From Diplonema japonicum (taxonomy: Eukaryota > Protista > Euglenozoa: Diplonemea), in contig OZ025740.1 of the NCBI GenBank assembly GCA_964019335.1, positions 1 through 64,000 of the forward strand: 64,000 bases of DNA, in the 5' to 3' direction. Within the stretch, counting starts at the first letter, position 1, and the number at the start of each line of letters is the position of its first letter. A program made the translations under genes and the position numbers. The notes under the pieces are model-generated. The model was given only the letters and a program-made list of their open reading frames with translations, was not told where the DNA came from and did no database searches. Below, in pieces: positions 1-64,000 of this stretch.

Positions 1-3000
1 GGGTGTTGCCCTCCGAGGAGGAGTCGGAGGCGTCCGACTGAGACGTCCCCTCCATGGGTTCCCCACCCTCTATCGAATCACTCTTCTCCTCCTCCTCCTC
101 CGCGGACATGTCGGTCGGGCCCACCTCCTCCGCAGGGGTGGAGGTGTATCCCAGCGACGTCCCTCCGCCCTGCCCATCCCCGCTCTCTTCCGTGTCCTCC
201 TCCATCAAGCCGGGCTCCTCCTCCTGAGGACTTCCCTCCCCCATGGACAAGTCGGCTGTTTCGTTTTCTTTAGAACCTGAGATGTCCACCCGCGGGGCAG
301 CGGGGCCTGCCTGCGGAACCCACCCTTCTGCGAGCGAGCTCCCTGCCGTATCCTCCTCCATCGCGTCGGGGCTGGAGATGTCTGGTAGCGGCACTGCCCC
401 CCAGGGCTCCCTCACCTCCGTCGCGTCAGGGGTTCCCCCCTCCCCCGCGGGGGCCAAGTCCGTCCCTCCGACGACCGGGGGGGCGGCGGGGATGTCCGCC
501 TGCGGAGCACCGCCCTCCAGCCCGTCCTCGCTTTCCACCTCCATCAAGCCGAAGTCCTCCCCCTGCAATGAGAGAGGGCCTGTCTGCAACGCCTGCTCCT
601 CTGGCATGTCCTCTGCCGGGTCCTCCTCCATCGCGCTGGGGCCATCCTGCGTCGTGCACACTTCCTCCTCTCCAGCGGGCATGTCGGCTGATTCGGTTTT
701 TGTCGTGCCTGACGCGTCCTCCGTCGAGGGTGGGGGGGCGCCCGCTGCCTGGGCTTCCTCGTCTCCTGGGCCATCGGGGGGGATGTCTGGGGCCGGGGGT
801 GGGTCGGGCGGTGCTTGTGTCTCTTTGATCGGGTGCCTCCTCCTCGTCTCCACTGCCACCTCTCTCATGAGGGCTACGCTCAGTTCCTCTGTCATGGTCC
901 TATAGACCTCCGTCGCGTCCCGCTGCCTCTTCTTCGCCACCTCCGCCGCGATCCTCTTCAGCACCCTCCTGGCGTCGGTCCCGAACCCGCCAAACGTCTC
1001 CAGAGCACAGGGGGTGAACCGTATCCGGGCTCTCTCGCAGTCGCTCGCGTACTTCGCCCGCTTCGACTCCGCCTGTTTCTCCGCAGCCGCCCCCGGAACC
1101 GCCATTGCCGCCGCCAGGTGGGCGCTCGCGCACGGGTGGACCACCGTCACGTCGATGGCCAGAGGGCCCTCGCCTTCCACCCCCATCGGGAGGTAAACGT
1201 CAGCAGGCTTTCTCCCGTCACCCAGGAGGCCTTGTTGCTCCTTCACCGCTTGCAACCCGCCGCTGTAGCAGTGCTTCACCAACATGTCCCTCACCCTGTC
1301 GTGCCTCTTCGTCATGACCGCACCTCTCTTGCAAACCATGGCATGGTCGCCTAGGGCGTCGTTGTCCTCACCGCACATCGGGCACTTCCCCTCGGACCCG
1401 ACTGCGGTGCCAAGGAGCCAGCTGGTCAGCGTCCTGAACTCATCGTTCTTTAGTTCGTTATTCAAGCCCGTGATCGCCGTCAGCCAAGCCCCTGCTTTGT
1501 GAACCTTCAGCGAGTTCAACCTGGCCTTGTCCCTACCACCCGGGGAGCTCCCGAACAGCGCACCCCAGGACTTCTCCTCGAGGATCTGCGACATCTTCCT
1601 CTGAGGGTACAGCCTCGGGGTGTTTCGCAGCAGGTCCACGGAGAGCCTGTCAGGATCGTCGGCTGCGAGGTGGCCGTTGAACCACTCGACCCCCCACTCC
1701 CAGCCACCCGCCAGTGAAGCGTCCCAGTCGTACCCCCCCAGGATCTCCGACGCCAGCTCCTGGGTCGCCGCCAGCGAGGCCATGTTCGCCACTAGGGCGT
1801 GTTCGCTGCAGCTGCGAAGGCCCATCCCTCCCCTCCTCGTCGCAAGCTTCGCCTGGCTCCACTCCCTCTCCCCGAGCTCCCGGGCAAGAAGGTGCTCCAT
1901 CGCCCCCTTCACCAGGCCGTCGAATTCCGTCAAGGGGCCCGCTAGCTGCGTGTGCGGTACCGTGCGCATGAGGTGGACCATCTTGCTGTACGAGCTGCAG
2001 TTCTTCACCAAGGCGTAGCCCGACTGGGTCCTCATCTTCTTCTGCATCTCGAAGGTCTTGCCCAGGGCCTCGAGCTTCTTTGCCAAGAAGGCCTTCGTGT
2101 ACTCCGCGTCCCCTATGGGGGTCCCCAGGAGCTCGAAGTTCCCATCCGAGCTCATTTTCTCCTTGGAGAAACCGGAGAAGCCCCACTCTTCTGGGTCGGT
2201 CGGCTTCTCACCAGACACCCAGATCAACTCGCACTTCTGCGGCTTCACCTTCAGGCCTCGCTTCGCCGACTCCTCTACCACGATGCGGTAGGCCTTCTCC
2301 ACCTGTCCCCTCTCTCCGGCCAGGAACCCGTCATCGAGGTAGAAGAACTGGAGGTCCAGACTTGTATCCGCCCTTATCTTCTCCAGTACTGGCTGCAGCG
2401 CGAGGGAGAACAGCAACGGACCCACCGGGTCGCCCTGCTGGACCCCCTCCCTCGAGAGTAGCTCCGTCCCCTCGTGGAACAGCTTGGATGGGTGTCTGTA
2501 GCAAGATTCGGCCCACTTGTACCCCTTGGGAACCTTCGCGCACGCCTCCTTTAGCATCTCGTACCTGCTGATTGTGTTGAAGGCGTTTGCGTAGTCTATC
2601 TTGATCGCCACTCGGGACACGTCGTCCTGTTTCGCCTTCTCCACGTACTGCCTTGTCGCGTGGACAGCCGCCTCCATCCCCGCGGGGACCGCCACCCCGA
2701 TCTGGCCCCCCTTCCTCAGGTAGGACTTGGCCACTTCCGCCCCTTCCTTGTCAAGGATTGCCTTCCCTACAAGTCGTCTCAGGCTCTCTCCTACGGCGAT
2801 CGGACGGACTCCCCTGTCCGGTTTCCGCAGCGGAATCAAGCTCGCCCCTAGTAGCACCGGTGCCACCTCAGCCGGAGTCTGACCTCTGGCCATGATATTG
2901 CACACCTCGGTGAGAGCCGCCAGGGCCCCTACTTCCGTCACCACGCCGTCCACCCCGTCCTTCAGGTGTTGGGCGCTCAACCCAGTCGGCCCAGCCGCTT

Positions 3001-6000
3001 TCCCCTTGTCAAAGTCCCGGACCATGCTCAGAACGTCGACGGCCGTGACGTCCTCGAAGGAGTCAGCCGGATTCAGTTCTAGCCCCGAGGGGTCAACCGA
3101 TGCCTCAGGGTGGAGGCCCAGGAGCTTCTCGAAGGTCTCGGTGGAGTCCTCCGCCAACCCTCCCGCAGTTAGCGCTGCGTTGGCTCTGGAGAAGCGCCCA
3201 TCCCTGCACAGCGTCTCCCCTCTCTTCAGCCTGGATTCGTCGTCTGGATCCTTCGAGACTCTCTTCTCCGATAGGGGGACTCCGTTCCACACCTGCTGGT
3301 ACTCCCCTCTGATCCAGGCCTCCAACTTCTGCTTGGCGCTGCTCTCCCCGGACTTCCGACGTGCCTTTCCACCCCTGCGTCTGCCCAGGCAAGCCTTCGG
3401 AAGCATCAGGAGCAGCACCCACGACAGGTAGGAGTTCTCCTGCTTCACCCTCACCAGTGCCGTCTTCAGCGCCAGACTCCACAGCCCTTGGAGCGGGACG
3501 GGGATGTGCTTCATGAGGCCCACTTTCCGGGTGGCCACCTCCTCCAGAGAAGGAAGTGCGTCCCGGCTAGGGGCCGCCTTCACATCCACGGGACCCCCAG
3601 GAGCGCTGTACCTGGCGATGCACCTGACGTGAGCCGCCTCCCGTTCGCCCACCACCGACCCACACACGCAGGTCTTGAGGCCAAACTTCTTCAGCTCCTG
3701 CGGGAGTACCTCCTCGTCCAGCAGGTGGTCGTTCAAGTGGGACTTCAGCAGTTCCCACCCCAAGATCGCCGGGCCTCCCATGTGGGACGACCTCTCGCAC
3801 CCCCTCACCGGGCACTGGAAACTCCTGACCTTGCTGTCCAGTCGTGGGGCATCCTTCATGTGGTGTCCGTTGGGCCTGATGGAGGACTCCGGCATCAGGA
3901 GGTGGGCGAGGTCCAGGATGGCGGGCCTGGTCCCCGAGGGGGCTAGCCTCGCCTCCACCGCCCAATCCACCAGGGTGGACTTTCCGCCCTCCGAGACCAA
4001 CACAGGCCTGTAGTGGGATCCCGTGAAGCCAAGCACCACCGTATCCTCCGGTTCCCTTGCCTCCCCGAGCTTCAAGACCTGGGCGTCACCCCCGGTCACG
4101 ACCACGACCGTCTTTTGCCAGACCTCCACCGCCGCCTGCAGACAAAGGTGGTCCCCCCACTCCCCTTGCTTTGCCATGTAGTGGATGTAGGCCTCAAAAC
4201 CGATCGGATCCACAAAGCTCTCGAACCTGCCCCTGTTGTCCCTTATGTGGTTGACCACCCGACTCCTCACCTCTCCGTGTCGTTCCTTCTCCCCCAGCAG
4301 CACCACAGCCAGAGAGCGGAACAAGCAATCCCCTCCGCCCCCAGCATCCTCCTCCTTGGCACCCACCTCGTGCAGGATCGACTCCCTGGTGACAGACGAG
4401 CCCGATATCCCACGGACGAGGCGGGAGGGCTCCTTCTCGGGCTTGGGCCGGCAATTCACGCACCGCTCCTTGTTCCCCGCCGTGAACAGCACGCTGCACC
4501 CTCCGCAGATCGCGAAACCCATCGCCTTCGCGTTCTCTGGCGTGAGCTCTCCGGCGTGGGTCTTCGACAGGTGGTACTGCAAGCCCGCCTTCGACGAGTG
4601 CTCTTTCTTACCCTTCTCACACAGCAGGCACTCCCACACTCCGTCGGTCCTTCGGGAAGCCCCGGCCGTGCTCCTACTGGTGGCGGGGGGGCCTCCGGCT
4701 GCGCCTGGGGGCGGAGGCGGGGGTGGGGGTTGGGAAAGCGTTGCTCCGCCTTTGAGCGAGGAGGCTTCTAAGGGGAGGGGGGGCACGGGGCTCCGATAGA
4801 CCACCCTGGTATAGGGCCCCCAACGTCTCCTGGCCACCCACCTCTTCCTCGCAAGGTGTTTCCCGGCCCTCGACCTGATGGCCCTCCTGGCCATCGCAGC
4901 CCTCTCCTCCGCTTCCGCTATCCCGATGAGCCGGGCTGCAACAGCTGGAGGGGCGGGACCGCACCCCTTCTTCTTGCAGGCTTCCCTTTCCCTCCTCTTC
5001 TCGACCCTTCTCTGGCGGTGCAGCCTCCTCCGCTCCCTGTCAGCGATTTCCCTAGCCTTCTCCCTGGCCTGGGCCCTCTCCTCGCGGCGCCTTTGGAGGG
5101 TGGCCTCGCTACGGTGTCTCCTCCTCCGGCCCTTCGTCACCGTCTGCCTCGTCTTCCGGGGTCCCGGGGCCAACCAGGGTACTCCCCCTCCATTCCTCCC
5201 CTGCGGGGCGCGCTCCGGCTTCCATCTTTCCTCCTGGGCCACCGCCCCCACCACCCCCTGGAGGGTGGTGGAAACGGGGGCCAGGACCCCCCTCCTGTTA
5301 GTGAGTGTGGGTGTGTTTTTTTGTTTATTTTCCACCCTCAAAAAAAGTCCCGGACCCATTCGGATCCGGGTGTAAAGGGGGGGTGACAATGGGGGGGCCG
5401 AAGGGGCGCTAACCTCTCTAGGGAGAGCACCCTTCTCTTTTTTCTTCTTATCCTCCTTCTGGGAGGAAACAAAGGGGGGGGAATCCGCTTGGGGGGGGTT
5501 TGCAAGGGGGGGATTTACAAGAGGGGGGACAGATAAACCATAAATAGAAGAAGCAGAGGAAGGGGCGCTACCCTCTCTCGGGAGTGCACCCTTCCCTTTT
5601 TTTTTTTTCTTATCCTCCTCCTGGGAGGGAACAAAGGGGGGGGGATCTACAAGGGGGGGGTTTACAAGGGGGGAATTTACAAGAGGGGGGACAGATAAAC
5701 AAGAGAAAGAAGAAAAAGAAGAAGCGGAGGAAGGGGGGGAGTTTACAAGAGGGGAGACAGATAATCCAGAGATAGAAGAAGCAGAGGAAGGGGCGCTACC
5801 CTCTCTCGGGAGTGCACCCTTACCTATTTTTTTCTTGTCCTCCCCCTGGGAAGAAACAAAGGGGGGGGAATCTACAATGGGGGGGTTTACAAGGGGGGAA
5901 TTTACAAGAGGGGGGACAGATAAACAAGAGAAAGAAGAACAAGAAGAAGCGGAGGAAGGGGGGGAAGGGGCGCCTCCCTCTCTCGGGGACACCTCCTTCG

Positions 6001-6874
6001 CACTCTCTTTCCTTCTCCCCACAAACACAGTATTTTTTTTTTCTATTTCCTCCACAGAGGACACAGAGGGGGAGGGGAGGGGCACGGGGCAGCCAACCGT
6101 CCGCAGGGTGATCGACACCCTGGAGCCCGAAGAACACCCTTCGGGGATGTGGTGGGTCCATTCGTAGCGGGCCTCACCCTCCAGAATGGCCCAGGTGAAG
6201 GGAGGCACCAGGTACTTCGATACCCTGGACCCCTTCTTCAGGACCATCGTGGTCTCTGCGCCGTACGAGAGGATGAGGACCACTGGTCCCAACCTCACGT
6301 CGTCGGTGTGGTGGGCGATTCCACACCCAGGCTCGTATCGATTTACGAGCACCTGGTCTGGGGTGATCCCCAGCCCCGCTGCGGTGGCCACCTCCGCCAC
6401 CCAACCCCTGGCCCCCTCTGGGATCGGGGTGGTGCGGCGCACTTTGGCACGGGCAACCACCCACCTGAAACCAAATTGGAGGGTTTCCCTCCCTTTGTTC
6501 CCCGAAATGGACTCCCACCCCCCCGAGAGCAAGGTCTCTGGGTGGGTGGGAGCTGGGCCTGTTCTTAAGCCCGGGGGGTGGTCCCCTCCCGTGAGCACCC
6601 ACCCTCCTTCTTTCTTTTTTTCCCCCCTCTCAGTCTTCAGGCGGGTGGCGGTGGCGGCTGCGGAATCGGGAGCGGGCGCGCTGGCTGCGGGTGGTTCTAT
6701 TTTTTTATGTTTTTTATTATTTTTTACGACATCTAGAGGGGATCTAAGGGGAGGGGAGGGGTCATACTGCCCGGCCAGATTTCGGTCTGGTCGGGTGGTC
6801 GGCTTGGTCGGCGTCTCTCGTAGGCGTTCCTCCTGCGGGCGGCGGTCTCCGACGACGTTTCGTCTAGGGTCCAT
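1..6874 (-). CDS. Retrotransposon polyprotein (>2290 aa, runs off the window): AlkB (~6100-6600), repeat linker, C2H2 ZnF (~4550-4640), OTU (~4005-4345), ZnF, RT (~1800-3050), CCHC + RLE (~950-1400), low-complexity C-terminal tail
   Basis: Manual translation from 6874: MDPRRNVVGD...QVLVNRYEPGCGIAHHTDD...WTHHIP...RVSITLR; GDCLFRSLA...WGDHLCLQAA...GSHY; FFYLDDG (~2325-2346); RHDRVRD, PADVY, AIDVTVVHP, KRAKY, ALETFGGFG. The ORF is absent from the track, consistent with no in-frame stop before the window edge, and all antisense shadow ORFs share one frame. Confidence 0.88.
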   Translation of the reverse strand, partial: MDPRRNVVGDRRPQEERLRETPTKPTTRPDRNLAGQYDPSPPLRSPLDVVKNNKKHKKIEPPAASAPAPDSAAATATRLKTERGEKKKEGGWVLTGGDHPPGLRTGPAPTHPETLLSGGWESISGNKGRETLQFGFRWVVARAKVRRTTPIPEGARGWVAEVATAAGLGITPDQVLVNRYEPGCGIAHHTDDVRLGPVVLILSYGAETTMVLKKGSRVSKYLVPPFTWAILEGEARYEWTHHIPEGCSSGSRVSITLRTVGCPVPLPSPSVSSVEEIEKKNTVFVGRRKESAKEVSPREGGAPSPPSSASSCSSFSCLSVPPLVNSPLVNPPIVDSPPFVSSQGEDKKKIGKGALPREGSAPSSASSISGLSVSPLVNSPPSSASSFSSFSCLSVPPLVNSPLVNPPLVDPPPFVPSQEEDKKKKKGKGALPREGSAPSSASSIYGLSVPPLVNPPLANPPQADSPPFVSSQKEDKKKKEKGALPREVSAPSAPPLSPPLYTRIRMGPGLFLRVENKQKNTPTLTNRRGVLAPVSTTLQGVVGAVAQEERWKPERAPQGRNGGGVPWLAPGPRKTRQTVTKGRRRRHRSEATLQRRREERAQAREKAREIADRERRRLHRQRRVEKRREREACKKKGCGPAPPAVAARLIGIAEAEERAAMARRAIRSRAGKHLARKRWVARRRWGPYTRVVYRSPVPPLPLEASSLKGGATLSQPPPPPPPPGAAGGPPATSRSTAGASRRTDGVWECLLCEKGKKEHSSKAGLQYHLSKTHAGELTPENAKAMGFAICGGCSVLFTAGNKERCVNCRPKPEKEPSRLVRGISGSSVTRESILHEVGAKEEDAGGGGDCLFRSLAVVLLGEKERHGEVRSRVVNHIRDNRGRFESFVDPIGFEAYIHYMAKQGEWGDHLCLQAAVEVWQKTVVVVTGGDAQVLKLGEAREPEDTVVLGFTGSHYRPVLVSEGGKSTLVDWAVEARLAPSGTRPAILDLAHLLMPESSIRPNGHHMKDAPRLDSKVRSFQCPVRGCERSSHMGGPAILGWELLKSHLNDHLLDEEVLPQELKKFGLKTCVCGSVVGEREAAHVRCIARYSAPGGPVDVKAAPSRDALPSLEEVATRKVGLMKHIPVPLQGLWSLALKTALVRVKQENSYLSWVLLLMLPKACLGRRRGGKARRKSGESSAKQKLEAWIRGEYQQVWNGVPLSEKRVSKDPDDESRLKRGETLCRDGRFSRANAALTAGGLAEDSTETFEKLLGLHPEASVDPSGLELNPADSFEDVTAVDVLSMVRDFDKGKAAGPTGLSAQHLKDGVDGVVTEVGALAALTEVCNIMARGQTPAEVAPVLLGASLIPLRKPDRGVRPIAVGESLRRLVGKAILDKEGAEVAKSYLRKGGQIGVAVPAGMEAAVHATRQYVEKAKQDDVSRVAIKIDYANAFNTISRYEMLKEACAKVPKGYKWAESCYRHPSKLFHEGTELLSREGVQQGDPVGPLLFSLALQPVLEKIRADTSLDLQFFYLDDGFLAGERGQVEKAYRIVVEESAKRGLKVKPQKCELIWVSGEKPTDPEEWGFSGFSKEKMSSDGNFELLGTPIGDAEYTKAFLAKKLEALGKTFEMQKKMRTQSGYALVKNCSSYSKMVHLMRTVPHTQLAGPLTEFDGLVKGAMEHLLARELGEREWSQAKLATRRGGMGLRSCSEHALVANMASLAATQELASEILGGYDWDASLAGGWEWGVEWFNGHLAADDPDRLSVDLLRNTPRLYPQRKMSQILEEKSWGALFGSSPGGRDKARLNSLKVHKAGAWLTAITGLNNELKNDEFRTLTSWLLGTAVGSEGKCPMCGEDNDALGDHAMVCKRGAVMTKRHDRVRDMLVKHCYSGGLQAVKEQQGLLGDGRKPADVYLPMGVEGEGPLAIDVTVVHPCASAHLAAAMAVPGAAAEKQAESKRAKYASDCERARIRFTPCALETFGGFGTDARRVLKRIAAEVAKKRQRDATEVYRTMTEELSVALMREVAVETRRRHPIKETQAPPDPPPAPDIPPDGPGDEEAQAAGAPPPSTEDASGTTKTESADMPAGEEEVCTTQDGPSAMEEDPAEDMPEEQALQTGPLSLQGEDFGLMEVESEDGLEGGAPQADIPAAPPVVGGTDLAPAGEGGTPDATEVREPWGAVPLPDISSPDAMEEDTAGSSLAEGWVPQAGPAAPRVDISGSKENETADLSMGEGSPQEEEPGLMEEDTEESGDGQGGGTSLGYTSTPAEEVGPTDMSAEEEEEKSDSIEGGEPMEGTSQSDASDSSSEGNT
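5400..6060. repeat. Imperfect in-frame tandem repeats (3-4 units, ~150-230 bp) in the linker after AlkB
   Basis: Recurrent GAAGGGGCGCTACCCTCTCTCGGGAGTGCACCC and TTTACAAGAGGGGGGACAGATAAAC blocks. Confidence 0.8.
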
Positions 6875-7013
6875 TTTTATTTTTTTTTTTTTGTGTTGAG
6901 GGGGGAGGGGATCCTTTGCTAAACGGCAGGCGGGCCGGGCCGAAACAACCCCCCCAGACGACGACGAACGGACACCGAGCGGACGCAGCAGGCACCACAA
7001 AAACACAGACGAC

Positions 7014-7052
7014 CAATAAAGTACAGAAACTGTAGCTTTAGAATCGTTGGTT
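7014..7052 (-). other. Genomic copy of the 39-nt spliced-leader exon AACCAACGATTCTAAAGCTACAGTTTCTGTACTTTATTG
   Basis: 39 nt ending in the conserved euglenozoan SL 3' half CAGTTTCTGTACTTTATTG; the AACCAACGAT start resembles diplonemid SLs. Confidence 0.93.
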
Positions 7053-7057
7053 TTTTT

Positions 7058-7128
7058 AAAAAGGGGGACTTGAGAAAATAAATAAAAAGGGGGACTTGAG
7101 AAAATAAATAAAAAGGGGGACTTGAGAA
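7058..7128. repeat. 26-bp tandem repeat (~2.7 copies) abutting the 5' end of copy A
   Basis: AAAAAGGGGGACTTGAGAAAATAAAT at 7058, 7084 and partially at 7110. Confidence 0.85.
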
Positions 7129-7820
7129 TGTTTTTTTTTTTTTTTTTTCTTCAAAAGACACACAAGGCACGATAAATCTTAAGAGAAAATAAAAATATTC
7201 CAAAACAGACAATCAAGTTCCAACCTGCGAGGAAGGCATGGGTTTCTCTTTTTCTTTATGGGAGGGAGAGGGGAAGAAGAAGAAGCAACTCCAAATGATA
7301 AAAATTCAAAAATAAAAATCTCAAAAAAGGCTTAAAAGAAGAAGAGGCAAATTCAAAAACATACTAGGGAGGAATGAGTGGGGCAGGGGGTAAAATTTAG
7401 GAGGGGGAAAGAGGGAGAATCAAAAAAGGGGAAAGGGGCAGAGTGACCAATGTCCATGCGAAAAAGCATAGAGCGGGGGAAGAAGAAAATCAAAAACAGG
7501 AAAAACACATCACCACAAAAGAAAAAAGAAAAAAAAAAAAAAACGTCGACCGAGATGGTTCCACTTCAAAAAGAAAAAGAAAAAGAAAAACAGAAAAATA
7601 AAAAAAAAAAAAAAAAAAAAAAAGGAAAAACAAAAAGAAAAAAAAAAAAAAAAGGAAAAAAAAAAAAAATCTAAGTGGTTCTATCTAGCCTGGCCGTTGT
7701 AGCACCTGTTCCCTATTCTTTTATTTTTCCCTTTTTTTTTTTCTCAGAAAAAAAAAAAAAAAAGTTTCACATCTTCCTATGGCGGGGGGGGGGAGAACAG
7801 CCCCCCACACCCCCGCTGGC

Positions 7821-10800
7821 CTATCTGGCCAGCGAGCCTTTGGACCTCTTCTTGTGGGGTATGGGCCCCACCCGTGCCCTCCCCGACTCGAGCTGCAGCC
7901 AAGCCACCGCACTGTTCACCGGGGCCCAGTTCTCCTTGTTGCGCACCTTGACCGTGTCCCGCACCAGGTCGTCGCTCCCCAGCTCTTCCATCAACCTGTG
8001 CTCCGCCAAGAACTTGAACTGGGGCCCGGTCATCCCCTTGAGCTCACCCCTGCATATGTTGGCTTCGACCACGGTGCCATCCGCCCCCGTACCCTTCAGA
8101 TAGATGTAGCCACCCTCCACACAATCCGAGTCAGTACTGGCCGATCGGGCCCGGGCCCGCTTCTTGTCCTTCTTGCTCCACTTCAGCTCTTCCAGGGTGG
8201 GGAGGTCCGTGGCAACCACCTCAGGCCGCCTCTCCCTGTCTTCCTCCTTCTTCCGGGCCAACAGCCCAAGGTACCTCTCAAAGGAGACGTCCTCGAACAA
8301 CCCCGGGACCGTCACCACCGCTGACTGCAGGTCGACCTCTTCAACACCCATCTTCCGCAGATGGTCCTGGACAGTGCGCCTCGTCTCCTTCTCGCAGGGC
8401 CCCCTCCCCTCGTAGACGTCGAGGGTGACCTTCCTTCCATCCCTCACCCACGCCTTCACTTTGATCAGGTCCTTGACCTTTCCCACTGGGGCCCTTATCC
8501 TTGCGTCGCACCTCTCCAAGAACTCACGTAGTGTCACCTTGGTAGCGCCGGCTCCCGCCGCAATGCCCACTACCCCTTCCTTCCCCGGTGTCGGGTGGTG
8601 TCTGCACCCCCGGGTCTGCAACTTGACCACCCTCCATGCCGTTTCCAGAGTCCCCTTGAGCACGCCACCCTTGAAACGAACAGGTTGCACCGCCGAACAC
8701 CCACACGCATACGTGATCTGGAAATCCTGGACCGTCCTCGGGAACTCGAACTCGCGGTATGTTTCCGACTTCTGCACCTCACAACCCACAATGCGGCTGC
8801 GGCGCTCTCCGTCCGACCCACCTTCCAAGCTTGCGAAGTACTGCTTTACCATCATGTATCCAAGTCCAGCGATACCAATCTGGCCAGCCATAGCCACCTC
8901 CAGTGGAACACCCAGCGACTCGGCCTTCGCAAGAAGCATCTCCTCAGTCCTCTCCCTTCCAGGGTCCGTTCCTTCTTCAAGGATGATCTCCACCCGGCCC
9001 TCGAACTGGATGATGAACTTGAGCAGTCGGTCCCCCGGCCTCGCCCTCAGTGGCACCATCGCTCTCGGAATTGGGATGCCCATCACCACATCAATCGGGT
9101 CAAGCTGAACGAAGTCTCCCCCTACTTCCACCTGCTGTTCCCTTTCCGGTGCCCCGACTCCCATCAGCTGATCTCCCTCCGGCGTCTGGATCCCACCCCT
9201 AGGTGTGTCAGGCCCCGACTGGCTGCCTCCGCTCGGTGCGTTCCCGCCCTCTTTGGTCCCTTCGGGGGCGTCATCCGCCTGCGGCTTCAGAGTCCTCCCA
9301 CCGCCCTGTCTCTTCGCAGCTTGTTCCCTACAGAATTCGCTCACGGTCATCTTCCTCGTAGCAGTTGTCGCACTCTGGTCCCCCTTGTTCGAGTCCCTCT
9401 GGGCCTCCGTATCCCCCTTAGGACACTGGTCCAAGGTCTGGTTCACCGCAGCGTCAGTCGCCCCTTGTCTCTTCCCATCTTCCTGGGCCTTCGGGTCAAG
9501 CTCCCCTCCCTGCCCAGCCCTCTCGCTGGATCCTGTTCCGACCATCTCCGTGTCTTCTCCTCCCGGCGAGGCTGCTTCGAGTCCTGCTCCCGCTTTCCCT
9601 TGTGTTCCACCCTCCACCGGTTCCGCCTTTCGCTGCTGCTGCATTCGGGCGTCCAGGTCCTTCTTCGTCTGCTCCAGAAGGGCATCCAGCTGGTGGGCCA
9701 CCGTGATTGGGGGTCCGCCTCCCTGTCCCTTCACTTCCCTCTCGGACGACTCCTCAGCTTCGGTGGTTTTTTCATTGCCGAAGGAGTCCTCTGTGAGGTC
9801 AGTGTTGGATTCAGTGTTGGGTTCGTTGTTCGCTTCCTCGTTGTCCTTTTTTTCCTCTTCGCCGTCCGGTACCGGGGGCCCTGGATCCAACTGTACAGGC
9901 CCTTTGACTAACAGCGCCCCTGCTATCGATCTCATCATGGCCGTTGACACCTCTTGGACCACACGCCTGTGTATCGAGACTCTGTCCCCGTGAGCCCGCG
10001 CAGCTATGCTCCTGGACAGTTTCTTCGTGAGGTAGACTGCTGCCTCCCCGAACCCCCCAAAGGTCTCCATCGCGAAAGGTACAAAGGCCACGCGTGTCTT
10101 GGCGAGCTCCGCCTCATACTTCTGGCGCTTGTAGTGTTCCGCCTTCGCCGCTGCGTATCCCGCAGTCTTCGCCGCCTGGTTGACACAAGACTCGTTCCTC
10201 GGGTGCACGATGACCACGTCCATAGCCATTGGGCGGGAACCCCCCACCCCACCTGGGAAGAACACGTCCGCCGGGCGCTGGGACGACCCCGGGATCAGCC
10301 CCGTCTTCTCCATCGTTGCGCTCACCCCGGCCCACTGACAGTGTCTGTGGATGGTCTCCTTCACCCGGTCGTGCCTCGCAATCCTGGCGTTGCCGCATCC
10401 CTGGGCATGGTCACCCCATACGTCCATCCCCTCAGTCTTGCACCTCGGGTCGTGGCAGCTCTCACCCTGCTTGTAGACCGGAGCCCCCAACCACCACTTG
10501 ATCAGAGCCCCAAACTCGTTGTCCGACAGCTGGTTGTAGAAGTCAGGCGTCGCCGTCAACCACGCTCCCGCATAGTGCATTGACTCCGACATCAACCTCG
10601 CTCTCGAGCGTGCATCTGCTTTCGCCAAGAGGTCCTCCAGCGCCTTCTCATCAAGCACCCTAGAGAGCCACCTCTGGCTGCAGATGTGGGGGGCCTTGGC
10701 CACCATGTCGGGTGTAATCTGCATGCCGCCCTTCGTCCTGTTGAACCACTCGAGCCAGCTCCCCCATACACCCCCTTCCAGCCCATGTTCGTATTTGGGA

Positions 10801-12410
10801 TCCAGCTCCTTGCACAGCTTCATCGTCGACGCCCTCGAAGCCATGTTGGCCGCGCGCAGGTGCTCCTGGCAGCTCCTCATCCCAAGCCCACCGACTTTTA
10901 CGGACAGTTTCGCCTGCTGCCATTCTTTCGACCCGTTCTCGAACTGCATGCCGCACACCTTCGACATCGTCTTCCGCACCATCTCGTCGAACCTGTGCAT
11001 GACCCCTCCCACATGCGAGTCTGGGACCACTCTCATGTAAAACACCAGTTTGCTGTATGAGCTGCAATACCGGAGAAGTGTGTACCCTGTCTGCCTCCCC
11101 ACCTTGGTCAGCATGTCGAAGTTCTCTTCCAGCGCGTCCAAGCGTTTGTTCAGAAAGGTTTGCGTGTACTCCGGCGATCCTATCGGCGCCCCCAGGAGCA
11201 TGAAGTTCCTCTCTTTGTGGAAATTCTCTTCTGTCAGGCCATCGAAGCCTGTGTCCTCCACTGTCTGGGGGAGGTCGCCACTAACCCATATGAGCTCGCA
11301 CTTCTGGGGTTTCACTTTCAGCCCTATCATTCCGCTCAGCTCACACAAGATGTTGTACGCCTTTCTCACTTCATCCACATTCCCCACAAGGACGCCATCG
11401 TCCAGGTAGAACTGGAGGATGTCCAGGTTGCAGTCTTCACTTATCTTGTTCACCAGGGGTTGGATGGCCAGAGAGAACAGCAGCGGTCCCATCGGGTCCC
11501 CCTGTTGCACCCCTTCCTGGGACTTAATCACCTTTCCGTTGTAGTATAATTGGGAGGGCACCCTGTAGCACCAATCGGCCCACGCATACAGCCCCGACGC
11601 TTGCTCATAGGCCTGTGAGCACAGCTGCCTCCGACAAACACTGTTGAAGGCGTTGGCGTAGTCGATCTTGAGGATCACCTTGTTTTCCTGCTTGTTGCCC
11701 CGTTCCCTGTCCACATACTGCCTGATGGTGTGTATAGCCGCCTCCATTCCAGCAGGGACCGATACCCCCACCTGGCCGCCTTTCTTCAGGTACGAAGAGG
11801 CCACTTCCGGAGCGATCTTCTTCACAAGGGATTTCCCCACCAGCCGACGCAGCACATCCCCAACGGCTATGGGCCGCACGTCCCTGTCGTTCTTCTTGAG
11901 GGCCACAAGGTTCGCCCCTGCCATCAGCGGAGCCACCTCCCTAGGGGCCGTGCCTCTAGCTAATGCGTTGACTGCCCTCGTCACCGACATCAAACAGCCT
12001 TGAGACTCAAAAGCTCCGTCCACCGCGTCCTTGATGTGCTGGGCTCTCAGACCAGTCGGTCCCGCAGCAGTCCCCCTCGGGAAGTCCCTGATTGCGTCCA
12101 GCACTTCTTCTGGCAAGACTTCTACCGCTTCCTTCGTCTTCGCCGGGTTGTCCCATTGGGGGTGTAGTGGCTCTGGATGTTTGCTCTGCAGCGCTCTCCA
12201 GCAATCCTCATTGTCTTCCGCCAGCCCCTGGGCTACAAGCGCCGCGTTTCCTGCCGAGAACCTCCCTTTGCTGCACAGTTCCGTGGCCCTGGCGACCTTA
12301 GAGACCTCGTCGTTCTTAGGTTCCCCCTTCTCACCTGATTCCAGCTTATTCCAGAGGGCCATGTAATTTCCCTTCTCCCACTCCTCCAATCTGGCATCTG
12401 GCCTGGACAC
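7821..12410 (-). CDS. C-terminal half of the copy B polyprotein: RT, CCHC, RLE and a ~690-aa extension; removing a 7-bp duplication joins it to the upstream half (~2802 aa total)
   Basis: RPIAVGDVLRRLVGK, KIDYANAFNSV, GVQQGDPMGPLLF, FYLDDG; CHDPRC..HAQGC, RHDRVK, RPADV, MDVVIVHP, KRQKYE, PFAMETFGGFG. ATCTGGC is duplicated at 12389-12402. Confidence 0.92.
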   Translation of the reverse strand: MSRPDARLEEWEKGNYMALWNKLESGEKGEPKNDEVSKVARATELCSKGRFSAGNAALVAQGLAEDNEDCWRALQSKHPEPLHPQWDNPAKTKEAVEVLPEEVLDAIRDFPRGTAAGPTGLRAQHIKDAVDGAFESQGCLMSVTRAVNALARGTAPREVAPLMAGANLVALKKNDRDVRPIAVGDVLRRLVGKSLVKKIAPEVASSYLKKGGQVGVSVPAGMEAAIHTIRQYVDRERGNKQENKVILKIDYANAFNSVCRRQLCSQAYEQASGLYAWADWCYRVPSQLYYNGKVIKSQEGVQQGDPMGPLLFSLAIQPLVNKISEDCNLDILQFYLDDGVLVGNVDEVRKAYNILCELSGMIGLKVKPQKCELIWVSGDLPQTVEDTGFDGLTEENFHKERNFMLLGAPIGSPEYTQTFLNKRLDALEENFDMLTKVGRQTGYTLLRYCSSYSKLVFYMRVVPDSHVGGVMHRFDEMVRKTMSKVCGMQFENGSKEWQQAKLSVKVGGLGMRSCQEHLRAANMASRASTMKLCKELDPKYEHGLEGGVWGSWLEWFNRTKGGMQITPDMVAKAPHICSQRWLSRVLDEKALEDLLAKADARSRARLMSESMHYAGAWLTATPDFYNQLSDNEFGALIKWWLGAPVYKQGESCHDPRCKTEGMDVWGDHAQGCGNARIARHDRVKETIHRHCQWAGVSATMEKTGLIPGSSQRPADVFFPGGVGGSRPMAMDVVIVHPRNESCVNQAAKTAGYAAAKAEHYKRQKYEAELAKTRVAFVPFAMETFGGFGEAAVYLTKKLSRSIAARAHGDRVSIHRRVVQEVSTAMMRSIAGALLVKGPVQLDPGPPVPDGEEEKKDNEEANNEPNTESNTDLTEDSFGNEKTTEAEESSEREVKGQGGGPPITVAHQLDALLEQTKKDLDARMQQQRKAEPVEGGTQGKAGAGLEAASPGGEDTEMVGTGSSERAGQGGELDPKAQEDGKRQGATDAAVNQTLDQCPKGDTEAQRDSNKGDQSATTATRKMTVSEFCREQAAKRQGGGRTLKPQADDAPEGTKEGGNAPSGGSQSGPDTPRGGIQTPEGDQLMGVGAPEREQQVEVGGDFVQLDPIDVVMGIPIPRAMVPLRARPGDRLLKFIIQFEGRVEIILEEGTDPGRERTEEMLLAKAESLGVPLEVAMAGQIGIAGLGYMMVKQYFASLEGGSDGERRSRIVGCEVQKSETYREFEFPRTVQDFQITYACGCSAVQPVRFKGGVLKGTLETAWRVVKLQTRGCRHHPTPGKEGVVGIAAGAGATKVTLREFLERCDARIRAPVGKVKDLIKVKAWVRDGRKVTLDVYEGRGPCEKETRRTVQDHLRKMGVEEVDLQSAVVTVPGLFEDVSFERYLGLLARKKEEDRERRPEVVATDLPTLEELKWSKKDKKRARARSASTDSDCVEGGYIYLKGTGADGTVVEANICRGELKGMTGPQFKFLAEHRLMEELGSDDLVRDTVKVRNKENWAPVNSAVAWLQLESGRARVGPIPHKKRSKGSLAR

Positions 12411-15400
12411 TCAGCTCCGTCTCCTTGTCCCGCTTCTTCCCTCCCCTCTTCTTCCACAGGCAGGCTTTGGGGAGCATCGCCACCAGCAGCCAAGCCTCCT
12501 CTGTGTTGTCCTTCACCGCTCGGCCCAGAGTGTGCTTAAGGGTAAGCCCCCACAGTCTTTGAAGGCTCGTCGGGATCGACCCCATGGTCGTGACGTTCAT
12601 GGCGGCTATGGTTTCCAGGCTGGGTAACTCGGTCCTCGTCGGGGCCGGCGGGGGGGTCGTGTATTCCCCTTCCCTTCGCACCGCCTTTTTGCACTCGTCG
12701 TGGCACCCCTGACCCTTCCACACACAGCCCCTGCACACCAGGCACCTCTCGAGGTCCAGTCTCCTCAGAACGCTCTCCGGGATCTCATCACTCTCCAGGT
12801 GCCCATCCAGGTGACACTTCCATACCCTTGTCGAGTTGAACGGGGTCGTGCTTTTGCACTTCGACCTAGCGCAGTTCGCCACCGGACAGTACAGGAATTG
12901 CTGGTTCCTTGCCCCCATCTGGTCCAACACCCCTGCCTTCCCGTATCCAGGGATCGCACGGTCTATTATGTCCCACTCCCCGATGTCCTCACCCGGGGCC
13001 TCGGAGGGTTGCTTACCTGCCTTTTGTAGAGCTACCGATTGGGACTCATCAAGGAGCATCATCATCGACTCCTCCTCTCCGACTGCATACTCGTAGTGGT
13101 TGCCGTTGTACGCCAGCACCACCACCTTCTCGTGGTCGGAGTTGTACTCCCCTATCATCAGGACTGGGTTGTTCCCCCCAGCAACCACGAGTATCGTGCG
13201 GCCAAACGCTTGTGCTGCGGCTGCCAGGCACAAGTGGTCTCCCCACGTCGCTGCTGTGCCCATCCCTTCCAAGTACCGGTCCCAACCCTCACTGCAAAAC
13301 GGGGCATAGTGCTCCTCCCGGTGTTTCATCCATTCTACAACCTCGCTCCTGATGTGGGTGTGGTCGCCGTAGGCTTCCCCGAGCGAACCGGCCAGGGCGT
13401 GGAACATGCAGTTCCCGTCCTTCTCCGTCGATCTCCTCGTCAGCTTGAAGCTCTTCATGATCTCGTCCACTGACTTGCCGGCCCTGGGTTGTTTGTCGGG
13501 GTTCCACAGATTCCGCTGCCTGTGTAGTGCACAGTGCGTCTGGTTCGACGAGCACGCCGCAGCACACGTTCCACAGAGGTTCACCTTCATGCTCCTCGCC
13601 TGCTCTTGTTTCACAAAATGATGGTGGACCGCATTGAGGTGTTTAACTAGACAGCTTGCCACACTGGTGCGGAAAGAGCAGTCTTCCATCCGGCATTGAT
13701 GTTTGTCTGATCCTTCTTTTTCCCCCTCCTTCTGCGCCTCCATGTGCTCATCATCCAAATCCATGGGGGGAGGGTCACCACCTCCTTGCAACGCGTCCCC
13801 TGCCAGCGTCAAGTCCGCAAAGGGGTCCAGTTGTTCGGCCTGAAAGAGCTTATCCTCCGTCTCGGCTCGTTCCTTCGCCGCTTGCTTGGCGTCTTCCTTC
13901 TTTTTTCTGCGTCTTGAGCTTCTAGGCGGGCCCAAGTACACCGGCAGGTAGTGACCTCTCGATCCGCGTCTTGTCTTCCTCAGCTTTACCGGTCCGAATC
14001 TCTGGGTCGGGTCAGCACCAGCTTTCCACACCATCACTTCCGACATGGCCCAGAGCGACATCAGCCCCCCTATCCAAACTGAAGTGCTTCCCACCAGAGT
14101 GCCCCCTACTGCTAGCCAAGCGAGCTCCCCGGCGGACCATTCATCCCCTCGGGGCCCCACCTGTACCCTTGACCTGCGGGTGGTCCTCCTGTCGCTCCCC
14201 GGCCTCTTCCACAACACTGCCGCATGCAGGAAGGAGGGGGCCATCCCGATGCCCGCCCCCAGCACCTGCCTCACCCCTGGGATCAGCAAGAGGGAGACCA
14301 GGGCGACCCAGGCCCACACCCCCAGGTGCTCCCATCTCACCCCTTCCTTGCTGTGTCCCGTCCGTCTGCGGTGCCTCCTTGTGCCGGTTGCAGCCCCAGG
14401 TGCCGGGATTCTGGGTGCCAGGGGTTGGGCTCCAGGCGTTCCCACCTCGGTCCGCTTCAGCCCCATTGCAGGGTCATCTGGCTTCTGTTCCAGGGCGGCC
14501 TCGTGTTCCTCTCTGCGGGCCCTCCTCCTCCCTTCTTTCCTCGCACGACGGTGCCTTTTCTTCTCCTGTCTGGCAGCCTCCCTCGCCCCCTCCCTCGCCT
14601 TGGTCCTCTTCTCCCGACGCCTCTGAAGGGCCGTTTCGCTCCTGTGCCTCCTCCTGTTCTTCTTCCGCTTGGGCGCTGGCTTAGGTTCCCTGCCACCCAT
14701 GGCAATCCAGGGGGCTCTTTTCTGTCTTCTCACAAGGGTGTGCAGTGGTGCTCTCACGTCGCTCGCAGCCTCCGCCCCAACCACACCTAGGCGGGCGGTG
14801 GGGGTGGGTGCTGGGTCCCCCTGGTTGTTTGAAAAGAAAAAAGGTTCCTCCTTGTTTGTTTTTTTTTTTTCTTTCCCTTCCACCCTCAAAAAAAGCCCCC
14901 GGCCCTTGGGGACCAGGGTGTACACCTCCGTAGAGGGTCCAGAAAAAATGGGGGGCAGAGAGGGAGGGGCACTACCTTCTCTCGGGCGTGCTGTCTCTCC
15001 CTCTGCCTTTTTTTCCTCCGAAGAGGGTCTGTTTTTTACCTCCGTGGAGGGTTCCTCTGGAGAGGGCTCTAAAAATGAAAAAGGGGGGGACAAATGGGGG
15101 GGAGGAGCACCACCCTCTCTCGGGAGTGCCACCTCTTCCCCTTTCTCTCTATTTTCCTCCGAAGAGGGTCTGTTTTCCTCCGAAGAGGGTTCTAAAAAAA
15201 AAGGGGGGGCGGGTGGGGCACTATCCTCTCTTGGGAGTGCCACCCCCCCTTGCCCACAAAAAAGGGGATCTAAAAAAGGGGGTTCGTCTGTTAACCCAGG
15301 GGATGGGTCTTCCTGGGGTGTGCGGGTGAGCTTGGGGCCTACCGCACGCAGGGTGATCGACACCCTGACACCAGTGGACATCCCGGACGGGATGTGGTGC

Positions 15401-16236
15401 GTCCACTGGTGTCTCGCTTCACCTTCCAACAATGCCCATGAGAAGGGGGGCACCAGGTATTTCGCCACCCTGTCCCCCCTCCTCATGACCATTGTGGTCT
15501 CGGCTCCGTACGAGAGGACTAGGACAATCGGTCCCAGCCTCGCGTCGTCCTTGTGGGCGGCAATCCCACAACCAGACTTGTACTTGTTGACAAGTACCTG
15601 GTTGGGGACCACCTCGAGCCCTGCGGCGGCGGCCACCTCCCTCACCCACCCCTCCGCCCCCCCTGGGATCCCCGTGGTGGGGCGCACCTTGGCGTTCGTC
15701 CCCTCCCACCGGTACCCGTATTGGAGGGTCTCCCTCCCTGAGTTCCCAGACAGGGCCTCCCACTTTCCTGAAAGCAGGGCTTTCGGGAAGGCAGGGGCCG
15801 GGCCCGTCCTCAACCCGGGAGGGTGTTCACCATACACCAGTACCCACCCCTTTTTTTCTCCCTCTTTTCTTCCCTCTTCAACAATAGCAGGGTCGGCTGC
15901 AGGGGTCGTGGTCGCGGCGGTCGTGGCTGCGGCAGGGGCGGCTGCGGCGGTCTCAGTTGCGGCGATCAGGGCGGCAGGGTCGGCTGCGGCGTTCAGGGTG
16001 GCTGGGGCGGCCGTGGTTGTAGCAGCGGCGGTCAAAACCGCGGTCTCTGCTAGTGATTTTTTTATTTTATTATTTTTTTTTTCTAAAGGGGGGTGGGGGG
16101 ATCTAGGGGGTGGGGATTCATACTGCCCAACCAGATTGCCTGGTTGGGTGGGTCTCGGCGCGTGCTGCGGGCTGCGGGCTTGCTCCTGCGGGCTGTGGCT
16201 GCGGTCACCTCCTCCTGCGAGTCGTCTTGGATCCAT
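12346..16236 (-). CDS. N-terminal half of the copy B polyprotein: AlkB, hydrophobic segments, C2H2 ZnF, OTU protease, second ZnF
   Basis: VLVNKY..GIAAHKDD..WTHHIP..RVSITLR (AlkB); CRMEDC..HLNAVH; DGNCMFHALA..WGDHLCLAAAA..YNGNHY (OTU); CPVANC..HLDGH. Confidence 0.88.
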   Translation of the reverse strand: MDPRRLAGGGDRSHSPQEQARSPQHAPRPTQPGNLVGQYESPPPRSPHPPLEKKNNKIKKSLAETAVLTAAATTTAAPATLNAAADPAALIAATETAAAAPAAATTAATTTPAADPAIVEEGRKEGEKKGWVLVYGEHPPGLRTGPAPAFPKALLSGKWEALSGNSGRETLQYGYRWEGTNAKVRPTTGIPGGAEGWVREVAAAAGLEVVPNQVLVNKYKSGCGIAAHKDDARLGPIVLVLSYGAETTMVMRRGDRVAKYLVPPFSWALLEGEARHQWTHHIPSGMSTGVRVSITLRAVGPKLTRTPQEDPSPGLTDEPPFLDPLFCGQGGVALPREDSAPPAPPFFLEPSSEENRPSSEENREKGEEVALPREGGAPPPHLSPPFSFLEPSPEEPSTEVKNRPSSEEKKAEGETARPREGSAPPSLPPIFSGPSTEVYTLVPKGRGLFLRVEGKEKKKTNKEEPFFFSNNQGDPAPTPTARLGVVGAEAASDVRAPLHTLVRRQKRAPWIAMGGREPKPAPKRKKNRRRHRSETALQRRREKRTKAREGAREAARQEKKRHRRARKEGRRRARREEHEAALEQKPDDPAMGLKRTEVGTPGAQPLAPRIPAPGAATGTRRHRRRTGHSKEGVRWEHLGVWAWVALVSLLLIPGVRQVLGAGIGMAPSFLHAAVLWKRPGSDRRTTRRSRVQVGPRGDEWSAGELAWLAVGGTLVGSTSVWIGGLMSLWAMSEVMVWKAGADPTQRFGPVKLRKTRRGSRGHYLPVYLGPPRSSRRRKKKEDAKQAAKERAETEDKLFQAEQLDPFADLTLAGDALQGGGDPPPMDLDDEHMEAQKEGEKEGSDKHQCRMEDCSFRTSVASCLVKHLNAVHHHFVKQEQARSMKVNLCGTCAAACSSNQTHCALHRQRNLWNPDKQPRAGKSVDEIMKSFKLTRRSTEKDGNCMFHALAGSLGEAYGDHTHIRSEVVEWMKHREEHYAPFCSEGWDRYLEGMGTAATWGDHLCLAAAAQAFGRTILVVAGGNNPVLMIGEYNSDHEKVVVLAYNGNHYEYAVGEEESMMMLLDESQSVALQKAGKQPSEAPGEDIGEWDIIDRAIPGYGKAGVLDQMGARNQQFLYCPVANCARSKCKSTTPFNSTRVWKCHLDGHLESDEIPESVLRRLDLERCLVCRGCVWKGQGCHDECKKAVRREGEYTTPPPAPTRTELPSLETIAAMNVTTMGSIPTSLQRLWGLTLKHTLGRAVKDNTEEAWLLVAMLPKACLWKKRGGKKRDKETELSVQARCQIGGVGEGKLHGPLE

Positions 16237-16306
16237 TTTTTTTTTTTTTTTGTTTTATAGTGTGTGATGGGGGGGAGGGGATCCTTTCGTTGAGCGGCGG
16301 GCAGGC

Positions 16307-16343
16307 CAATAAAGTACAGAAACTGTAGCTTTAGAATCGTTGG
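16307..16343 (-). other. Spliced-leader exon copy (nt 3-39) at the 5' end of copy B
   Basis: CCAACGATTCTAAAGCTACAGTTTCTGTACTTTATTG, identical to SL nt 3-39 at 7050-7014. Confidence 0.92.
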
Positions 16344-16350
16344 CGGGTTT

Positions 16351-16814
16351 GCCCACCGACTTTTACGGACAGTTTCGCCTGCTGCCATTCTTTCGACCCG
16401 TTCTCGAACTGCATGCCGCACACCTTCGACATCGTCTTCCGCACCATCTCGTCGAACCTGTGCATGACCCCTCCCACATGCGAGTCTGGGACCACTCTCA
16501 TGTAAAACACCAGTTTGCTGTATGAGCTGCAATACCGGAGAAGTGTGTACCCTGTCTGCCTCCCCACCTTGGTCAGCATGTCGAAGTTCTCTTCCAGCGC
16601 GTCCAAGCGTTTGTTCAGAAAGGCTTGCGTGTACTCCGGCGATCCTATCGGCGCCCCCAGGAGCATGAAGTTCCTCTCTTTGTGGAAATTCTCTTCTGTC
16701 AGGCCATCGAAGCCTGTGTCCTCCACTGTCTGGGGGAGGTCGCCACTAACCCATATGAGCTCGCACTTCTGGGGTTTCACTTTCGGCCCTATCGTTCCGC
16801 TCAGCTCACACAAG
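16351..16814 (-). repeat. 464-bp duplicate of copy B's internal RT region (10886-11349), located immediately upstream of the SL
   Basis: Direct comparison shows near identity, with about 3 substitutions seen. Confidence 0.93.
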
Positions 16815-18757
16815 CACGAAATTCTTTTTTTTTTTTTTTTTTTCCGATTTTAAAAAACCAAGTGATTGCTTTATTTCTCGTGGGTTTGCGGGTTTACCAG
16901 TTAAGCCCTGCTGCTCCAAAAAAGAGAGTAAGTGGGAGGAAGGTTCTATGAGGTTCTGTACTCAGGGTCGTCGTCGTTGCCTGACGTTGCAAAAAGCAGC
17001 GAAAGCAGGAGCATCGCCGCTAGTGGGTAAGCTCCTTCGCAATCTCAATCATGGCTTCCATTATTTGTCCCCCCAACGTACACCACCTTCATTTCATGCT
17101 TGCACTGAAAAGTTAAATGCTTGTTTGTTTTTCCATCTTCCGCTCCTGTGCATCTGATGTCCTCATCTTGCAGTGTCTCTTTTTATTTTCCCATGCACTT
17201 TCTCCCCCTTTTGTTTTTGAGGTTTTTGTGTATTGTAGCAATAATATAAAGAAGAAAAAAAACATGAAAAGAAGGGGCAAAAAAACAGAGAGGGGGGACG
17301 AAGAAAGAAAAGATGCATGTCCCCTCCCCCCCGTCCGTTATCTTTTTTTCCCTTTTCTTTTCTCTTCTGTGCTGGAGAATATTCAAAAAAAAAAAAAAGA
17401 GAACGGTCTCAAAACGAAAAAAAAAACCCTTTTTTCTTGCTCCCTCAGGGTTTAAAAAAAAAAATAACATAAAAGGAACAGAAAGAGCAGATGATGGAGG
17501 AAAAGGGTTGGGAAGCCCATCTTTGGATGGCTTTCAAGTTTCTTCTCTTCCTTTCCGTGCTCAAAGCAAAAAAAAATGGGAGAATAAAAAAAACAATATA
17601 ATTCAAAGATTTCAGTGAAAAGGGGTGCGGGTTTATAAAGAAATTCTACTAATCGGCTTGTTTGTCGCGGGTGGCGTCTGGCGGAGAACCATGAAATGAA
17701 ATGCAGCGTTGTGCTAGGGGGGGTGGTTAAGACCCCCCTATCGACACCTGCGACATGCCCGTAGGTAGATAGGTGGGGGGAGAGGGGTTGGCAGAGTACA
17801 TCCGTTTCGTATCTAAGAATCAGTATTGGATTATGGTGCAAAACCTATTCACACATAAACCTTGGAAAACAAGGCCAGAACTGGGCACACACCGCCCTAA
17901 CTTTGGTATCAGCAGGGCAGCACTTAGTTTATATTTTTCATATTTTCCGCGCAGGACCCCGGCTGCAAGAAGTGGCCGGGCCGTATTGCATTGAAAGCCC
18001 TTAAAAGATTTTTTTTCAAATCGTCTCTACAGGTTAAATAATAATGCCTAAAAATCTGAATCGGGATGCACTCTATGCCTAGAGGGGTGAAGAAAACAAG
18101 AAGAAGAAAAAAAAGGAAGCAGATAGACAGACTTTTAAAAATAAAATTAATTGTACTAGTGACGCAAAAAAAAAAGAAAAAAAAAACGCACAAAAAAAAT
18201 CAGTTCCAGTACTTTTTTTTCATTTTATGCCGCTTATATGTACCGTATAAAGGCCCGAAATTGGCAACAGAAATTCGAAGGTACATAATAAGCCCAAATC
18301 CGGTAAGTAAGAAGAAAAATTAAAAAATATTTGCCCCACATCTCTAAAACCCGTCGGGTCGAAAAAATCATCCCAAGACGACTTCCGGAGATTTGTAAAG
18401 GTTTTCGGGCCTTACACTCGTGGAAAGATAGCCAGCTCCCTGACATGTGAAGGCTGTGAGCTTGGAGATATGAGGCGTCAATAGTTCTACAAAAAGAAAA
18501 AAAGAAAAAAAAGGGAGTCAGCTTGTTGTTTGTTCAAGCCGGCTGAACTACTCTTCTAGAAAAAAAAACAATAGTTTGTTACCAAGCAAAAAAAAAAAAA
18601 AAAGAAAAGAAAAAAAAAAGCGATTCACTATGATGGGGATGGGGGAGAAAAAGTGCTAGGAAACCCACCATGAAATAAGGACCCCACCATAGGATATATA
18701 AAGGGATCATTTTTGGTCACCACCCATTGCTGAGGGGATGCGTTCTTTTTTTTTTTC

Positions 18758-19475
18758 TTTTATTTCACTCAGAAATTACTTCACGCACTGGGGGGCCATT
18801 ACTTGCTAAATCTCATTACTTCACGGTGAAATAATGGCCTGTTTTCCGTGAAGTAATAGGGGGTTTCCGTTAAATAATATGCCTCGGTAGGCCAATTTTT
18901 GCCTCGGTTCGGTTCCCAGTGGGGCTACTTTTTCCTCTCAGTTTGCTATTTCCCCCCAGGTTCAGCTCAATTGGCCAACTTTTGCCTCGGCTCAGTTCCA
19001 AGTTGGACTACTTTTTCCTCCCAATTTGCCCACTTTTGGCTAGGCCTTGTTCCCAGTTTATGTGGGTAACTCTTCTGTGGGTAAGGGTAACTTAGTCAGC
19101 TTACCCAAGCACCCCAAAAGACTTCAAAATACCGAAGCAGCAGAAAAAAAGGAGCCAGCGGCCGCGCTAGGTATGGGAAGGCCTGATTAGAGATGGTGAC
19201 AGTGGCAATGCCAGCGACAGCGGCAGCTCTTAGTCAACAAAAGGAGGAAAAACAACTTGTATTGTAACCTTTGTAACCCCTCTCTTGTTGTACCCCTTGT
19301 CACCCTGTTGTGCCCCTCGTGGTGAAGTAATTTCAGAGTGTCGTGAAATAAAACCACTTACCTACCGCCAAGAAATGCTTTACCGACCTCTCGGTTCCGC
19401 ATTTTACCATCTCGGGCCCTGCGGGCCCTCGACGGTAAAATGCGGAACCTCGAGGTAACGGTAAAGTCATTACTT
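18758..19475. mobile_element. Non-autonomous DNA element with subterminal inverted repeats and a ~100-bp terminal hairpin (Helentron/HINE- or MITE-like)
   Basis: CACTCAGAAATTACTTCAC (18766) pairs with GTGAAGTAATTTCAGAGTG (19322-19340). Internal 12-bp IR ATTACTTCACGG/CCGTGAAGTAAT; hairpin GGTTCCGCATTTTACC..GGGCCC TGC GGGCCC..GGTAAAATGCGGAACC; related shorter copy at ~43920-44075. Confidence 0.55.
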
Positions 19476-19614
19476 GTTGGCAGTAAATAGCTATTTTTTC
19501 TTTTCCTATCTTGTTTACCCCCCCCCCCCCCCTATCGCCAACCGCTCTCTTTCAGACTGGCGGGCGATCAAACTAACTACTAAACTCACTTTCTGTCCCC
19601 CCGTCGGGGTGCCT

Positions 19615-19960
19615 GTCTGTATGTTCTCTTCTGCTGCTCTTCACTCCCCTCCCTCTTGCTGGGAGGCGGAGGAGAATCACCAAACAAGCTGGCCAACGGA
19701 TTCGGCTTCGTTCGGGATGTCCACAGCGAAGTGCTAGAGGGTGAAACGGCAGGGGACTTGGTCATATTACTTTTTTGAAGCACAAAAACAAGAAGTAAAC
19801 CTGTGGTGAGATTGAAAGAAATCGCAGAAAGGGCCACAGAAAGACCTCGAGAGTAGGGTGCCCAAGGTAAAGGTGCAACCTACGTTCATCACGAGTAAGA
19901 ACTTCTACTATGAAACGTTAGCTCTCCCGAGGACTTCCCGACAAGAACGCTGCCACCCAC
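19615..19960. repeat. Degenerate, deleted duplicate of ~20850-21280, including the 3' tip of the WD40 gene
   Basis: Shared GGAGAATCACCAAACAAGCTGGCCAACGGATTCGGCTTCGTTCGGG and AAGAACTTCTAC..GTTAGCTCTCCCGAG..CCCGACAAGAACGCTGCC. Confidence 0.75.
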
Positions 19961-20029
19961 CTGATGTTCACACATGATGGAGGAAAAGGGTAAGCCCATA
20001 GGGTGGCTCTCAGGTTAACAATAATTCAA

Positions 20030-20315
20030 ATAAATATTTCGGTGAACTGGGGGAAGGGGGGTGCTGCTTATTAAGAAATTCCAATCGGCTGTCGCGGGTG
20101 GCGTCAGGCGGAGAACCATGAATGAAATGCAGAGCGTCGTGCTAGGTAGGACTCAAGCAAAATGGGAGAAAAACAACATAATAAAGATTTCAGTGAAAGG
20201 GGCGCTGTTATTAAGAAGTTCTACTAATCGGCTGTCGCGGGTGGCGTCAGGCGGAGAACCATGAAATGAAATGCAGCGTCGTGCTAGGTAGGACTCAAGC
20301 AAAATGGGAGAAAAG
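20030..20315. repeat. ~140-bp repeat: two tandem copies, plus a third at ~17570-17720
   Basis: AATCGGCTGTCGCGGGTGGCGTCAGGCGGAGAACCATGAA..TGCAG..GTGCTAGG occurs three times. Confidence 0.75.
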
Positions 20316-20350
20316 CGAGTTTAAACGATTCAATAGTGCCGTCTGGAGGG

Positions 20351-20974
20351 TTACAGTCTGATCGGGTCCGTCTGGCAGGCCACGGTCGCTGTCGAGAAGC
20401 GTTTGACAGCCCAGTCTGCTTGGCTTGCCACAGACGCAGTGGTGACATGCCGCCCAACCTTCTCCGGCAGCCACTTGTCAACTGGGGATTTGGCCTCGTA
20501 GGTCAGTAGGCTCCATTCCATGGCGAAATGTCCTTCCACGCGTTCGATGAATGCCTTCCTCAGGTCACCCTTGTCGTGCCCACGGTCCAGGGAGGGTCTA
20601 CGACCTGCCTTCCGATCTTTGTCCAGCAACGTGCGTCGCACAGCCTTGAAGAGGGAAGACAGCTCCAGGTGGAGGGATGTGGTAGTAGTTGTGGGCTTCT
20701 TGGTTTTGTTGCCAGCTGCACCGCTCCCTGCTGTGGCCAGGTTTTCCAAGACGTCCTGCGCGCTGTCTGCAGCTGGTTGGTCCACAGGGGGTGCACTAGT
20801 GGATGCGGCACCAGAGATACATCCGAAGCTCACCTTGTCCTGCTGTCTCTGTGTCCTCTTCTGCTGCTCACACCCCCCCCTCTTGCTGGGAGGCGGAGAA
20901 TCACCAAACAAGCTGGCCAACGGATTCGGCTTCGTTCGGGGGGTAGAGGGTGAAACGGCAGGGGACCTGGTCAT
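20351..20974 (-). CDS. Possible hypothetical protein or TE-derived fragment
   Basis: GC-rich ORF on the coding strand; no recognisable motif; start uncertain. Confidence 0.25.
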   Translation of the reverse strand: MTRSPAVSPSTPRTKPNPLASLFGDSPPPSKRGGCEQQKRTQRQQDKVSFGCISGAASTSAPPVDQPAADSAQDVLENLATAGSGAAGNKTKKPTTTTTSLHLELSSLFKAVRRTLLDKDRKAGRRPSLDRGHDKGDLRKAFIERVEGHFAMEWSLLTYEAKSPVDKWLPEKVGRHVTTASVASQADWAVKRFSTATVACQTDPIRL

Positions 20975-21227
20975 TCTTGAAGAAAAAACAACCTGTGGGT
21001 GAGATTGAAAGAAATCACAGAGCAGAAAGAGACGAACGCAGCAGGACCTCGAGAACAGGGTGCCCAAGGTAAAAAGGTGCAACTAACCTGAGGAAGCGTA
21101 GCACGATTCACTTCACATTGAGAAGAGCATGCGGGTCCTTTGACGGATGGCGCCACGCAGTGCTCATCCCGGCACCTTGGATCACAGTGCAGTGCACACC
21201 AAAAAAAAAAAAAAAAAAAAAGAACTT

Positions 21228-22235
21228 CTACTTATGCAACGTTAGCTCTCCCGAGAATCTCCCGACAAGAACGCTGCCGCCATGTGGGGCGAGTAATAGA
21301 ATATCGTTAGCGCCACCCATGAGCGAAGGGCGCACTGTGCTTTCGATGGAACAATGCCGCGAAGCCATTCTGAGGTCGTACAGGACGAGGGAGGTGGAGG
21401 CGAGCAGTATGCCGAAAGGGGTGGCCGTAAGGCGGGTGGCGTTGCGGGTCTTCACCGAGCAGACTGGCGATGATTGCCGGGTGTCCCACAGACGAGTCAG
21501 TTCGTCTGAAGACAGCGACACTACAAGAGAGGGATCGAAGGGCAACATCGACATGTCAACAATACTGCAGCCCGCATCGAGCACCCTGTTCACTGTGCCT
21601 GTGTTGCTGTCTACAACTGACATTGTTCCATCCCAGCTCCCTGTCACAATGTTGAGGTAGTCGGGTGTGAAGAGAGTTCGCCAAATAGCATCAGTGTGTA
21701 TTCCAGACACCACTGTGCGTTTGGAGAAAGATTGAGCAGGGTCTGTCATGTCGAAGTTGTACAAGATAGCCGTTCCGTCCCATGAGGTTGTCAGCATGAT
21801 TCCAGAAGGGCCGAATTTCACGAAGAAAACGGAGTCGCTGTGGTCTTCTAAGGTGTGGAGGAGGTTTCCTTCCGTGGTCCACACCTTGGTTGTGCAGTCT
21901 GCTGATGTCGTGGCCACAATTCCCGCTGTTTGATCGTGGTCAAGCCCCCATACTGAATCGCTGTGCCCCACGGGGAAGTTTTCATTTAGCGTTTTGCTCC
22001 ACACCCATCCCCCTCTACCTGCCGCGTACATTTCCCCACCCCCGCCCCACCACCCTGCTTCAACAGCCCCGTCCATCCACCACTCCCCTGCCGTGTTGAG
22101 ATCTTTTATACCTGCGGTGCATCTTTTTTCCACAGCGCTCCGCCACGTCTTGTTCACCCTGCCTCCGTGTACCATGCTCTCGACAGGATCGAGATATCCC
22201 AGAATCCCACCCAGGACGTCCCCAGGAAAGGTCAT
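21228..22235 (-). CDS. F-box/WD40-repeat protein
   Basis: F-box-like FPGDVLGGILGYLDP..GRVNKTWR; WD repeats GHSDSVWGL..SADCTTKVW, DHSDSVFFV..SWDGTAILY, HTDAIW..GSWDGT, SSDELTRLWD. Start set at MTFP. Confidence 0.85.
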   Translation of the reverse strand: MTFPGDVLGGILGYLDPVESMVHGGRVNKTWRSAVEKRCTAGIKDLNTAGEWWMDGAVEAGWWGGGGEMYAAGRGGWVWSKTLNENFPVGHSDSVWGLDHDQTAGIVATTSADCTTKVWTTEGNLLHTLEDHSDSVFFVKFGPSGIMLTTSWDGTAILYNFDMTDPAQSFSKRTVVSGIHTDAIWRTLFTPDYLNIVTGSWDGTMSVVDSNTGTVNRVLDAGCSIVDMSMLPFDPSLVVSLSSDELTRLWDTRQSSPVCSVKTRNATRLTATPFGILLASTSLVLYDLRMASRHCSIESTVRPSLMGGANDILLLAPHGGSVLVGRFSGELTLHK

Positions 22236-22480
22236 GGGAACTACCGCCTTGATGAAGTTAGAATTGATATCGCATGTGTGAAAGCAATGAATAGTACAGA
22301 AAAGGTCTCCGCCCCCGTCTCCTCTGAAAAGAGGTAAGAAGAAATTGCAAATAATAAAAAAAAAGAGTCGGTTCATTGTTGTTTGTTCACAGCCGGCATT
22401 AACCTGAACCCATCAATGCTACTTAGCACTAACAATTCATTGTCAATATATTGTTTTTTCTTGTTCATCATGCAAAAAAA

Positions 22481-22527
22481 AATTCACTATGATAGGAACG
22501 AAGTGGTTAGCAACGGCCCGCCAAAAA
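22481..22527. repeat. 44-bp dispersed motif AATTCACTATGATAGGAACGAAGTGGTTAGCAACGGCCCGCCAA; also at 33297-33340 and 37624-37667, degenerate at ~34403 and ~38162
   Basis: Three exact intergenic copies flanked by A-rich tracts. Confidence 0.85.
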
Positions 22528-22646
22528 GCCAAAAAAAAAATGATATAAGAGACAAAGGAGGCCAGTGTTGTTGGCGCCCTCCTTCAAGCATACGTATCCC
22601 GATCGCCGTTTAGTTCTTCTTTTCTTGATTGTAATTTTAACAAAGT

Positions 22647-25505
22647 TTAGCTGTCATCTTCGTTTATCTGAAGGGGAGGCAGGGCCTTGGCGACGCTATG
22701 GAGTGACAGAAGGTGGCTAGGATCGAACGACTTGTTGTTCGGCAGCTTTCTGTTGATGAGAGCCACGACGACAGTTTTCTTTCTTTCTTTCTTTTTCGTT
22801 TCGTGTTGTGGCATAGAAGGATTGCCGAGGGGGCTGCGGAGGTTATCCAGCCGGAGGTTCAGCTTCTTTGCCAAATGAGGCAGCAGCCTTTCAACTACGA
22901 AATGCCTTACACGGATGTGCAACGGAAGATAAGGAGCAGGGTCTTTGTAAACTGCAATGGTGCACACGAGGTCCATAAACTCCTCGAAGTTGACAACCAA
23001 GTCGTAGTCTTCCTGCATCTTTGTGAACACCATCTGCATCTCGTACTGCGTGCAGGTCTCGTCGTAACATTTTGTGTCTGTCAGGAACTGTTTGAATTCC
23101 TTGTATGAGATCTCTTTCATCTCTTTCGTGTTCTGCTCAACCACATCGTTGGTTGCCTTGCCCGACGCATAGTACACGAAAACCTTCTGCAAAACGCTTT
23201 TTAACTCCTTCAGCAGCTGTCTCATACTTGCTTTGTTCATTGCTTCCCTGAAAGACGCAGTCGAGATGTACCTCGCGTTCGGGATCACAACCGTCTCAAA
23301 GAACAGCCGAACTCGCTCCACAGCGTTGAGATCAGCGCTCAGCGGTTGCCAATCGGGCTGCTCGGACGCCTTAGTAGATGCTTTCTGACTCATCTGGATC
23401 AACACCGTTATGAACATTTGAGGGGAGAGGCCCGACGTGTTCTGCGGCCAGTACGCAGCGACATCTGCTGTTGCGTAGCAGTCCTTCAGCAATCTTGTCA
23501 TGTCAGACAGCGACAGACCTGATGACTTCAGCATTTCGGCCTTTTTCATATGCTCCAGGTTCCCGTAGTATTTGTAGATCCTCCTCAGCGCTCTGTAGTT
23601 CGTGATCAAGATGTCGTAGATTACGTTGCTTGCGTCGGCAGCCTCGCTCTCGGACATGCCTTTCGTGATGCACTCCAGCATCGGCTTCGTCACCGTCGTG
23701 AAGAGCTTTATATCACGCATCTCCACCGCCGTGAGCTTTCTTTCCGCCTCCGGGTCACTCGCATTCTTCAGTTCAGACACCAAATCTCTTGTTATTAAGG
23801 CATGCCTGTTCGCTAACCAATGGCCTTTTTCCTTTAAGCGTTTGTACTTCCAGAAGAGCTCTTTGCAGCCCACCGTGCCCCAACTCGAGGGAGACAGCTC
23901 GACGTCAGGCGGCGGGGAGTGGTGCCATTGAAGCTCTAAAGGCTTTAACTCTCTATCGTTCTGCGGGTCCATAATACGGAGCGCAAGCGCAGAAAACAGC
24001 TCGTACCTTCCCACGCCCCTGCCATCGTCCGAGGAAAGCTCATCGGGCGTGGAGGAAACCAATATCCCGCACGACTGCGTCCACTTGGAGATGGCGTTGG
24101 CCTTGTCGTCAGTGCTGCAGGAATTAAGCACCTCCTCGTATTCCTCAGCTTGGACGATGCTCGGGGCTACTATGCGCAGGGCTTCCACCATGGCGTTGAG
24201 CTCCGCCGCTGGGCGTATGAAATCCTCGTCCAATGAGAGTGCCAGCTTCTCGTCTTGTACAATGCAGTTCACAACAGTCTTCAGCAGAGGCACGCCTAGT
24301 AGGATCGTAACTTCTTCGCCCCGTTTCCGCCCTTCCTGTATCCTCTTTTCCAGCACCTCCATGATATGATCTTGCAAGCAAGACTCCTGATGCGTTCCCG
24401 TCTGGGCGCTGTTCACGATCTCCTGTAAATACTGACGAACGCAATTCAATTCGTGCCGCAGTCCCGCACGTTCTTCTTGCAAAGTTTTGATCACGTTCCT
24501 AAAGCCATCTGCCTCGTCCATTAAGCTTTCGTTTTTCGCCTTCAGCTTCTCATGCTCGTTTTGCAAATCGCCTAGCTGCCCGACCACCTTCGCGGTTTTC
24601 AGTCTGTCGGCCGATTTGCGGCGAAACGTTCCAACTTCTTTCTGGAGGTCTTCCACTCGGTGGTTCATTCTTTGTTGCATGTTCTTGGCTTCTTTAAGTT
24701 TCTTTTCGTAGCTTGCGATGATACCCTTCACACGGGTAGCCTCCCTCGTCTCGCGGACGTATATTCTCCAGGTGCTGAAGGTGACGCGTACCGTTTCTTT
24801 TATCCAGTTTTTGATGCACGTCTCGACTACACGGGCTTGCTTACCCTGATGCGCAATGCCAGCTGTGGAGAATAGTTTTCTCCTGCCACGTGGAGAGACA
24901 GGCGCCACACTGGGAAGTGATAAGTCGAAGTTTCCAAATTCTTCATCCGCATTGATGAGACTTTCCATGCACGCTACAAGATCACGCAAGCCTGCTGAAA
25001 TGGACGCAACAGCGGGTGAGAGACCAGAGCGGTAACATGTTGCTTCTCCAAGTATCATTTCCGTATAAGTGCATATAACCTCGGGGTCTGAGAGGTCGCC
25101 TAGACCTTCGATGATCTCGCTCGACAGGGATGCGTCTCTTTCGTGGTCTCCGAATGCCATCAGGTACTCTCCTAGCTCGTCCCATTTCCCGTTCAAACAT
25201 CTACTCTTTGCTTTTTCCAATGCACTTGTCAGGGACACCTCCAACTTGTCGAACCCTGTGTCCTTGACCTTGAACCTGCCCTGCTTCTTTTTCTGCACTC
25301 CTAGCATATCCCTGTCCCATACTGACATTTCTATTTCCCCCCTATTTTTAACCGCCCGTGCAATCGCCTTGACGCGTATTCCATCCAAGCACCCGCCGAT
25401 GGAAATCCTTCGAAAGCCTTTCAATAGCCTTGGGGACGCTGTCCTGTTGCGGTGAGCGGGAAGCAGTTGCTGTGGTGCTGCGTGCGGAAATGTTTGCGCA
25501 TACAT
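22647..25505 (-). CDS. Hypothetical 952-aa protein with a coiled coil and a C-terminal EF-hand-like region
   Basis: Long ORF; heptad-rich aa ~260-360; ISYKEFKQFL and VNFEEFMDLV resemble EF-hand helices. Confidence 0.75.
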   Translation of the reverse strand: MYAQTFPHAAPQQLLPAHRNRTASPRLLKGFRRISIGGCLDGIRVKAIARAVKNRGEIEMSVWDRDMLGVQKKKQGRFKVKDTGFDKLEVSLTSALEKAKSRCLNGKWDELGEYLMAFGDHERDASLSSEIIEGLGDLSDPEVICTYTEMILGEATCYRSGLSPAVASISAGLRDLVACMESLINADEEFGNFDLSLPSVAPVSPRGRRKLFSTAGIAHQGKQARVVETCIKNWIKETVRVTFSTWRIYVRETREATRVKGIIASYEKKLKEAKNMQQRMNHRVEDLQKEVGTFRRKSADRLKTAKVVGQLGDLQNEHEKLKAKNESLMDEADGFRNVIKTLQEERAGLRHELNCVRQYLQEIVNSAQTGTHQESCLQDHIMEVLEKRIQEGRKRGEEVTILLGVPLLKTVVNCIVQDEKLALSLDEDFIRPAAELNAMVEALRIVAPSIVQAEEYEEVLNSCSTDDKANAISKWTQSCGILVSSTPDELSSDDGRGVGRYELFSALALRIMDPQNDRELKPLELQWHHSPPPDVELSPSSWGTVGCKELFWKYKRLKEKGHWLANRHALITRDLVSELKNASDPEAERKLTAVEMRDIKLFTTVTKPMLECITKGMSESEAADASNVIYDILITNYRALRRIYKYYGNLEHMKKAEMLKSSGLSLSDMTRLLKDCYATADVAAYWPQNTSGLSPQMFITVLIQMSQKASTKASEQPDWQPLSADLNAVERVRLFFETVVIPNARYISTASFREAMNKASMRQLLKELKSVLQKVFVYYASGKATNDVVEQNTKEMKEISYKEFKQFLTDTKCYDETCTQYEMQMVFTKMQEDYDLVVNFEEFMDLVCTIAVYKDPAPYLPLHIRVRHFVVERLLPHLAKKLNLRLDNLRSPLGNPSMPQHETKKKERKKTVVVALINRKLPNNKSFDPSHLLSLHSVAKALPPLQINEDDS

Positions 25506-26271
25506 GTCTCTTTTTCTTTTCGTTTCTTTTCCTTTTTGTTGTTGCGAAAAGTGTTTGTGTTTTTGCTGCGGATGCCCAGATCGTCATTCCTCCGACAGGC
25601 GAAGTCGAAGTTGGCCGAAACCGAAACCTATCCTACCAAGTACAAGGGAGGTGGTTGTGCAACGGCTGCGAGAAGCAGCAACCGAAGAAACGGTACTAGC
25701 TTAAATGCAAAGAATGGGAAGAAATACTCCCTTTCTGAAAATGATGACGATGACAGACATTTCCTTGTGTGCGGACGTGTCGACATTAATAAACCGAAAC
25801 AAACAAAAGAAAACGAAAACAAACATTCATTAATTTTTTCTTTTGTTGCTATTATTGTTCTTTCTTCTGATTGTTATCTAAATGAAAAAGGATGGGGGGG
25901 ACCCTTTTTGTAAATTATACCCGATCGGTGCAGATACATTTTGACAAAACGTATGCCCCCTCCTCGTCCTAGATAAAAAATAAAACCAGAATAAACTCTT
26001 TTTGAATAAAAGCACAAAGGAGATAGGGGCCTCTTAAGGCGGCAGAGAGACCGCAAAGATAGAAAAAGAAACAAAACACATGTGGCCTGAAGAAGAACGA
26101 TACACACAAACGATGGGGAGAGAGGCGTTGCTTCCATCGGTGTTTCTCGCATAAACAAGCGAAACTAGCAATTATGGAAGGTAGGAGAAAGGCAAACAAA
26201 AGCGGCGAATGCACTTCCGCTCGTGTTCCATGTCTCTTAACGTACGCAGTGTGCGGCGGCTAAGGACAGAT

Positions 26272-28005
26272 CTAATTCGCAGCTAATGGAGACGTGCGGG
26301 GCGTGTCAGGGGGGTCGTACACAGGGACCCCATGGTTGATGCTCAGAAGGTGCCCGTCGGTCTCCCCATCGTCAGGAAAGGTGTCCCCTTCCCCCTCTGC
26401 CATGTAATCCTTGTACGCCGTGTACCTCGGGAACAGACATGCAAACGAGGTGAGTGCCGTGAACACATCGCCACGCGCCTTACACGAGTCCTCGTACACC
26501 CCGACATAGGTGTTGACGATGATGTGGAGCACAATGTCCACGAACACAACCTTCGACACGAACATGCCAGCCAGCGTCTGCATCACTAGCTTTGCTATGA
26601 ACAGTGGGGTCATCAAGGTCTTCACCACATCCACACCCTCACCCCTCAAGGCCTTAAACTGATCTGCCATCAGTACACCGGCCACCAAGCACCCGAGCCC
26701 AAGGACTTGTAGTACGATAGCCGCCCGAGCCACTTTCGTCATCACCTTCAGTGCCTCTTCTCGAGTCACAGCATTCAAGAGCTCCTCCGAGTAAATCAGA
26801 TACAAAGCCATGCTCAGAGTGATGAAGATGGCGGTGAACATCACGGGGATGGTCCCCACCACCACCAGCAGAAGTGCCATGATGCACATCACCACAGGAA
26901 GCGTGGACGCCTGCAGTATGATCAGCATCCACCCTGTCACCCGAACACCGGGGAACATCAGCTTCGACATCCTCAGACCCCCTTGAAGGCCCAGCATCAG
27001 CCCAAATACACCTGGGGCAAGTGACTTCAGTGTCTGCAGTGCTCCAATGAGGAATGGTAGGTAGATGATGTAGCGCAGCGAGAGTCCCACGAATGTGAAG
27101 ACCAACTGGAACGAGGAGCTACCCTGACCATCCACCAACTTGATCTTGTTCGAGATCGAATCTGCCATGTGGCTGATGGACTCCTTGCACACGCTGTCAA
27201 CGTTGACGACCTTGTCCCCTATCTCCAGTGTGTAGTTTGCTGCTTCGTAAACACGTTCAATGTTGCTCAGGCAGAAGATGCACAGGTCCTGCACCTGTTC
27301 CTTGGGCTGCACAATGTCCATCCAAGGAATGAAGAAGTAGATGAAAGGGAAGAAGAAGACAAGGACCCAACCAACGGCCACCAGCTTTACACTCTGTTTG
27401 TATGAGGTCCACCGCCATGCCGCTGCCGAGCAGAAGGAGATTGCCACAACCTGCTGGACAATGGGGATGAACTGCAAGAACTGATCTTTTGCCTTCTGTT
27501 TCAGTTGGTAAGAGTTGCTGGATATGAGACTGACCTCCACACGGACACCGAAGGCATCAGCCTCGTACAGGGCTGCGATGTTGATGCCCAAGACTGCCAA
27601 GTAGAAGACAATGCCCATGTTGAGATGCGACCGTCTCCAGGCAAGGTAGGCCCTCGAGACCTGTGGTGCCCCGTTGCCGAGTGCCGTTGTTGTTGCTATC
27701 CGTTCGTCAGCCTCCACCTCAATCACCGACAGATCAGTCTTCAAGAGCCTCCCGATCCGAGGAACCTGCAGCTTCACGTTCAGCAGTGCCTTCACAGGGT
27801 GTGTCACCTGATCGAATAGGAAGACGTACAGCAGCACAGCAAAGCCGAACAACAAGCACACCCCCATGAGAATGTATGCAAGGTACGAGAGGCCCTGTGT
27901 CGCGATGTAGTCAGGGATGTCCTCAACAGGCGAAAAAACAGGCTGGCTTGACCCCACCGCGGCCACTGCCGAGAGCGTAGTTGGCCTTGCTGACATTTGT
28001 TGCAT
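26272..28005 (-). CDS. Multipass membrane protein, paralog 1 (signal-peptide-like N-terminus)
   Basis: Many hydrophobic segments; near-identical to the genes at 34.8 and 38.2 kb. Confidence 0.85.
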   Translation of the reverse strand: MQQMSARPTTLSAVAAVGSSQPVFSPVEDIPDYIATQGLSYLAYILMGVCLLFGFAVLLYVFLFDQVTHPVKALLNVKLQVPRIGRLLKTDLSVIEVEADERIATTTALGNGAPQVSRAYLAWRRSHLNMGIVFYLAVLGINIAALYEADAFGVRVEVSLISSNSYQLKQKAKDQFLQFIPIVQQVVAISFCSAAAWRWTSYKQSVKLVAVGWVLVFFFPFIYFFIPWMDIVQPKEQVQDLCIFCLSNIERVYEAANYTLEIGDKVVNVDSVCKESISHMADSISNKIKLVDGQGSSSFQLVFTFVGLSLRYIIYLPFLIGALQTLKSLAPGVFGLMLGLQGGLRMSKLMFPGVRVTGWMLIILQASTLPVVMCIMALLLVVVGTIPVMFTAIFITLSMALYLIYSEELLNAVTREEALKVMTKVARAAIVLQVLGLGCLVAGVLMADQFKALRGEGVDVVKTLMTPLFIAKLVMQTLAGMFVSKVVFVDIVLHIIVNTYVGVYEDSCKARGDVFTALTSFACLFPRYTAYKDYMAEGEGDTFPDDGETDGHLLSINHGVPVYDPPDTPRTSPLAAN

Positions 28006-28109
28006 TCCTGCAAGGTTTTTCAAATGGGACACGAAGAGGGAAATAGCTAAATAACTAAATAAAAAACCGTGTATTACTAAAAAAAAAGAAAGATGGTTTG
28101 GTTTCTCCT

Positions 28110-28420
28110 TCTTGCTGCTTCCCTCAGGAGGATGCCATGGCAGCCTGCAGGGTTCTAGGCCTGTCGCGTCATGCCTGCATGAACCTTCCGTTGTCGTACT
28201 TTTCTCCGCCAGTTCGCACTCTTATGGTGCATGCTCCAGGATGTTGGGTACCTGTTGCATCTGACTGCATGTGTCACAGTGTGCCATGGTGGGTTCGTTT
28301 AGCTGCCTCTGCTCCGCCAGCGTATGCATTCCTTCCCTTTCTCCTTCTTCTTCTGAGTCGTCCCGGGAATCTTCTTCGTCCATCCTCCGTTGGTGGGATG
28401 TGCCCCTGCGTCCGTTCGCC
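28110..28420 (-). mobile_element. Degraded LINE C-terminal (CCHC) fragment
   Basis: HCDTC..LEHA..EC knuckle; nucleotide similarity GGAGGATGCCATGG..GGTTCTAGGCCTGT..TGCCTGCATG to 43460-43522. Confidence 0.55.
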
Positions 28421-28436
28421 ACGAAAAAAAAAGTCA

Positions 28437-29729
28437 TCAGCAGACAATGCAGCATTCTGCCTTTTTGCAGCAGGCTTGCTTCACAGGAGGGTGATGGGAC
28501 GGTGCAGGTCGTACCTGTTGGGGATGTACTGCATGCTCTCTTGTCCTTGAGGCCGCCCGGGTTGGTTTTGGTGTCTTCCCCAAAGCACTGCGAATCGGGC
28601 CGCGATCAACAGTTTCCAAAGACGTGCAGTTGTAGAGAAAACTGCCCCCCACCGCCTGCGTGTATTCAAAAGGACTCAGATCCACACAAGTCAACGATAC
28701 ACAACTTGCAAGGAAATAATCCCCAATGGTGGCCACGTTGCTGAGGGGTGTGAGATCCACAGTTTTTAAAACCTTGCAGTTGCGGAGAAACGAGCCATCA
28801 ACCGACTGCACGTTTACCAAAGTTGTTAGGTCCACAGAAGTCAACGATTCGCAGCTCCTGAGAAAACTGTGGTGGACGATGGTGACGTGGTGAAGGGGGG
28901 GGAGCTCCACTGTTTCTAGAGACTTGCAGTTGCTGAGAAAATACTCCCCCACCGACCGCACGTGTCGAAAGGGACTCAGATCCACAGAAACCAACGATTC
29001 ACAGCTTCGGAGAAAATTGTTGCTGATGATCGAGATGTTGCAAAGGGGGGTCAGGTCTACAGTTCTCAAGGACCTGCAGTTGCGGAGAAACGAGCCCCCA
29101 ACTGATTTTACTTGCAGGCCTGTCAGATCGACACAGGTTAACGATGCACAGCCGCTGAGAAACCCACTGCCGACTTCTTTGATTGTTGAGGAGGTGCCAA
29201 TCTTAACAGTTGCTAGAGAATCGCAGTTGGCGAGAAAACGGTTTCCAATCGATTGAATACCAGTCATTGCCAAGTCCAAGGTGACGAGCTGGCTGTCCAC
29301 CAGAAAGCCGTTCCCAATAAAGGACGTACTCTTGCCTGTGATCTTGAGGTGGCGGAGGTTCGAAGGAAATCTGCTTTCGAGGGAATTGAGGTGCCCGTCA
29401 CTGAAATCTACTGCAAGAAGCAGCTCGGGGTCCTCTTCAATAAGCTTTTCGAGGGTTTTCTTGGAAGACCGGAGCTTTTTGTAATCAATGTGAGTCGCTC
29501 TGCTGTCGTAGGTCAACAGCAGTTCGCTCCCTTGCCCCATCCCCAGCTGCTGTATCTCGGATTTCCCGTCCAGGACTGCACCTTCAAAGTGCAAGAGAAA
29601 CCTCCCCTCCTGCACTGCAGTAGCCTCCGCTGCTTTCCTGTACACGTCCTGCACCCTGTCGGGCCCCGACAGCTCTACCTCGTACTGTGCATCATCGTCG
29701 ACGGTTCTAATCATCACAGTGAGGCTCAT
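28437..29729 (-). CDS. Ubiquitin-like domain plus leucine-rich repeats, with a Cys-rich C-terminus (CCKKAECCIVC)
   Basis: N-terminal ~72 aa UBL-like pattern; ~24-aa LRRs (FLxxCxSLxxVDLxPL..VxxIG). Confidence 0.8.
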   Translation of the reverse strand: MSLTVMIRTVDDDAQYEVELSGPDRVQDVYRKAAEATAVQEGRFLLHFEGAVLDGKSEIQQLGMGQGSELLLTYDSRATHIDYKKLRSSKKTLEKLIEEDPELLLAVDFSDGHLNSLESRFPSNLRHLKITGKSTSFIGNGFLVDSQLVTLDLAMTGIQSIGNRFLANCDSLATVKIGTSSTIKEVGSGFLSGCASLTCVDLTGLQVKSVGGSFLRNCRSLRTVDLTPLCNISIISNNFLRSCESLVSVDLSPFRHVRSVGEYFLSNCKSLETVELPPLHHVTIVHHSFLRSCESLTSVDLTTLVNVQSVDGSFLRNCKVLKTVDLTPLSNVATIGDYFLASCVSLTCVDLSPFEYTQAVGGSFLYNCTSLETVDRGPIRSALGKTPKPTRAASRTREHAVHPQQVRPAPSHHPPVKQACCKKAECCIVC

Positions 29730-30576
29730 GCTTTTTTGGTTTTTTGTTTCTTTCCCCTCCTTTTTTTCTTTTTCTTTTTGCGGGGGAAGAACAACAAAAA
29801 AAAAAGTAAAGGGGTTAAGGAGGCCAGTGTTGGTGGCGCTCCGCTACCTGATTTCTCGGCCACTGCTGAGAGCGTAGTGGATTCCCGCAAAGGGTTTTCA
29901 AATGGGACACGAAGGGAGAAGCAAAAATAGGGAGGAAGAAACTAAATAAAAAACAAAGAAAAAAGATAGGTTGGGAAAAAAAAGAAAAGCTAGTGGCGGA
30001 AAATGTAAGTTACGTTGTACTTGAATAGTCCGCCCCACGTCCTGAAGAGGCGAAAAGGTGACAGAAAGATAGAATAAAGTCAGCTTTTAGCATTTGTTTG
30101 CGCACACGGTATATAAACCCTGGGATAAATACTGCATGCTACCACTACTTTTTCTGCTTTAACAAGAATACAGAATAAAGAAGAAGTTCTTCAGGAGTGA
30201 GGAAATTGATCATATTCATTCTGTCCCTAGCGCTCGGGGCTGCATAGGAACCACGACATAAATTCAAGGAACCAAAAGCGGTTTTAATGATTCCCTTCAA
30301 ATAAATAAACAAAAACAAAAACAAAAAAAGAGATGAGAAAGAAAGATCACGAAGAAAACAAGAAAGGGTGGCCCTTTTTTTGGTTTCTTTGCTTGATAAT
30401 TTCTTTTCTTTCACAATAGCAAAATATTTTAAACTTTTTATGGGAAGAAAAAAAAAAAGAACGTGGTGTCGTTAAAAGATAACTCACCATGACTTGCATT
30501 TCTTTTATCTCGGAAAGTTGTAAGGCTTGTGAAATAACATCAACAAGAAAATGACAAGTATTTTTTCTTTTTTTTC

Positions 30577-32406
30577 TTAATGGAACTGCTGTGCCCTCCT
30601 CGCCAGCACAGTGGCGGCAACCACTCTGATGAAGACGAAGGCCCCCAGCATGATGAGGGTGTAGATCCACCAGTCGTCCCTGTTGATGTTGCTGTCCTCG
30701 ATGGTGCGGGCGACCACCTCCAGTGCGAAGGTGTTGTTGTCGGGGAGGTTCTTGTCCGAGAACTCGACGATGGTGCTGAGGGCCACCCCGTACTTCAGGA
30801 AGCAGCCCCACTGAATCCAACGCATGAAGGCAGGGATCGCATCGCTTGTGATGAAGAACCCCGCGAACAGGATCTGAGGGACGTAGATGGCCGGCACAAG
30901 GTTCACTGCCGTCTCCGCACTTGTTGTCGATGCACCAAGCAGCAGCGCCGTCGACCCAGACACAATAGCGAGGAGGGTCAGTGCAAGCACGTGAAGAAAG
31001 AAGTCCCCTTGGTAGTCGATGAGGAAGTACACCACAACAAGACCGAGCAGCTGCTGCAGGAAGGCTACCGGAACGTCGACCATCGTCTTCGCAAGGAAGT
31101 AAGCCGCCGTCCCGTAGGTCCCTGTGATGTACTCCCTGATGAAGACTGGCCGCTCCAAAGGGAACACCAGCAGCAACGGCTCCGCCGACAGGAACATCGC
31201 GTTGATGGTGAAGAATTGCAGCCCACCCCAGTGGTTCTTCACCTTCTTCTCCACATCAGCCCCTGTATCTCCGTCCCCCCACTTGCCCCCTGACCCCATG
31301 AAGATCAACCCAATCAGAATCGCCAGCACGATCGCCATCCCGAACCTGCTCATCAGTGTCATCTCGTCACGCAGCACTTGGTAGAACTCCCGCTTCACCA
31401 GGTGTCGGAACTGTGTCACGAAGGGTGCGGCGTTCGAGTCCCACATCCCAGACGCAGCGGACACCCCTTCGATCTCGCTCCCCTCCTTCACCACGCTCTG
31501 CACTGTCTGGATCAAGGGCTGCGCCTCCTCGTCTGTGATCCGCTGCACAGTCGTCATCGCGAAGTCGGCGGGGTTGTAGTTTGGTTTGCAGTGGTGGCCG
31601 TGTGCCGCGAAGTGCTCCGCCACCCCCTCCACAGGCCCGTTGTACACCATCTGCCCGTAGCGCAGCAGCATCACACGGTGGAACAGGTCGAACACCTCAC
31701 TGGAGGGCTGGTGGATCGTGCACACGATGGTGCACCCCGCCTCCGCCAACCCCCGGAGGATCTTCACAAGTTCAAACGCGTTGTGCGAGTCCAGCCCGCT
31801 CGTCGGCTCGTCCAAGAAGATCAGTGACGGTGACGAGATGAGCTCCACAGCCACCGCCGTCCGCTTCATCTCACCACCAGACAGCCCAGGCGACAGGACG
31901 GACCCGATCAGCGTGTCGGCACAGCGGTCCAGGTTCAGCGAGGCGATCGCCCTGTTCACCAGCTCCTCCCTTTCCTCCTCACTCGAGTCGGGGAGCTTCA
32001 GGGCCGCCGTGAAGTGCAGGCACTCTCGAGGGGTCTGCGTCGCGAACAGAGCATCCTTCTGCATCACGTAAGCAAGCTTCGTCTTGTACTGCTTCGGGTC
32101 CACAGCCTCCCCGTTCATCGTGATGCTCCCAGAAGCCCTTCCGTAAGGAGCCCTCCCCGCCAGTACGTTCATGAGGGTGCTCTTCCCCGCCCCAGACGGG
32201 CCCATGATGGCGGTCAGCTCCCCAGGACGCAGCGTCCCACCCAGGTCGCTCAGGATCTGCTTCGTCTCACCCTTGCTCAGGTCCACAACGAAGTCGAGGT
32301 TGCTCCACTTCAGGGTGAGTGGCTCGATGAGAGACTTGTCATGGAAGCCGGTGCTGGTGGGGGCCTCCTCGTCGAAGGGGGCCGTCGTCGTTGGGGCGGT
32401 CGACAT
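30577..32406 (-). CDS. ABCG (white-family) half transporter
   Basis: Walker A GPSGAGKS, signature LSGGEMKR, LIFLDEPTSGLD, TIHQP, C-terminal TMD with ERPVFIRE. Start set at MSTAP. Confidence 0.95.
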   Translation of the reverse strand: MSTAPTTTAPFDEEAPTSTGFHDKSLIEPLTLKWSNLDFVVDLSKGETKQILSDLGGTLRPGELTAIMGPSGAGKSTLMNVLAGRAPYGRASGSITMNGEAVDPKQYKTKLAYVMQKDALFATQTPRECLHFTAALKLPDSSEEEREELVNRAIASLNLDRCADTLIGSVLSPGLSGGEMKRTAVAVELISSPSLIFLDEPTSGLDSHNAFELVKILRGLAEAGCTIVCTIHQPSSEVFDLFHRVMLLRYGQMVYNGPVEGVAEHFAAHGHHCKPNYNPADFAMTTVQRITDEEAQPLIQTVQSVVKEGSEIEGVSAASGMWDSNAAPFVTQFRHLVKREFYQVLRDEMTLMSRFGMAIVLAILIGLIFMGSGGKWGDGDTGADVEKKVKNHWGGLQFFTINAMFLSAEPLLLVFPLERPVFIREYITGTYGTAAYFLAKTMVDVPVAFLQQLLGLVVVYFLIDYQGDFFLHVLALTLLAIVSGSTALLLGASTTSAETAVNLVPAIYVPQILFAGFFITSDAIPAFMRWIQWGCFLKYGVALSTIVEFSDKNLPDNNTFALEVVARTIEDSNINRDDWWIYTLIMLGAFVFIRVVAATVLARRAQQFH

Positions 32407-33680
32407 GTTCTTGCAAGAAATGATCTTTTTCTGGATAAGGTGTGATCGGTTGCAAAGCAATACAAAAAGAAAATGAAGAAAAATGAAATGTTTCATGATG
32501 AACAGGCTTATTACTGTAGATATCAAAAAAAAGAATGCCGGCAGCGTTGTGCATTACGAATAATTTCTTTTCTTCTTTGTTCTCTCGTTCAAGGAAAAGA
32601 AAAAAAAGGAAAAATAACACAGTTGGTTCAGATGACCCTCTAAGCGCAAGAGGTTGTTGTTTCAATATTTTCTTTTGCAACAGACGGTGCAAAGATGACG
32701 TATTTCGATGGATGGCTGTGATGACCATGACATTCGAGAGAGTATGCTTTGCCTGCGGACACTAATCCACTGTTGTTAAAAAGAAGAAACATATAAATAG
32801 AGGTTTGAGGTAACCTTTAGTAAGCACGAGCACAATAGGCCGGTCAGCTTGGAAAGCTGATGTGAGTAACGATAAAAAAATGAAAGGAATGGAATCATGG
32901 CATGAAGCTTTTTTTTTTTTTTTCAGAAGACAAAAATAATATAAGAGTTAAGAAAGTCTGGCTCTATACCCATCTTCGGATTTCGAAGAAGCATCCAAAG
33001 CTGGCTAGGAATATAGCCAAGACGCAGGCATAAACCTCGGACACAAGGGAATTAAAATGGGTTTAAAGAGAGATGCCCCGCAAAGTTGTCGTGCCTTCTC
33101 CCCAGCTTGGTCGCTTTTCCCCTTCTGATAATAACTAAGAGCAAGGTTCTTATACGTTGTCTGAGGATGGGTCTTATCGTCATTCCCAGCGAGTCCCACC
33201 GTTCATCAGCCGGAAAGGCCCCTTCCTAAACCTCAGCTTCTTCGCTTTCGCAACGGGAAAAAGGGGTGTGCATGGGGGTGCCCACTGTTCAATATAAATT
33301 CACTATGATAGGAACGAAGTGGTTAGCAACGGCCCGCCAATATAAAAAAAAAAAAGAAAAAAAGAAAAAAAAAAGAGACATTTAAGGGTTCCTGCGATGT
33401 GCGGCAGGACGCCTGATAGACTATAAAGATTTTTTAAATGCAATCCTGCTTGAGAACAGCTTCTAACAAAAAAAAAAAAAAAAAAAAAAAACGCCTTTGC
33501 CCTGTCGAGCAACGGTTTAAAAGGAGAGAGAACAACTAATAGAAAAAAAAGAATAAATTCGATAAAAATTTCAATGTGCATGGGGGTGCTCACTGTTCTA
33601 TTTAAGAAAAAAGGACGACTACGTGGTTCAATTATTCGCTATTTGTTATAAACCTCGTGCAAAGGCAAAAAAAAAAAAAA

Positions 33681-34137
33681 GTTGTCTCGATTTTAGTGGT
33701 GCCATGCAGTATGTGACACAGCGGCCACCCTTGTGAAGCTTCGCCCCGAAGCCTCCCAAGTCCCCTGTGGTCCCGTAGAAAGTAAAAGTGGAGAGGTAAA
33801 GAAAGCTTGGAAATTGAAATAGGGAGAGGGGCCACAGAAGCAATTAAAACACCAACTGAAGAGTTGTGGAGGCTTGCTTCACTGGCACGATGCCGCGGGG
33901 AGGCTACTTGCCTGACCTGGTGAAGCCACCTCCTTGTTCGATGTAATGGGATAAGGGACTCTCCGTTGAGGGCGATGCTAACTGGCGCCACGCGTAGGGT
34001 GGGCTCTCCACCCCCGTCCAGGTTTCCCCACGTGTACGGCTTTAGAACGAGAGTTTCCCTTTCGCTTGTGTTTCTCCAAACCACAATTACCAGGAACCAC
34101 CACAGGGAGGTTGGAAACATTGGTCCCCCAAAAAAAG
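33681..34137. repeat. ~455-bp near-identical repeat; second copy at 36601-37055
   Basis: Direct sequence comparison. Confidence 0.9.
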
Positions 34138-34524
34138 AACAGGGTTTCAATTCCCTGGAAAAGAAGCTTTCTTAAATTTCAATGACAAAAATAGCGATTA
34201 ATGGACCATATTCTTCATTGTCTTTTTTCCTTTTTCTTTTTTAAAAAAGAATCATGCAAAACGAAGAAATGAAGAAAGTTCACGTTTGTTTGTACGTGCC
34301 GTGCCGGGGTAAAACCTGGAGAAAGTTTGTAAAACCCGAGAACACGTTGCCAACGTTCCCTTTTAGACAGCCCGAAGACCTGTTCTTGCATTAAAAAAAA
34401 AGATTCTATGACAGGAACGAAGTGGTTAGCAAAGGCCTACTAGAAGAAGAAGAAAAAAAAGGACCTTAACTTCTTTTGCATTGTATTGTATTTCAAAAAA
34501 GAACTACGCCTACCTTGTAGGGAA

Positions 34525-34590
34525 GGGAGGGGGAAGGGGAAGAGAAGGGGAAAGAGAAGGGGAAAGAGAAGGGGAAGAGAAGGGGAGAAA
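34525..34590. repeat. Purine microsatellite (GAAGGGGAAAGA)n
   Basis: Visible tandem units. Confidence 0.7.
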
Positions 34591-34793
34591 GGGTAGTTCA
34601 CATGTGCTGCGACGCCCCAGTAGGAATTTCTTTTGATTTAGCACGAAGACATTTTCTGTCGGAGAAGGCCTTTCTGTTCAAGTTCTGTTAGTTTTCATAG
34701 CTATATGACATGCAATGCCTGACCATCACTCTCAGGTAGTACCTGTCCGCTTTCTTTGGAAGTTTAAGAGCGCGAAAAATAAACTGACCCGCA

Positions 34794-36551
34794 TCAGCTG
34801 CAGGGATCTGGTGAGTCACAGACGGAGCCCAGCTCCAAAGCCTCTTCAGGAGGATCGTAGCTAATATTCGGGACCCCATGGTTGATGCTCAGAAGGTGCC
34901 CGTCGGTCTCCCCATCGTCAGGAAAGGTGTCCCCTTCCCCCTCTGCCATGTAATCCTTGTACGCCGTGTACCTCGGGAACAGACATGCAAACGAGGTGAG
35001 TGCCGTGAACACATCGCCACGCGCCTTACACGAGTCCTCGTACACCCCGACATAGGTGTTGACGATGATGTGGAGCACAATGTCCACGAACACAACCTTC
35101 GACACGAACATGCCAGCCAGCGTCTGCATCACAAGCCTCGCGAGGAACAGTGGGGTCATAAAGGTCTTCACCACATCCACACCCTCATCCTTCAGAGCCA
35201 CCAGGTGTTCCGCCATCAGTACACCGGCCACCAAGCACCCGAGCCCAAGGACTTGTAGTACGATAGCTGCCCGAGCCACTTTCGTCATCACCTTCAGTGC
35301 CTCTTCTCGAGTCACAGCATTCAAGAGCTCCTCCGAGTAAATCAGATACAAAGCCATGCTCAGAGTGATGAAGATGGCGGTGAACATCACGGGGATGGTC
35401 CCCACCACCACCAGCAGAAGTGCCATGATGCACATCACCACAGGAAGCGTGGACGCCTGCAGTATGATCAGCATCCACCCTGTCACCCGAACACCGGGGA
35501 ACATCAGCTTCGACATCCTCAGACCCCCTTGAAGGCCCAGCATCAGCCCAAGCACACCTGGGGCAAGTGACTTCAGTGTCTGCAGTGCCCCAATGAGGAA
35601 TGGTAGGTAGATGATGTAGCGCAGCGTGAGTCCCACGAATGTGAAGACCAACTGGAACGAGGAGCTACCCTGACCATCCACCAACTTGATCTTGTTCGAG
35701 ATCGAATCTGCCATGTGGCTGATGGACTCCTTGCACACGCTGTCAACGTTGACGACCTTGTCCCCTATCTCCAGTGTGTAGTTTGCTGCTTCGTAAACAC
35801 GTTCAATGTTGCTCAGGCAGAAGATGCACAGGTCCTGCACCTGTTCCTTGGGCTGCACAATGTCCATCCAAGGAATGAAGAAGTAGATGAAAGGGAAGAA
35901 GAAGACAAGGATCCAACCAACGGCCACCAGCTTTATGCTCTGGTTGTACGAGGTCCACCGCCATGCCGCTGCCGAGCAGAAGGAGATTGCCACAACCTGC
36001 TGGACAATGGGGATGAACTGCAAGAGCTGATCTTTTGCTTTTTCACGAAGCTGCAAAGAGTCGCTGGAAATAGTACTACTCTCCACACGGACACCGAAGG
36101 CATCAGCCTCGTACAGGGCTGCGATGTTGATGCCCAAGACTGCCAAGTAGAAGACAATGCCCATGTTGAGATGCGACCGTCTCCAGGCAAGGTAGGCCCT
36201 CGAGACCTGTGGTGCCCCGTTGCCGAGTGCCGTTGTTGTTGCTATCCGTTCGTCAGCCTCCACCTCAATCACCGACAGATCAGTCTTCAAGAGCCTCCCG
36301 ATCCGAGGAACCTGCAGCTTCACGTTCAGCAGTGCCTTCACAGGGTGTGTCACCTGGCTGAATATGAAGAAGTACAGCAGCACAGCAAAGGCTAACAACA
36401 AGCACAATATCATGAGAATATACCCAAGGTACGAGAGGCCCTGTGTCGCGATGTAGTCAGGGATGTCCTCAACAGGCGAAAAAACAGGCTGGCTGGACCC
36501 CACCGCGGCCACTGCTGCAAGCATCGCGAACCTTGCTGACATTTGTTGCAT
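34794..36551 (-). CDS. Multipass membrane protein, paralog 2
   Basis: Homologous to paralog 1; start set at MQQMS because the ORF-track extension runs through the upstream repeat. Confidence 0.85.
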   Translation of the reverse strand: MQQMSARFAMLAAVAAVGSSQPVFSPVEDIPDYIATQGLSYLGYILMILCLLLAFAVLLYFFIFSQVTHPVKALLNVKLQVPRIGRLLKTDLSVIEVEADERIATTTALGNGAPQVSRAYLAWRRSHLNMGIVFYLAVLGINIAALYEADAFGVRVESSTISSDSLQLREKAKDQLLQFIPIVQQVVAISFCSAAAWRWTSYNQSIKLVAVGWILVFFFPFIYFFIPWMDIVQPKEQVQDLCIFCLSNIERVYEAANYTLEIGDKVVNVDSVCKESISHMADSISNKIKLVDGQGSSSFQLVFTFVGLTLRYIIYLPFLIGALQTLKSLAPGVLGLMLGLQGGLRMSKLMFPGVRVTGWMLIILQASTLPVVMCIMALLLVVVGTIPVMFTAIFITLSMALYLIYSEELLNAVTREEALKVMTKVARAAIVLQVLGLGCLVAGVLMAEHLVALKDEGVDVVKTFMTPLFLARLVMQTLAGMFVSKVVFVDIVLHIIVNTYVGVYEDSCKARGDVFTALTSFACLFPRYTAYKDYMAEGEGDTFPDDGETDGHLLSINHGVPNISYDPPEEALELGSVCDSPDPCS

Positions 36552-38202
36552 TGCTGCTGTAGATATAATAATAAGAAATAGCAGAATAATACAAAAGAAA
36601 GTTGTCTCGATTTTAGTGGTGCCATGCAGTATGTGACACAGCGGCCACCCTTGTGAAGCTTCGCCCCGAAGCCTCCCAAGTCCCCTGTGGTCCCGTAGAA
36701 AGTAAAAGTGGAGAGGTAAAGAAAGCTTGGAAATTGAAATAGGGAGAGGGGCCACAGAAGCAATTAAAACACCAACTGGAGAGTTGTGGAGGCTTGCTTC
36801 ACTGGCACGATGCCGCGGGGAGGCTACTTGCCTGACCTGGTGAAGCCACCTCCTTGTTCGATGTAATGGGATAAGGGACTCTCCGTTGAGGGCGATGCTA
36901 ACTGGCGCCACGCGTAGGGTGGGCTCTCCACCCCCGTCCAGGTTTCCCCACGTGTCGGCTTTAGAACGAGAGTTTCCCTTTCGCTTGTGTTTCTCCAAAC
37001 CACAATTACCAGGAACCACCACAGGGAGGTTGGAAACATTGGTCCCCAAAAAAAGAAAAGGCGAAGGATTCCATAGCTGTGTTTGTCAAGGGGTAGGTAA
37101 AAGCTTATCACCATTAAGCTGCCGCTGACAGCGGCACTGCTTTATGGCAATGCTTGCTTTTGATTTTTAAATCAAGTATAGGAATCCTTTTTTTTCTTTT
37201 GGTTCTTAACCGACTTCACCTGGTCAGTAAGGAAACGGGTGTTCTAACATAGTACGTTGAGTCACTCACTGGGATTTCTTTTTATCTTTTTTCTCAATTT
37301 GATAGTTCTTTTCTTTCTTCTGAAAAAAAAAAAAACCAGACTGAACAGCATTCCTTAGCGTTAAAATGACAATCTTAACCTCGTAGGGGGGAGAGCCCCT
37401 TGTGCTACGGGGTGAACGCGGCGATGCGTGAGGTGGCGTTCCACGGGGAGCGGTTATTTTTCCTTCTTTTTTCTTTCCTTTTTTTTTCCCCCTCTCCCCA
37501 ATTGTACTTCATTAAAAAAATCGACTAGAGTGTCGACCGAAGTAGCTTATCTCAGAAAGAAACTATTCTGTTAAACTGCCTATTCTACATTTAGTATAGT
37601 CCCACCTGGGGGAAAAAAAAAAAAATTCACTATGATAGGAACGAAGTGGTTAGCAACGGCCCGCCAAAAAAAAAAAAAAAAGTCATTTTGTTTCATAAGG
37701 GAGAAAGGGACGACAAGTAAAGGTTTTGCGTTTGCAAGCCGGCGCTAGTGATCCCATAAAGGAAAGCCCCGCGTGGGGAGGGGCGAAAGCACACCGAAAT
37801 ACACAAAGACAGTACACGAAGTGAGGGCCAAAAGGTTGAGATGGAGAATAACATAAAACAAAATCGAAAAAGAAAACAAACGCGGTGTTTAAGGGCAAAC
37901 CTCACTTGGGACCACCTATAAATATGTATAAAATAAGCAGTCCGAAGAGAACTGTAAGTATTAGAAAAATCTAGATTGACTAAATCAACTGCACACTGGG
38001 GGGAAAGGTATCTTCTTGGCCTTTAGAAAGACGGGCTAATCACGAAACAAGGCCAGGCGCAAATTGATATAAAAAAAAGCCAAAGACGGAGATACAGACT
38101 CTTTCTGTTTCTTTTTTAAAACCCCTACGAAACCAATCTTTAAAGAATCCTGAAAGACAACTCACTATGATAGAAAACGAAGTGGGCTCACAGAAGATTT
38201 CT

Positions 38203-39945
38203 TTAGCAAGGTACAGAAGACGAAATAGAGCCCAGCTCCAAAGCCTCTTCAGGAGGATCGTAGCTAATATTCGGGACCCCATGGTTGATGCTCAGAAGGT
38301 GCCCGTCGGTCTCCCCATCGTCAGGAAAGGTGTCCCCTTCCCCCTCTGCCATGTAATCCTTGTACGCCGTGTACCTCGGGAACAGACATGCAAACGAGGT
38401 GAGTGCCGTGAACACATCGCCACGCGCCTTACACGAGTCCTCGTACACCCCGACATAGGTGTTGACGATGATGTGGAGCACAATGTCCACGAACACAACC
38501 TTCGACACGAACATGCCAGCCAGCGTCTGCATCACAAGCCTCGCGAGGAACAGTGGGGTCATAAAGGTCTTCACCACATCCACACCCTCATCCTTCAGAG
38601 CCACCAGGTGTTCCGCCATCAGTACACCGGCCACCAAGCACCCGAGCCCAAGGACTTGTAGTACGATAGCTGCCCGAGCCACTTTCGTCATCACCTTCAG
38701 TGCCTCTTCTCGAGTCACAGCATTCAAGAGCTCCTCCGAGTAAATCAGATACAAAGCCATGCTCAGAGTGATGAAGATGGCGGTGAACATCACGGGGATG
38801 GTCCCCACCACCACCAGCAGAAGTGCCATGATGCACATCACCACAGGAAGCGTGGACGCCTGCAGTATGATCAGCATCCACCCTGTCACCCGAACACCGG
38901 GGAACATCAGCTTCGACATCCTCAGACCCCCTTGAAGGCCCAGCATCAGCCCAAGCACACCTGGGGCAAGTGACTTCAGTGTCTGCAGTGCTCCAATGAG
39001 GAATGGTAGGTAGATGATGTAGCGCAGCGAGAGTCCCACGAATGTGAAGACCAACTGGAACGAGAAGTCTCCCTCATCATCCACCAACTTGATCTTGTTC
39101 GAGATCGAATCTGCCATGTGGCTGATGGACTCCTTGCACACGCTGTCAACGTTGACGACCTCGCCGTCGATCTCCAGTGTGTAGTTCAAGCTGTCGTAGA
39201 TTACTTGGATGTTGCTCAGGCAGAAGATGCACAGGTCCTGCACCTGTTCCTTGGGCTGCACAATGTCCATCCAAGGAATGAAGAAGTAGATGAAAGGGAA
39301 GAAGAAGACAAGGATCCAACCAACGGCCACCAACGTTATGCTCTGGCTGTACGAGGTCCACCGCCATGCCGCTGCCGAGTAGAAGGAGATTGCCACAACC
39401 TGCTGGACAATGGGGATGAACTGCAAGAACTGATCTTTTGCTTTCTCTCTTAGTTGGTAAGAGTTGCTGGATATGAGACTGACCTCCACACGGACACCGA
39501 AGGCATCAGCCTCGTACAGGGCTGCGATGTTGATGCCCAAGACTGCCAAGTAGAAGACAATGCCCATGTTGAGATGCGACCGTCTCCAGGCAAGGTAGGC
39601 CCTCGAGACCTGTGGTGCCCCGTTGCCGAGTGCCGTTGTTGTTGCTATCCGTTCGTCAGCCTCCACCTCAATCACCGACAGATCAGTCTTCAAGAGCCTC
39701 CCGATCCGAGGAACCTGCAGCTTCACGTTCAGCAGTGCCTTCACAGGGTGTGTCACCTGATCGAATAGGAAGACGTACAGCAGCACAGCAAAGCCGAACA
39801 ACAAGCACACCCCCATGAGAATGTATGCAAGGTACGAGAGGCCCTGTGTCGCGATGTAGTCAGGGATGTCCTCAAAAGGCGGAGAGGCAGGCTGGCTGGA
39901 CCCCACCGCGGCCACTGATGCGAGCACCAATGACCTGAGCAACAT
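38203..39945 (-). CDS. Multipass membrane protein, paralog 3
   Basis: Homologous to paralogs 1 and 2. Confidence 0.85.
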   Translation of the reverse strand: MLLRSLVLASVAAVGSSQPASPPFEDIPDYIATQGLSYLAYILMGVCLLFGFAVLLYVFLFDQVTHPVKALLNVKLQVPRIGRLLKTDLSVIEVEADERIATTTALGNGAPQVSRAYLAWRRSHLNMGIVFYLAVLGINIAALYEADAFGVRVEVSLISSNSYQLREKAKDQFLQFIPIVQQVVAISFYSAAAWRWTSYSQSITLVAVGWILVFFFPFIYFFIPWMDIVQPKEQVQDLCIFCLSNIQVIYDSLNYTLEIDGEVVNVDSVCKESISHMADSISNKIKLVDDEGDFSFQLVFTFVGLSLRYIIYLPFLIGALQTLKSLAPGVLGLMLGLQGGLRMSKLMFPGVRVTGWMLIILQASTLPVVMCIMALLLVVVGTIPVMFTAIFITLSMALYLIYSEELLNAVTREEALKVMTKVARAAIVLQVLGLGCLVAGVLMAEHLVALKDEGVDVVKTFMTPLFLARLVMQTLAGMFVSKVVFVDIVLHIIVNTYVGVYEDSCKARGDVFTALTSFACLFPRYTAYKDYMAEGEGDTFPDDGETDGHLLSINHGVPNISYDPPEEALELGSISSSVPC

Positions 39946-40385
39946 TGTTTTCTTTGTTCCTGTGATGTAACATGAAATGCAGAAAAATAAAACTCGATGT
40001 AAAAAGAGAAACTAAACTGAGTACACCCTTCGGGCACGTTAAGAAGTACTGGAAAGTAGCAACTGACAAAAGAAGAAGGCGAATATGCTAAATCCAGTTG
40101 TGCAAACCTATTAGCATATTTGTTTTAACTGAACGAAAAAAGCTGCGAAACCGCCAGCAACCAAACCTCCATTTCGTTTAACTGGAGCTATGTGTATGCA
40201 AGGTAGAATTGCAGCTCCGAGCTGTAAAAAAAGAGCCTTTCGGTATCGGACTTAGAAAGACTGAGGACTTCGGCAGAAAGAAAGAGTGTCTGCAGCGAGA
40301 AATCGAAAGAAATCTGCTGAGCTTAGTCTCCGCTGTCTTGTTCTGGGTTCCTACTGCGGTGGTTAAACTGCGGGGGCAACGTTCC

Positions 40386-42853
40386 CTAAGAACCCAACAG
40401 TACGACACCTGATCTGTAAGAATCAGTTTGATTATCACGAGTATCAGATTTATCGGGAACTTTCATGAGTAGCAACCTCCTGTCCACATAATGCAAGACC
40501 ATCTCGTCAGCTGGGCCAGGTCGAAGGCGTGAGTTTGCTCCGGGCTGAGCGTGTTGCGACCGTGAGCTTGAGTGTACCTCAACAACTCCAACCTCCCGCC
40601 TATTACGAGCTTGAAGCTCTAGCAAGATGTCCTCACGGTTCGCTGCATCTATTTGTACATCCACTCCTCCTCCTTGACGGAGATAGCATCTTTCAGGCTG
40701 AAGACAACGGTGGGCTTATCCATGCTAATGGCAAAGAGGCCTACTGCCTCGCAGTAGAAGGTCATTCTCGGGCTTGAATGTGACGATAGGGATGGCGTAC
40801 GGGACGGTTATAGCAGGTAACCTCGGGTCCGCCATGTACAAAGGGTTCGGGATGACTGGATCTGTGATAATGTAGCTGCATGCGGTCCACGCCTACGCGG
40901 CTGAGGTGAACTACCGCTATCGTCTGGTAATGCCGGTCACCGTACCTCGTGCACGTCCGACGTCCGTATGTTGTTGATGAACAGTGCCGCTTTATCACAC
41001 GCGTCACTACACCTGCACGACACGTTCCACGACAAGTAAAGACACTGAGGGTCATACGATGCAAACCCGTGAATCACCCCTTTCACCGCCCCACTTGCCA
41101 TCTGCACCTGCTCCATCACCATTCCAAACCTCGCATCGGGGAGCAATCTCCCGTCTTGCTGCATCCTGATCTTCGCCAGACACCCTTTTGTTGGTGTAAG
41201 CCCCATGGTGATGCCTCCCGTGGGGGCAGGAGCTGACGCCCCCGACGCTTTCTTACGTGAATGCGTGCTGGATACGGAGCTTACGGTGCTCTTGTCATCT
41301 AAAGTGTCCCCTTCGCCTTGAAAGAGCGTGGTGGGGAGGAAAGCTTTGTACTCCTTCAGCGCATCGCACGCAAGGCTCAGCCCGGTGGAGACAGCATCGA
41401 CCTCGGTTACTACAACAACACACCGCCGGTCCCTGCTGGTGTCCAGAACCTCTTGCACAATGTCAGCGTCAAATGTCTGCAGGGAGTACATGAGCTTGCC
41501 GATCTTTCTCAGAGGAAGCGCGACAAGGTAGATCTCGAACAGTGCCATTGACGTGTCGAACACGAAGACTGCGACAGCGAAGAATATGAACACCGTCAGC
41601 GCCTCGAGCACCTCCTTCTGCACTGCATCTGTCGTCTGCAGCCACAGCACAGCTGCGTTGATGGGCAGGACCTCAGACCTTGTCACGAACCTCAGCAGGA
41701 TGCTTTGCCGAAGGAAGTATTCCTTGGTCCCTAGGTCGGCCTTCCAGAAAACGGTATTCGGGAGTTCTCGCCTTGCGAATTCCGGACTGCGCCACCCCGC
41801 CTGGATCACACTGGACATATTGTGGATCGTCATATCACGCACTTTGCGATGTCGCTCCCTGCTGCAGCGGTCTGCCAGCATGTCTTGTCAATCATGCCCT
41901 GCCCTGATGTCGTCATGTCGTACAGGATAAGCGTCGTGTCCTTGCTCTCGGTGGAATACCTCGCCACCGCTTCCTCCCAGAAGGTAAAGATGATGCGGGT
42001 CCGCATCCACACCTGTTTGTACACGGACCAAGGATGCGGGGCCGCTGGCGGCATGTACCCCTGGTCAAAGGCCATCACGACGTAGGGGTTCCTGTCTGAC
42101 GCGTGCCGTGCCTCTGGCTTCCTGTACCTCTTCAGCACCGCACGGCCCTCTCCCCGAACGAACAGGTCCCCCGCATCCGTGTCAGCAGTGTACCGCCCGA
42201 AGTCACCATTCTTAGGGAACTTGTACCGAGCTGTCCAGTTGTAGGTCGGGAAGGGGAAGGAGTACGCGTATTCGTTCACTGACCCGTTCCCATGGAGGGA
42301 GAGCCCGACCACGTCCATCTCGGATGCGTTCGGTCGGCTCTTTTTTTTTTTTTGGCTAAGGTGCTGCCCGTACCTCACGTAGAAGTACTCCCTGGTGCCG
42401 TCTGCCTTGAGATCGTACCGGATGTGCGTGTATTGCGCAGCAGGGTCATGGGGCTCCCAGGGCACGAGGTCGATGCCCACCTCTTGGATGACTGAACTGC
42501 TCGCGATGCGGGAGAAGGACTTCCAACGAATAAAGTTGCTCCACTCGGCCGTTGCAGAGACAGGGGCAGCTATCAAGTTCGTCGCCTTGCTGCGGTACAC
42601 AGGCACAGGCGATGTCACCACCGGGTCTTCAACAGACATGAAAAGCTCCATCAGCTCGTCGTTCGCGGAGATCAGCTCTGCGTTCGAGCTCAAGATGATG
42701 TCCCGGAGCCTACCCACCTCTGTCTCAGAAGACTTCTCCACAACGTTCTCAAGCGATGCCACCGATTCCAAATACATCCACACCCCCCATCACTGAGCAC
42801 ACCGTTGATACTATTGTCGTCATAATGACGAGGACTGTCACATTGATGCGCAT
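40386..42853 (-). pseudogene. Frameshifted receptor-type gene (TM, extracellular domain, TM, degenerate cyclase-like domain)
   Basis: MRINVTVLVIMTTIV.. TM; frameshifts at ~42785 (G run), ~41885, ~40950 and ~40650; shares LKEYKAFLP and EEEWMY motifs with the cyclase-like genes at 44-47 kb. Confidence 0.6.
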
Positions 42854-42939
42854 GCTATTGGGAAACACCTCCCCCCCTCCCTCTCCCCCTTTTTTTTTTA
42901 ACACGGTTATTTATTATAACAAATGGGGAATAAATATAT

Positions 42940-43545
42940 ATGAGTTAAAGGAAGTCTTTGTGAGACGCCCCCTTGTTCTCATGCTCTACCTGCATCTATC
43001 CCCCTTCAGCAGCGGTTTCTCCTTCTTCGGTGGTCGTGCCGGCCTCCTCCCCAGCTTGGCTACTTTTTCCCTTCTTTCCTTTCCCCATTGCTTCCCCAGC
43101 TCCTCCAGGTCGTACTTGGTCTTCGTTGATGCAAAGATTGCTCTTCTACTCCACCCGATCACCGCCTTCGTCCCTCCGATTGATCGCAGCGTATGTACTC
43201 TTTTGCATGGTTCAGCAGGGAAGGCCCTCCTTCCTTTCACCTTCTTCTGCAGTCTCCCTAGTTCCCATGTGTTCCACACCTTCTTCATCACCGTGTGCAG
43301 TCTCCTGGCCTTCTGTCGCACCTCTGCCAACTCCCCTAGCTTCCCTCCAAGGGATTTCTGGGTCACGTTTTCGAAATCCAGCGCCAGCTCCACCGTCGAC
43401 ACTGCCGTGCTTCTGTTCCCTCCATACCAGCGCAGCTGCTTGTCCTCCTTGGCCGCTTCCCTCGGGAGGATGCCATGGAGCCTCATGCATGGTTCTAGGC
43501 CTGTTCGTGTCGTGCCTGCATGTGCCTCCCGGAATAAAATCCCCA
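42940..43545 (-). mobile_element. 5'-truncated LINE (C-terminal domain plus 3' end); the same 3' end recurs at 51500-51557
   Basis: LHGILP..LRW..VSTVELALDFE..FPA..IGG..IGWSRR is homologous to 56580-57281; GGAAGTCTTTGTGAGACGCCCCCTTGTTCTCAT is shared. Confidence 0.7.
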
Positions 43546-44214
43546 GGATCAGCACGGGGAACGTGTACCAAAAACTGAGCAAAGAAATGTGGACGCCCAC
43601 CAGAAAGAAAGGTAAAGGGTTCTCAGAAATGTGATCTCGGAGAGAAAAAAAAAAAAAACAAATAGCGCTTCTACCACCAAACCCTAGTATTTGACAAAAG
43701 CGGAAAAAAGGTCAAAACGTAGTAAAATACAAGAGATGAAGGAAATCGCGTCCTGCACTGTCTTGATTGCAGTGTCGTCACCCTGAGCATCTACAATACG
43801 TTGGCGCTACCGGTGATGACTGACGAGGAGGTCAACAGCGAACAACGCAATAAAAGTGAAAATGGCTTTTTCTTTTTTCTTTCTTTCTTTTTTTTTTTTT
43901 TTGATTTCTTAATTTAAATCTGAGAAATTACTTCACGGTGAACTTATACCCTGTCTCCCGTGCTGTAATATCCTATACTAATGCCTCGTTCCCCTGGCCA
44001 ACCAGCCGTTTTGCCCAATTTCTGCCCCTCGGTCAAGAAATGACTTTACCGTCTTCAGTTTCGCAATTTTACAGGAGCTCAATGTAATTGGTAATTTCTG
44101 CCCAAATTATGCATGGAATAGGAATAGATACGATCACTCGCACCACAACAACGGAAAAAAAAAGAGAAACAAAAGAAGCTATTATGAAACAAAGAAAAGA
44201 AAACTCTGATTTAT

Positions 44215-45924
44215 TTACAGCGCACGGGAGCAATCATTGTGCGAGGTACCATTTCCAGATGACTCTGCAGAGACAATGCTGAGCTCCAACTTGCCCTCAG
44301 CAAAAGCCACCATCGAAGGCCTCTCCCTCTTGATCCTCAGGACACGAAGCGCTTCTTCTGCATCCCCCTTCAGGAACTGCTTTCCTGCCATGTTGTACGT
44401 GTCCCAAGGCCGCTCCTCAAGCTGGTACATCCACTCCTCATCTTTCTTTTCTTTTTCATTCTTCTCACCGCCTGCAAGCAACACTTCATAGCAAAAACTC
44501 CGCTCAAGGGATTCGGCCATCTTCCCATTATTCAGAATGATGCGCAGGTTAAAGGCATACGACACCTCTTTGAACACAGCTTCGCTGCACACAATCTCAT
44601 ACCTGTCCGACCTGGCAAGGTCCTGGAGCACAGAAGCAACCACCACAGGGGTCCCGATCATCCCGACGGACATCAGCTCTGAACATCCAAGCGAGCCGCA
44701 GAAGGCGGTCCCGCTCGCGACACCCGTCACAACATTAATCCCATTACTCTTCATGAGGGTACACAGGTCCATCGCCCCCTGGACAGCGTTCTTTGCATGG
44801 CCAGCACACCTTTTCATAGCATTAAACGAGGCGTGCACGTGGTCACCGACAACCACCCCGACAACCCCCATCACATGGGAGTACGAGGTCACCACCGCTT
44901 CCATGAAACATCTGAACGTCTCTTGATAGGCAATGGCGTCCTTGGACACCTCCCTGTGCGAGCCCAGCATGTTTGTCACCGTGAAGCTGCATTGCTTCCT
45001 TTCAAGAACTTTCAACTGATTATCGACAGATGGCAGTGACTCCAAGGAGTCTATGTTGCGGGTGCTCTTTGGTGTCGCAGGCTGATTTTCGCTTTCACTG
45101 CTATCAGTGAACTCCTCGCAAAAGCAGGACTGGGGGAGGTAGGGGCGGTACACGTAAAGGTTTGAAAGGATCTTGCTGAAGGCGTCGTGGAGGGGAGGGG
45201 GGAGGGAGGCGGTTGAGATGATGCCCTCTGCCTGTGCGAGGTCGAAGCGGGACAGGGAGCTGGCGATCCGTTCCGTGGCGTCGATGGCTTGGTTCATCTT
45301 GGCGTGCTCCTTGCGCAGATTGTACGCGAAACTACGAGTGAAGTAGAAATCGAGGAGCGTTATGCTGCATTGATCAATGATAATGATAATGGACTCACTT
45401 ACAGACTGTTTGCAAGGAAGATTATCACAGTCAATAACTTCGCGGCGATCCTCTTGTGATGGAAGGACAGAGAGGTCGTACAGCCCAAAACGGAAAGAGT
45501 TTTCAAAAGCGGTTACGACAAACCATAAGACGAGCATGACAATGAGATTCCTCGTCACACGGGGGAGCATCTTGCAGACAAGGCAGATATCAACTAATAG
45601 AACGAAGTAAGGCCACACCCTGCGGGAGGCGAGCTTCGCAGCAAGATACACATCTGACATCAGCAAACTAACAGCAGCACAATACAGCGCAGCCTCAACT
45701 ACGTTGTGCCGTATTTTCTTCTCGATTACAATGTGCATAGGCACTGCGGACAGACCTGCTATCAGCATGATCCGCCGTAAGTAGTAAGCAGGTTCCAGGG
45801 GGTCGGTCACAATACTCGCAGAAAACCCAACTAAAGCTGTGATCGAACCGATGATCAATAGTTTCTTGTTCCATGCAGTCTCCGGGTCATCAGTGGGGAG
45901 TATTGGTGAACAGCTGCAACCCAT
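44215..45924 (-). CDS. Membrane protein with a degenerate class III cyclase-like domain
   Basis: Multi-TM N-terminus (RFGLYD, CDNLPC), linker LYVYRPYLP, GDHVHASFNA..GVASG..CGSLG, EEWMY. Confidence 0.75.
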   Translation of the reverse strand: MGCSCSPILPTDDPETAWNKKLLIIGSITALVGFSASIVTDPLEPAYYLRRIMLIAGLSAVPMHIVIEKKIRHNVVEAALYCAAVSLLMSDVYLAAKLASRRVWPYFVLLVDICLVCKMLPRVTRNLIVMLVLWFVVTAFENSFRFGLYDLSVLPSQEDRREVIDCDNLPCKQSVSESIIIIIDQCSITLLDFYFTRSFAYNLRKEHAKMNQAIDATERIASSLSRFDLAQAEGIISTASLPPPLHDAFSKILSNLYVYRPYLPQSCFCEEFTDSSESENQPATPKSTRNIDSLESLPSVDNQLKVLERKQCSFTVTNMLGSHREVSKDAIAYQETFRCFMEAVVTSYSHVMGVVGVVVGDHVHASFNAMKRCAGHAKNAVQGAMDLCTLMKSNGINVVTGVASGTAFCGSLGCSELMSVGMIGTPVVVASVLQDLARSDRYEIVCSEAVFKEVSYAFNLRIILNNGKMAESLERSFCYEVLLAGGEKNEKEKKDEEWMYQLEERPWDTYNMAGKQFLKGDAEEALRVLRIKRERPSMVAFAEGKLELSIVSAESSGNGTSHNDCSRAL

Positions 45925-46027
45925 ATTCACGCCCTCCCGCCTTTTGCTTTTTTAGAAGAGAAGAAAAGAAATAATAAATGAAGTCTTTATGGTACGGTAT
46001 CATACAACATCCTGGAAAGGATGATCA

Positions 46028-47737
46028 TCACACACTCATATCTAGCTCTTCGGTCAGTAAAGTTAGTAGCCCCACCTCCGCAGAGGCCACCACAGAGGTC
46101 CTCTCTCTGTCAATCTTCAGGACACGAAGCGCTTCTTCTGCATCCCCCTTCAGGAACTGCTTTCCTGCCATGTTGTACGTGTCCCAAGGCCGCTCCTCAA
46201 GCTGGTACATCCACTCCTGCTCTTCCACCTCCGTTGCTTTATTGTTCCCGACCTCGAGCACTTCGTATGCAAGTCCCTCTGCGCCTTTCTTAACGATAAT
46301 GCGCAGGTTAAAGGCATACGACACCTCTTTGAACACAGCTTCACAGCACACAATCTCATACCTGTCCGACCTGGCAAGGTCCTGGAGCACAGAAGCAACC
46401 ACCACAGGGGTCCCGATCATCCCGACGGACATCAGCTCTGAACATCCAAGCGAGCCGCAGAAGGCGGTCCCGCTCGCGACACCCGTCACAACATTAATCC
46501 CATTACTCTTCATGAGGGTACACAGGTCCATCGCCCCCTGGACAGCGTTCTTTGCATGGCCAGCACACCTTTTCATAGCATTAAACGAGGCGTGCACGTG
46601 GTCACCGACAACCACCCCGACAACCCCCATCACATGGGAGTACGAGGTCACCACCGCTTCCATGAAACATCTGAACGTCTCTTGATAGGCAATGGCGTCC
46701 TTGGACACCTCCCTGTGCGAGCCCAGCATGTTTGTCACTGTGAAGCTGCCCCGCTTCTTCTCTAACGCCCTTTTACTCAGGCATATCGAGCCGCTCACAA
46801 CGCTCTCATTATGATGACTCGGCCCGTGTGACACTTCTTCGTCTTCCTCCTCCTCTTCTTCTTCTTCTACATCTTCTACTTCTTTTTCATCGTCTTGTCT
46901 TTCAAGATAGACGCCCTGGAGGCAGGACTGGGGGAGGTAGGGGCGGTACACGTAAAGGTTTGAAAGGATCTTGCTGAAGGCGTCGTGGAGGGGAGGGGGG
47001 AGGGAGGCGGTTGAGATGATGCCCTCTGCCTGTGCGAGGTCGAAGCGGGACAGGGAGCTGGCGATCCGTTCCGTGGCGTCGATGACCGTCAACATCTTGG
47101 CGTGCTCCTTTTGAAGGCCGTACGCAAAGCCACGTGTGAAGTAAAAGTCGAGAAGGATTACAACGCAAGAATCAAAAATTCTTTTGAGCACAACCATCAG
47201 ACTTGACTTGCAAGGGAGCTTCTCACAGTCGAACTGCTCACGCCGTTCCTCCTGAGACGAGAGGAAAGAAATATCGTAGAGCCCGAATCGAAATGCATCT
47301 TCAGCGGCAAGAAAAAAAAGCCACAATATCAAACAGATGGCTAGGTTCCTTGCCACACGGGGGAGCATCTTGCAGACGAGACAAACATCAATGAGAAGGA
47401 TGAAGAAAGGCCACGACCGAGCATGGTCCCGCTTTGAAGCTGCTAATGCATCGGACATCAAGAAGCTTACCGCCAATGCGTACATGGATGCCTCTACTAT
47501 CTTGAAGCAAATACGCTTGTTAATAAGCAAATGGCTTAAAGGGGCTAGTGTGGCAATAAAAGGAAGCAATCGCCTTGATGTGTGAAAAGGATCCAGGTTG
47601 CCCAGAATCAAAGTCGTCCCGAAACCCAACAAGCATGCAATGCCCCCTACAACCACGAGCTTCTTTCTAAACACAGTAGCAGGGTCATCTGTTGGGAGCA
47701 GGACACGGGAGAACAATGGGGCGCAGCAACGTGTCAT
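46028..47737 (-). CDS. Tandem paralog of the cyclase-like membrane protein
   Basis: Same architecture; cytoplasmic part nearly identical to that of 44215-45924. Confidence 0.75.
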   Translation of the reverse strand: MTRCCAPLFSRVLLPTDDPATVFRKKLVVVGGIACLLGFGTTLILGNLDPFHTSRRLLPFIATLAPLSHLLINKRICFKIVEASMYALAVSFLMSDALAASKRDHARSWPFFILLIDVCLVCKMLPRVARNLAICLILWLFFLAAEDAFRFGLYDISFLSSQEERREQFDCEKLPCKSSLMVVLKRIFDSCVVILLDFYFTRGFAYGLQKEHAKMLTVIDATERIASSLSRFDLAQAEGIISTASLPPPLHDAFSKILSNLYVYRPYLPQSCLQGVYLERQDDEKEVEDVEEEEEEEEDEEVSHGPSHHNESVVSGSICLSKRALEKKRGSFTVTNMLGSHREVSKDAIAYQETFRCFMEAVVTSYSHVMGVVGVVVGDHVHASFNAMKRCAGHAKNAVQGAMDLCTLMKSNGINVVTGVASGTAFCGSLGCSELMSVGMIGTPVVVASVLQDLARSDRYEIVCCEAVFKEVSYAFNLRIIVKKGAEGLAYEVLEVGNNKATEVEEQEWMYQLEERPWDTYNMAGKQFLKGDAEEALRVLKIDRERTSVVASAEVGLLTLLTEELDMSV

Positions 47738-48808
47738 GTCAAAAGCCAACCCCCCCCCCCCCCCCCCCCCGGATTCCCTCTTTTTTTTTGAAGAAAAAAA
47801 GGGAGAAAAAAAAAAGGGGGGTACTGTAATCTGGTTAGGAAAAAGAGTAATAAAGAGAGGGAGGCGGGAGGGAAAAAAAAAAAAGAAAATTGTCCCCTAA
47901 TCATCGAAAGATAGTGTAAATTTGTTCATCATTCGATTTGTTTAGGGGGGGGAGGGGGGGGGGGGGGGGTTGTGATGTCAAAGAAAAAGAAAAAATAGCA
48001 TAATTGCGCACTTTTTTTCAAAAGCATGCTTTCCTTCCCAGCCTTCGCCACTGTCTCAAGGTGGGGGGGGGGGGGGGGGGGCTGTGACATCCATAAGCAT
48101 GAGCATGACCGGTGCACATCATTATGCTTTTTTTTTTTTTAATGCTAGCATTCTTTTTTAAAAAAAAGAGAAAAAAAAAAAGTGTGGGGCAGCCGCAAAA
48201 TGAAGGGGGGAAAAAAATGGATGGGCTGCTGTCAATAAATAAGAAAAAAAAAAAAAAAAAGACGAGTCGCACTCTGGGTTATTAAATCCCGTACTGTTAA
48301 AAAAAGCCACTTTAAAAAAAAAAAAAAAAAAAAAAAGAAAGAAATTTGATTTTTTACGTGAAGGTGACGCAAGTCAAACGGTGCCCAGTACCACCACCAG
48401 GGACGTTTATAGTCAAACGATAATTAGAGTGAGCTTCCAGCCTGTGCGGCGCCACCTCTCCGATTTGGTTTTACCCCTGTCTGTGTGCCTGAGTGACAAG
48501 GTTTGTTTTGTACCATTAATGCCGCATGAAATGACAAAGGCCTTTTAAAAAAATGGAATATTTGGTTCGTGATGTGTTATGGACAACCTTTAACTGGTAG
48601 CAGTTTTTATGAGCTAGCTCTGGATTAATTCTATGTTCTTCTAAAACTGAATCAGGTGATGCCGAAGACAAGTCATTGTTGACATTCCTTTCAGTCTGAC
48701 TTCACTTGGTGAAACCTGTTAACTTCTTATATTTCCATGTTATCCCCACCACCTGAAAAAAAGAAAGAAAAAAAAAAAGTGAGTGAGCTCGAAATGTACA
48801 GAGAGAGG

Positions 48809-48841
<33 letters not shown>

Positions 48842-49496
48842 TCTTTTCAATTTCTTCTCTTTTTTTTTCTTCTTCTTTTTACGGTTCTTTCTTCTTTTTC
48901 TTTTTTCTTTTCTTGTTGTTTTTTGGGCAGGCTCAACTTTCTTTTTTTTTTCCTCGACAAGAAAGGGAACTTATGCCCTGTGAGGAAAGTTCGCCGCCTT
49001 TTTTCTTTCCAAAATAAAAGCTCAGTAATACTTCTTTTTTTCTTTCCTTTTCATTCTTTCTTGTTTCGGGGGAGTCACCGTGCCTAAAAAAACTCGAAAT
49101 TATTCGTGTTTTCAGAAACACAAACTTTCCGCCGCTATTTTTTGGGGGTTCTTGTGGACTTCTATATCCACAATTCTGAGCGGGTGTGACAGAACCGGTA
49201 CCTGCAGCAGTCCTCTGAGAAAGAAACGCGTTTCCTTAAGTATCTGGAAAATAAGGAAACGGATACAAAAACGTTTCCCCGTTCTTGCCAACATAGCCCT
49301 GGGGGGGGGGGGGGGGGGGGGGGACTTACCCGCCAAGTGCCTTTTCTCGTCCGGTTTTCAATGTGTATAAAAAACTTTTTTTATTGTACCGAACCTAGAA
49401 TATTCTTATGCTAAAAAGTACCACCACCCCCCCCCCCCCCCCCCCCCCTTTTTCTTTATAGGAACAAGTCAGCTTTTGTTCAAAAAAAAAAAAAAA

Positions 49497-51380
49497 AGAG
49501 ACATTTAAGGGTACCTGCGGTATGTGGCAGGACGCCTGAAGAGTCTCAATCTATCTCTTGATCGAACCTTTCTGCTGTGGTGTGGCCTTCGGCCCCTCGT
49601 TCACCCTCCTCGGTACCGTATAAAACCCTCAACCGAGTTGGTAAGGACACAATAGTTGTACAGTTGTCTGAAGCACTGCGTCCTAATCCTGGACTCATGA
49701 TTCCTGTAGTTAGTCATGTTTGCAGAAAGCAGCACCAGTTCGTCCGGGTCGGCGGGCCCCGGGTTGGGGTGAATGTCACCATGTGAGGAGCCTCCTACGG
49801 GCTTCGCCTGCAATCGATTTCCTCGAGCGCTTGGCAATGTATCGGCAGCTTCGTGGCAACGCCATCGGCCGGCAGCGGGAGTATAATGCGCCGTTGGAGG
49901 GAGCACCAAACCAGTCGGAGGGTATGCAGCGTGGGCTGAGGAGTGAGAGCGTCGAGGGTCATCCCGTCCAGCGTGATCAGTGTGACAAGCGCGAAAAGGA
50001 AGAGGAGCAGGGGACTCCCTTTGGGATGGAACGCGCGCCCTATGCGGTTCGGCTTGTCCTCGACTGTCCATTCTCTGATTGAGATGGAGGTCAGGTTGTC
50101 TGCACGGCGGATGACGGGGTTGGAGGGAGCCTCCTCTGCCCTTGCCAGCCCCTCCCCGGCAACCGGCTGAGCTTCTTCACGACCCATCCCTGCATCCTGC
50201 AGTCGTCGATGATATCGCACTGGTGCCCGGCCCCCTCGATAACAAATTTCCTCCCCACCTGATCCTCCGGCAGGAAAACAGCGCCAAGGGACTGTATCAC
50301 CACGTGTCGAGCAGTGCCTGGTGGGAGCATGATCGCCAGGCCGATGGGAGTGACTGTGAGGGCTACGCGGAAGCTAGAAGAGGTCCCGGTGAAGGTACGG
50401 GGAACATCCCGCGGATGGATCGAATCTTTGAGCTGGATGACTTCCAATCGCTCTTCGGGGAGTGCGTGTGTCCAATACACATCGTTGTCTCCGCTGCCGC
50501 TGAGGAGGCGGGCGGCGTGTTGCCAGTCCACGCGCACCCTTGCCGTCGCACGCTGTGCCGTCCTCTCCACCCGCCAGACGTTGCTCCTCACGACCTCGTA
50601 CACCCCCTGCTTGTCCCTTGCTGCTAGCATGGCCATCCTGGCTATTGCCTCCCCGTCCGACGTCTTCGCCCATTGCGCGGCGGCGCAGAACTTCTTGGCG
50701 ATAATCGCCACGGGACAACGGACCTGTTAGTCCTCGTTTGGGGCTTGTCGCCGTCGGCCATCACAGGGTCGTAGTGCTCGCCAGCAGTCCAGAGGGCCTT
50801 GATGCCTCTGCTGGTGGGGGTTGCAACTTCCCGAGCGGCCTCGAACAGGGTTTTCGAGACGACACGGTAGTCGAGCTCGAGACTCGCCAACCTCGCCGCC
50901 AGGACTGCGGGTTCGGGGCAGTCGAAGTAGATCCCTTTGACGAGTGGCTCAGGGACCTCGTAGAAGATGGGCGCACCATTCCAGTGTTTTGCGTCCAGTG
51001 GTCTTTGGAGGGGGGCCTCTCAGCTTGTCAGCCCATGAAGAGGTTTCAGGCTGCTTCTGCGGGTTCGTCCTGGGTTTGATAGGCCCACCGACCGTCTTCC
51101 ACTTCCCGGCCTTCTGTTGCTGCGGTTGCTGTCGCTTGGCTGGGGTCTGCTTCTGCCCCTGCTGTTGCTTCTGTCCTTGCATCTTTTGTTGCTGTACCTG
51201 CTGTTGTTGCCCCTGCTGCTGCTTCTGTTGCTGCTTCTGTAGCAGCCCCTGCTGTGGCCGACCGCCCTCCATCAGCGTCAGCACCATGCCGATGAGGCGC
51301 ACGCACTCCTCGCTCCACGCGCCTTGGCCCACCAACCTCTCTGCCCTGTCGAGCATCTCTCCGATCGTCTTCTTATCCAT
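49497..51380 (-). mobile_element. Internally deleted, frameshifted LINE: ORF1-like region, 2A-like motif, first strand of an AP endonuclease, then a putative 3' end
   Basis: Overlapping ORF pieces 50949-51380, 50642-50890, 50091-50711; GDIHPNPGP at 49780-49754 followed by LVLLSANMT; terminal AGAGACATTTAAGGGT.CCTGCG..GGCAGGACGCCTGA also at ~33374-33417. Confidence 0.6.
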
Positions 51381-52299
51381 TTTGGTAGGAAGAATAATTA
51401 TTTTTTATAAATGTATTTAAATATTTTATATTTTATTATTTTTATTCGTTTTTTTTGTTGAGTTTATAGTATGAGTATAAAAAAAGAAACAATTTAAAAT
51501 ATATGAGTTAAGGGAAGTCTTTGTGAGACGCCCCCTTGTTCTCATCTTCTACCTGCTTAAAAAAAAAAAAAAAAAACTAGTTTAGCATTTCATTTGTTTG
51601 TGAGCACGACGCTGCCATCAACTAGTTTTTTTTTTAGTCTCGACAATATAATATTGTTTTTATAAAAAAGAAGAAGAAAAATTTGATAAATTTCGGTGTT
51701 GCTCACCGTTCAGGGAGTTCAGGGAGAAATTCACACTAACCGGTCACCGTTCTGCGGTTGCTGTCTGGTGCCTGCGGTGGCTGTTTGTCGCGATGAGATG
51801 GACGGCATCTGGGCGAGAAACATTGCTTGGGGTCGTGCTAGGTAGGGGGCGGTTTGGCTCGAGGAGAAGAGTGGTCTCCTGTTGTAGCCGTGTGTCGTCG
51901 GGCCCCCAAGATGTCGAAGGGTGTGTACCCTTGTCTTTGCGTTGGCGGGGAAAGCATTTCTGAATACGTTCTAAGATGTATCGTATGAAATGAAGAAAAA
52001 AAAAAAAAAAACGAGGGGGAAAGATTGCAAAAAAAGAAAAAAAAATAATTCTTTATGACTATATGTCTTTGTTGTTCGCACGAGCAAAAAAGATTTTTAA
52101 AAAAGCTGCGAAAGTTTTTTGCTCGGCACAAGTTGCATATAGTTATAAAATCATTTTTTGAAAGATAAATATTTGTAACAAAAATAATTCTTTATGACTA
52201 TATGTCTTTGTTGTTCGCTTCAGGACCCTCTGGGACCGCGGAACGCGGTGCCGTAACGGCGGGGCCGTGGAGGCGTCTCTCACTACAGGAAGTGGCCTG

Positions 52300-53230
52300 A
52301 TCTTGCCCCCGGGTGCGTAACGCCCCGCGTGAATGGGTCTGCCTTCTGCTCGCGTGTGGAAACCCACTGGACGTGGAGATGCCTGACGCTCCTCTACGAG
52401 AGTGTATATGTCAGCAATTATCTTATTTCCCATGAAGCTAGATGACAGCCCCTTCCGAATCGCGTACACAGCAGGCAGGTTGTCGACCATCAGCGATACC
52501 CTGCAGCGGGACCCCCCACGGAGGGCCATGAAAGCTCCTTCCCGGGCTGCCGCTAGTTCCTTCAGGAAGATGTGACGTGCTTCCCACCGTCCGCAGAACT
52601 CTCCCTGCGTCACGACTCCCTCGGGGTACACCTGCTGTCGCCGACAACCTTCGTCGTTTCTTCAGCCTGCAGAACCTTCTCTACCACGGAGCCATCCTGT
52701 ACCGCGCGGACACAAGATCAAAAGCAAGCCCCAAAGCCTCGAACTCCTGGTTTGGCAGCCTCGTCGAAGTGCAGGTCCACCCCGACCTTCTCGCACCTCT
52801 GCAAAAAGCAACCGAATTCGGGTGGTCGATCTTCACTTTCCTCAGGACTCCGTAATCTCTGAGCGTCGGGAGGTGGCGAAGCATGCCCCGCGATGTGCCC
52901 CTCAAGTACCTCGGAGCCTCCATCTCTGTCAACGCCCCTTCCTTCAGCGCACCCCGGAAAGCATGTTCACAGCAGATGACATCGACGACACCGTCAAGGA
53001 TCCCACGCTCGTCCAACTCTTTGAGGGCAGGGACACTGATCCTGCTTCTCGATATCGCCGCAATGTCGCCGTCTGAACCCCGCTGGGCAGGAGGCGGGAC
53101 GCCAAACAAACGCGGTTCTGCGTCATATCCAATGAAGGGGTCAGCCGACGGGAAAGTCTCGAAACCGTCCAAAGGGTCGTAGTCAGCACCCTGGCCGACC
53201 TTGGCGGAACTGCGGAAAAAAGAAAAAGGG
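52300..53230 (-). pseudogene. RT/RNase H remnant lacking the RT catalytic core
   Basis: LRDYGVLRKV is followed within ~30 aa by EFEALGLAFDL, with no YxDD; RNase H motifs HIFLKELAA..VDNLPAV..KGLSSS..KADPFTR. Confidence 0.75.
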
Positions 53231-53234
53231 AATT

Positions 53235-54230
53235 TCACCTGAGCAAAGAAGAGGTCTTTGCAGTCGCCCTCACTGTGTGTACCTCGGCCTGGGGGAGGTA
53301 CCGCATCAATGCCGTCGTCGATGAGTGACGGGAGACAGCCCGCAATTCTTCCAGCGCAGCCCCCCTGCGCATTAGCGTGTGGAGCGCGCCCCTGCGAATG
53401 GAGTGGGCCGTGAGGCCTTTCGAAGCTTTGCCCATTGCTCTGTTCACGTGGGGGGTATTTCACACCTTCGAACAGGAGGTCGTCCGGCCCAGCCTCCAGC
53501 AGCGTGCGTCCGATGTAAAGTCTGGTCCTCTCCGAGACGGCCACCCCCGTCGTGATGCCCAGTCGAAAAGGGTCCGACTTGGTGTTGGACCAGTTCACGG
53601 CGATGTGTCCCGGCAGACCGTCACGTCCTTGCACTTCAGGCGGATGACATCCGAGCACCTGGCCGCCCCATACCAGGCGAGTTCGAGGACGGTTCGAACC
53701 TTCTCGCTCGATGTCTTGCGCATTGCCCTCCGAAGCTGTATGGGAGTAGCAGGAATCGCCTGCTTCTGAGGCCGCAAAGCCCCTTGGCGCCGGAGGCTGC
53801 GTTCGAAATCTCGGAGCGCTCTGCTCTGAACGGGGCCCTCATACCTGGCTTCGGCTGCCCTGATGTTCACGCAGTACTGTAGCGCCGACTGCACCTTCAG
53901 GTCGTTCAGTGTCATCAACTTGGTGACGAAAAGGATGATGGCCCAAGGAGTGGAGGGGACGTCCCAGTTCTTCCTGAACTCCAGGAAACGTCTGTAGACC
54001 GACGTGATGCTGGCCCAGTGCTCGCTGAGGGCGCTCCTCATGTGCCGGCCGGCTTCCCGCGAGACCCTGACCTTCTGCTTCGCAGTGAGCGGGAGTTCGG
54101 TGACTCTCGGCCTTCCTAGCGAGGGAACATTGTTTGTTTGTCGAGAGGGAGAGAGAGGAAGAAAATGTGAGTTTGGATAAGGGGCGTGGGGTACGTGGGG
54201 TGCAGGGGGAGAGGCTGTCAACGCTGTCAT
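53235..54230 (-). pseudogene. Tyrosine recombinase with two frameshifts
   Basis: AARCSD, TKSDPF, AHSIRRG, SRH, MRYL give the R-K-HxxR-H-Y catalytic set across three frames. Confidence 0.88.
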
Positions 54231-55138
54231 TTCCTGCGCCGATCCCTCGATCCAGACCTGCCTCCTCTGCGGGATCTGTCCTCGTTCTCCCCGGACGCCC
54301 TGCCTTCCCTGCGGCTTTTGCCTCCCTTCATTGTAGCGCTGTCCGTGAGCTTTCGCTTCCTGCGTCGACGGGTGAGCTCTTCGGCCAGGCGTTCTCCCTT
54401 TCTCAAAAAAGTAGGGACCGACTGCCCGTCGAACGCCTGCTGGATCGCGTCGGCGGCCTCCCAGTTGTCCCTGCTGCCCCTCTCTAGGGACTGCAGGCGG
54501 ACGATGGCTCGCTCGGCGAGGCGGACAAGCGTTGAGTTTAGCTCCACCGGGTCTTGACAGCCAATGGCCATTACGATCTCCTGCAGGTCCTTGACCCGCA
54601 TGCCTGCCTCCCAATCGTGGGGCCCGACGGTCAGCTGCCTGTACTGCATGGCGATGTTGGCCACCACCATGGGGCGCTCGCCCGGCTCTAACCACGCCCA
54701 CTTCGACGGCTCTAAGGCTTGCAGACCCCATAGCGGTGGGGGAGCCTGAGTGTCGGGGTTGTCCTGTGGTGAGTCGTCGGCGCTTGGCTCGTCGCGAAAA
54801 CCCTCCGAGTCCGCGGAAGACTGCGAGGCTAGGCGTCTGCGCCTTCCGTCGCGGATTCCGGGGAGGTTGACCCCAGTCGTACCCTCGGCGCTTGGCCCTC
54901 GATCAGCTCGGTCGGCTGAGAGTTCCAGCCGATGTCCCGACCCAAGGTGCGAACTCTCCACCCGGTCCCTAACCGTGGGGAGCAGCTCGGAGATGGCCCT
55001 TTGAACGGCCTGCTCGACGAGCCGGTCGACCCTGGTTCTCTTAGGGGTCGCCTCACTCCGGCCTGGCGTCTGGCACGGAGGCGGGGAGGTGGGTGATCCA
55101 ACCCTCTCTCCACCCGCTTTGGCAGTCTTCGGCGGCAT
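54227..55138 (-). CDS. Gag-like ORF of the YR element
   Basis: First ORF after repeat A1 (MPPKTAK..), basic C-terminus; assigned by position. Confidence 0.6.
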   Translation of the reverse strand: MPPKTAKAGGERVGSPTSPPPCQTPGRSEATPKRTRVDRLVEQAVQRAISELLPTVRDRVESSHLGSGHRLELSADRADRGPSAEGTTGVNLPGIRDGRRRRLASQSSADSEGFRDEPSADDSPQDNPDTQAPPPLWGLQALEPSKWAWLEPGERPMVVANIAMQYRQLTVGPHDWEAGMRVKDLQEIVMAIGCQDPVELNSTLVRLAERAIVRLQSLERGSRDNWEAADAIQQAFDGQSVPTFLRKGERLAEELTRRRRKRKLTDSATMKGGKSRREGRASGENEDRSRRGGRSGSRDRRRK

Positions 55139-56518
55139 TTTACTTTTTTGTTGTTCGCACGAGCAAAAAAGATTTTTAAAAAAGCTGCGAAAGTTTTTTG
55201 CTCGGCACAAGTTGCATAGAGTTATAAAATCATTTTTTGAAAGATAAATATTTGTAACAAAAAAAAAAAAGAAAGAAATGCACAGGTTAGTTTAGGCTCC
55301 TGTTTGAAAGTCTTTCCTGTCCAGCGCTTAGTCACCATTTTCCTCCTTTTCACAGCTAATTTTCTCGGATGATTTTTACTTTTTCTGGGAGGTCAGCTCA
55401 CAGGGGGGGGGGGGGGGGGGGGGGTGTTCGGGGTTCTCGAGTTGAGTCCAATAAATGGGGTTTTGGCTGCAACAACTCAAAGTGCAGGACAAACCCCCTC
55501 ATGGAGGGCCGCCCTTCTTGGGTGGGTTGGGGGGGGATCCATAATTCAAGTCCAAAATACGGTATTCTGAGTTTTATAGCTGCTTTGTGGGTTAGGTCAA
55601 CGGCTAGTAAGCGAAGGGCATGAACGCCAGGGATGTATAAGGCAATACATGATAACTTAGAAAGAAAAAAATGGAAAGAATATTTCTCCACTTGTAGCCC
55701 CTGCTGCGCTCGTGCCAAAAAAAAAAAAAAAAAAAAAATCCTGTCAACCAGTTTTTAGGAGAGGTCTATTTTTGCGGTGGCGCTAGTTGGTGCCCACCGT
55801 GGACTGGGAGGGAAAAAAAAAAAAAGAAAAGCCACTAGTGGTGTGTGTCTTTTCTCTTTCTTTTCTTTTAATGGAACCGAGCCAAGAGAAAGGTACAAAG
55901 CTTCTAAAGTTATCAAGATGATGAGTGAGATGGAAAAAAAAAAAAAAAAGAAAGAAAAAAAAAAGAGAAAAAAAAAAGGACCGTGGAAACGACCTGTCAG
56001 AAAAAGAAAAAAGAGAGTGCGAGTGGTGCTGTAATCGGTGATTTCTCGACTGGGAGCTTTTTCTTCTTTTCTTCTTTTTTTTTTTTTCACCATTTATTTC
56101 CACACCGGTTGTTCGTTGCACCAGCCCTGCGCGCTAAAAAAAAAAAAAAAAGAAGAAAAAAAAAAAAAAAAACAAAAAGATAAAAAAAAAGAGTCAGTTT
56201 TTAGCATTTGCGCACACTGTGTAAAATCCTGGGATACTTTACTGCGTACTTTGCTCTTACAAGAAACCGAGTAGTAGATCTATAAAAAGAAAAAAAAAAG
56301 AAAAAAAAAAGGAGGGGCAAGTGAAATGCTTTCAAGTTGCCATTTTCCACCAGAAAAAAAAAAAAAAAAAAAAAAAACCCACTTGAGGGCAGCCTCAGAC
56401 GGAATTTCTACCCCCTGCTTGCGTAGCTCGGTGCAAGTGCTACCGTGGCTCGCTTAGCTCTTTTGTAATGACTCTAGAGAGCCTTTTGCTCCTTTTTCCC
56501 GAGGCCAATTTAAAAAAA

Positions 56519-58143
56519 ACTCAAAGTACAGGACAAGCCCCCGCTAGAGGGCCGCCCTATGGGAGGGGGGGGGGGGGGTCTATCTGTTAATACTCCCCTT
56601 CTGGAGCATTGCTTTCATCCCGATCGTGGCTGTGAGCGTCTTGCGAAGTCGAGTGATGCGATCCCGCTTGTAGGCGGCCTTCAAATCCATCAGCTTGTCG
56701 TGCGTGGACTGGGTAGCAAAAATGGGCCTCCTGGAGAAGCCTATAGCTGCCTTTCCTCCTATGGCGATGAGGGACTTCACCCTTTTCTGTTCATCCGCTG
56801 GGAAGGGGCGTCGCTTCTTCCGTGCCCTGCACGCTGCGTTTATCTTTACGATTAGGGCCTTGATTCTGCGTGCCCTATCTTCCAGCAGGCCTCCTAATGA
56901 TTTACCGGTCGTCCATTCGAAGTCAATGGCTAGCTCCACCGCCGACACCTCCGAGGTGGTGTCCTTCTCCACCCAGCGCAGCTGTGACAACCATTGTAGC
57001 AGCGGGTTCAGGTACTGGGACAGGACCCCACCCACTCCCTCGAGCTCGCCTGCTATCGGAACGGGGCATCTCTTTCCTACTACATTTCGTTCCCACGGTA
57101 GCGGCTGTGTGTTGACGTCCTCCTTCTGCACGAGCTCCACGTCCCGCTTCTCAACCACCACGGCCAAGTATCGTTGCAGTTTTTCCAGGTATGCAAAGGC
57201 ATGTCCTCTCGGCAGTATTGCGTGTAGCTCAAGACACAGGGGCCATCCCGTCCTGTGCCAGCTCGTCCCGTGCGCAGGCACACTCGTAGAGCTGATGGCG
57301 GAGTAAGGTTACCGTGTCCGGGTGTGGTGACTCACACAGGTCACAGCTGAACCCTTGTGTGCGTGGTACTTCCGTCGTTGGGACGTGGTCTATGCTGTCC
57401 CCGTCTTCCTCGGTGCCATCTCCTTCTGGTGCCAGGGGGACGCTCCTTTGATTCGTACCTGCATGCGGGCTAAGGTAGGGGACCCCTCCGGCGATCACCC
57501 GTCTCAGGCAGTAGGACATGAGTGGGTCCATGTTGTCCGCGCTGTCGTTCATCTTCGCCCAACACCTTGTCAAGGAGCGGGTCTTCTCCCCCTCCGACGT
57601 CCTCACACCGAGGCGGCAGTCCGACTCACGAATCGCTAACCCCTGCTTTTCCGCTTCTGCCAATTCGAGCGCTTCCTTTAAAGTGGTTTCCTTCGGGAGC
57701 CAAGCGACGGGGGATCTCGGCACATCCTTCGGTCTAATGAAGATCCCTCCCCTTCCGGACGTGTTCACGAATCTGTCGAGGCTGCCTTTCGGGATCGTCA
57801 CCAGCACGTCTACCCTCGGGGTCGGACCCTCCACGATCTTGTCGATCCTGTGGATTGTCTTGCAGTTCAAGTCCCGGAGGAGCTTTCGGGGTTCGGAGGG
57901 TTATATTCTCCCACGTCTGGGCCGAGGCGTGCGCTTTCGAGAAGATAATCGCGACCCGTGCGAATCTTGCCCCCCAGGTTGATGTCCACTGTGTCACTTG
58001 ATGTGCGCATGGCAATCCTCCCGCTCACTGCCAGTAGGAACATCTTCCTGTTCGTGAACTCTCCGTCTGCCTTGAGCACAATGTCGTACTCATCCCGTCC
58101 TGTGCCGCGGCGCTTCAGGATGAGCGCTTTGTTCCCGTACATG
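56519..58143 (-). mobile_element. Internally deleted LINE: ORF1-like region fused to the CCHC/C-terminal domain, with no EN or RT
   Basis: SGRGGIFIRP..VAWLP..GLA..RLGVR, then LRRVIAGG, CDLC..HQLYEC, VSAVELAIDFE; 3' end CTCAAAGT.CAGGACAA.CCCC..GAGGGCCGCCCT recurs at ~55476-55515. Confidence 0.65.
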
Positions 58144-58146
58144 CCA

Positions 58147-58196
<50 letters not shown>

Positions 58197-58803
58197 TGTG
58201 AAAACTCGCGTTGCTTAGGTGTTCTTAACCAACAGTTTTCAGCACCATAGAGGACAGACTTAGCTAGGAAGAGTCAGTGGATATGCCTCTCGAAATTCCA
58301 CGCACTAAAGTGGGCCATAAGTGAATTGCTTCTTTTACCGACCAATCGCACTAATAATATGAATAACTCGCCCTTTTTTTCTTTTTTTCTTTTTTTGAAA
58401 TTGTAACCTTCTCAGGCGTGTTTCAAAGTGGAAGAAAAAGGGACAAGTCCAGGCATCTTTCGCTGTTTCTGAATCTTGCACAAACAAAATCCAAACAACA
58501 TAATGATATCTTTTTTTCTTCTTGTTTCTTTAAGCCTGCAAAAAAAAAAACAAAAAAAAGGAGGTTGTTGCTTCACGTCGAAGTTTCTTTTTTTTTTCTT
58601 TTTTTTCTTTTGAAGAGAGTGTAGAAAAAGAATGAAAAATACACACCACCGAGAGAAAAAGGATAGGAGGAAGAAAGAAGAGAAAAAGAAAAAGAAAAGA
58701 GTACTGACCGTTATTTGTACGTGTGGCAGCATAGAGAAGGTTATAAAATCGTGTAACAACTTTCCCCCCCCCCTTTTATTTCTTGCAAAAGAAATACAGG
58801 ACT

Positions 58804-60135
58804 TCAAGTCCTCACTCCTGCAGCCAGTGTCTTCATAAAGCTGTCCCTCATGGTATAGTGCACAGGGATGTGCCGTCCGTTGGGAATGAGATCCCTGACG
58901 GCCCCGCAGGGGCTCACAGAGCACCACGTCACGTCAAGACTGCCCCACTCCGCCTTGGTGACCTTCGGCGGGATGACAACCATCTCCGTGGGGGGAGGAA
59001 GGGTCCTGTTCAACGTCATCCTTGCGATTTCGCAGTAAACGTCCTTGTCACACCTCTGCACAAGCTTGCTGTCCCCGTTGGGGATGAGGGCCACCTTATT
59101 CCCATCGATGTAAACACACCAAGAAACCTCCATCTGCTTCCATTCAGCATCGTCGTACTCCTCCTCCTCCATAGTCGCCACAATGGGCTCGAATTCCTGC
59201 CTATAAGAGTTAAGACGCTCCCGCCAGACTGGGGGACAGCTCGCAGGAATCCCCAGGGAATTCGGTGAGAAAAGGTCTTTTGCAAAGTGGGTGGGCGAGA
59301 ACCTCCTGAAATCCTGTGGGGGGGCGTTTAACCTTGGAGACATGGCAGAAGCGTGCGTAGGTGTGCGATTCTCGCAAGGGGGAGTCTTCGTTATCAAATT
59401 GACATCGAAGACAGAAGGGTCCCGCTTAGAATTGCACAACTTGCGAATGCCACTTTTTTCATTGTCATTATTCGACGATTTTACAATTATATCGAGGAGG
59501 GCTTCCTCTTCACGCTCGACGGCGGCCTTGCACTCCAGGATGAACTTGAGCTTGTCCGAAGGACTTACGGGTGTTGTGCTGCCGTTGGGAATGAGGCTTG
59601 CCCAGTGCCCACGGGTCGGAGCAGCCCAAACCAACTTGAAGCTGTCCCACTCCTGTTCTGTGTACGGGGTCACCAGCATGATGTTCAAGGAGTTCCTTAT
59701 GTGGCCCAACGTCACAAGCCTCCCCTCCGCTGCCTCTGTCGGGGGCAGTGTGAAGGTCCCGTCGAGAAGGGCGTCGTTCAGGCACCCGTCCTCCACATCG
59801 TCAACGAGGCCTAAGAACTCGTCACAGTTCTCCTTCGTCACCGCCTGCTCCATGCCCCCAGGAACGAGCTCCATCCCTGCCATCCCGGGCTTCTCCGGAA
59901 CCATGAAATACATCCCTTCCTTGAAGGTGCCCTTTTTCATTTCCTTCACGGCCGCCTGCCACTCCTTGTACCTAGCCGTGCATGTCCTTCTCATGATGCC
60001 TTCGATAGAACGGAACAACACGTCCTCCCCGGGCCTCGCCTGCACCAGCCCATCCACAAGCTGCTCCACCATCGCAGGGACACGGTGCTCTGAAAGGTAC
60101 TTCACTGCCTTCTTTTGGGGGTGTCTGCAATCCAT
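58804..60135 (-). CDS. Protein with an N-terminal RIIa/Dpy-30-like docking motif and four HECT-subdomain-like repeats
   Basis: YLSEHRVPAMVEQLVDGLVQARP; ELVPGGMEQAVTKENCDEF, LIPNGSTTPVS, LIPNGDSKLV, DLIPNGRHIPV. Confidence 0.7.
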   Translation of the reverse strand: MDCRHPQKKAVKYLSEHRVPAMVEQLVDGLVQARPGEDVLFRSIEGIMRRTCTARYKEWQAAVKEMKKGTFKEGMYFMVPEKPGMAGMELVPGGMEQAVTKENCDEFLGLVDDVEDGCLNDALLDGTFTLPPTEAAEGRLVTLGHIRNSLNIMLVTPYTEQEWDSFKLVWAAPTRGHWASLIPNGSTTPVSPSDKLKFILECKAAVEREEEALLDIIVKSSNNDNEKSGIRKLCNSKRDPSVFDVNLITKTPPCENRTPTHASAMSPRLNAPPQDFRRFSPTHFAKDLFSPNSLGIPASCPPVWRERLNSYRQEFEPIVATMEEEEYDDAEWKQMEVSWCVYIDGNKVALIPNGDSKLVQRCDKDVYCEIARMTLNRTLPPPTEMVVIPPKVTKAEWGSLDVTWCSVSPCGAVRDLIPNGRHIPVHYTMRDSFMKTLAAGVRT

Positions 60136-60257
60136 GTTCTTTTTTTTTTTCCCGCTGCCTTTTCGTCAAAACAAAAATGTTAAATGTAATAGTAAACAAC
60201 TCAAGGTTAAGGTTAAGGTTATGCAAAGAAGCAAGGGCGTCCCTGGAAAAGGCCGCC

Positions 60258-62393
60258 TCATGCATCCAGTAGACTATCATGCAGAACGGGCTCCACTTGA
60301 ACCAGCTCCAAGGAGGTCCCGTCAGGTGCCTCGTGAGAGCCTGCGGCGCAGATGTGCAGCCCGTCCAGCGACATGCTGCTGATCTGTACCGAGGAGGCAT
60401 GGAAGCACAGCACCCCACAAGAGGCCGCCTTCGTGCAGAGAATGCTGCTCGATGCCACACCTGCTCCCACCACCGCCACGAACTTCTGCCTCTTCGCACC
60501 AACCGTTCCGTGCAGCACACTGCCCACAGATATCCCTATGTGCATTGGGATCTCTCCTCCATCCAACACCCCTTGCATCTTCACGAAAGCCAACGAGTTC
60601 TCCACGTGAGTAGTGCATGCCTTTAGTCCATTCCAGCACATCGCCACCCTGTTCCCTTGCAGAGACACAACCGTCCCATGAGTCCTCTCAGTGCACATCA
60701 GCACCTTCGACAGCTCGTAGTTCATCACACCCTCCACTGTGTCAGGTGCGTAGTTTTCCAACACAAGTTCCAATGTTCCCACAGAGGCCGAAGGGCAGCG
60801 TTGCAAGGTACTCACAGCGGAGAGTGTGCTGTTGAGCCTCAACGAACTGCCTGAACCACTGGATTCTGCTCCTGGATCCGAATGGAGCTTCTTTCCCGCA
60901 TTCCTCAGATATAACTGCTGTTCTATGTGACGCTGTCTTCCTTGCAGTTCTAAAGAAAGAAGAAGCAGCAGTGGGACTGGTTCCGTCACGCCCTTCAGTT
61001 CTATGGAGCCCATCGGAACCACGCACACATCAGAGAGGACGGGCCTTGCCTCCTCCATCACCACGGGGGTGACGGCCACAGCACCTCCGACACATGAGCT
61101 CTCGACCCGAGCCGCCTTGTTCACAGTGCCCCCGAAGTAGTCGTACCTCCCTGTCAGAGTGTTCAGCTGCACCTCCACCTCGCCATAGTGGACACCCACA
61201 CGCACACGAAGTCCATACCAGGGGCCTTCCTCTTCCCAGGAACATTGCTCCAGCGCCAGGAGGTCCTCGGGCCATACGCTGGATACGAGCCTTTCTTGCA
61301 CAGAGAGGCCGAACAGAACTGCATCAGCCGCACTCTCAAAAGCCACCATGAAGGCGTCCCCGATGGTTTTCACCTCGTAGCCCTCGTGCTCCGCCATGCA
61401 GCTCCTCACCGCAATGTCGTGGGTTTCGAGCCCCACTTTCATCCCCTCGGGGCAGGCCTCCCATGCGGCCGTCGATCCTTGGATGTCGGTGAAGACAACG
61501 GCCGCCTTGCGTGAGATCAGCCCAGGAATCGGGATCTCTTGTGTCGCCTTTCTTCTGCCTGTTTTATCAGCATCATAGAACAGGGCAGTGGGGAGGTAGG
61601 GGCGGTACACGTAAAGGTTTGAAAGGATCTTGCTGAAGGCGTCGTGGAGGGGAGGGGGGAGAGAGGCGGTTGAGATGATGCCCTCTGCCTGTGCGAGGTC
61701 GAAGCGGGACAGGGAGCTGGCGATCCGTTCCGTGGCGTCGATGACCGTCAACATCTTGGCGTGCTCATTTTGAAGGCCGTACGCAAAGCCACGTGTGAAG
61801 TAAAAGTCGAGCAGGATGACCGCAGCCTGTTCGAAATACGTTGCACAAGCTATGAAAACGTCAAGCTTGCAGGGAAGGTTCTCACAGGCGACGGACTCAC
61901 GACGCTCGCTTTGCGAAATAAGGAAAGAGTAGTCGTAGAGACCAAAACGAAACGCGTCCTCCATTGTAAGGAGAAGGAGCCACAACAGGAGGGCTGTGAT
62001 AAGAACTACCGACACGCTGTGACGCAGCTTACAAACAAGGCATATGTCAATGAGGACAACAAGGAACGGCCAGTTCTGGTGCCGGCCCATGCTTGACGCT
62101 AGGTTCCAGTCAGCCAGAAGAAAAGTCAACCCGTACAAGTAAAGCGCAGCCTCGATCATTCTGTACCGCAACCTGCGCTCCGTCAACAGCTGCAGAACCA
62201 TAGCTAACGACACCACGAGCCCAAGCACCCTGCGACTGTGTCCAAGCTTGGTGAAGTCACTTGCGGAGAGCAGCACCGCATTCCCAAATGCCACAAGCCC
62301 CGCAATACACCCCGTTATGAGAATCTTCTTGGTGAATGATGTCGAGCGGCTATCTCCCGGACGCACCAAATGCGTGTAAAGAAAACACCTCAT
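60258..62393 (-). CDS. Membrane adenylate cyclase (class III catalytic domain plus a degenerate second domain)
   Basis: VFTDIQGST, YEVKTIGDAFMVAF, RVRVGVHYG, YDYFGGTVNKAARVES. Start set at MRCFL. Confidence 0.9.
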   Translation of the reverse strand: MRCFLYTHLVRPGDSRSTSFTKKILITGCIAGLVAFGNAVLLSASDFTKLGHSRRVLGLVVSLAMVLQLLTERRLRYRMIEAALYLYGLTFLLADWNLASSMGRHQNWPFLVVLIDICLVCKLRHSVSVVLITALLLWLLLLTMEDAFRFGLYDYSFLISQSERRESVACENLPCKLDVFIACATYFEQAAVILLDFYFTRGFAYGLQNEHAKMLTVIDATERIASSLSRFDLAQAEGIISTASLPPPLHDAFSKILSNLYVYRPYLPTALFYDADKTGRRKATQEIPIPGLISRKAAVVFTDIQGSTAAWEACPEGMKVGLETHDIAVRSCMAEHEGYEVKTIGDAFMVAFESAADAVLFGLSVQERLVSSVWPEDLLALEQCSWEEEGPWYGLRVRVGVHYGEVEVQLNTLTGRYDYFGGTVNKAARVESSCVGGAVAVTPVVMEEARPVLSDVCVVPMGSIELKGVTEPVPLLLLLSLELQGRQRHIEQQLYLRNAGKKLHSDPGAESSGSGSSLRLNSTLSAVSTLQRCPSASVGTLELVLENYAPDTVEGVMNYELSKVLMCTERTHGTVVSLQGNRVAMCWNGLKACTTHVENSLAFVKMQGVLDGGEIPMHIGISVGSVLHGTVGAKRQKFVAVVGAGVASSSILCTKAASCGVLCFHASSVQISSMSLDGLHICAAGSHEAPDGTSLELVQVEPVLHDSLLDA

Positions 62394-62508
62394 AGGTTCT
62401 CTTCTTTTTTTTTTATTTTTGTCTCCCCTACTCATGACTACAAGACAGAGGAAAAGAATAAGATATTGAAAACATGGTGACGAGACTGACAAGTCCATCT
62501 AATGTATT

Positions 62509-64000
62509 CTAAAAGAGTTGTGAAGTGCTTGTCGATGACTCGTCCATGTATCCCATGCCAGGGATGTACAGGGTGCAGGAGGTGGTGGGTGAAGATGGAG
62601 GGCAGAAATAACTAACTTGGCTCTTTCTCTCTTTTCCCCTCGTGGACTTGCGTTTCCTCGAGCGTATAAAACTACTCGGAACCCAAGGAACCGTTGGTGA
62701 CTCAGGTTCTGCAATATCTATAGATGGCGGTGTCATCGGCGGTGCCGATTGATTGACAGCATTCTTTCTTGGGGACATAATTTGGTGCTGCCAACACTCC
62801 TCTGTTGTAAAGACCCACCGCCAGGTCTCGTTTAGATACAGCCCGTACTGCTTCAGGGGACGCTTCTTGCTTTTCTTCTTCTTGACTCCCAACTCCTTTT
62901 CCATGGTTAAAACAGGTATGCTGAATGAATCGTCTTGAGCAGCACTACTCACAGGGGAAGAACACTGGCTCTCACCTAAGGAGGGGCTCGCACGGGTCAT
63001 AGCCCCTATTCTACGCATTCCTTTATCCTGAACTTGAACCGGCAGAAGTGCTTTATTACTCTCACGCATCTCTCGCTGTTTTAAAATATTCGCAGGGATA
63101 GTTTGAGTTTCAACCTCAGTTTGGAGGAACTCCAGGAGCGCTTGTCGAACGGACTTCACCGCAGGGGATCTTACTTGCATCTTCCGGACAGGGCTCAATA
63201 CGCACGGAATGGGTTCGTCGTTGGGTTTGTTCTCAAGTATGCTAGGCACCGGCTTCAAGCACTTTTTCTGCAGTGTCCTCCACCTCGAGTTGTAATGAGC
63301 CTCTTTTCCCTTTTCGATGTCTGACGCTTTTGCAACTGACTGTGAACTGGGGGGTTGTGGCTGATGAACAGGGACCTGTTCGACCTCAGCTCTGTTGGAA
63401 ACAAGCTTCTTGCCAAAGTCTGGGAGGTCGCTTGTCGGGTAAAGGAGGATCTCGCCCTCTTTCGGCGGGGTGTACAGCGCGCAGTCGATCCACTTGAGGA
63501 CCTTGTTGTGGACACCATGCTGGCGGAGGATGGGCACGATGTGCATGCGCTCCACCTCCCACACGTCACAGTAGTCAATGGCGACAACATTGTTGAGCCA
63601 CTTGTGCTTTGCAAGGCAGGTCTCCCCGACCACCAGGTTCCGAGGGCAGGCCACGTGTCTCCCTGAAACCCGGTAAGCAGTAGCCCCTCCAGTCACCATG
63701 ACAAGACGGTCGCATGCCTCAGCAACAGAAATGACTGTTTCGTTTGGGGACGCCACCTTCAGCCGGAGGCACCGGAAGATCTCCGCGCAGCAAGACCGCG
63801 ACAGCAACGGTGCCCAGCGTAGGTTCTGCATCCACACCTCGAAGTGCGAGTTCATCCGCTTTCCCTCGTGCTCCTTGCGCAGAACCAACCCGGCCTTCAT
63901 GATCTCCTTTGCAGAAGCTTCTCGCTCGTCTTGCATGAAGGTGTCGAACACCGTGGACTTGATGGTGAAGACCTCGCAATTCTCCACCACACGCACCGTG
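62509..64000 (-). CDS. C-terminal part of a cyclic-nucleotide-binding-domain protein (5' end outside the window)
   Basis: RVVENCEVFTI; PNETVISVAEACDRLVMVTGG..VVGE..VVAIDYCDVWEVER follows the cNMP pattern. Confidence 0.7.
   Translation of the reverse strand, partial: TVRVVENCEVFTIKSTVFDTFMQDEREASAKEIMKAGLVLRKEHEGKRMNSHFEVWMQNLRWAPLLSRSCCAEIFRCLRLKVASPNETVISVAEACDRLVMVTGGATAYRVSGRHVACPRNLVVGETCLAKHKWLNNVVAIDYCDVWEVERMHIVPILRQHGVHNKVLKWIDCALYTPPKEGEILLYPTSDLPDFGKKLVSNRAEVEQVPVHQPQPPSSQSVAKASDIEKGKEAHYNSRWRTLQKKCLKPVPSILENKPNDEPIPCVLSPVRKMQVRSPAVKSVRQALLEFLQTEVETQTIPANILKQREMRESNKALLPVQVQDKGMRRIGAMTRASPSLGESQCSSPVSSAAQDDSFSIPVLTMEKELGVKKKKSKKRPLKQYGLYLNETWRWVFTTEECWQHQIMSPRKNAVNQSAPPMTPPSIDIAEPESPTVPWVPSSFIRSRKRKSTRGKERKSQVSYFCPPSSPTTSCTLYIPGMGYMDESSTSTSQLF

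Follow-up and report, generated by a model that had tools for sequence, protein, structure and literature searches.

Stacked SL-headed, CRE/SLACS-like retrotransposons encoding AlkB and OTU domains at a chromosome end of Diplonema japonicum

Organization of the locus

The window analysed, the first 64,000 nt of contig OZ025740.1 of Diplonema japonicum (assembly GCA_964019335.1), opens with a head-to-tail stack of LINE-like retrotransposons, and positions 1-16895 probably make up the inward section of an array at a chromosome end (Table 1). Copy A, whose frame is open on the minus strand from 2 to 6874 (2291 codons) and reaches the contig start, matches a family-A element elsewhere in the genome (C24) over 7054 nt at 100% identity; the ORF of that element is intact and encodes 2990 aa. 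In copy B the frame is broken only by a 7-bp insertion, for which 12389-12395, the position given in the preliminary description, is an equivalent placement. The insertion is specific to this copy, being missing from the C9 copy, which is 99% identical elsewhere, and from read-derived contigs of three runs (X1, X2 and X4; "left out 7" at 12389). The product of ~2800 aa predicted for the repaired frame agrees with the natural intact family-B ORFs of the genome (2804, 2802 and 2804 aa). Fragment C is 100% identical to positions 5067-5530 of the C9 element.

Table 1. Retrotransposon copies, their domains and terminal-repeat remnants at the left end of the window
Feature	Position	Strand	Remarks
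Copy A (family A)	1-7050	-	SL head to contig start; contig end cuts C-terminal tail
Copy A restriction-like endonuclease	1151-1384	-	CCHC, RHD..E..KPAD..D; fits SLACS/CRE REL consensus in PMC12857005
Copy A RT (RVT_1)	2195-2827	-	Pfam 68.6 bits; FYLDD 2330-2344
Copy A OTU	4007-4339	-	Pfam 42.6 bits; GGDC...HY motif
Copy A low-complexity linker	5400-5965	-	Tandem repeats, 162/225 nt
Copy A AlkB (2OG-FeII_Oxy_2)	6101-6487	-	Pfam 38.1 bits; HTD...H...RVSITLR
Copy A 5'UTR, long form	6875-7013	-	Starts GTCGTC
Copy A SL head, CC + 35-mer	7014-7050	-	35-mer 7014-7048; adjoins copy B poly(A)
Copy B 3'UTR	7051-7820	-	~760 nt, T-rich; includes 7-nt poly(A) 7051-7057
Copy B ORF, second piece	7824-12410	-	Pre-RT, RT, RLE, C-terminal region
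Copy B restriction-like endonuclease	10218-10457	-	Motif
Copy B RT (RVT_1)	11286-11897	-	Pfam 61.6 bits; nearest solved structures R2 proteins
Copy B ORF, first piece	12349-16236	-	N-terminus, AlkB, linker, zinc finger, OTU, zinc finger
Copy B-specific 7-bp insertion, frame-breaking	12396-12402	-	Alignment with C9 copy; runs X1, X2, X4
Copy B OTU	13090-13419	-	Pfam 47.6 bits
Copy B AlkB	15346-15747	-	Pfam 51.9 bits
Copy B short 5'UTR (70 nt) + SL head	16237-16343	-	SL head 16307-16343; 35-mer 16307-16341, CC before it
Terminal-repeat remnant (GCAAACCCGC) separating copy B from fragment C	16343-16352	-	Same 8-mer as contig-end arrays
Fragment C, family-B RT piece	16351-16860	-	Both ends truncated; repeat remnant as cap
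Innermost terminal-repeat remnant (AAACCCGCAAACCC)	16882-16895	-	Border with unique DNA; 1 match, 0.05 expected

Protein architecture and conservation

A full element of 9.3-10.7 kb starts with an SL head and a 5'UTR, continues with a single ORF of 2800-2990 aa and closes with a 3'UTR and poly(A). In order, the ORF encodes AlkB, a low-complexity and basic linker, a C2H2-like finger, OTU, a second finger, RT, a CCHC motif with a PD-(D/E)XK endonuclease, and a variable tail. This single-ORF order, proposed in the preliminary description, is real and is conserved in three families of this genome and in D. papillatum. Profile searches of copies A and B placed the AlkB, OTU and RT domains claimed there (2OG-FeII_Oxy_2, OTU, RVT_1) above the Pfam gathering cut-offs, whereas the two zinc fingers are visible as C2H2-like spacing motifs and neither drew a Pfam call. 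The catalytic residues are retained in both copies, as had been stated: HxD...H...RxSxTxR in AlkB, Cys...His in OTU, FYLDD in RT, and CCHC followed by RHD...E...(R/K)PAD...D in the endonuclease. The RT and the endonuclease belong to the RLE type, and their nearest named relatives are labelled SLACS, in keeping with the original CRE-like assignment. The SL head and tail were likewise correctly recognized, with the SL 35-mer in copies A and B and a poly(A) tail in copy B.

Every catalytic motif is kept in the three diverged families and in the D. papillatum GenBank models, with RT identity among families of only 52%. Between families A and B, the AlkB domain is 71% identical, with a dN/dS of 0.25 (dS 0.89); the corresponding value for OTU, 0.62, is weak evidence, since only in the 5' region is dS below saturation.

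Location at chromosome ends

The elements are specific to chromosome ends, a location that the preliminary description missed. At least 120 AlkB matches occur in the genome, nearly all situated at the ends of contigs and facing outward with their 3' end, almost always on the minus strand at contig starts and on the plus strand at contig ends. These contig ends bear (GGGTTTGC)n, and no TTAGGG arrays were found in the genome. At the 3' junctions a poly(A) of 2-62 nt adjoins either the terminal (CCCGCAAA)n repeat or the SL of the next element. Copies truncated at the 3' side are capped directly by the repeat, one 5'-truncated copy is joined to it in an independent sequencing run, and all four interstitial copies inspected adjoin interstitial repeat arrays. 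The strand polarity of the terminal repeat is opposite to that of canonical telomeres, which counts against the explanation preferred here. Given the 99-100% identity between copies from separate ends, subtelomeric recombination rather than new insertion could account for part of the spread.

Spliced leader head and proposed life cycle

The 35-mer of the elements is also the exon of SL RNA genes that lie in tandem on C15 and C59; these genuine SL RNA genes lie elsewhere in the genome and are uninterrupted. The SL is joined to the 5'UTR in one long form, the commonest, and in four shorter forms, and three copies carry, besides the full SL, a 16-nt SL relic that follows an AG inside the SL. Because the join varies and some copies carry the relic, a spliced RNA probably served as the template of the SL head. 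Of the four shorter junctions, three follow CG rather than AG, a point against this explanation.

Taken as a whole, positions 1-16895 probably comprise three copies, nested or stacked, of a telomere-targeted, CRE/SLACS-like RLE non-LTR retrotransposon, arrayed at a chromosome end. In the life cycle proposed, the array would be transcribed toward the chromosome end and the RNA processed by SL splicing and polyadenylation. The endonuclease would nick the 8-mer terminal repeat after TTT on the G-rich strand, and the nicked end would pair with the poly(A) and prime reverse transcription, which would run to roughly nucleotide 2 of the SL. The 5' end would then be joined via microhomology, often straight onto the tail of the previous element, giving head-to-tail arrays, and chromosome-end erosion would later trim elements from the 3' side as new repeats are added. 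The AlkB domain may be an Fe/2OG dioxygenase whose RNA substrate would most likely be the template of the element itself; as a putative repair eraser it would strip base methylation that marks this RNA for host control or stops RT. OTU may serve as a deubiquitinase, in a putative counter-defence against ubiquitin, and/or as a protease that processes the polyprotein.

Alternative explanations

The SL head might instead be a relic that goes back to an ancestor inserted in an SL RNA gene, in the manner of SLACS, CZAR and CRE, or it might be transcribed from the DNA copy, in either case with no addition by splicing in each cycle. Genome-wide, the long-form 5'UTR is always preceded by the SL, no acceptor-bearing "master" copy was found, and the SL followed by GT recreates the donor site of the SL RNA, all of which would suit such an origin. 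However, the three 16-nt relics and the joining of a complete SL to different UTR positions in four other copies require splicing of an RNA that already bore an SL copy, and the elements sit outside SL RNA genes; an origin of this kind is considered rather unlikely. Still less probable is that the copies constitute a dead repeat of the subtelomeres that owes its spread to recombination or segmental duplication and in which AlkB and OTU are decaying relics. The near-identity of copies at different chromosome ends, the tandem C24 array with its period of 10.66 kb and the short open frames of many copies could be read in this way, but copies differ in their 5' flanks, SL-UTR joins and poly(A) lengths, truncated copies occupy independent sites, and several ORFs are intact. 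Retention of catalytic residues across such diverged families and in D. papillatum, and the low dN/dS of AlkB, also speak against decay.

The preliminary description compared the AlkB-OTU combination with Betaflexiviridae, and the order of the two domains inside a polymerase polyprotein, together with RNA-virus polyproteins among the structural matches, might suggest capture of the module from a Betaflexiviridae-like RNA virus, so that the resemblance would be homology and not convergence. The affinities of the domains make this very improbable and reduce the viral tie to an analogy. For copy B, the best PDB sequence match of AlkB is ALKBH8 and the folds nearest to its model (pLDDT 87) are ALKBH6 and ALKBH8. 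The best AlkB folds are these cellular proteins and giant-virus oxygenases, with flexivirus replicases ranking about 20th or lower in the viral library at 13-17% identity. The closest AlkB sequences are short metagenomic AlkB proteins (35-39% identity), the best PDB matches of the copy B OTU are the cellular OTUD5 and OTUD3, and ~640 residues, including the linker and a zinc finger, separate AlkB from OTU. Least credible of all is that the AlkB part is a separate host gene, or a one-off fusion or assembly join, beside a retrotransposon. D. papillatum does have AlkB-only gene models annotated as ALKBH8-like methyltransferase, and the paper on its genome assigns "a dozen AlkB homologs" to the demethylases of the host. 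Yet in at least four intact copies from different contigs a single unbroken ORF contains AlkB, placed after the SL head and before OTU, AlkB and OTU also share one 2635-aa D. papillatum model, and an AlkB-only model of that species has the same core motif string as this polyprotein. Moreover, host-type AlkB loci in the present genome are only 27-36% identical to the element AlkB, and copies that retain only the 5' part are the expected product of erosion from the chromosome end.

Comparison with known systems

The literature search found no paper describing AlkB and OTU in a non-LTR element. The architecture is already in GenBank, mislabelled, which the preliminary description had missed. Precedents exist for AlkB in orchid Gypsy elements, for OTU and Ulp1 in other transposons, and for telomere-targeted CRE-like elements in fungi.

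SLACS, CZAR, CRE1 and CRE2, of the CRE clade in trypanosomatids, are likewise single-ORF non-LTR elements of euglenozoan hosts with N-terminal C2H2-like fingers, RT, a C-terminal CCHC motif and PD-(D/E)XK endonuclease, and a poly(A) tail. The element described here differs in that the tandem SL RNA units are left intact, its 5' end is itself a nearly complete SL, the terminal repeat is the target, and the ORF is 2.5 times longer, with AlkB and OTU. MoTeR1 and FoTeR, CRE-like elements that target telomeres in Magnaporthe and Fusarium (PMC12857005), share the RLE-type RT, the restriction to telomeres in fixed orientation and in arrays, a sense strand colinear with the C-rich repeat strand, tandem-repeat-rich 5' regions and the same REL motif. 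The fungal proteins are smaller (~1150-1184 aa) and have no AlkB, OTU or SL, and their 5' end points toward the terminus, whereas in D. japonicum the 3' end does so because the repeat polarity at the chromosome end is opposite.

NeSL and Utopia-1_TSP are RLE non-LTR elements whose N-terminal part carries a cysteine protease, a hydrolase of the type that acts on ubiquitin-like modifiers, and NeSL has been linked to spliced-leader genes (PMC4640811); their protease is Ulp1 (C48) rather than OTU, AlkB is absent, and the targets are SL1 or U2 genes. Phalaenopsis Ty3/Gypsy retrotransposons encode an AlkB-type 2OG dioxygenase with m6A demethylase activity in vitro (PMC9289625). There, AlkB is a separate extra ORF of an LTR element, recently acquired from plant ALKBH9/10-like genes; here, it is the ALKBH6/8-like N-terminal domain of a non-LTR polyprotein, and it is old, since D. 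japonicum and D. papillatum share it. In replicases of Betaflexiviridae and Closteroviridae, too, the polymerase polyprotein carries AlkB ahead of an OTU-type protease, but they are RNA replicases with no RT, their AlkB and OTU are adjacent, and they show no specific sequence or fold affinity to the element.

The same architecture occurs in D. papillatum, whose genome paper does not discuss it. The models concerned (KAJ9442719.1, KAJ9464152.1 and KAJ9446222.1) were deposited as partial, and names given to D. papillatum models include "SLACS 132 kDa protein", "ALKBH8-like methyltransferase" and "tRNA (carboxymethyluridine(34)-5-O)-methyltransferase". They represent the same AlkB-OTU-RT(-RLE) polyprotein, with 34% identity from OTU to RLE, and KAJ9442719.1 (2635 aa; AlkB, OTU and RVT_1) forms a clade with the three D. 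japonicum families in a quick RT tree (SH-aLRT 96).

Architecture of the Elements in the Window

Contig C93, one of 132 in a 62.5-Mb assembly, begins with the window, and two minus-strand elements, copies A and B, occupy its left end together with an RT remnant, fragment C. The preliminary description had assigned to these elements the order spliced leader (SL), AlkB, OTU, reverse transcriptase (RT) and restriction-like endonuclease (RLE), which was borne out in both copies by Pfam and motif inspection; the 2OG-FeII_Oxy_2, OTU and RVT_1 profiles score above their curated cut-offs in A and in B. Zinc fingers had also been claimed on either side of OTU: C2H2-like spacing is visible at both places, but Pfam made no call there. 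The suspected frameshift in copy B was traced to a 7-bp insertion. Apart from this insertion, copy B is 99% identical, from just past the N-terminus through the tail, to a copy on contig C9 that lacks the seven bases, and these bases are likewise missing from read-derived contigs of three public runs, which are DNA contig sets of roughly genome size with numerous small joints located in A/T runs. Intact ORFs of the same family (family B) encode 2804 aa on C9, 2802 aa on C31 and 2804 aa on C16, and the family-A ORF on C24 has 2990 aa, in a copy that matches window copy A at 100% identity over 7054 nt; all of these are sizes of natural copies, with no frame repaired.

The linker between AlkB and OTU is rich in proline and serine, with tandem repeats of 54-75 aa followed by an arginine-rich basic stretch, and its length differs among copies, as do the 5' VNTRs reported for FoTeR. 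Family B carries 475 aa after the endonuclease that match nothing in Pfam or Atlas and gave a single-sequence AlphaFold model with pLDDT 36; family A has an acidic low-complexity tail in place of this region.

Positions of features in the window (listed in element sense, minus strand, running outward to the contig start) and elsewhere in the assembly (L-numbers are sequence pieces drawn from it)
Feature	Position	Strand	Remark
Unique DNA
Terminal-repeat remnant	16882-16895		14 nt
Short piece ending in poly(A)			between the 14-nt remnant and fragment C
Fragment C	~16351-16860	minus	RT piece cut at both ends
Terminal-repeat remnant	16343-16352		10 nt
SL head, copy B	16307-16343		CC + 35-nt SL
Copy B, two frames	16236-12349 and 12410-7824	minus	full-length
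Insertion in copy B	12396-12402		7 bp
Family-B C-terminal region	7824-9250		475 aa
SL head, copy A	7014-7050		CC + 35-nt SL
Copy A, open frame	6874 to beyond contig start	minus	2291 codons; cut by contig end
AlkB-OTU linkers	14400-14900; 5400-5965
5' end of C9 copy	L001 9590-9950, compared with window 16050-16343		family-A-like 5'UTR and first ~60 codons on family-B body
Other SL-headed repeat groups	L014, L016, L018, L020; L019, L021, L022; L010, L026; L017
Terminal-repeat tracts, examples	L001:1-618; L002:1-430; L040:1-384
Repeat tract, C2 left end	L042 (C2:1-10000), 1-2886		~2.9 kb
Head-to-head repeats, C30	L035 (C30:330000-339999), 4647-5109		between two opposed elements
TERT-like ORF	C41:533974

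Classification by Reverse Transcriptase and Endonuclease

The RT domain is of the non-LTR type (RVT_1 at 60-69 bits, FYLDD present), and among solved structures R2 proteins come closest to it (E 7e-8). In families A, B and C18, the three diverged families of this genome, the endonuclease follows the pattern C..C..H..C..RHD..E..(R/K)PAD..D, that is, a C-terminal CCHC finger and a PD-(D/E)XK motif. This pattern fits, with slightly different spacers, the RLE consensus given for SLACS, CRE and MoTeR (PMC12857005). The insertions lack LTRs, carry poly(A) of 2-62 nt at their junctions, include 5'-truncated fragments and have variable 5' joins. Judged by RT, endonuclease and insertion signature, the element is classed as an RLE-type non-LTR retrotransposon. 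A quick RT tree, drawn without CRE, R2, R4, NeSL and Hero references, united the three families and a Diplonema papillatum element in one clade (SH-aLRT 96), with ENA sequences, some containing OTU, as the sister clade. The label CRE-like had been applied to the elements from the outset; the sole pointer to a tentative placement in that clade is the name SLACS that NCBI attaches to the D. papillatum relatives.

The AlkB and OTU Domains

The AlkB signature HxD...H...RxSxTxR is intact in copies A and B, and residues H131, D133, H183, R194, S196 and T198 are invariant among 30 aligned sequences. The AlkB model (pLDDT 87) most resembles ALKBH6, ALKBH8, NMAD-1 and Ofd2, followed by ALKBH2, ALKBH3 and ALKBH5. 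With its iron triad, 2OG motif and modeled double-stranded beta-helix, the domain is predicted to be an Fe(II)/2OG dioxygenase. Its closest sequences are short metagenomic AlkB proteins (35-39% identity), and the host AlkB loci of this genome are 27-36% identical to it. The OTU domain (Pfam 43-48 bits) is closest to cellular OTUD5 and OTUD3 and retains the catalytic Cys (motif D/G-G-N/D-C) and His in all three families as well as in D. papillatum and D. ambulator, as expected of a putative OTU cysteine protease.

The AlkB and OTU domains had been read as converging on those of Betaflexiviridae; a specific relatedness to the viral domains is not upheld. A search of a viral fold library with AlkB returned giant-virus oxygenases and picorna-like polyproteins first and flexivirus replicases only from about rank 20, at 13-17% identity, and the best OTU matches are cellular. 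Because both domains lie nearest to non-flexivirus proteins, the likeness to Betaflexiviridae is one of analogy.

Conservation of the Architecture in Diplonema

The view that the architecture is conserved rather than a single fusion holds well: the genome contains families A, B and C18, D. papillatum has the same architecture, and the catalytic signatures are intact in both window copies. Between families A and B, amino acid identity is 71% for AlkB (dN/dS 0.25, dS 0.89), 52% for RT (dN/dS 0.28) and 33% for OTU (dN/dS 0.62, with dS saturated). dS is lower in the 5' part, and the C9 copy has an A-like 5' end on a family-B body; together these show that 5' modules have been exchanged between families, and the C9 hybrid points to recombination or template switching between them at the 5' end.

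When 1.84 billion representatives were searched exhaustively with HMMER, AlkB occurred with OTU in only one other source, D. papillatum; the AlkB-to-OTU region, used as query in a word-indexed search of long proteins, returned no match, probably as a result of low-complexity words. The D. papillatum protein KAJ9442719.1 (2635 aa, "SLACS 132 kDa protein, partial") contains AlkB, OTU and RVT_1 and is 34% identical from OTU through the endonuclease. Two fragments of this element, KAJ9446222.1 and KAJ9439924.1, bear the annotation ALKBH8-like tRNA methyltransferase; they were assigned to it through a common 90% cluster with KAJ9442719.1 or the same core motif. Transcriptome fragments of D. ambulator match at 48% identity over the OTU region. 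In the D. papillatum genome paper, SLACS-type RTs were listed separately from "a dozen AlkB-type genes," which were taken as host demethylases. That reading is to be corrected, in that at least some of the dozen are retrotransposon domains.

The Spliced-Leader Head

Each copy opens with CC and the 35-nt SL. The true SL RNA genes lie on contigs C15 and C59 as tandem units of ~350 bp, each with AACC, the 35-mer and GTACCC; what identified them was their tandem arrangement with the exon|GT boundary, and Rfam returned no SL RNA family match on these candidates. Since the units are uninterrupted on both contigs, SL genes are not the insertion sites of the elements.

Copies differ in how SL and 5'UTR are joined. 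The commonest, long form reads SL + GTCGTC..., whereas in four shorter forms a complete SL meets the UTR at varying points, after AAAG in one form and after CG in the other three, and in three copies a complete SL is followed by its own last 16 nt and then by the long UTR. This last arrangement is the expected product of re-splicing at the AG within an SL copy, and the template was therefore an SL-bearing spliced RNA. The short forms might have arisen by another route, as SL followed by GT recreates a donor site from which cis-splicing could proceed. A genome search for a master copy, with a splice acceptor in place of the SL before the long 5'UTR, gave chance matches only. Most retrocopies start ACC-AACG. 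The genome holds 194 exact SL 35-mers, and several other dispersed repeat families are led by a complete SL, e.g., SL+GTGGTGGGGATAACATGG and SL+GTGTCCGACCGTGCCAATAAAG; SL-headed retrocopies thus appear to be a general feature of this genome.

Location at Chromosome Ends

Contigs start with (GGGTTTGC)n and end with (GCAAACCC)n, a terminal 8-mer repeat represented by 5568 matching 32-mers; the genome contains no TTAGGG arrays, and no paper on this repeat was found. At least 120 places in the genome match the AlkB domain of copy B. Almost without exception they are minus-strand matches less than ~40 kb from a contig start or plus-strand matches less than ~11 kb from a contig end (the latter distances from contigs of known length). 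Ten of 16 inspected left ends start with a repeat tract, and nine of 16 have element coding sequence less than 10 kb in. Intact terminal copies have a T-rich 3'UTR of ~720 nt that closes in poly(A), which directly adjoins CCCGCAAA repeats on C9 and C6, does so through short filler on C31 and C30, and in arrays (the window, C33 and C24) adjoins the SL of the next element. The interstitial copies inspected, on C20, C30, C89 and C64, all lie beside interstitial repeat arrays (4/4). Truncated copies show the same association: 3'-truncated copies are capped straight by repeat at the C10 end, on C20 and in fragment C of the window, and a 5'-truncated copy joined to repeat was recovered in an independent run. 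Element copies keep to terminal repeats and always face the same way there, in the manner of telomere-targeted retrotransposons of the MoTeR/FoTeR and TRAS/SART type.

The strand with its 3' end at the terminus is C-rich, the opposite of canonical telomeres, and de novo repeats have been added onto truncated elements on this same strand. Loss of telomerase was considered as a cause of the odd ends and is rejected for now, as a TERT-like ORF exists. The repeat tract at the left end of C2 is exceptionally long, tracts elsewhere being 150-700 bp. In the middle of the 620-kb contig C30, (GCAAACCC)n and (GGGTTTGC)n meet head-to-head, an arrangement that would reflect a scaffold join or else a past fusion of two chromosomes end to end.

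A Model for Retrotransposition

The sequences show that a polyadenylated RNA with an SL head is the template of the element, and that copies are set into the terminal repeat in a single orientation. From the poly(A)|CCCGCAAA junctions, its endonuclease would cleave the telomeric repeat, nicking the G-rich strand past TTT; the nicked end would pair with the poly(A) and prime reverse transcription. The cDNA would then extend to about nucleotide 2 of the SL, the AACC start of which could serve in the 5' join through its microhomology with AAACCC.

Viral AlkB proteins repair m1A and m3C. The AlkB domain here would most likely act on the element's own RNA, stripping base methylation that marks the RNA for control or stalls RT; the viral proteins are one precedent for this, and the AlkB of an orchid Gypsy element is another (PMC9289625). 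The OTU domain may cut the polyprotein or take off ubiquitin-like modifiers; such roles have been suggested for OTU and Ulp1 in other transposons (PMC2836005, PMC4640811).

It is conceivable, though we consider it improbable, that SL head, AlkB and odd chromosome ends form one system, in which the ends are non-canonical and partly built by retroelements. Kinetoplastid cap-4 includes m6,6A and m3U, and the first nucleotides of an SL-capped mRNA, if cap-4-like, may bear base methylations that stop RT when this mRNA is copied. Their removal by the element's AlkB would let the cDNA reach the AACC start and make the 5' join by microhomology to the AAACCC repeat, at ends where the C-rich strand of the terminal 8-mer bears the 3' end.

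Significance and Relation to Known Systems

The architecture had been flagged as possibly new, and no paper was found that places AlkB, or AlkB with OTU, in a non-LTR element, but the sequences were already in GenBank under other names. By their domain signatures, these elements would extend the short list of non-LTR accessory enzymes by a nucleic-acid dioxygenase and a protease of deubiquitinase type, in a host group of early-branching and ecologically dominant protists. They provide a retrotransposon that propagates via SL-spliced mRNA and a natural system in which to ask whether RNA base methylation curbs retrotransposition beyond plants and animals. Both the chromosome-end arrays and the inversion of repeat polarity suggest that telomere biology is unusual here.

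CRE-clade elements (SLACS/CZAR/CRE1/CRE2) sit site-specifically inside the SL RNA gene exon, whereas the elements described here do not. AlkB has a precedent in an LTR element, in contrast to its non-LTR setting here. Precedents for the protease are OTU in the DNA transposons Ginger and Helitron and Ulp1 in NeSL and Utopia, and for the location, fungal CRE-like elements that are targeted to telomeres.
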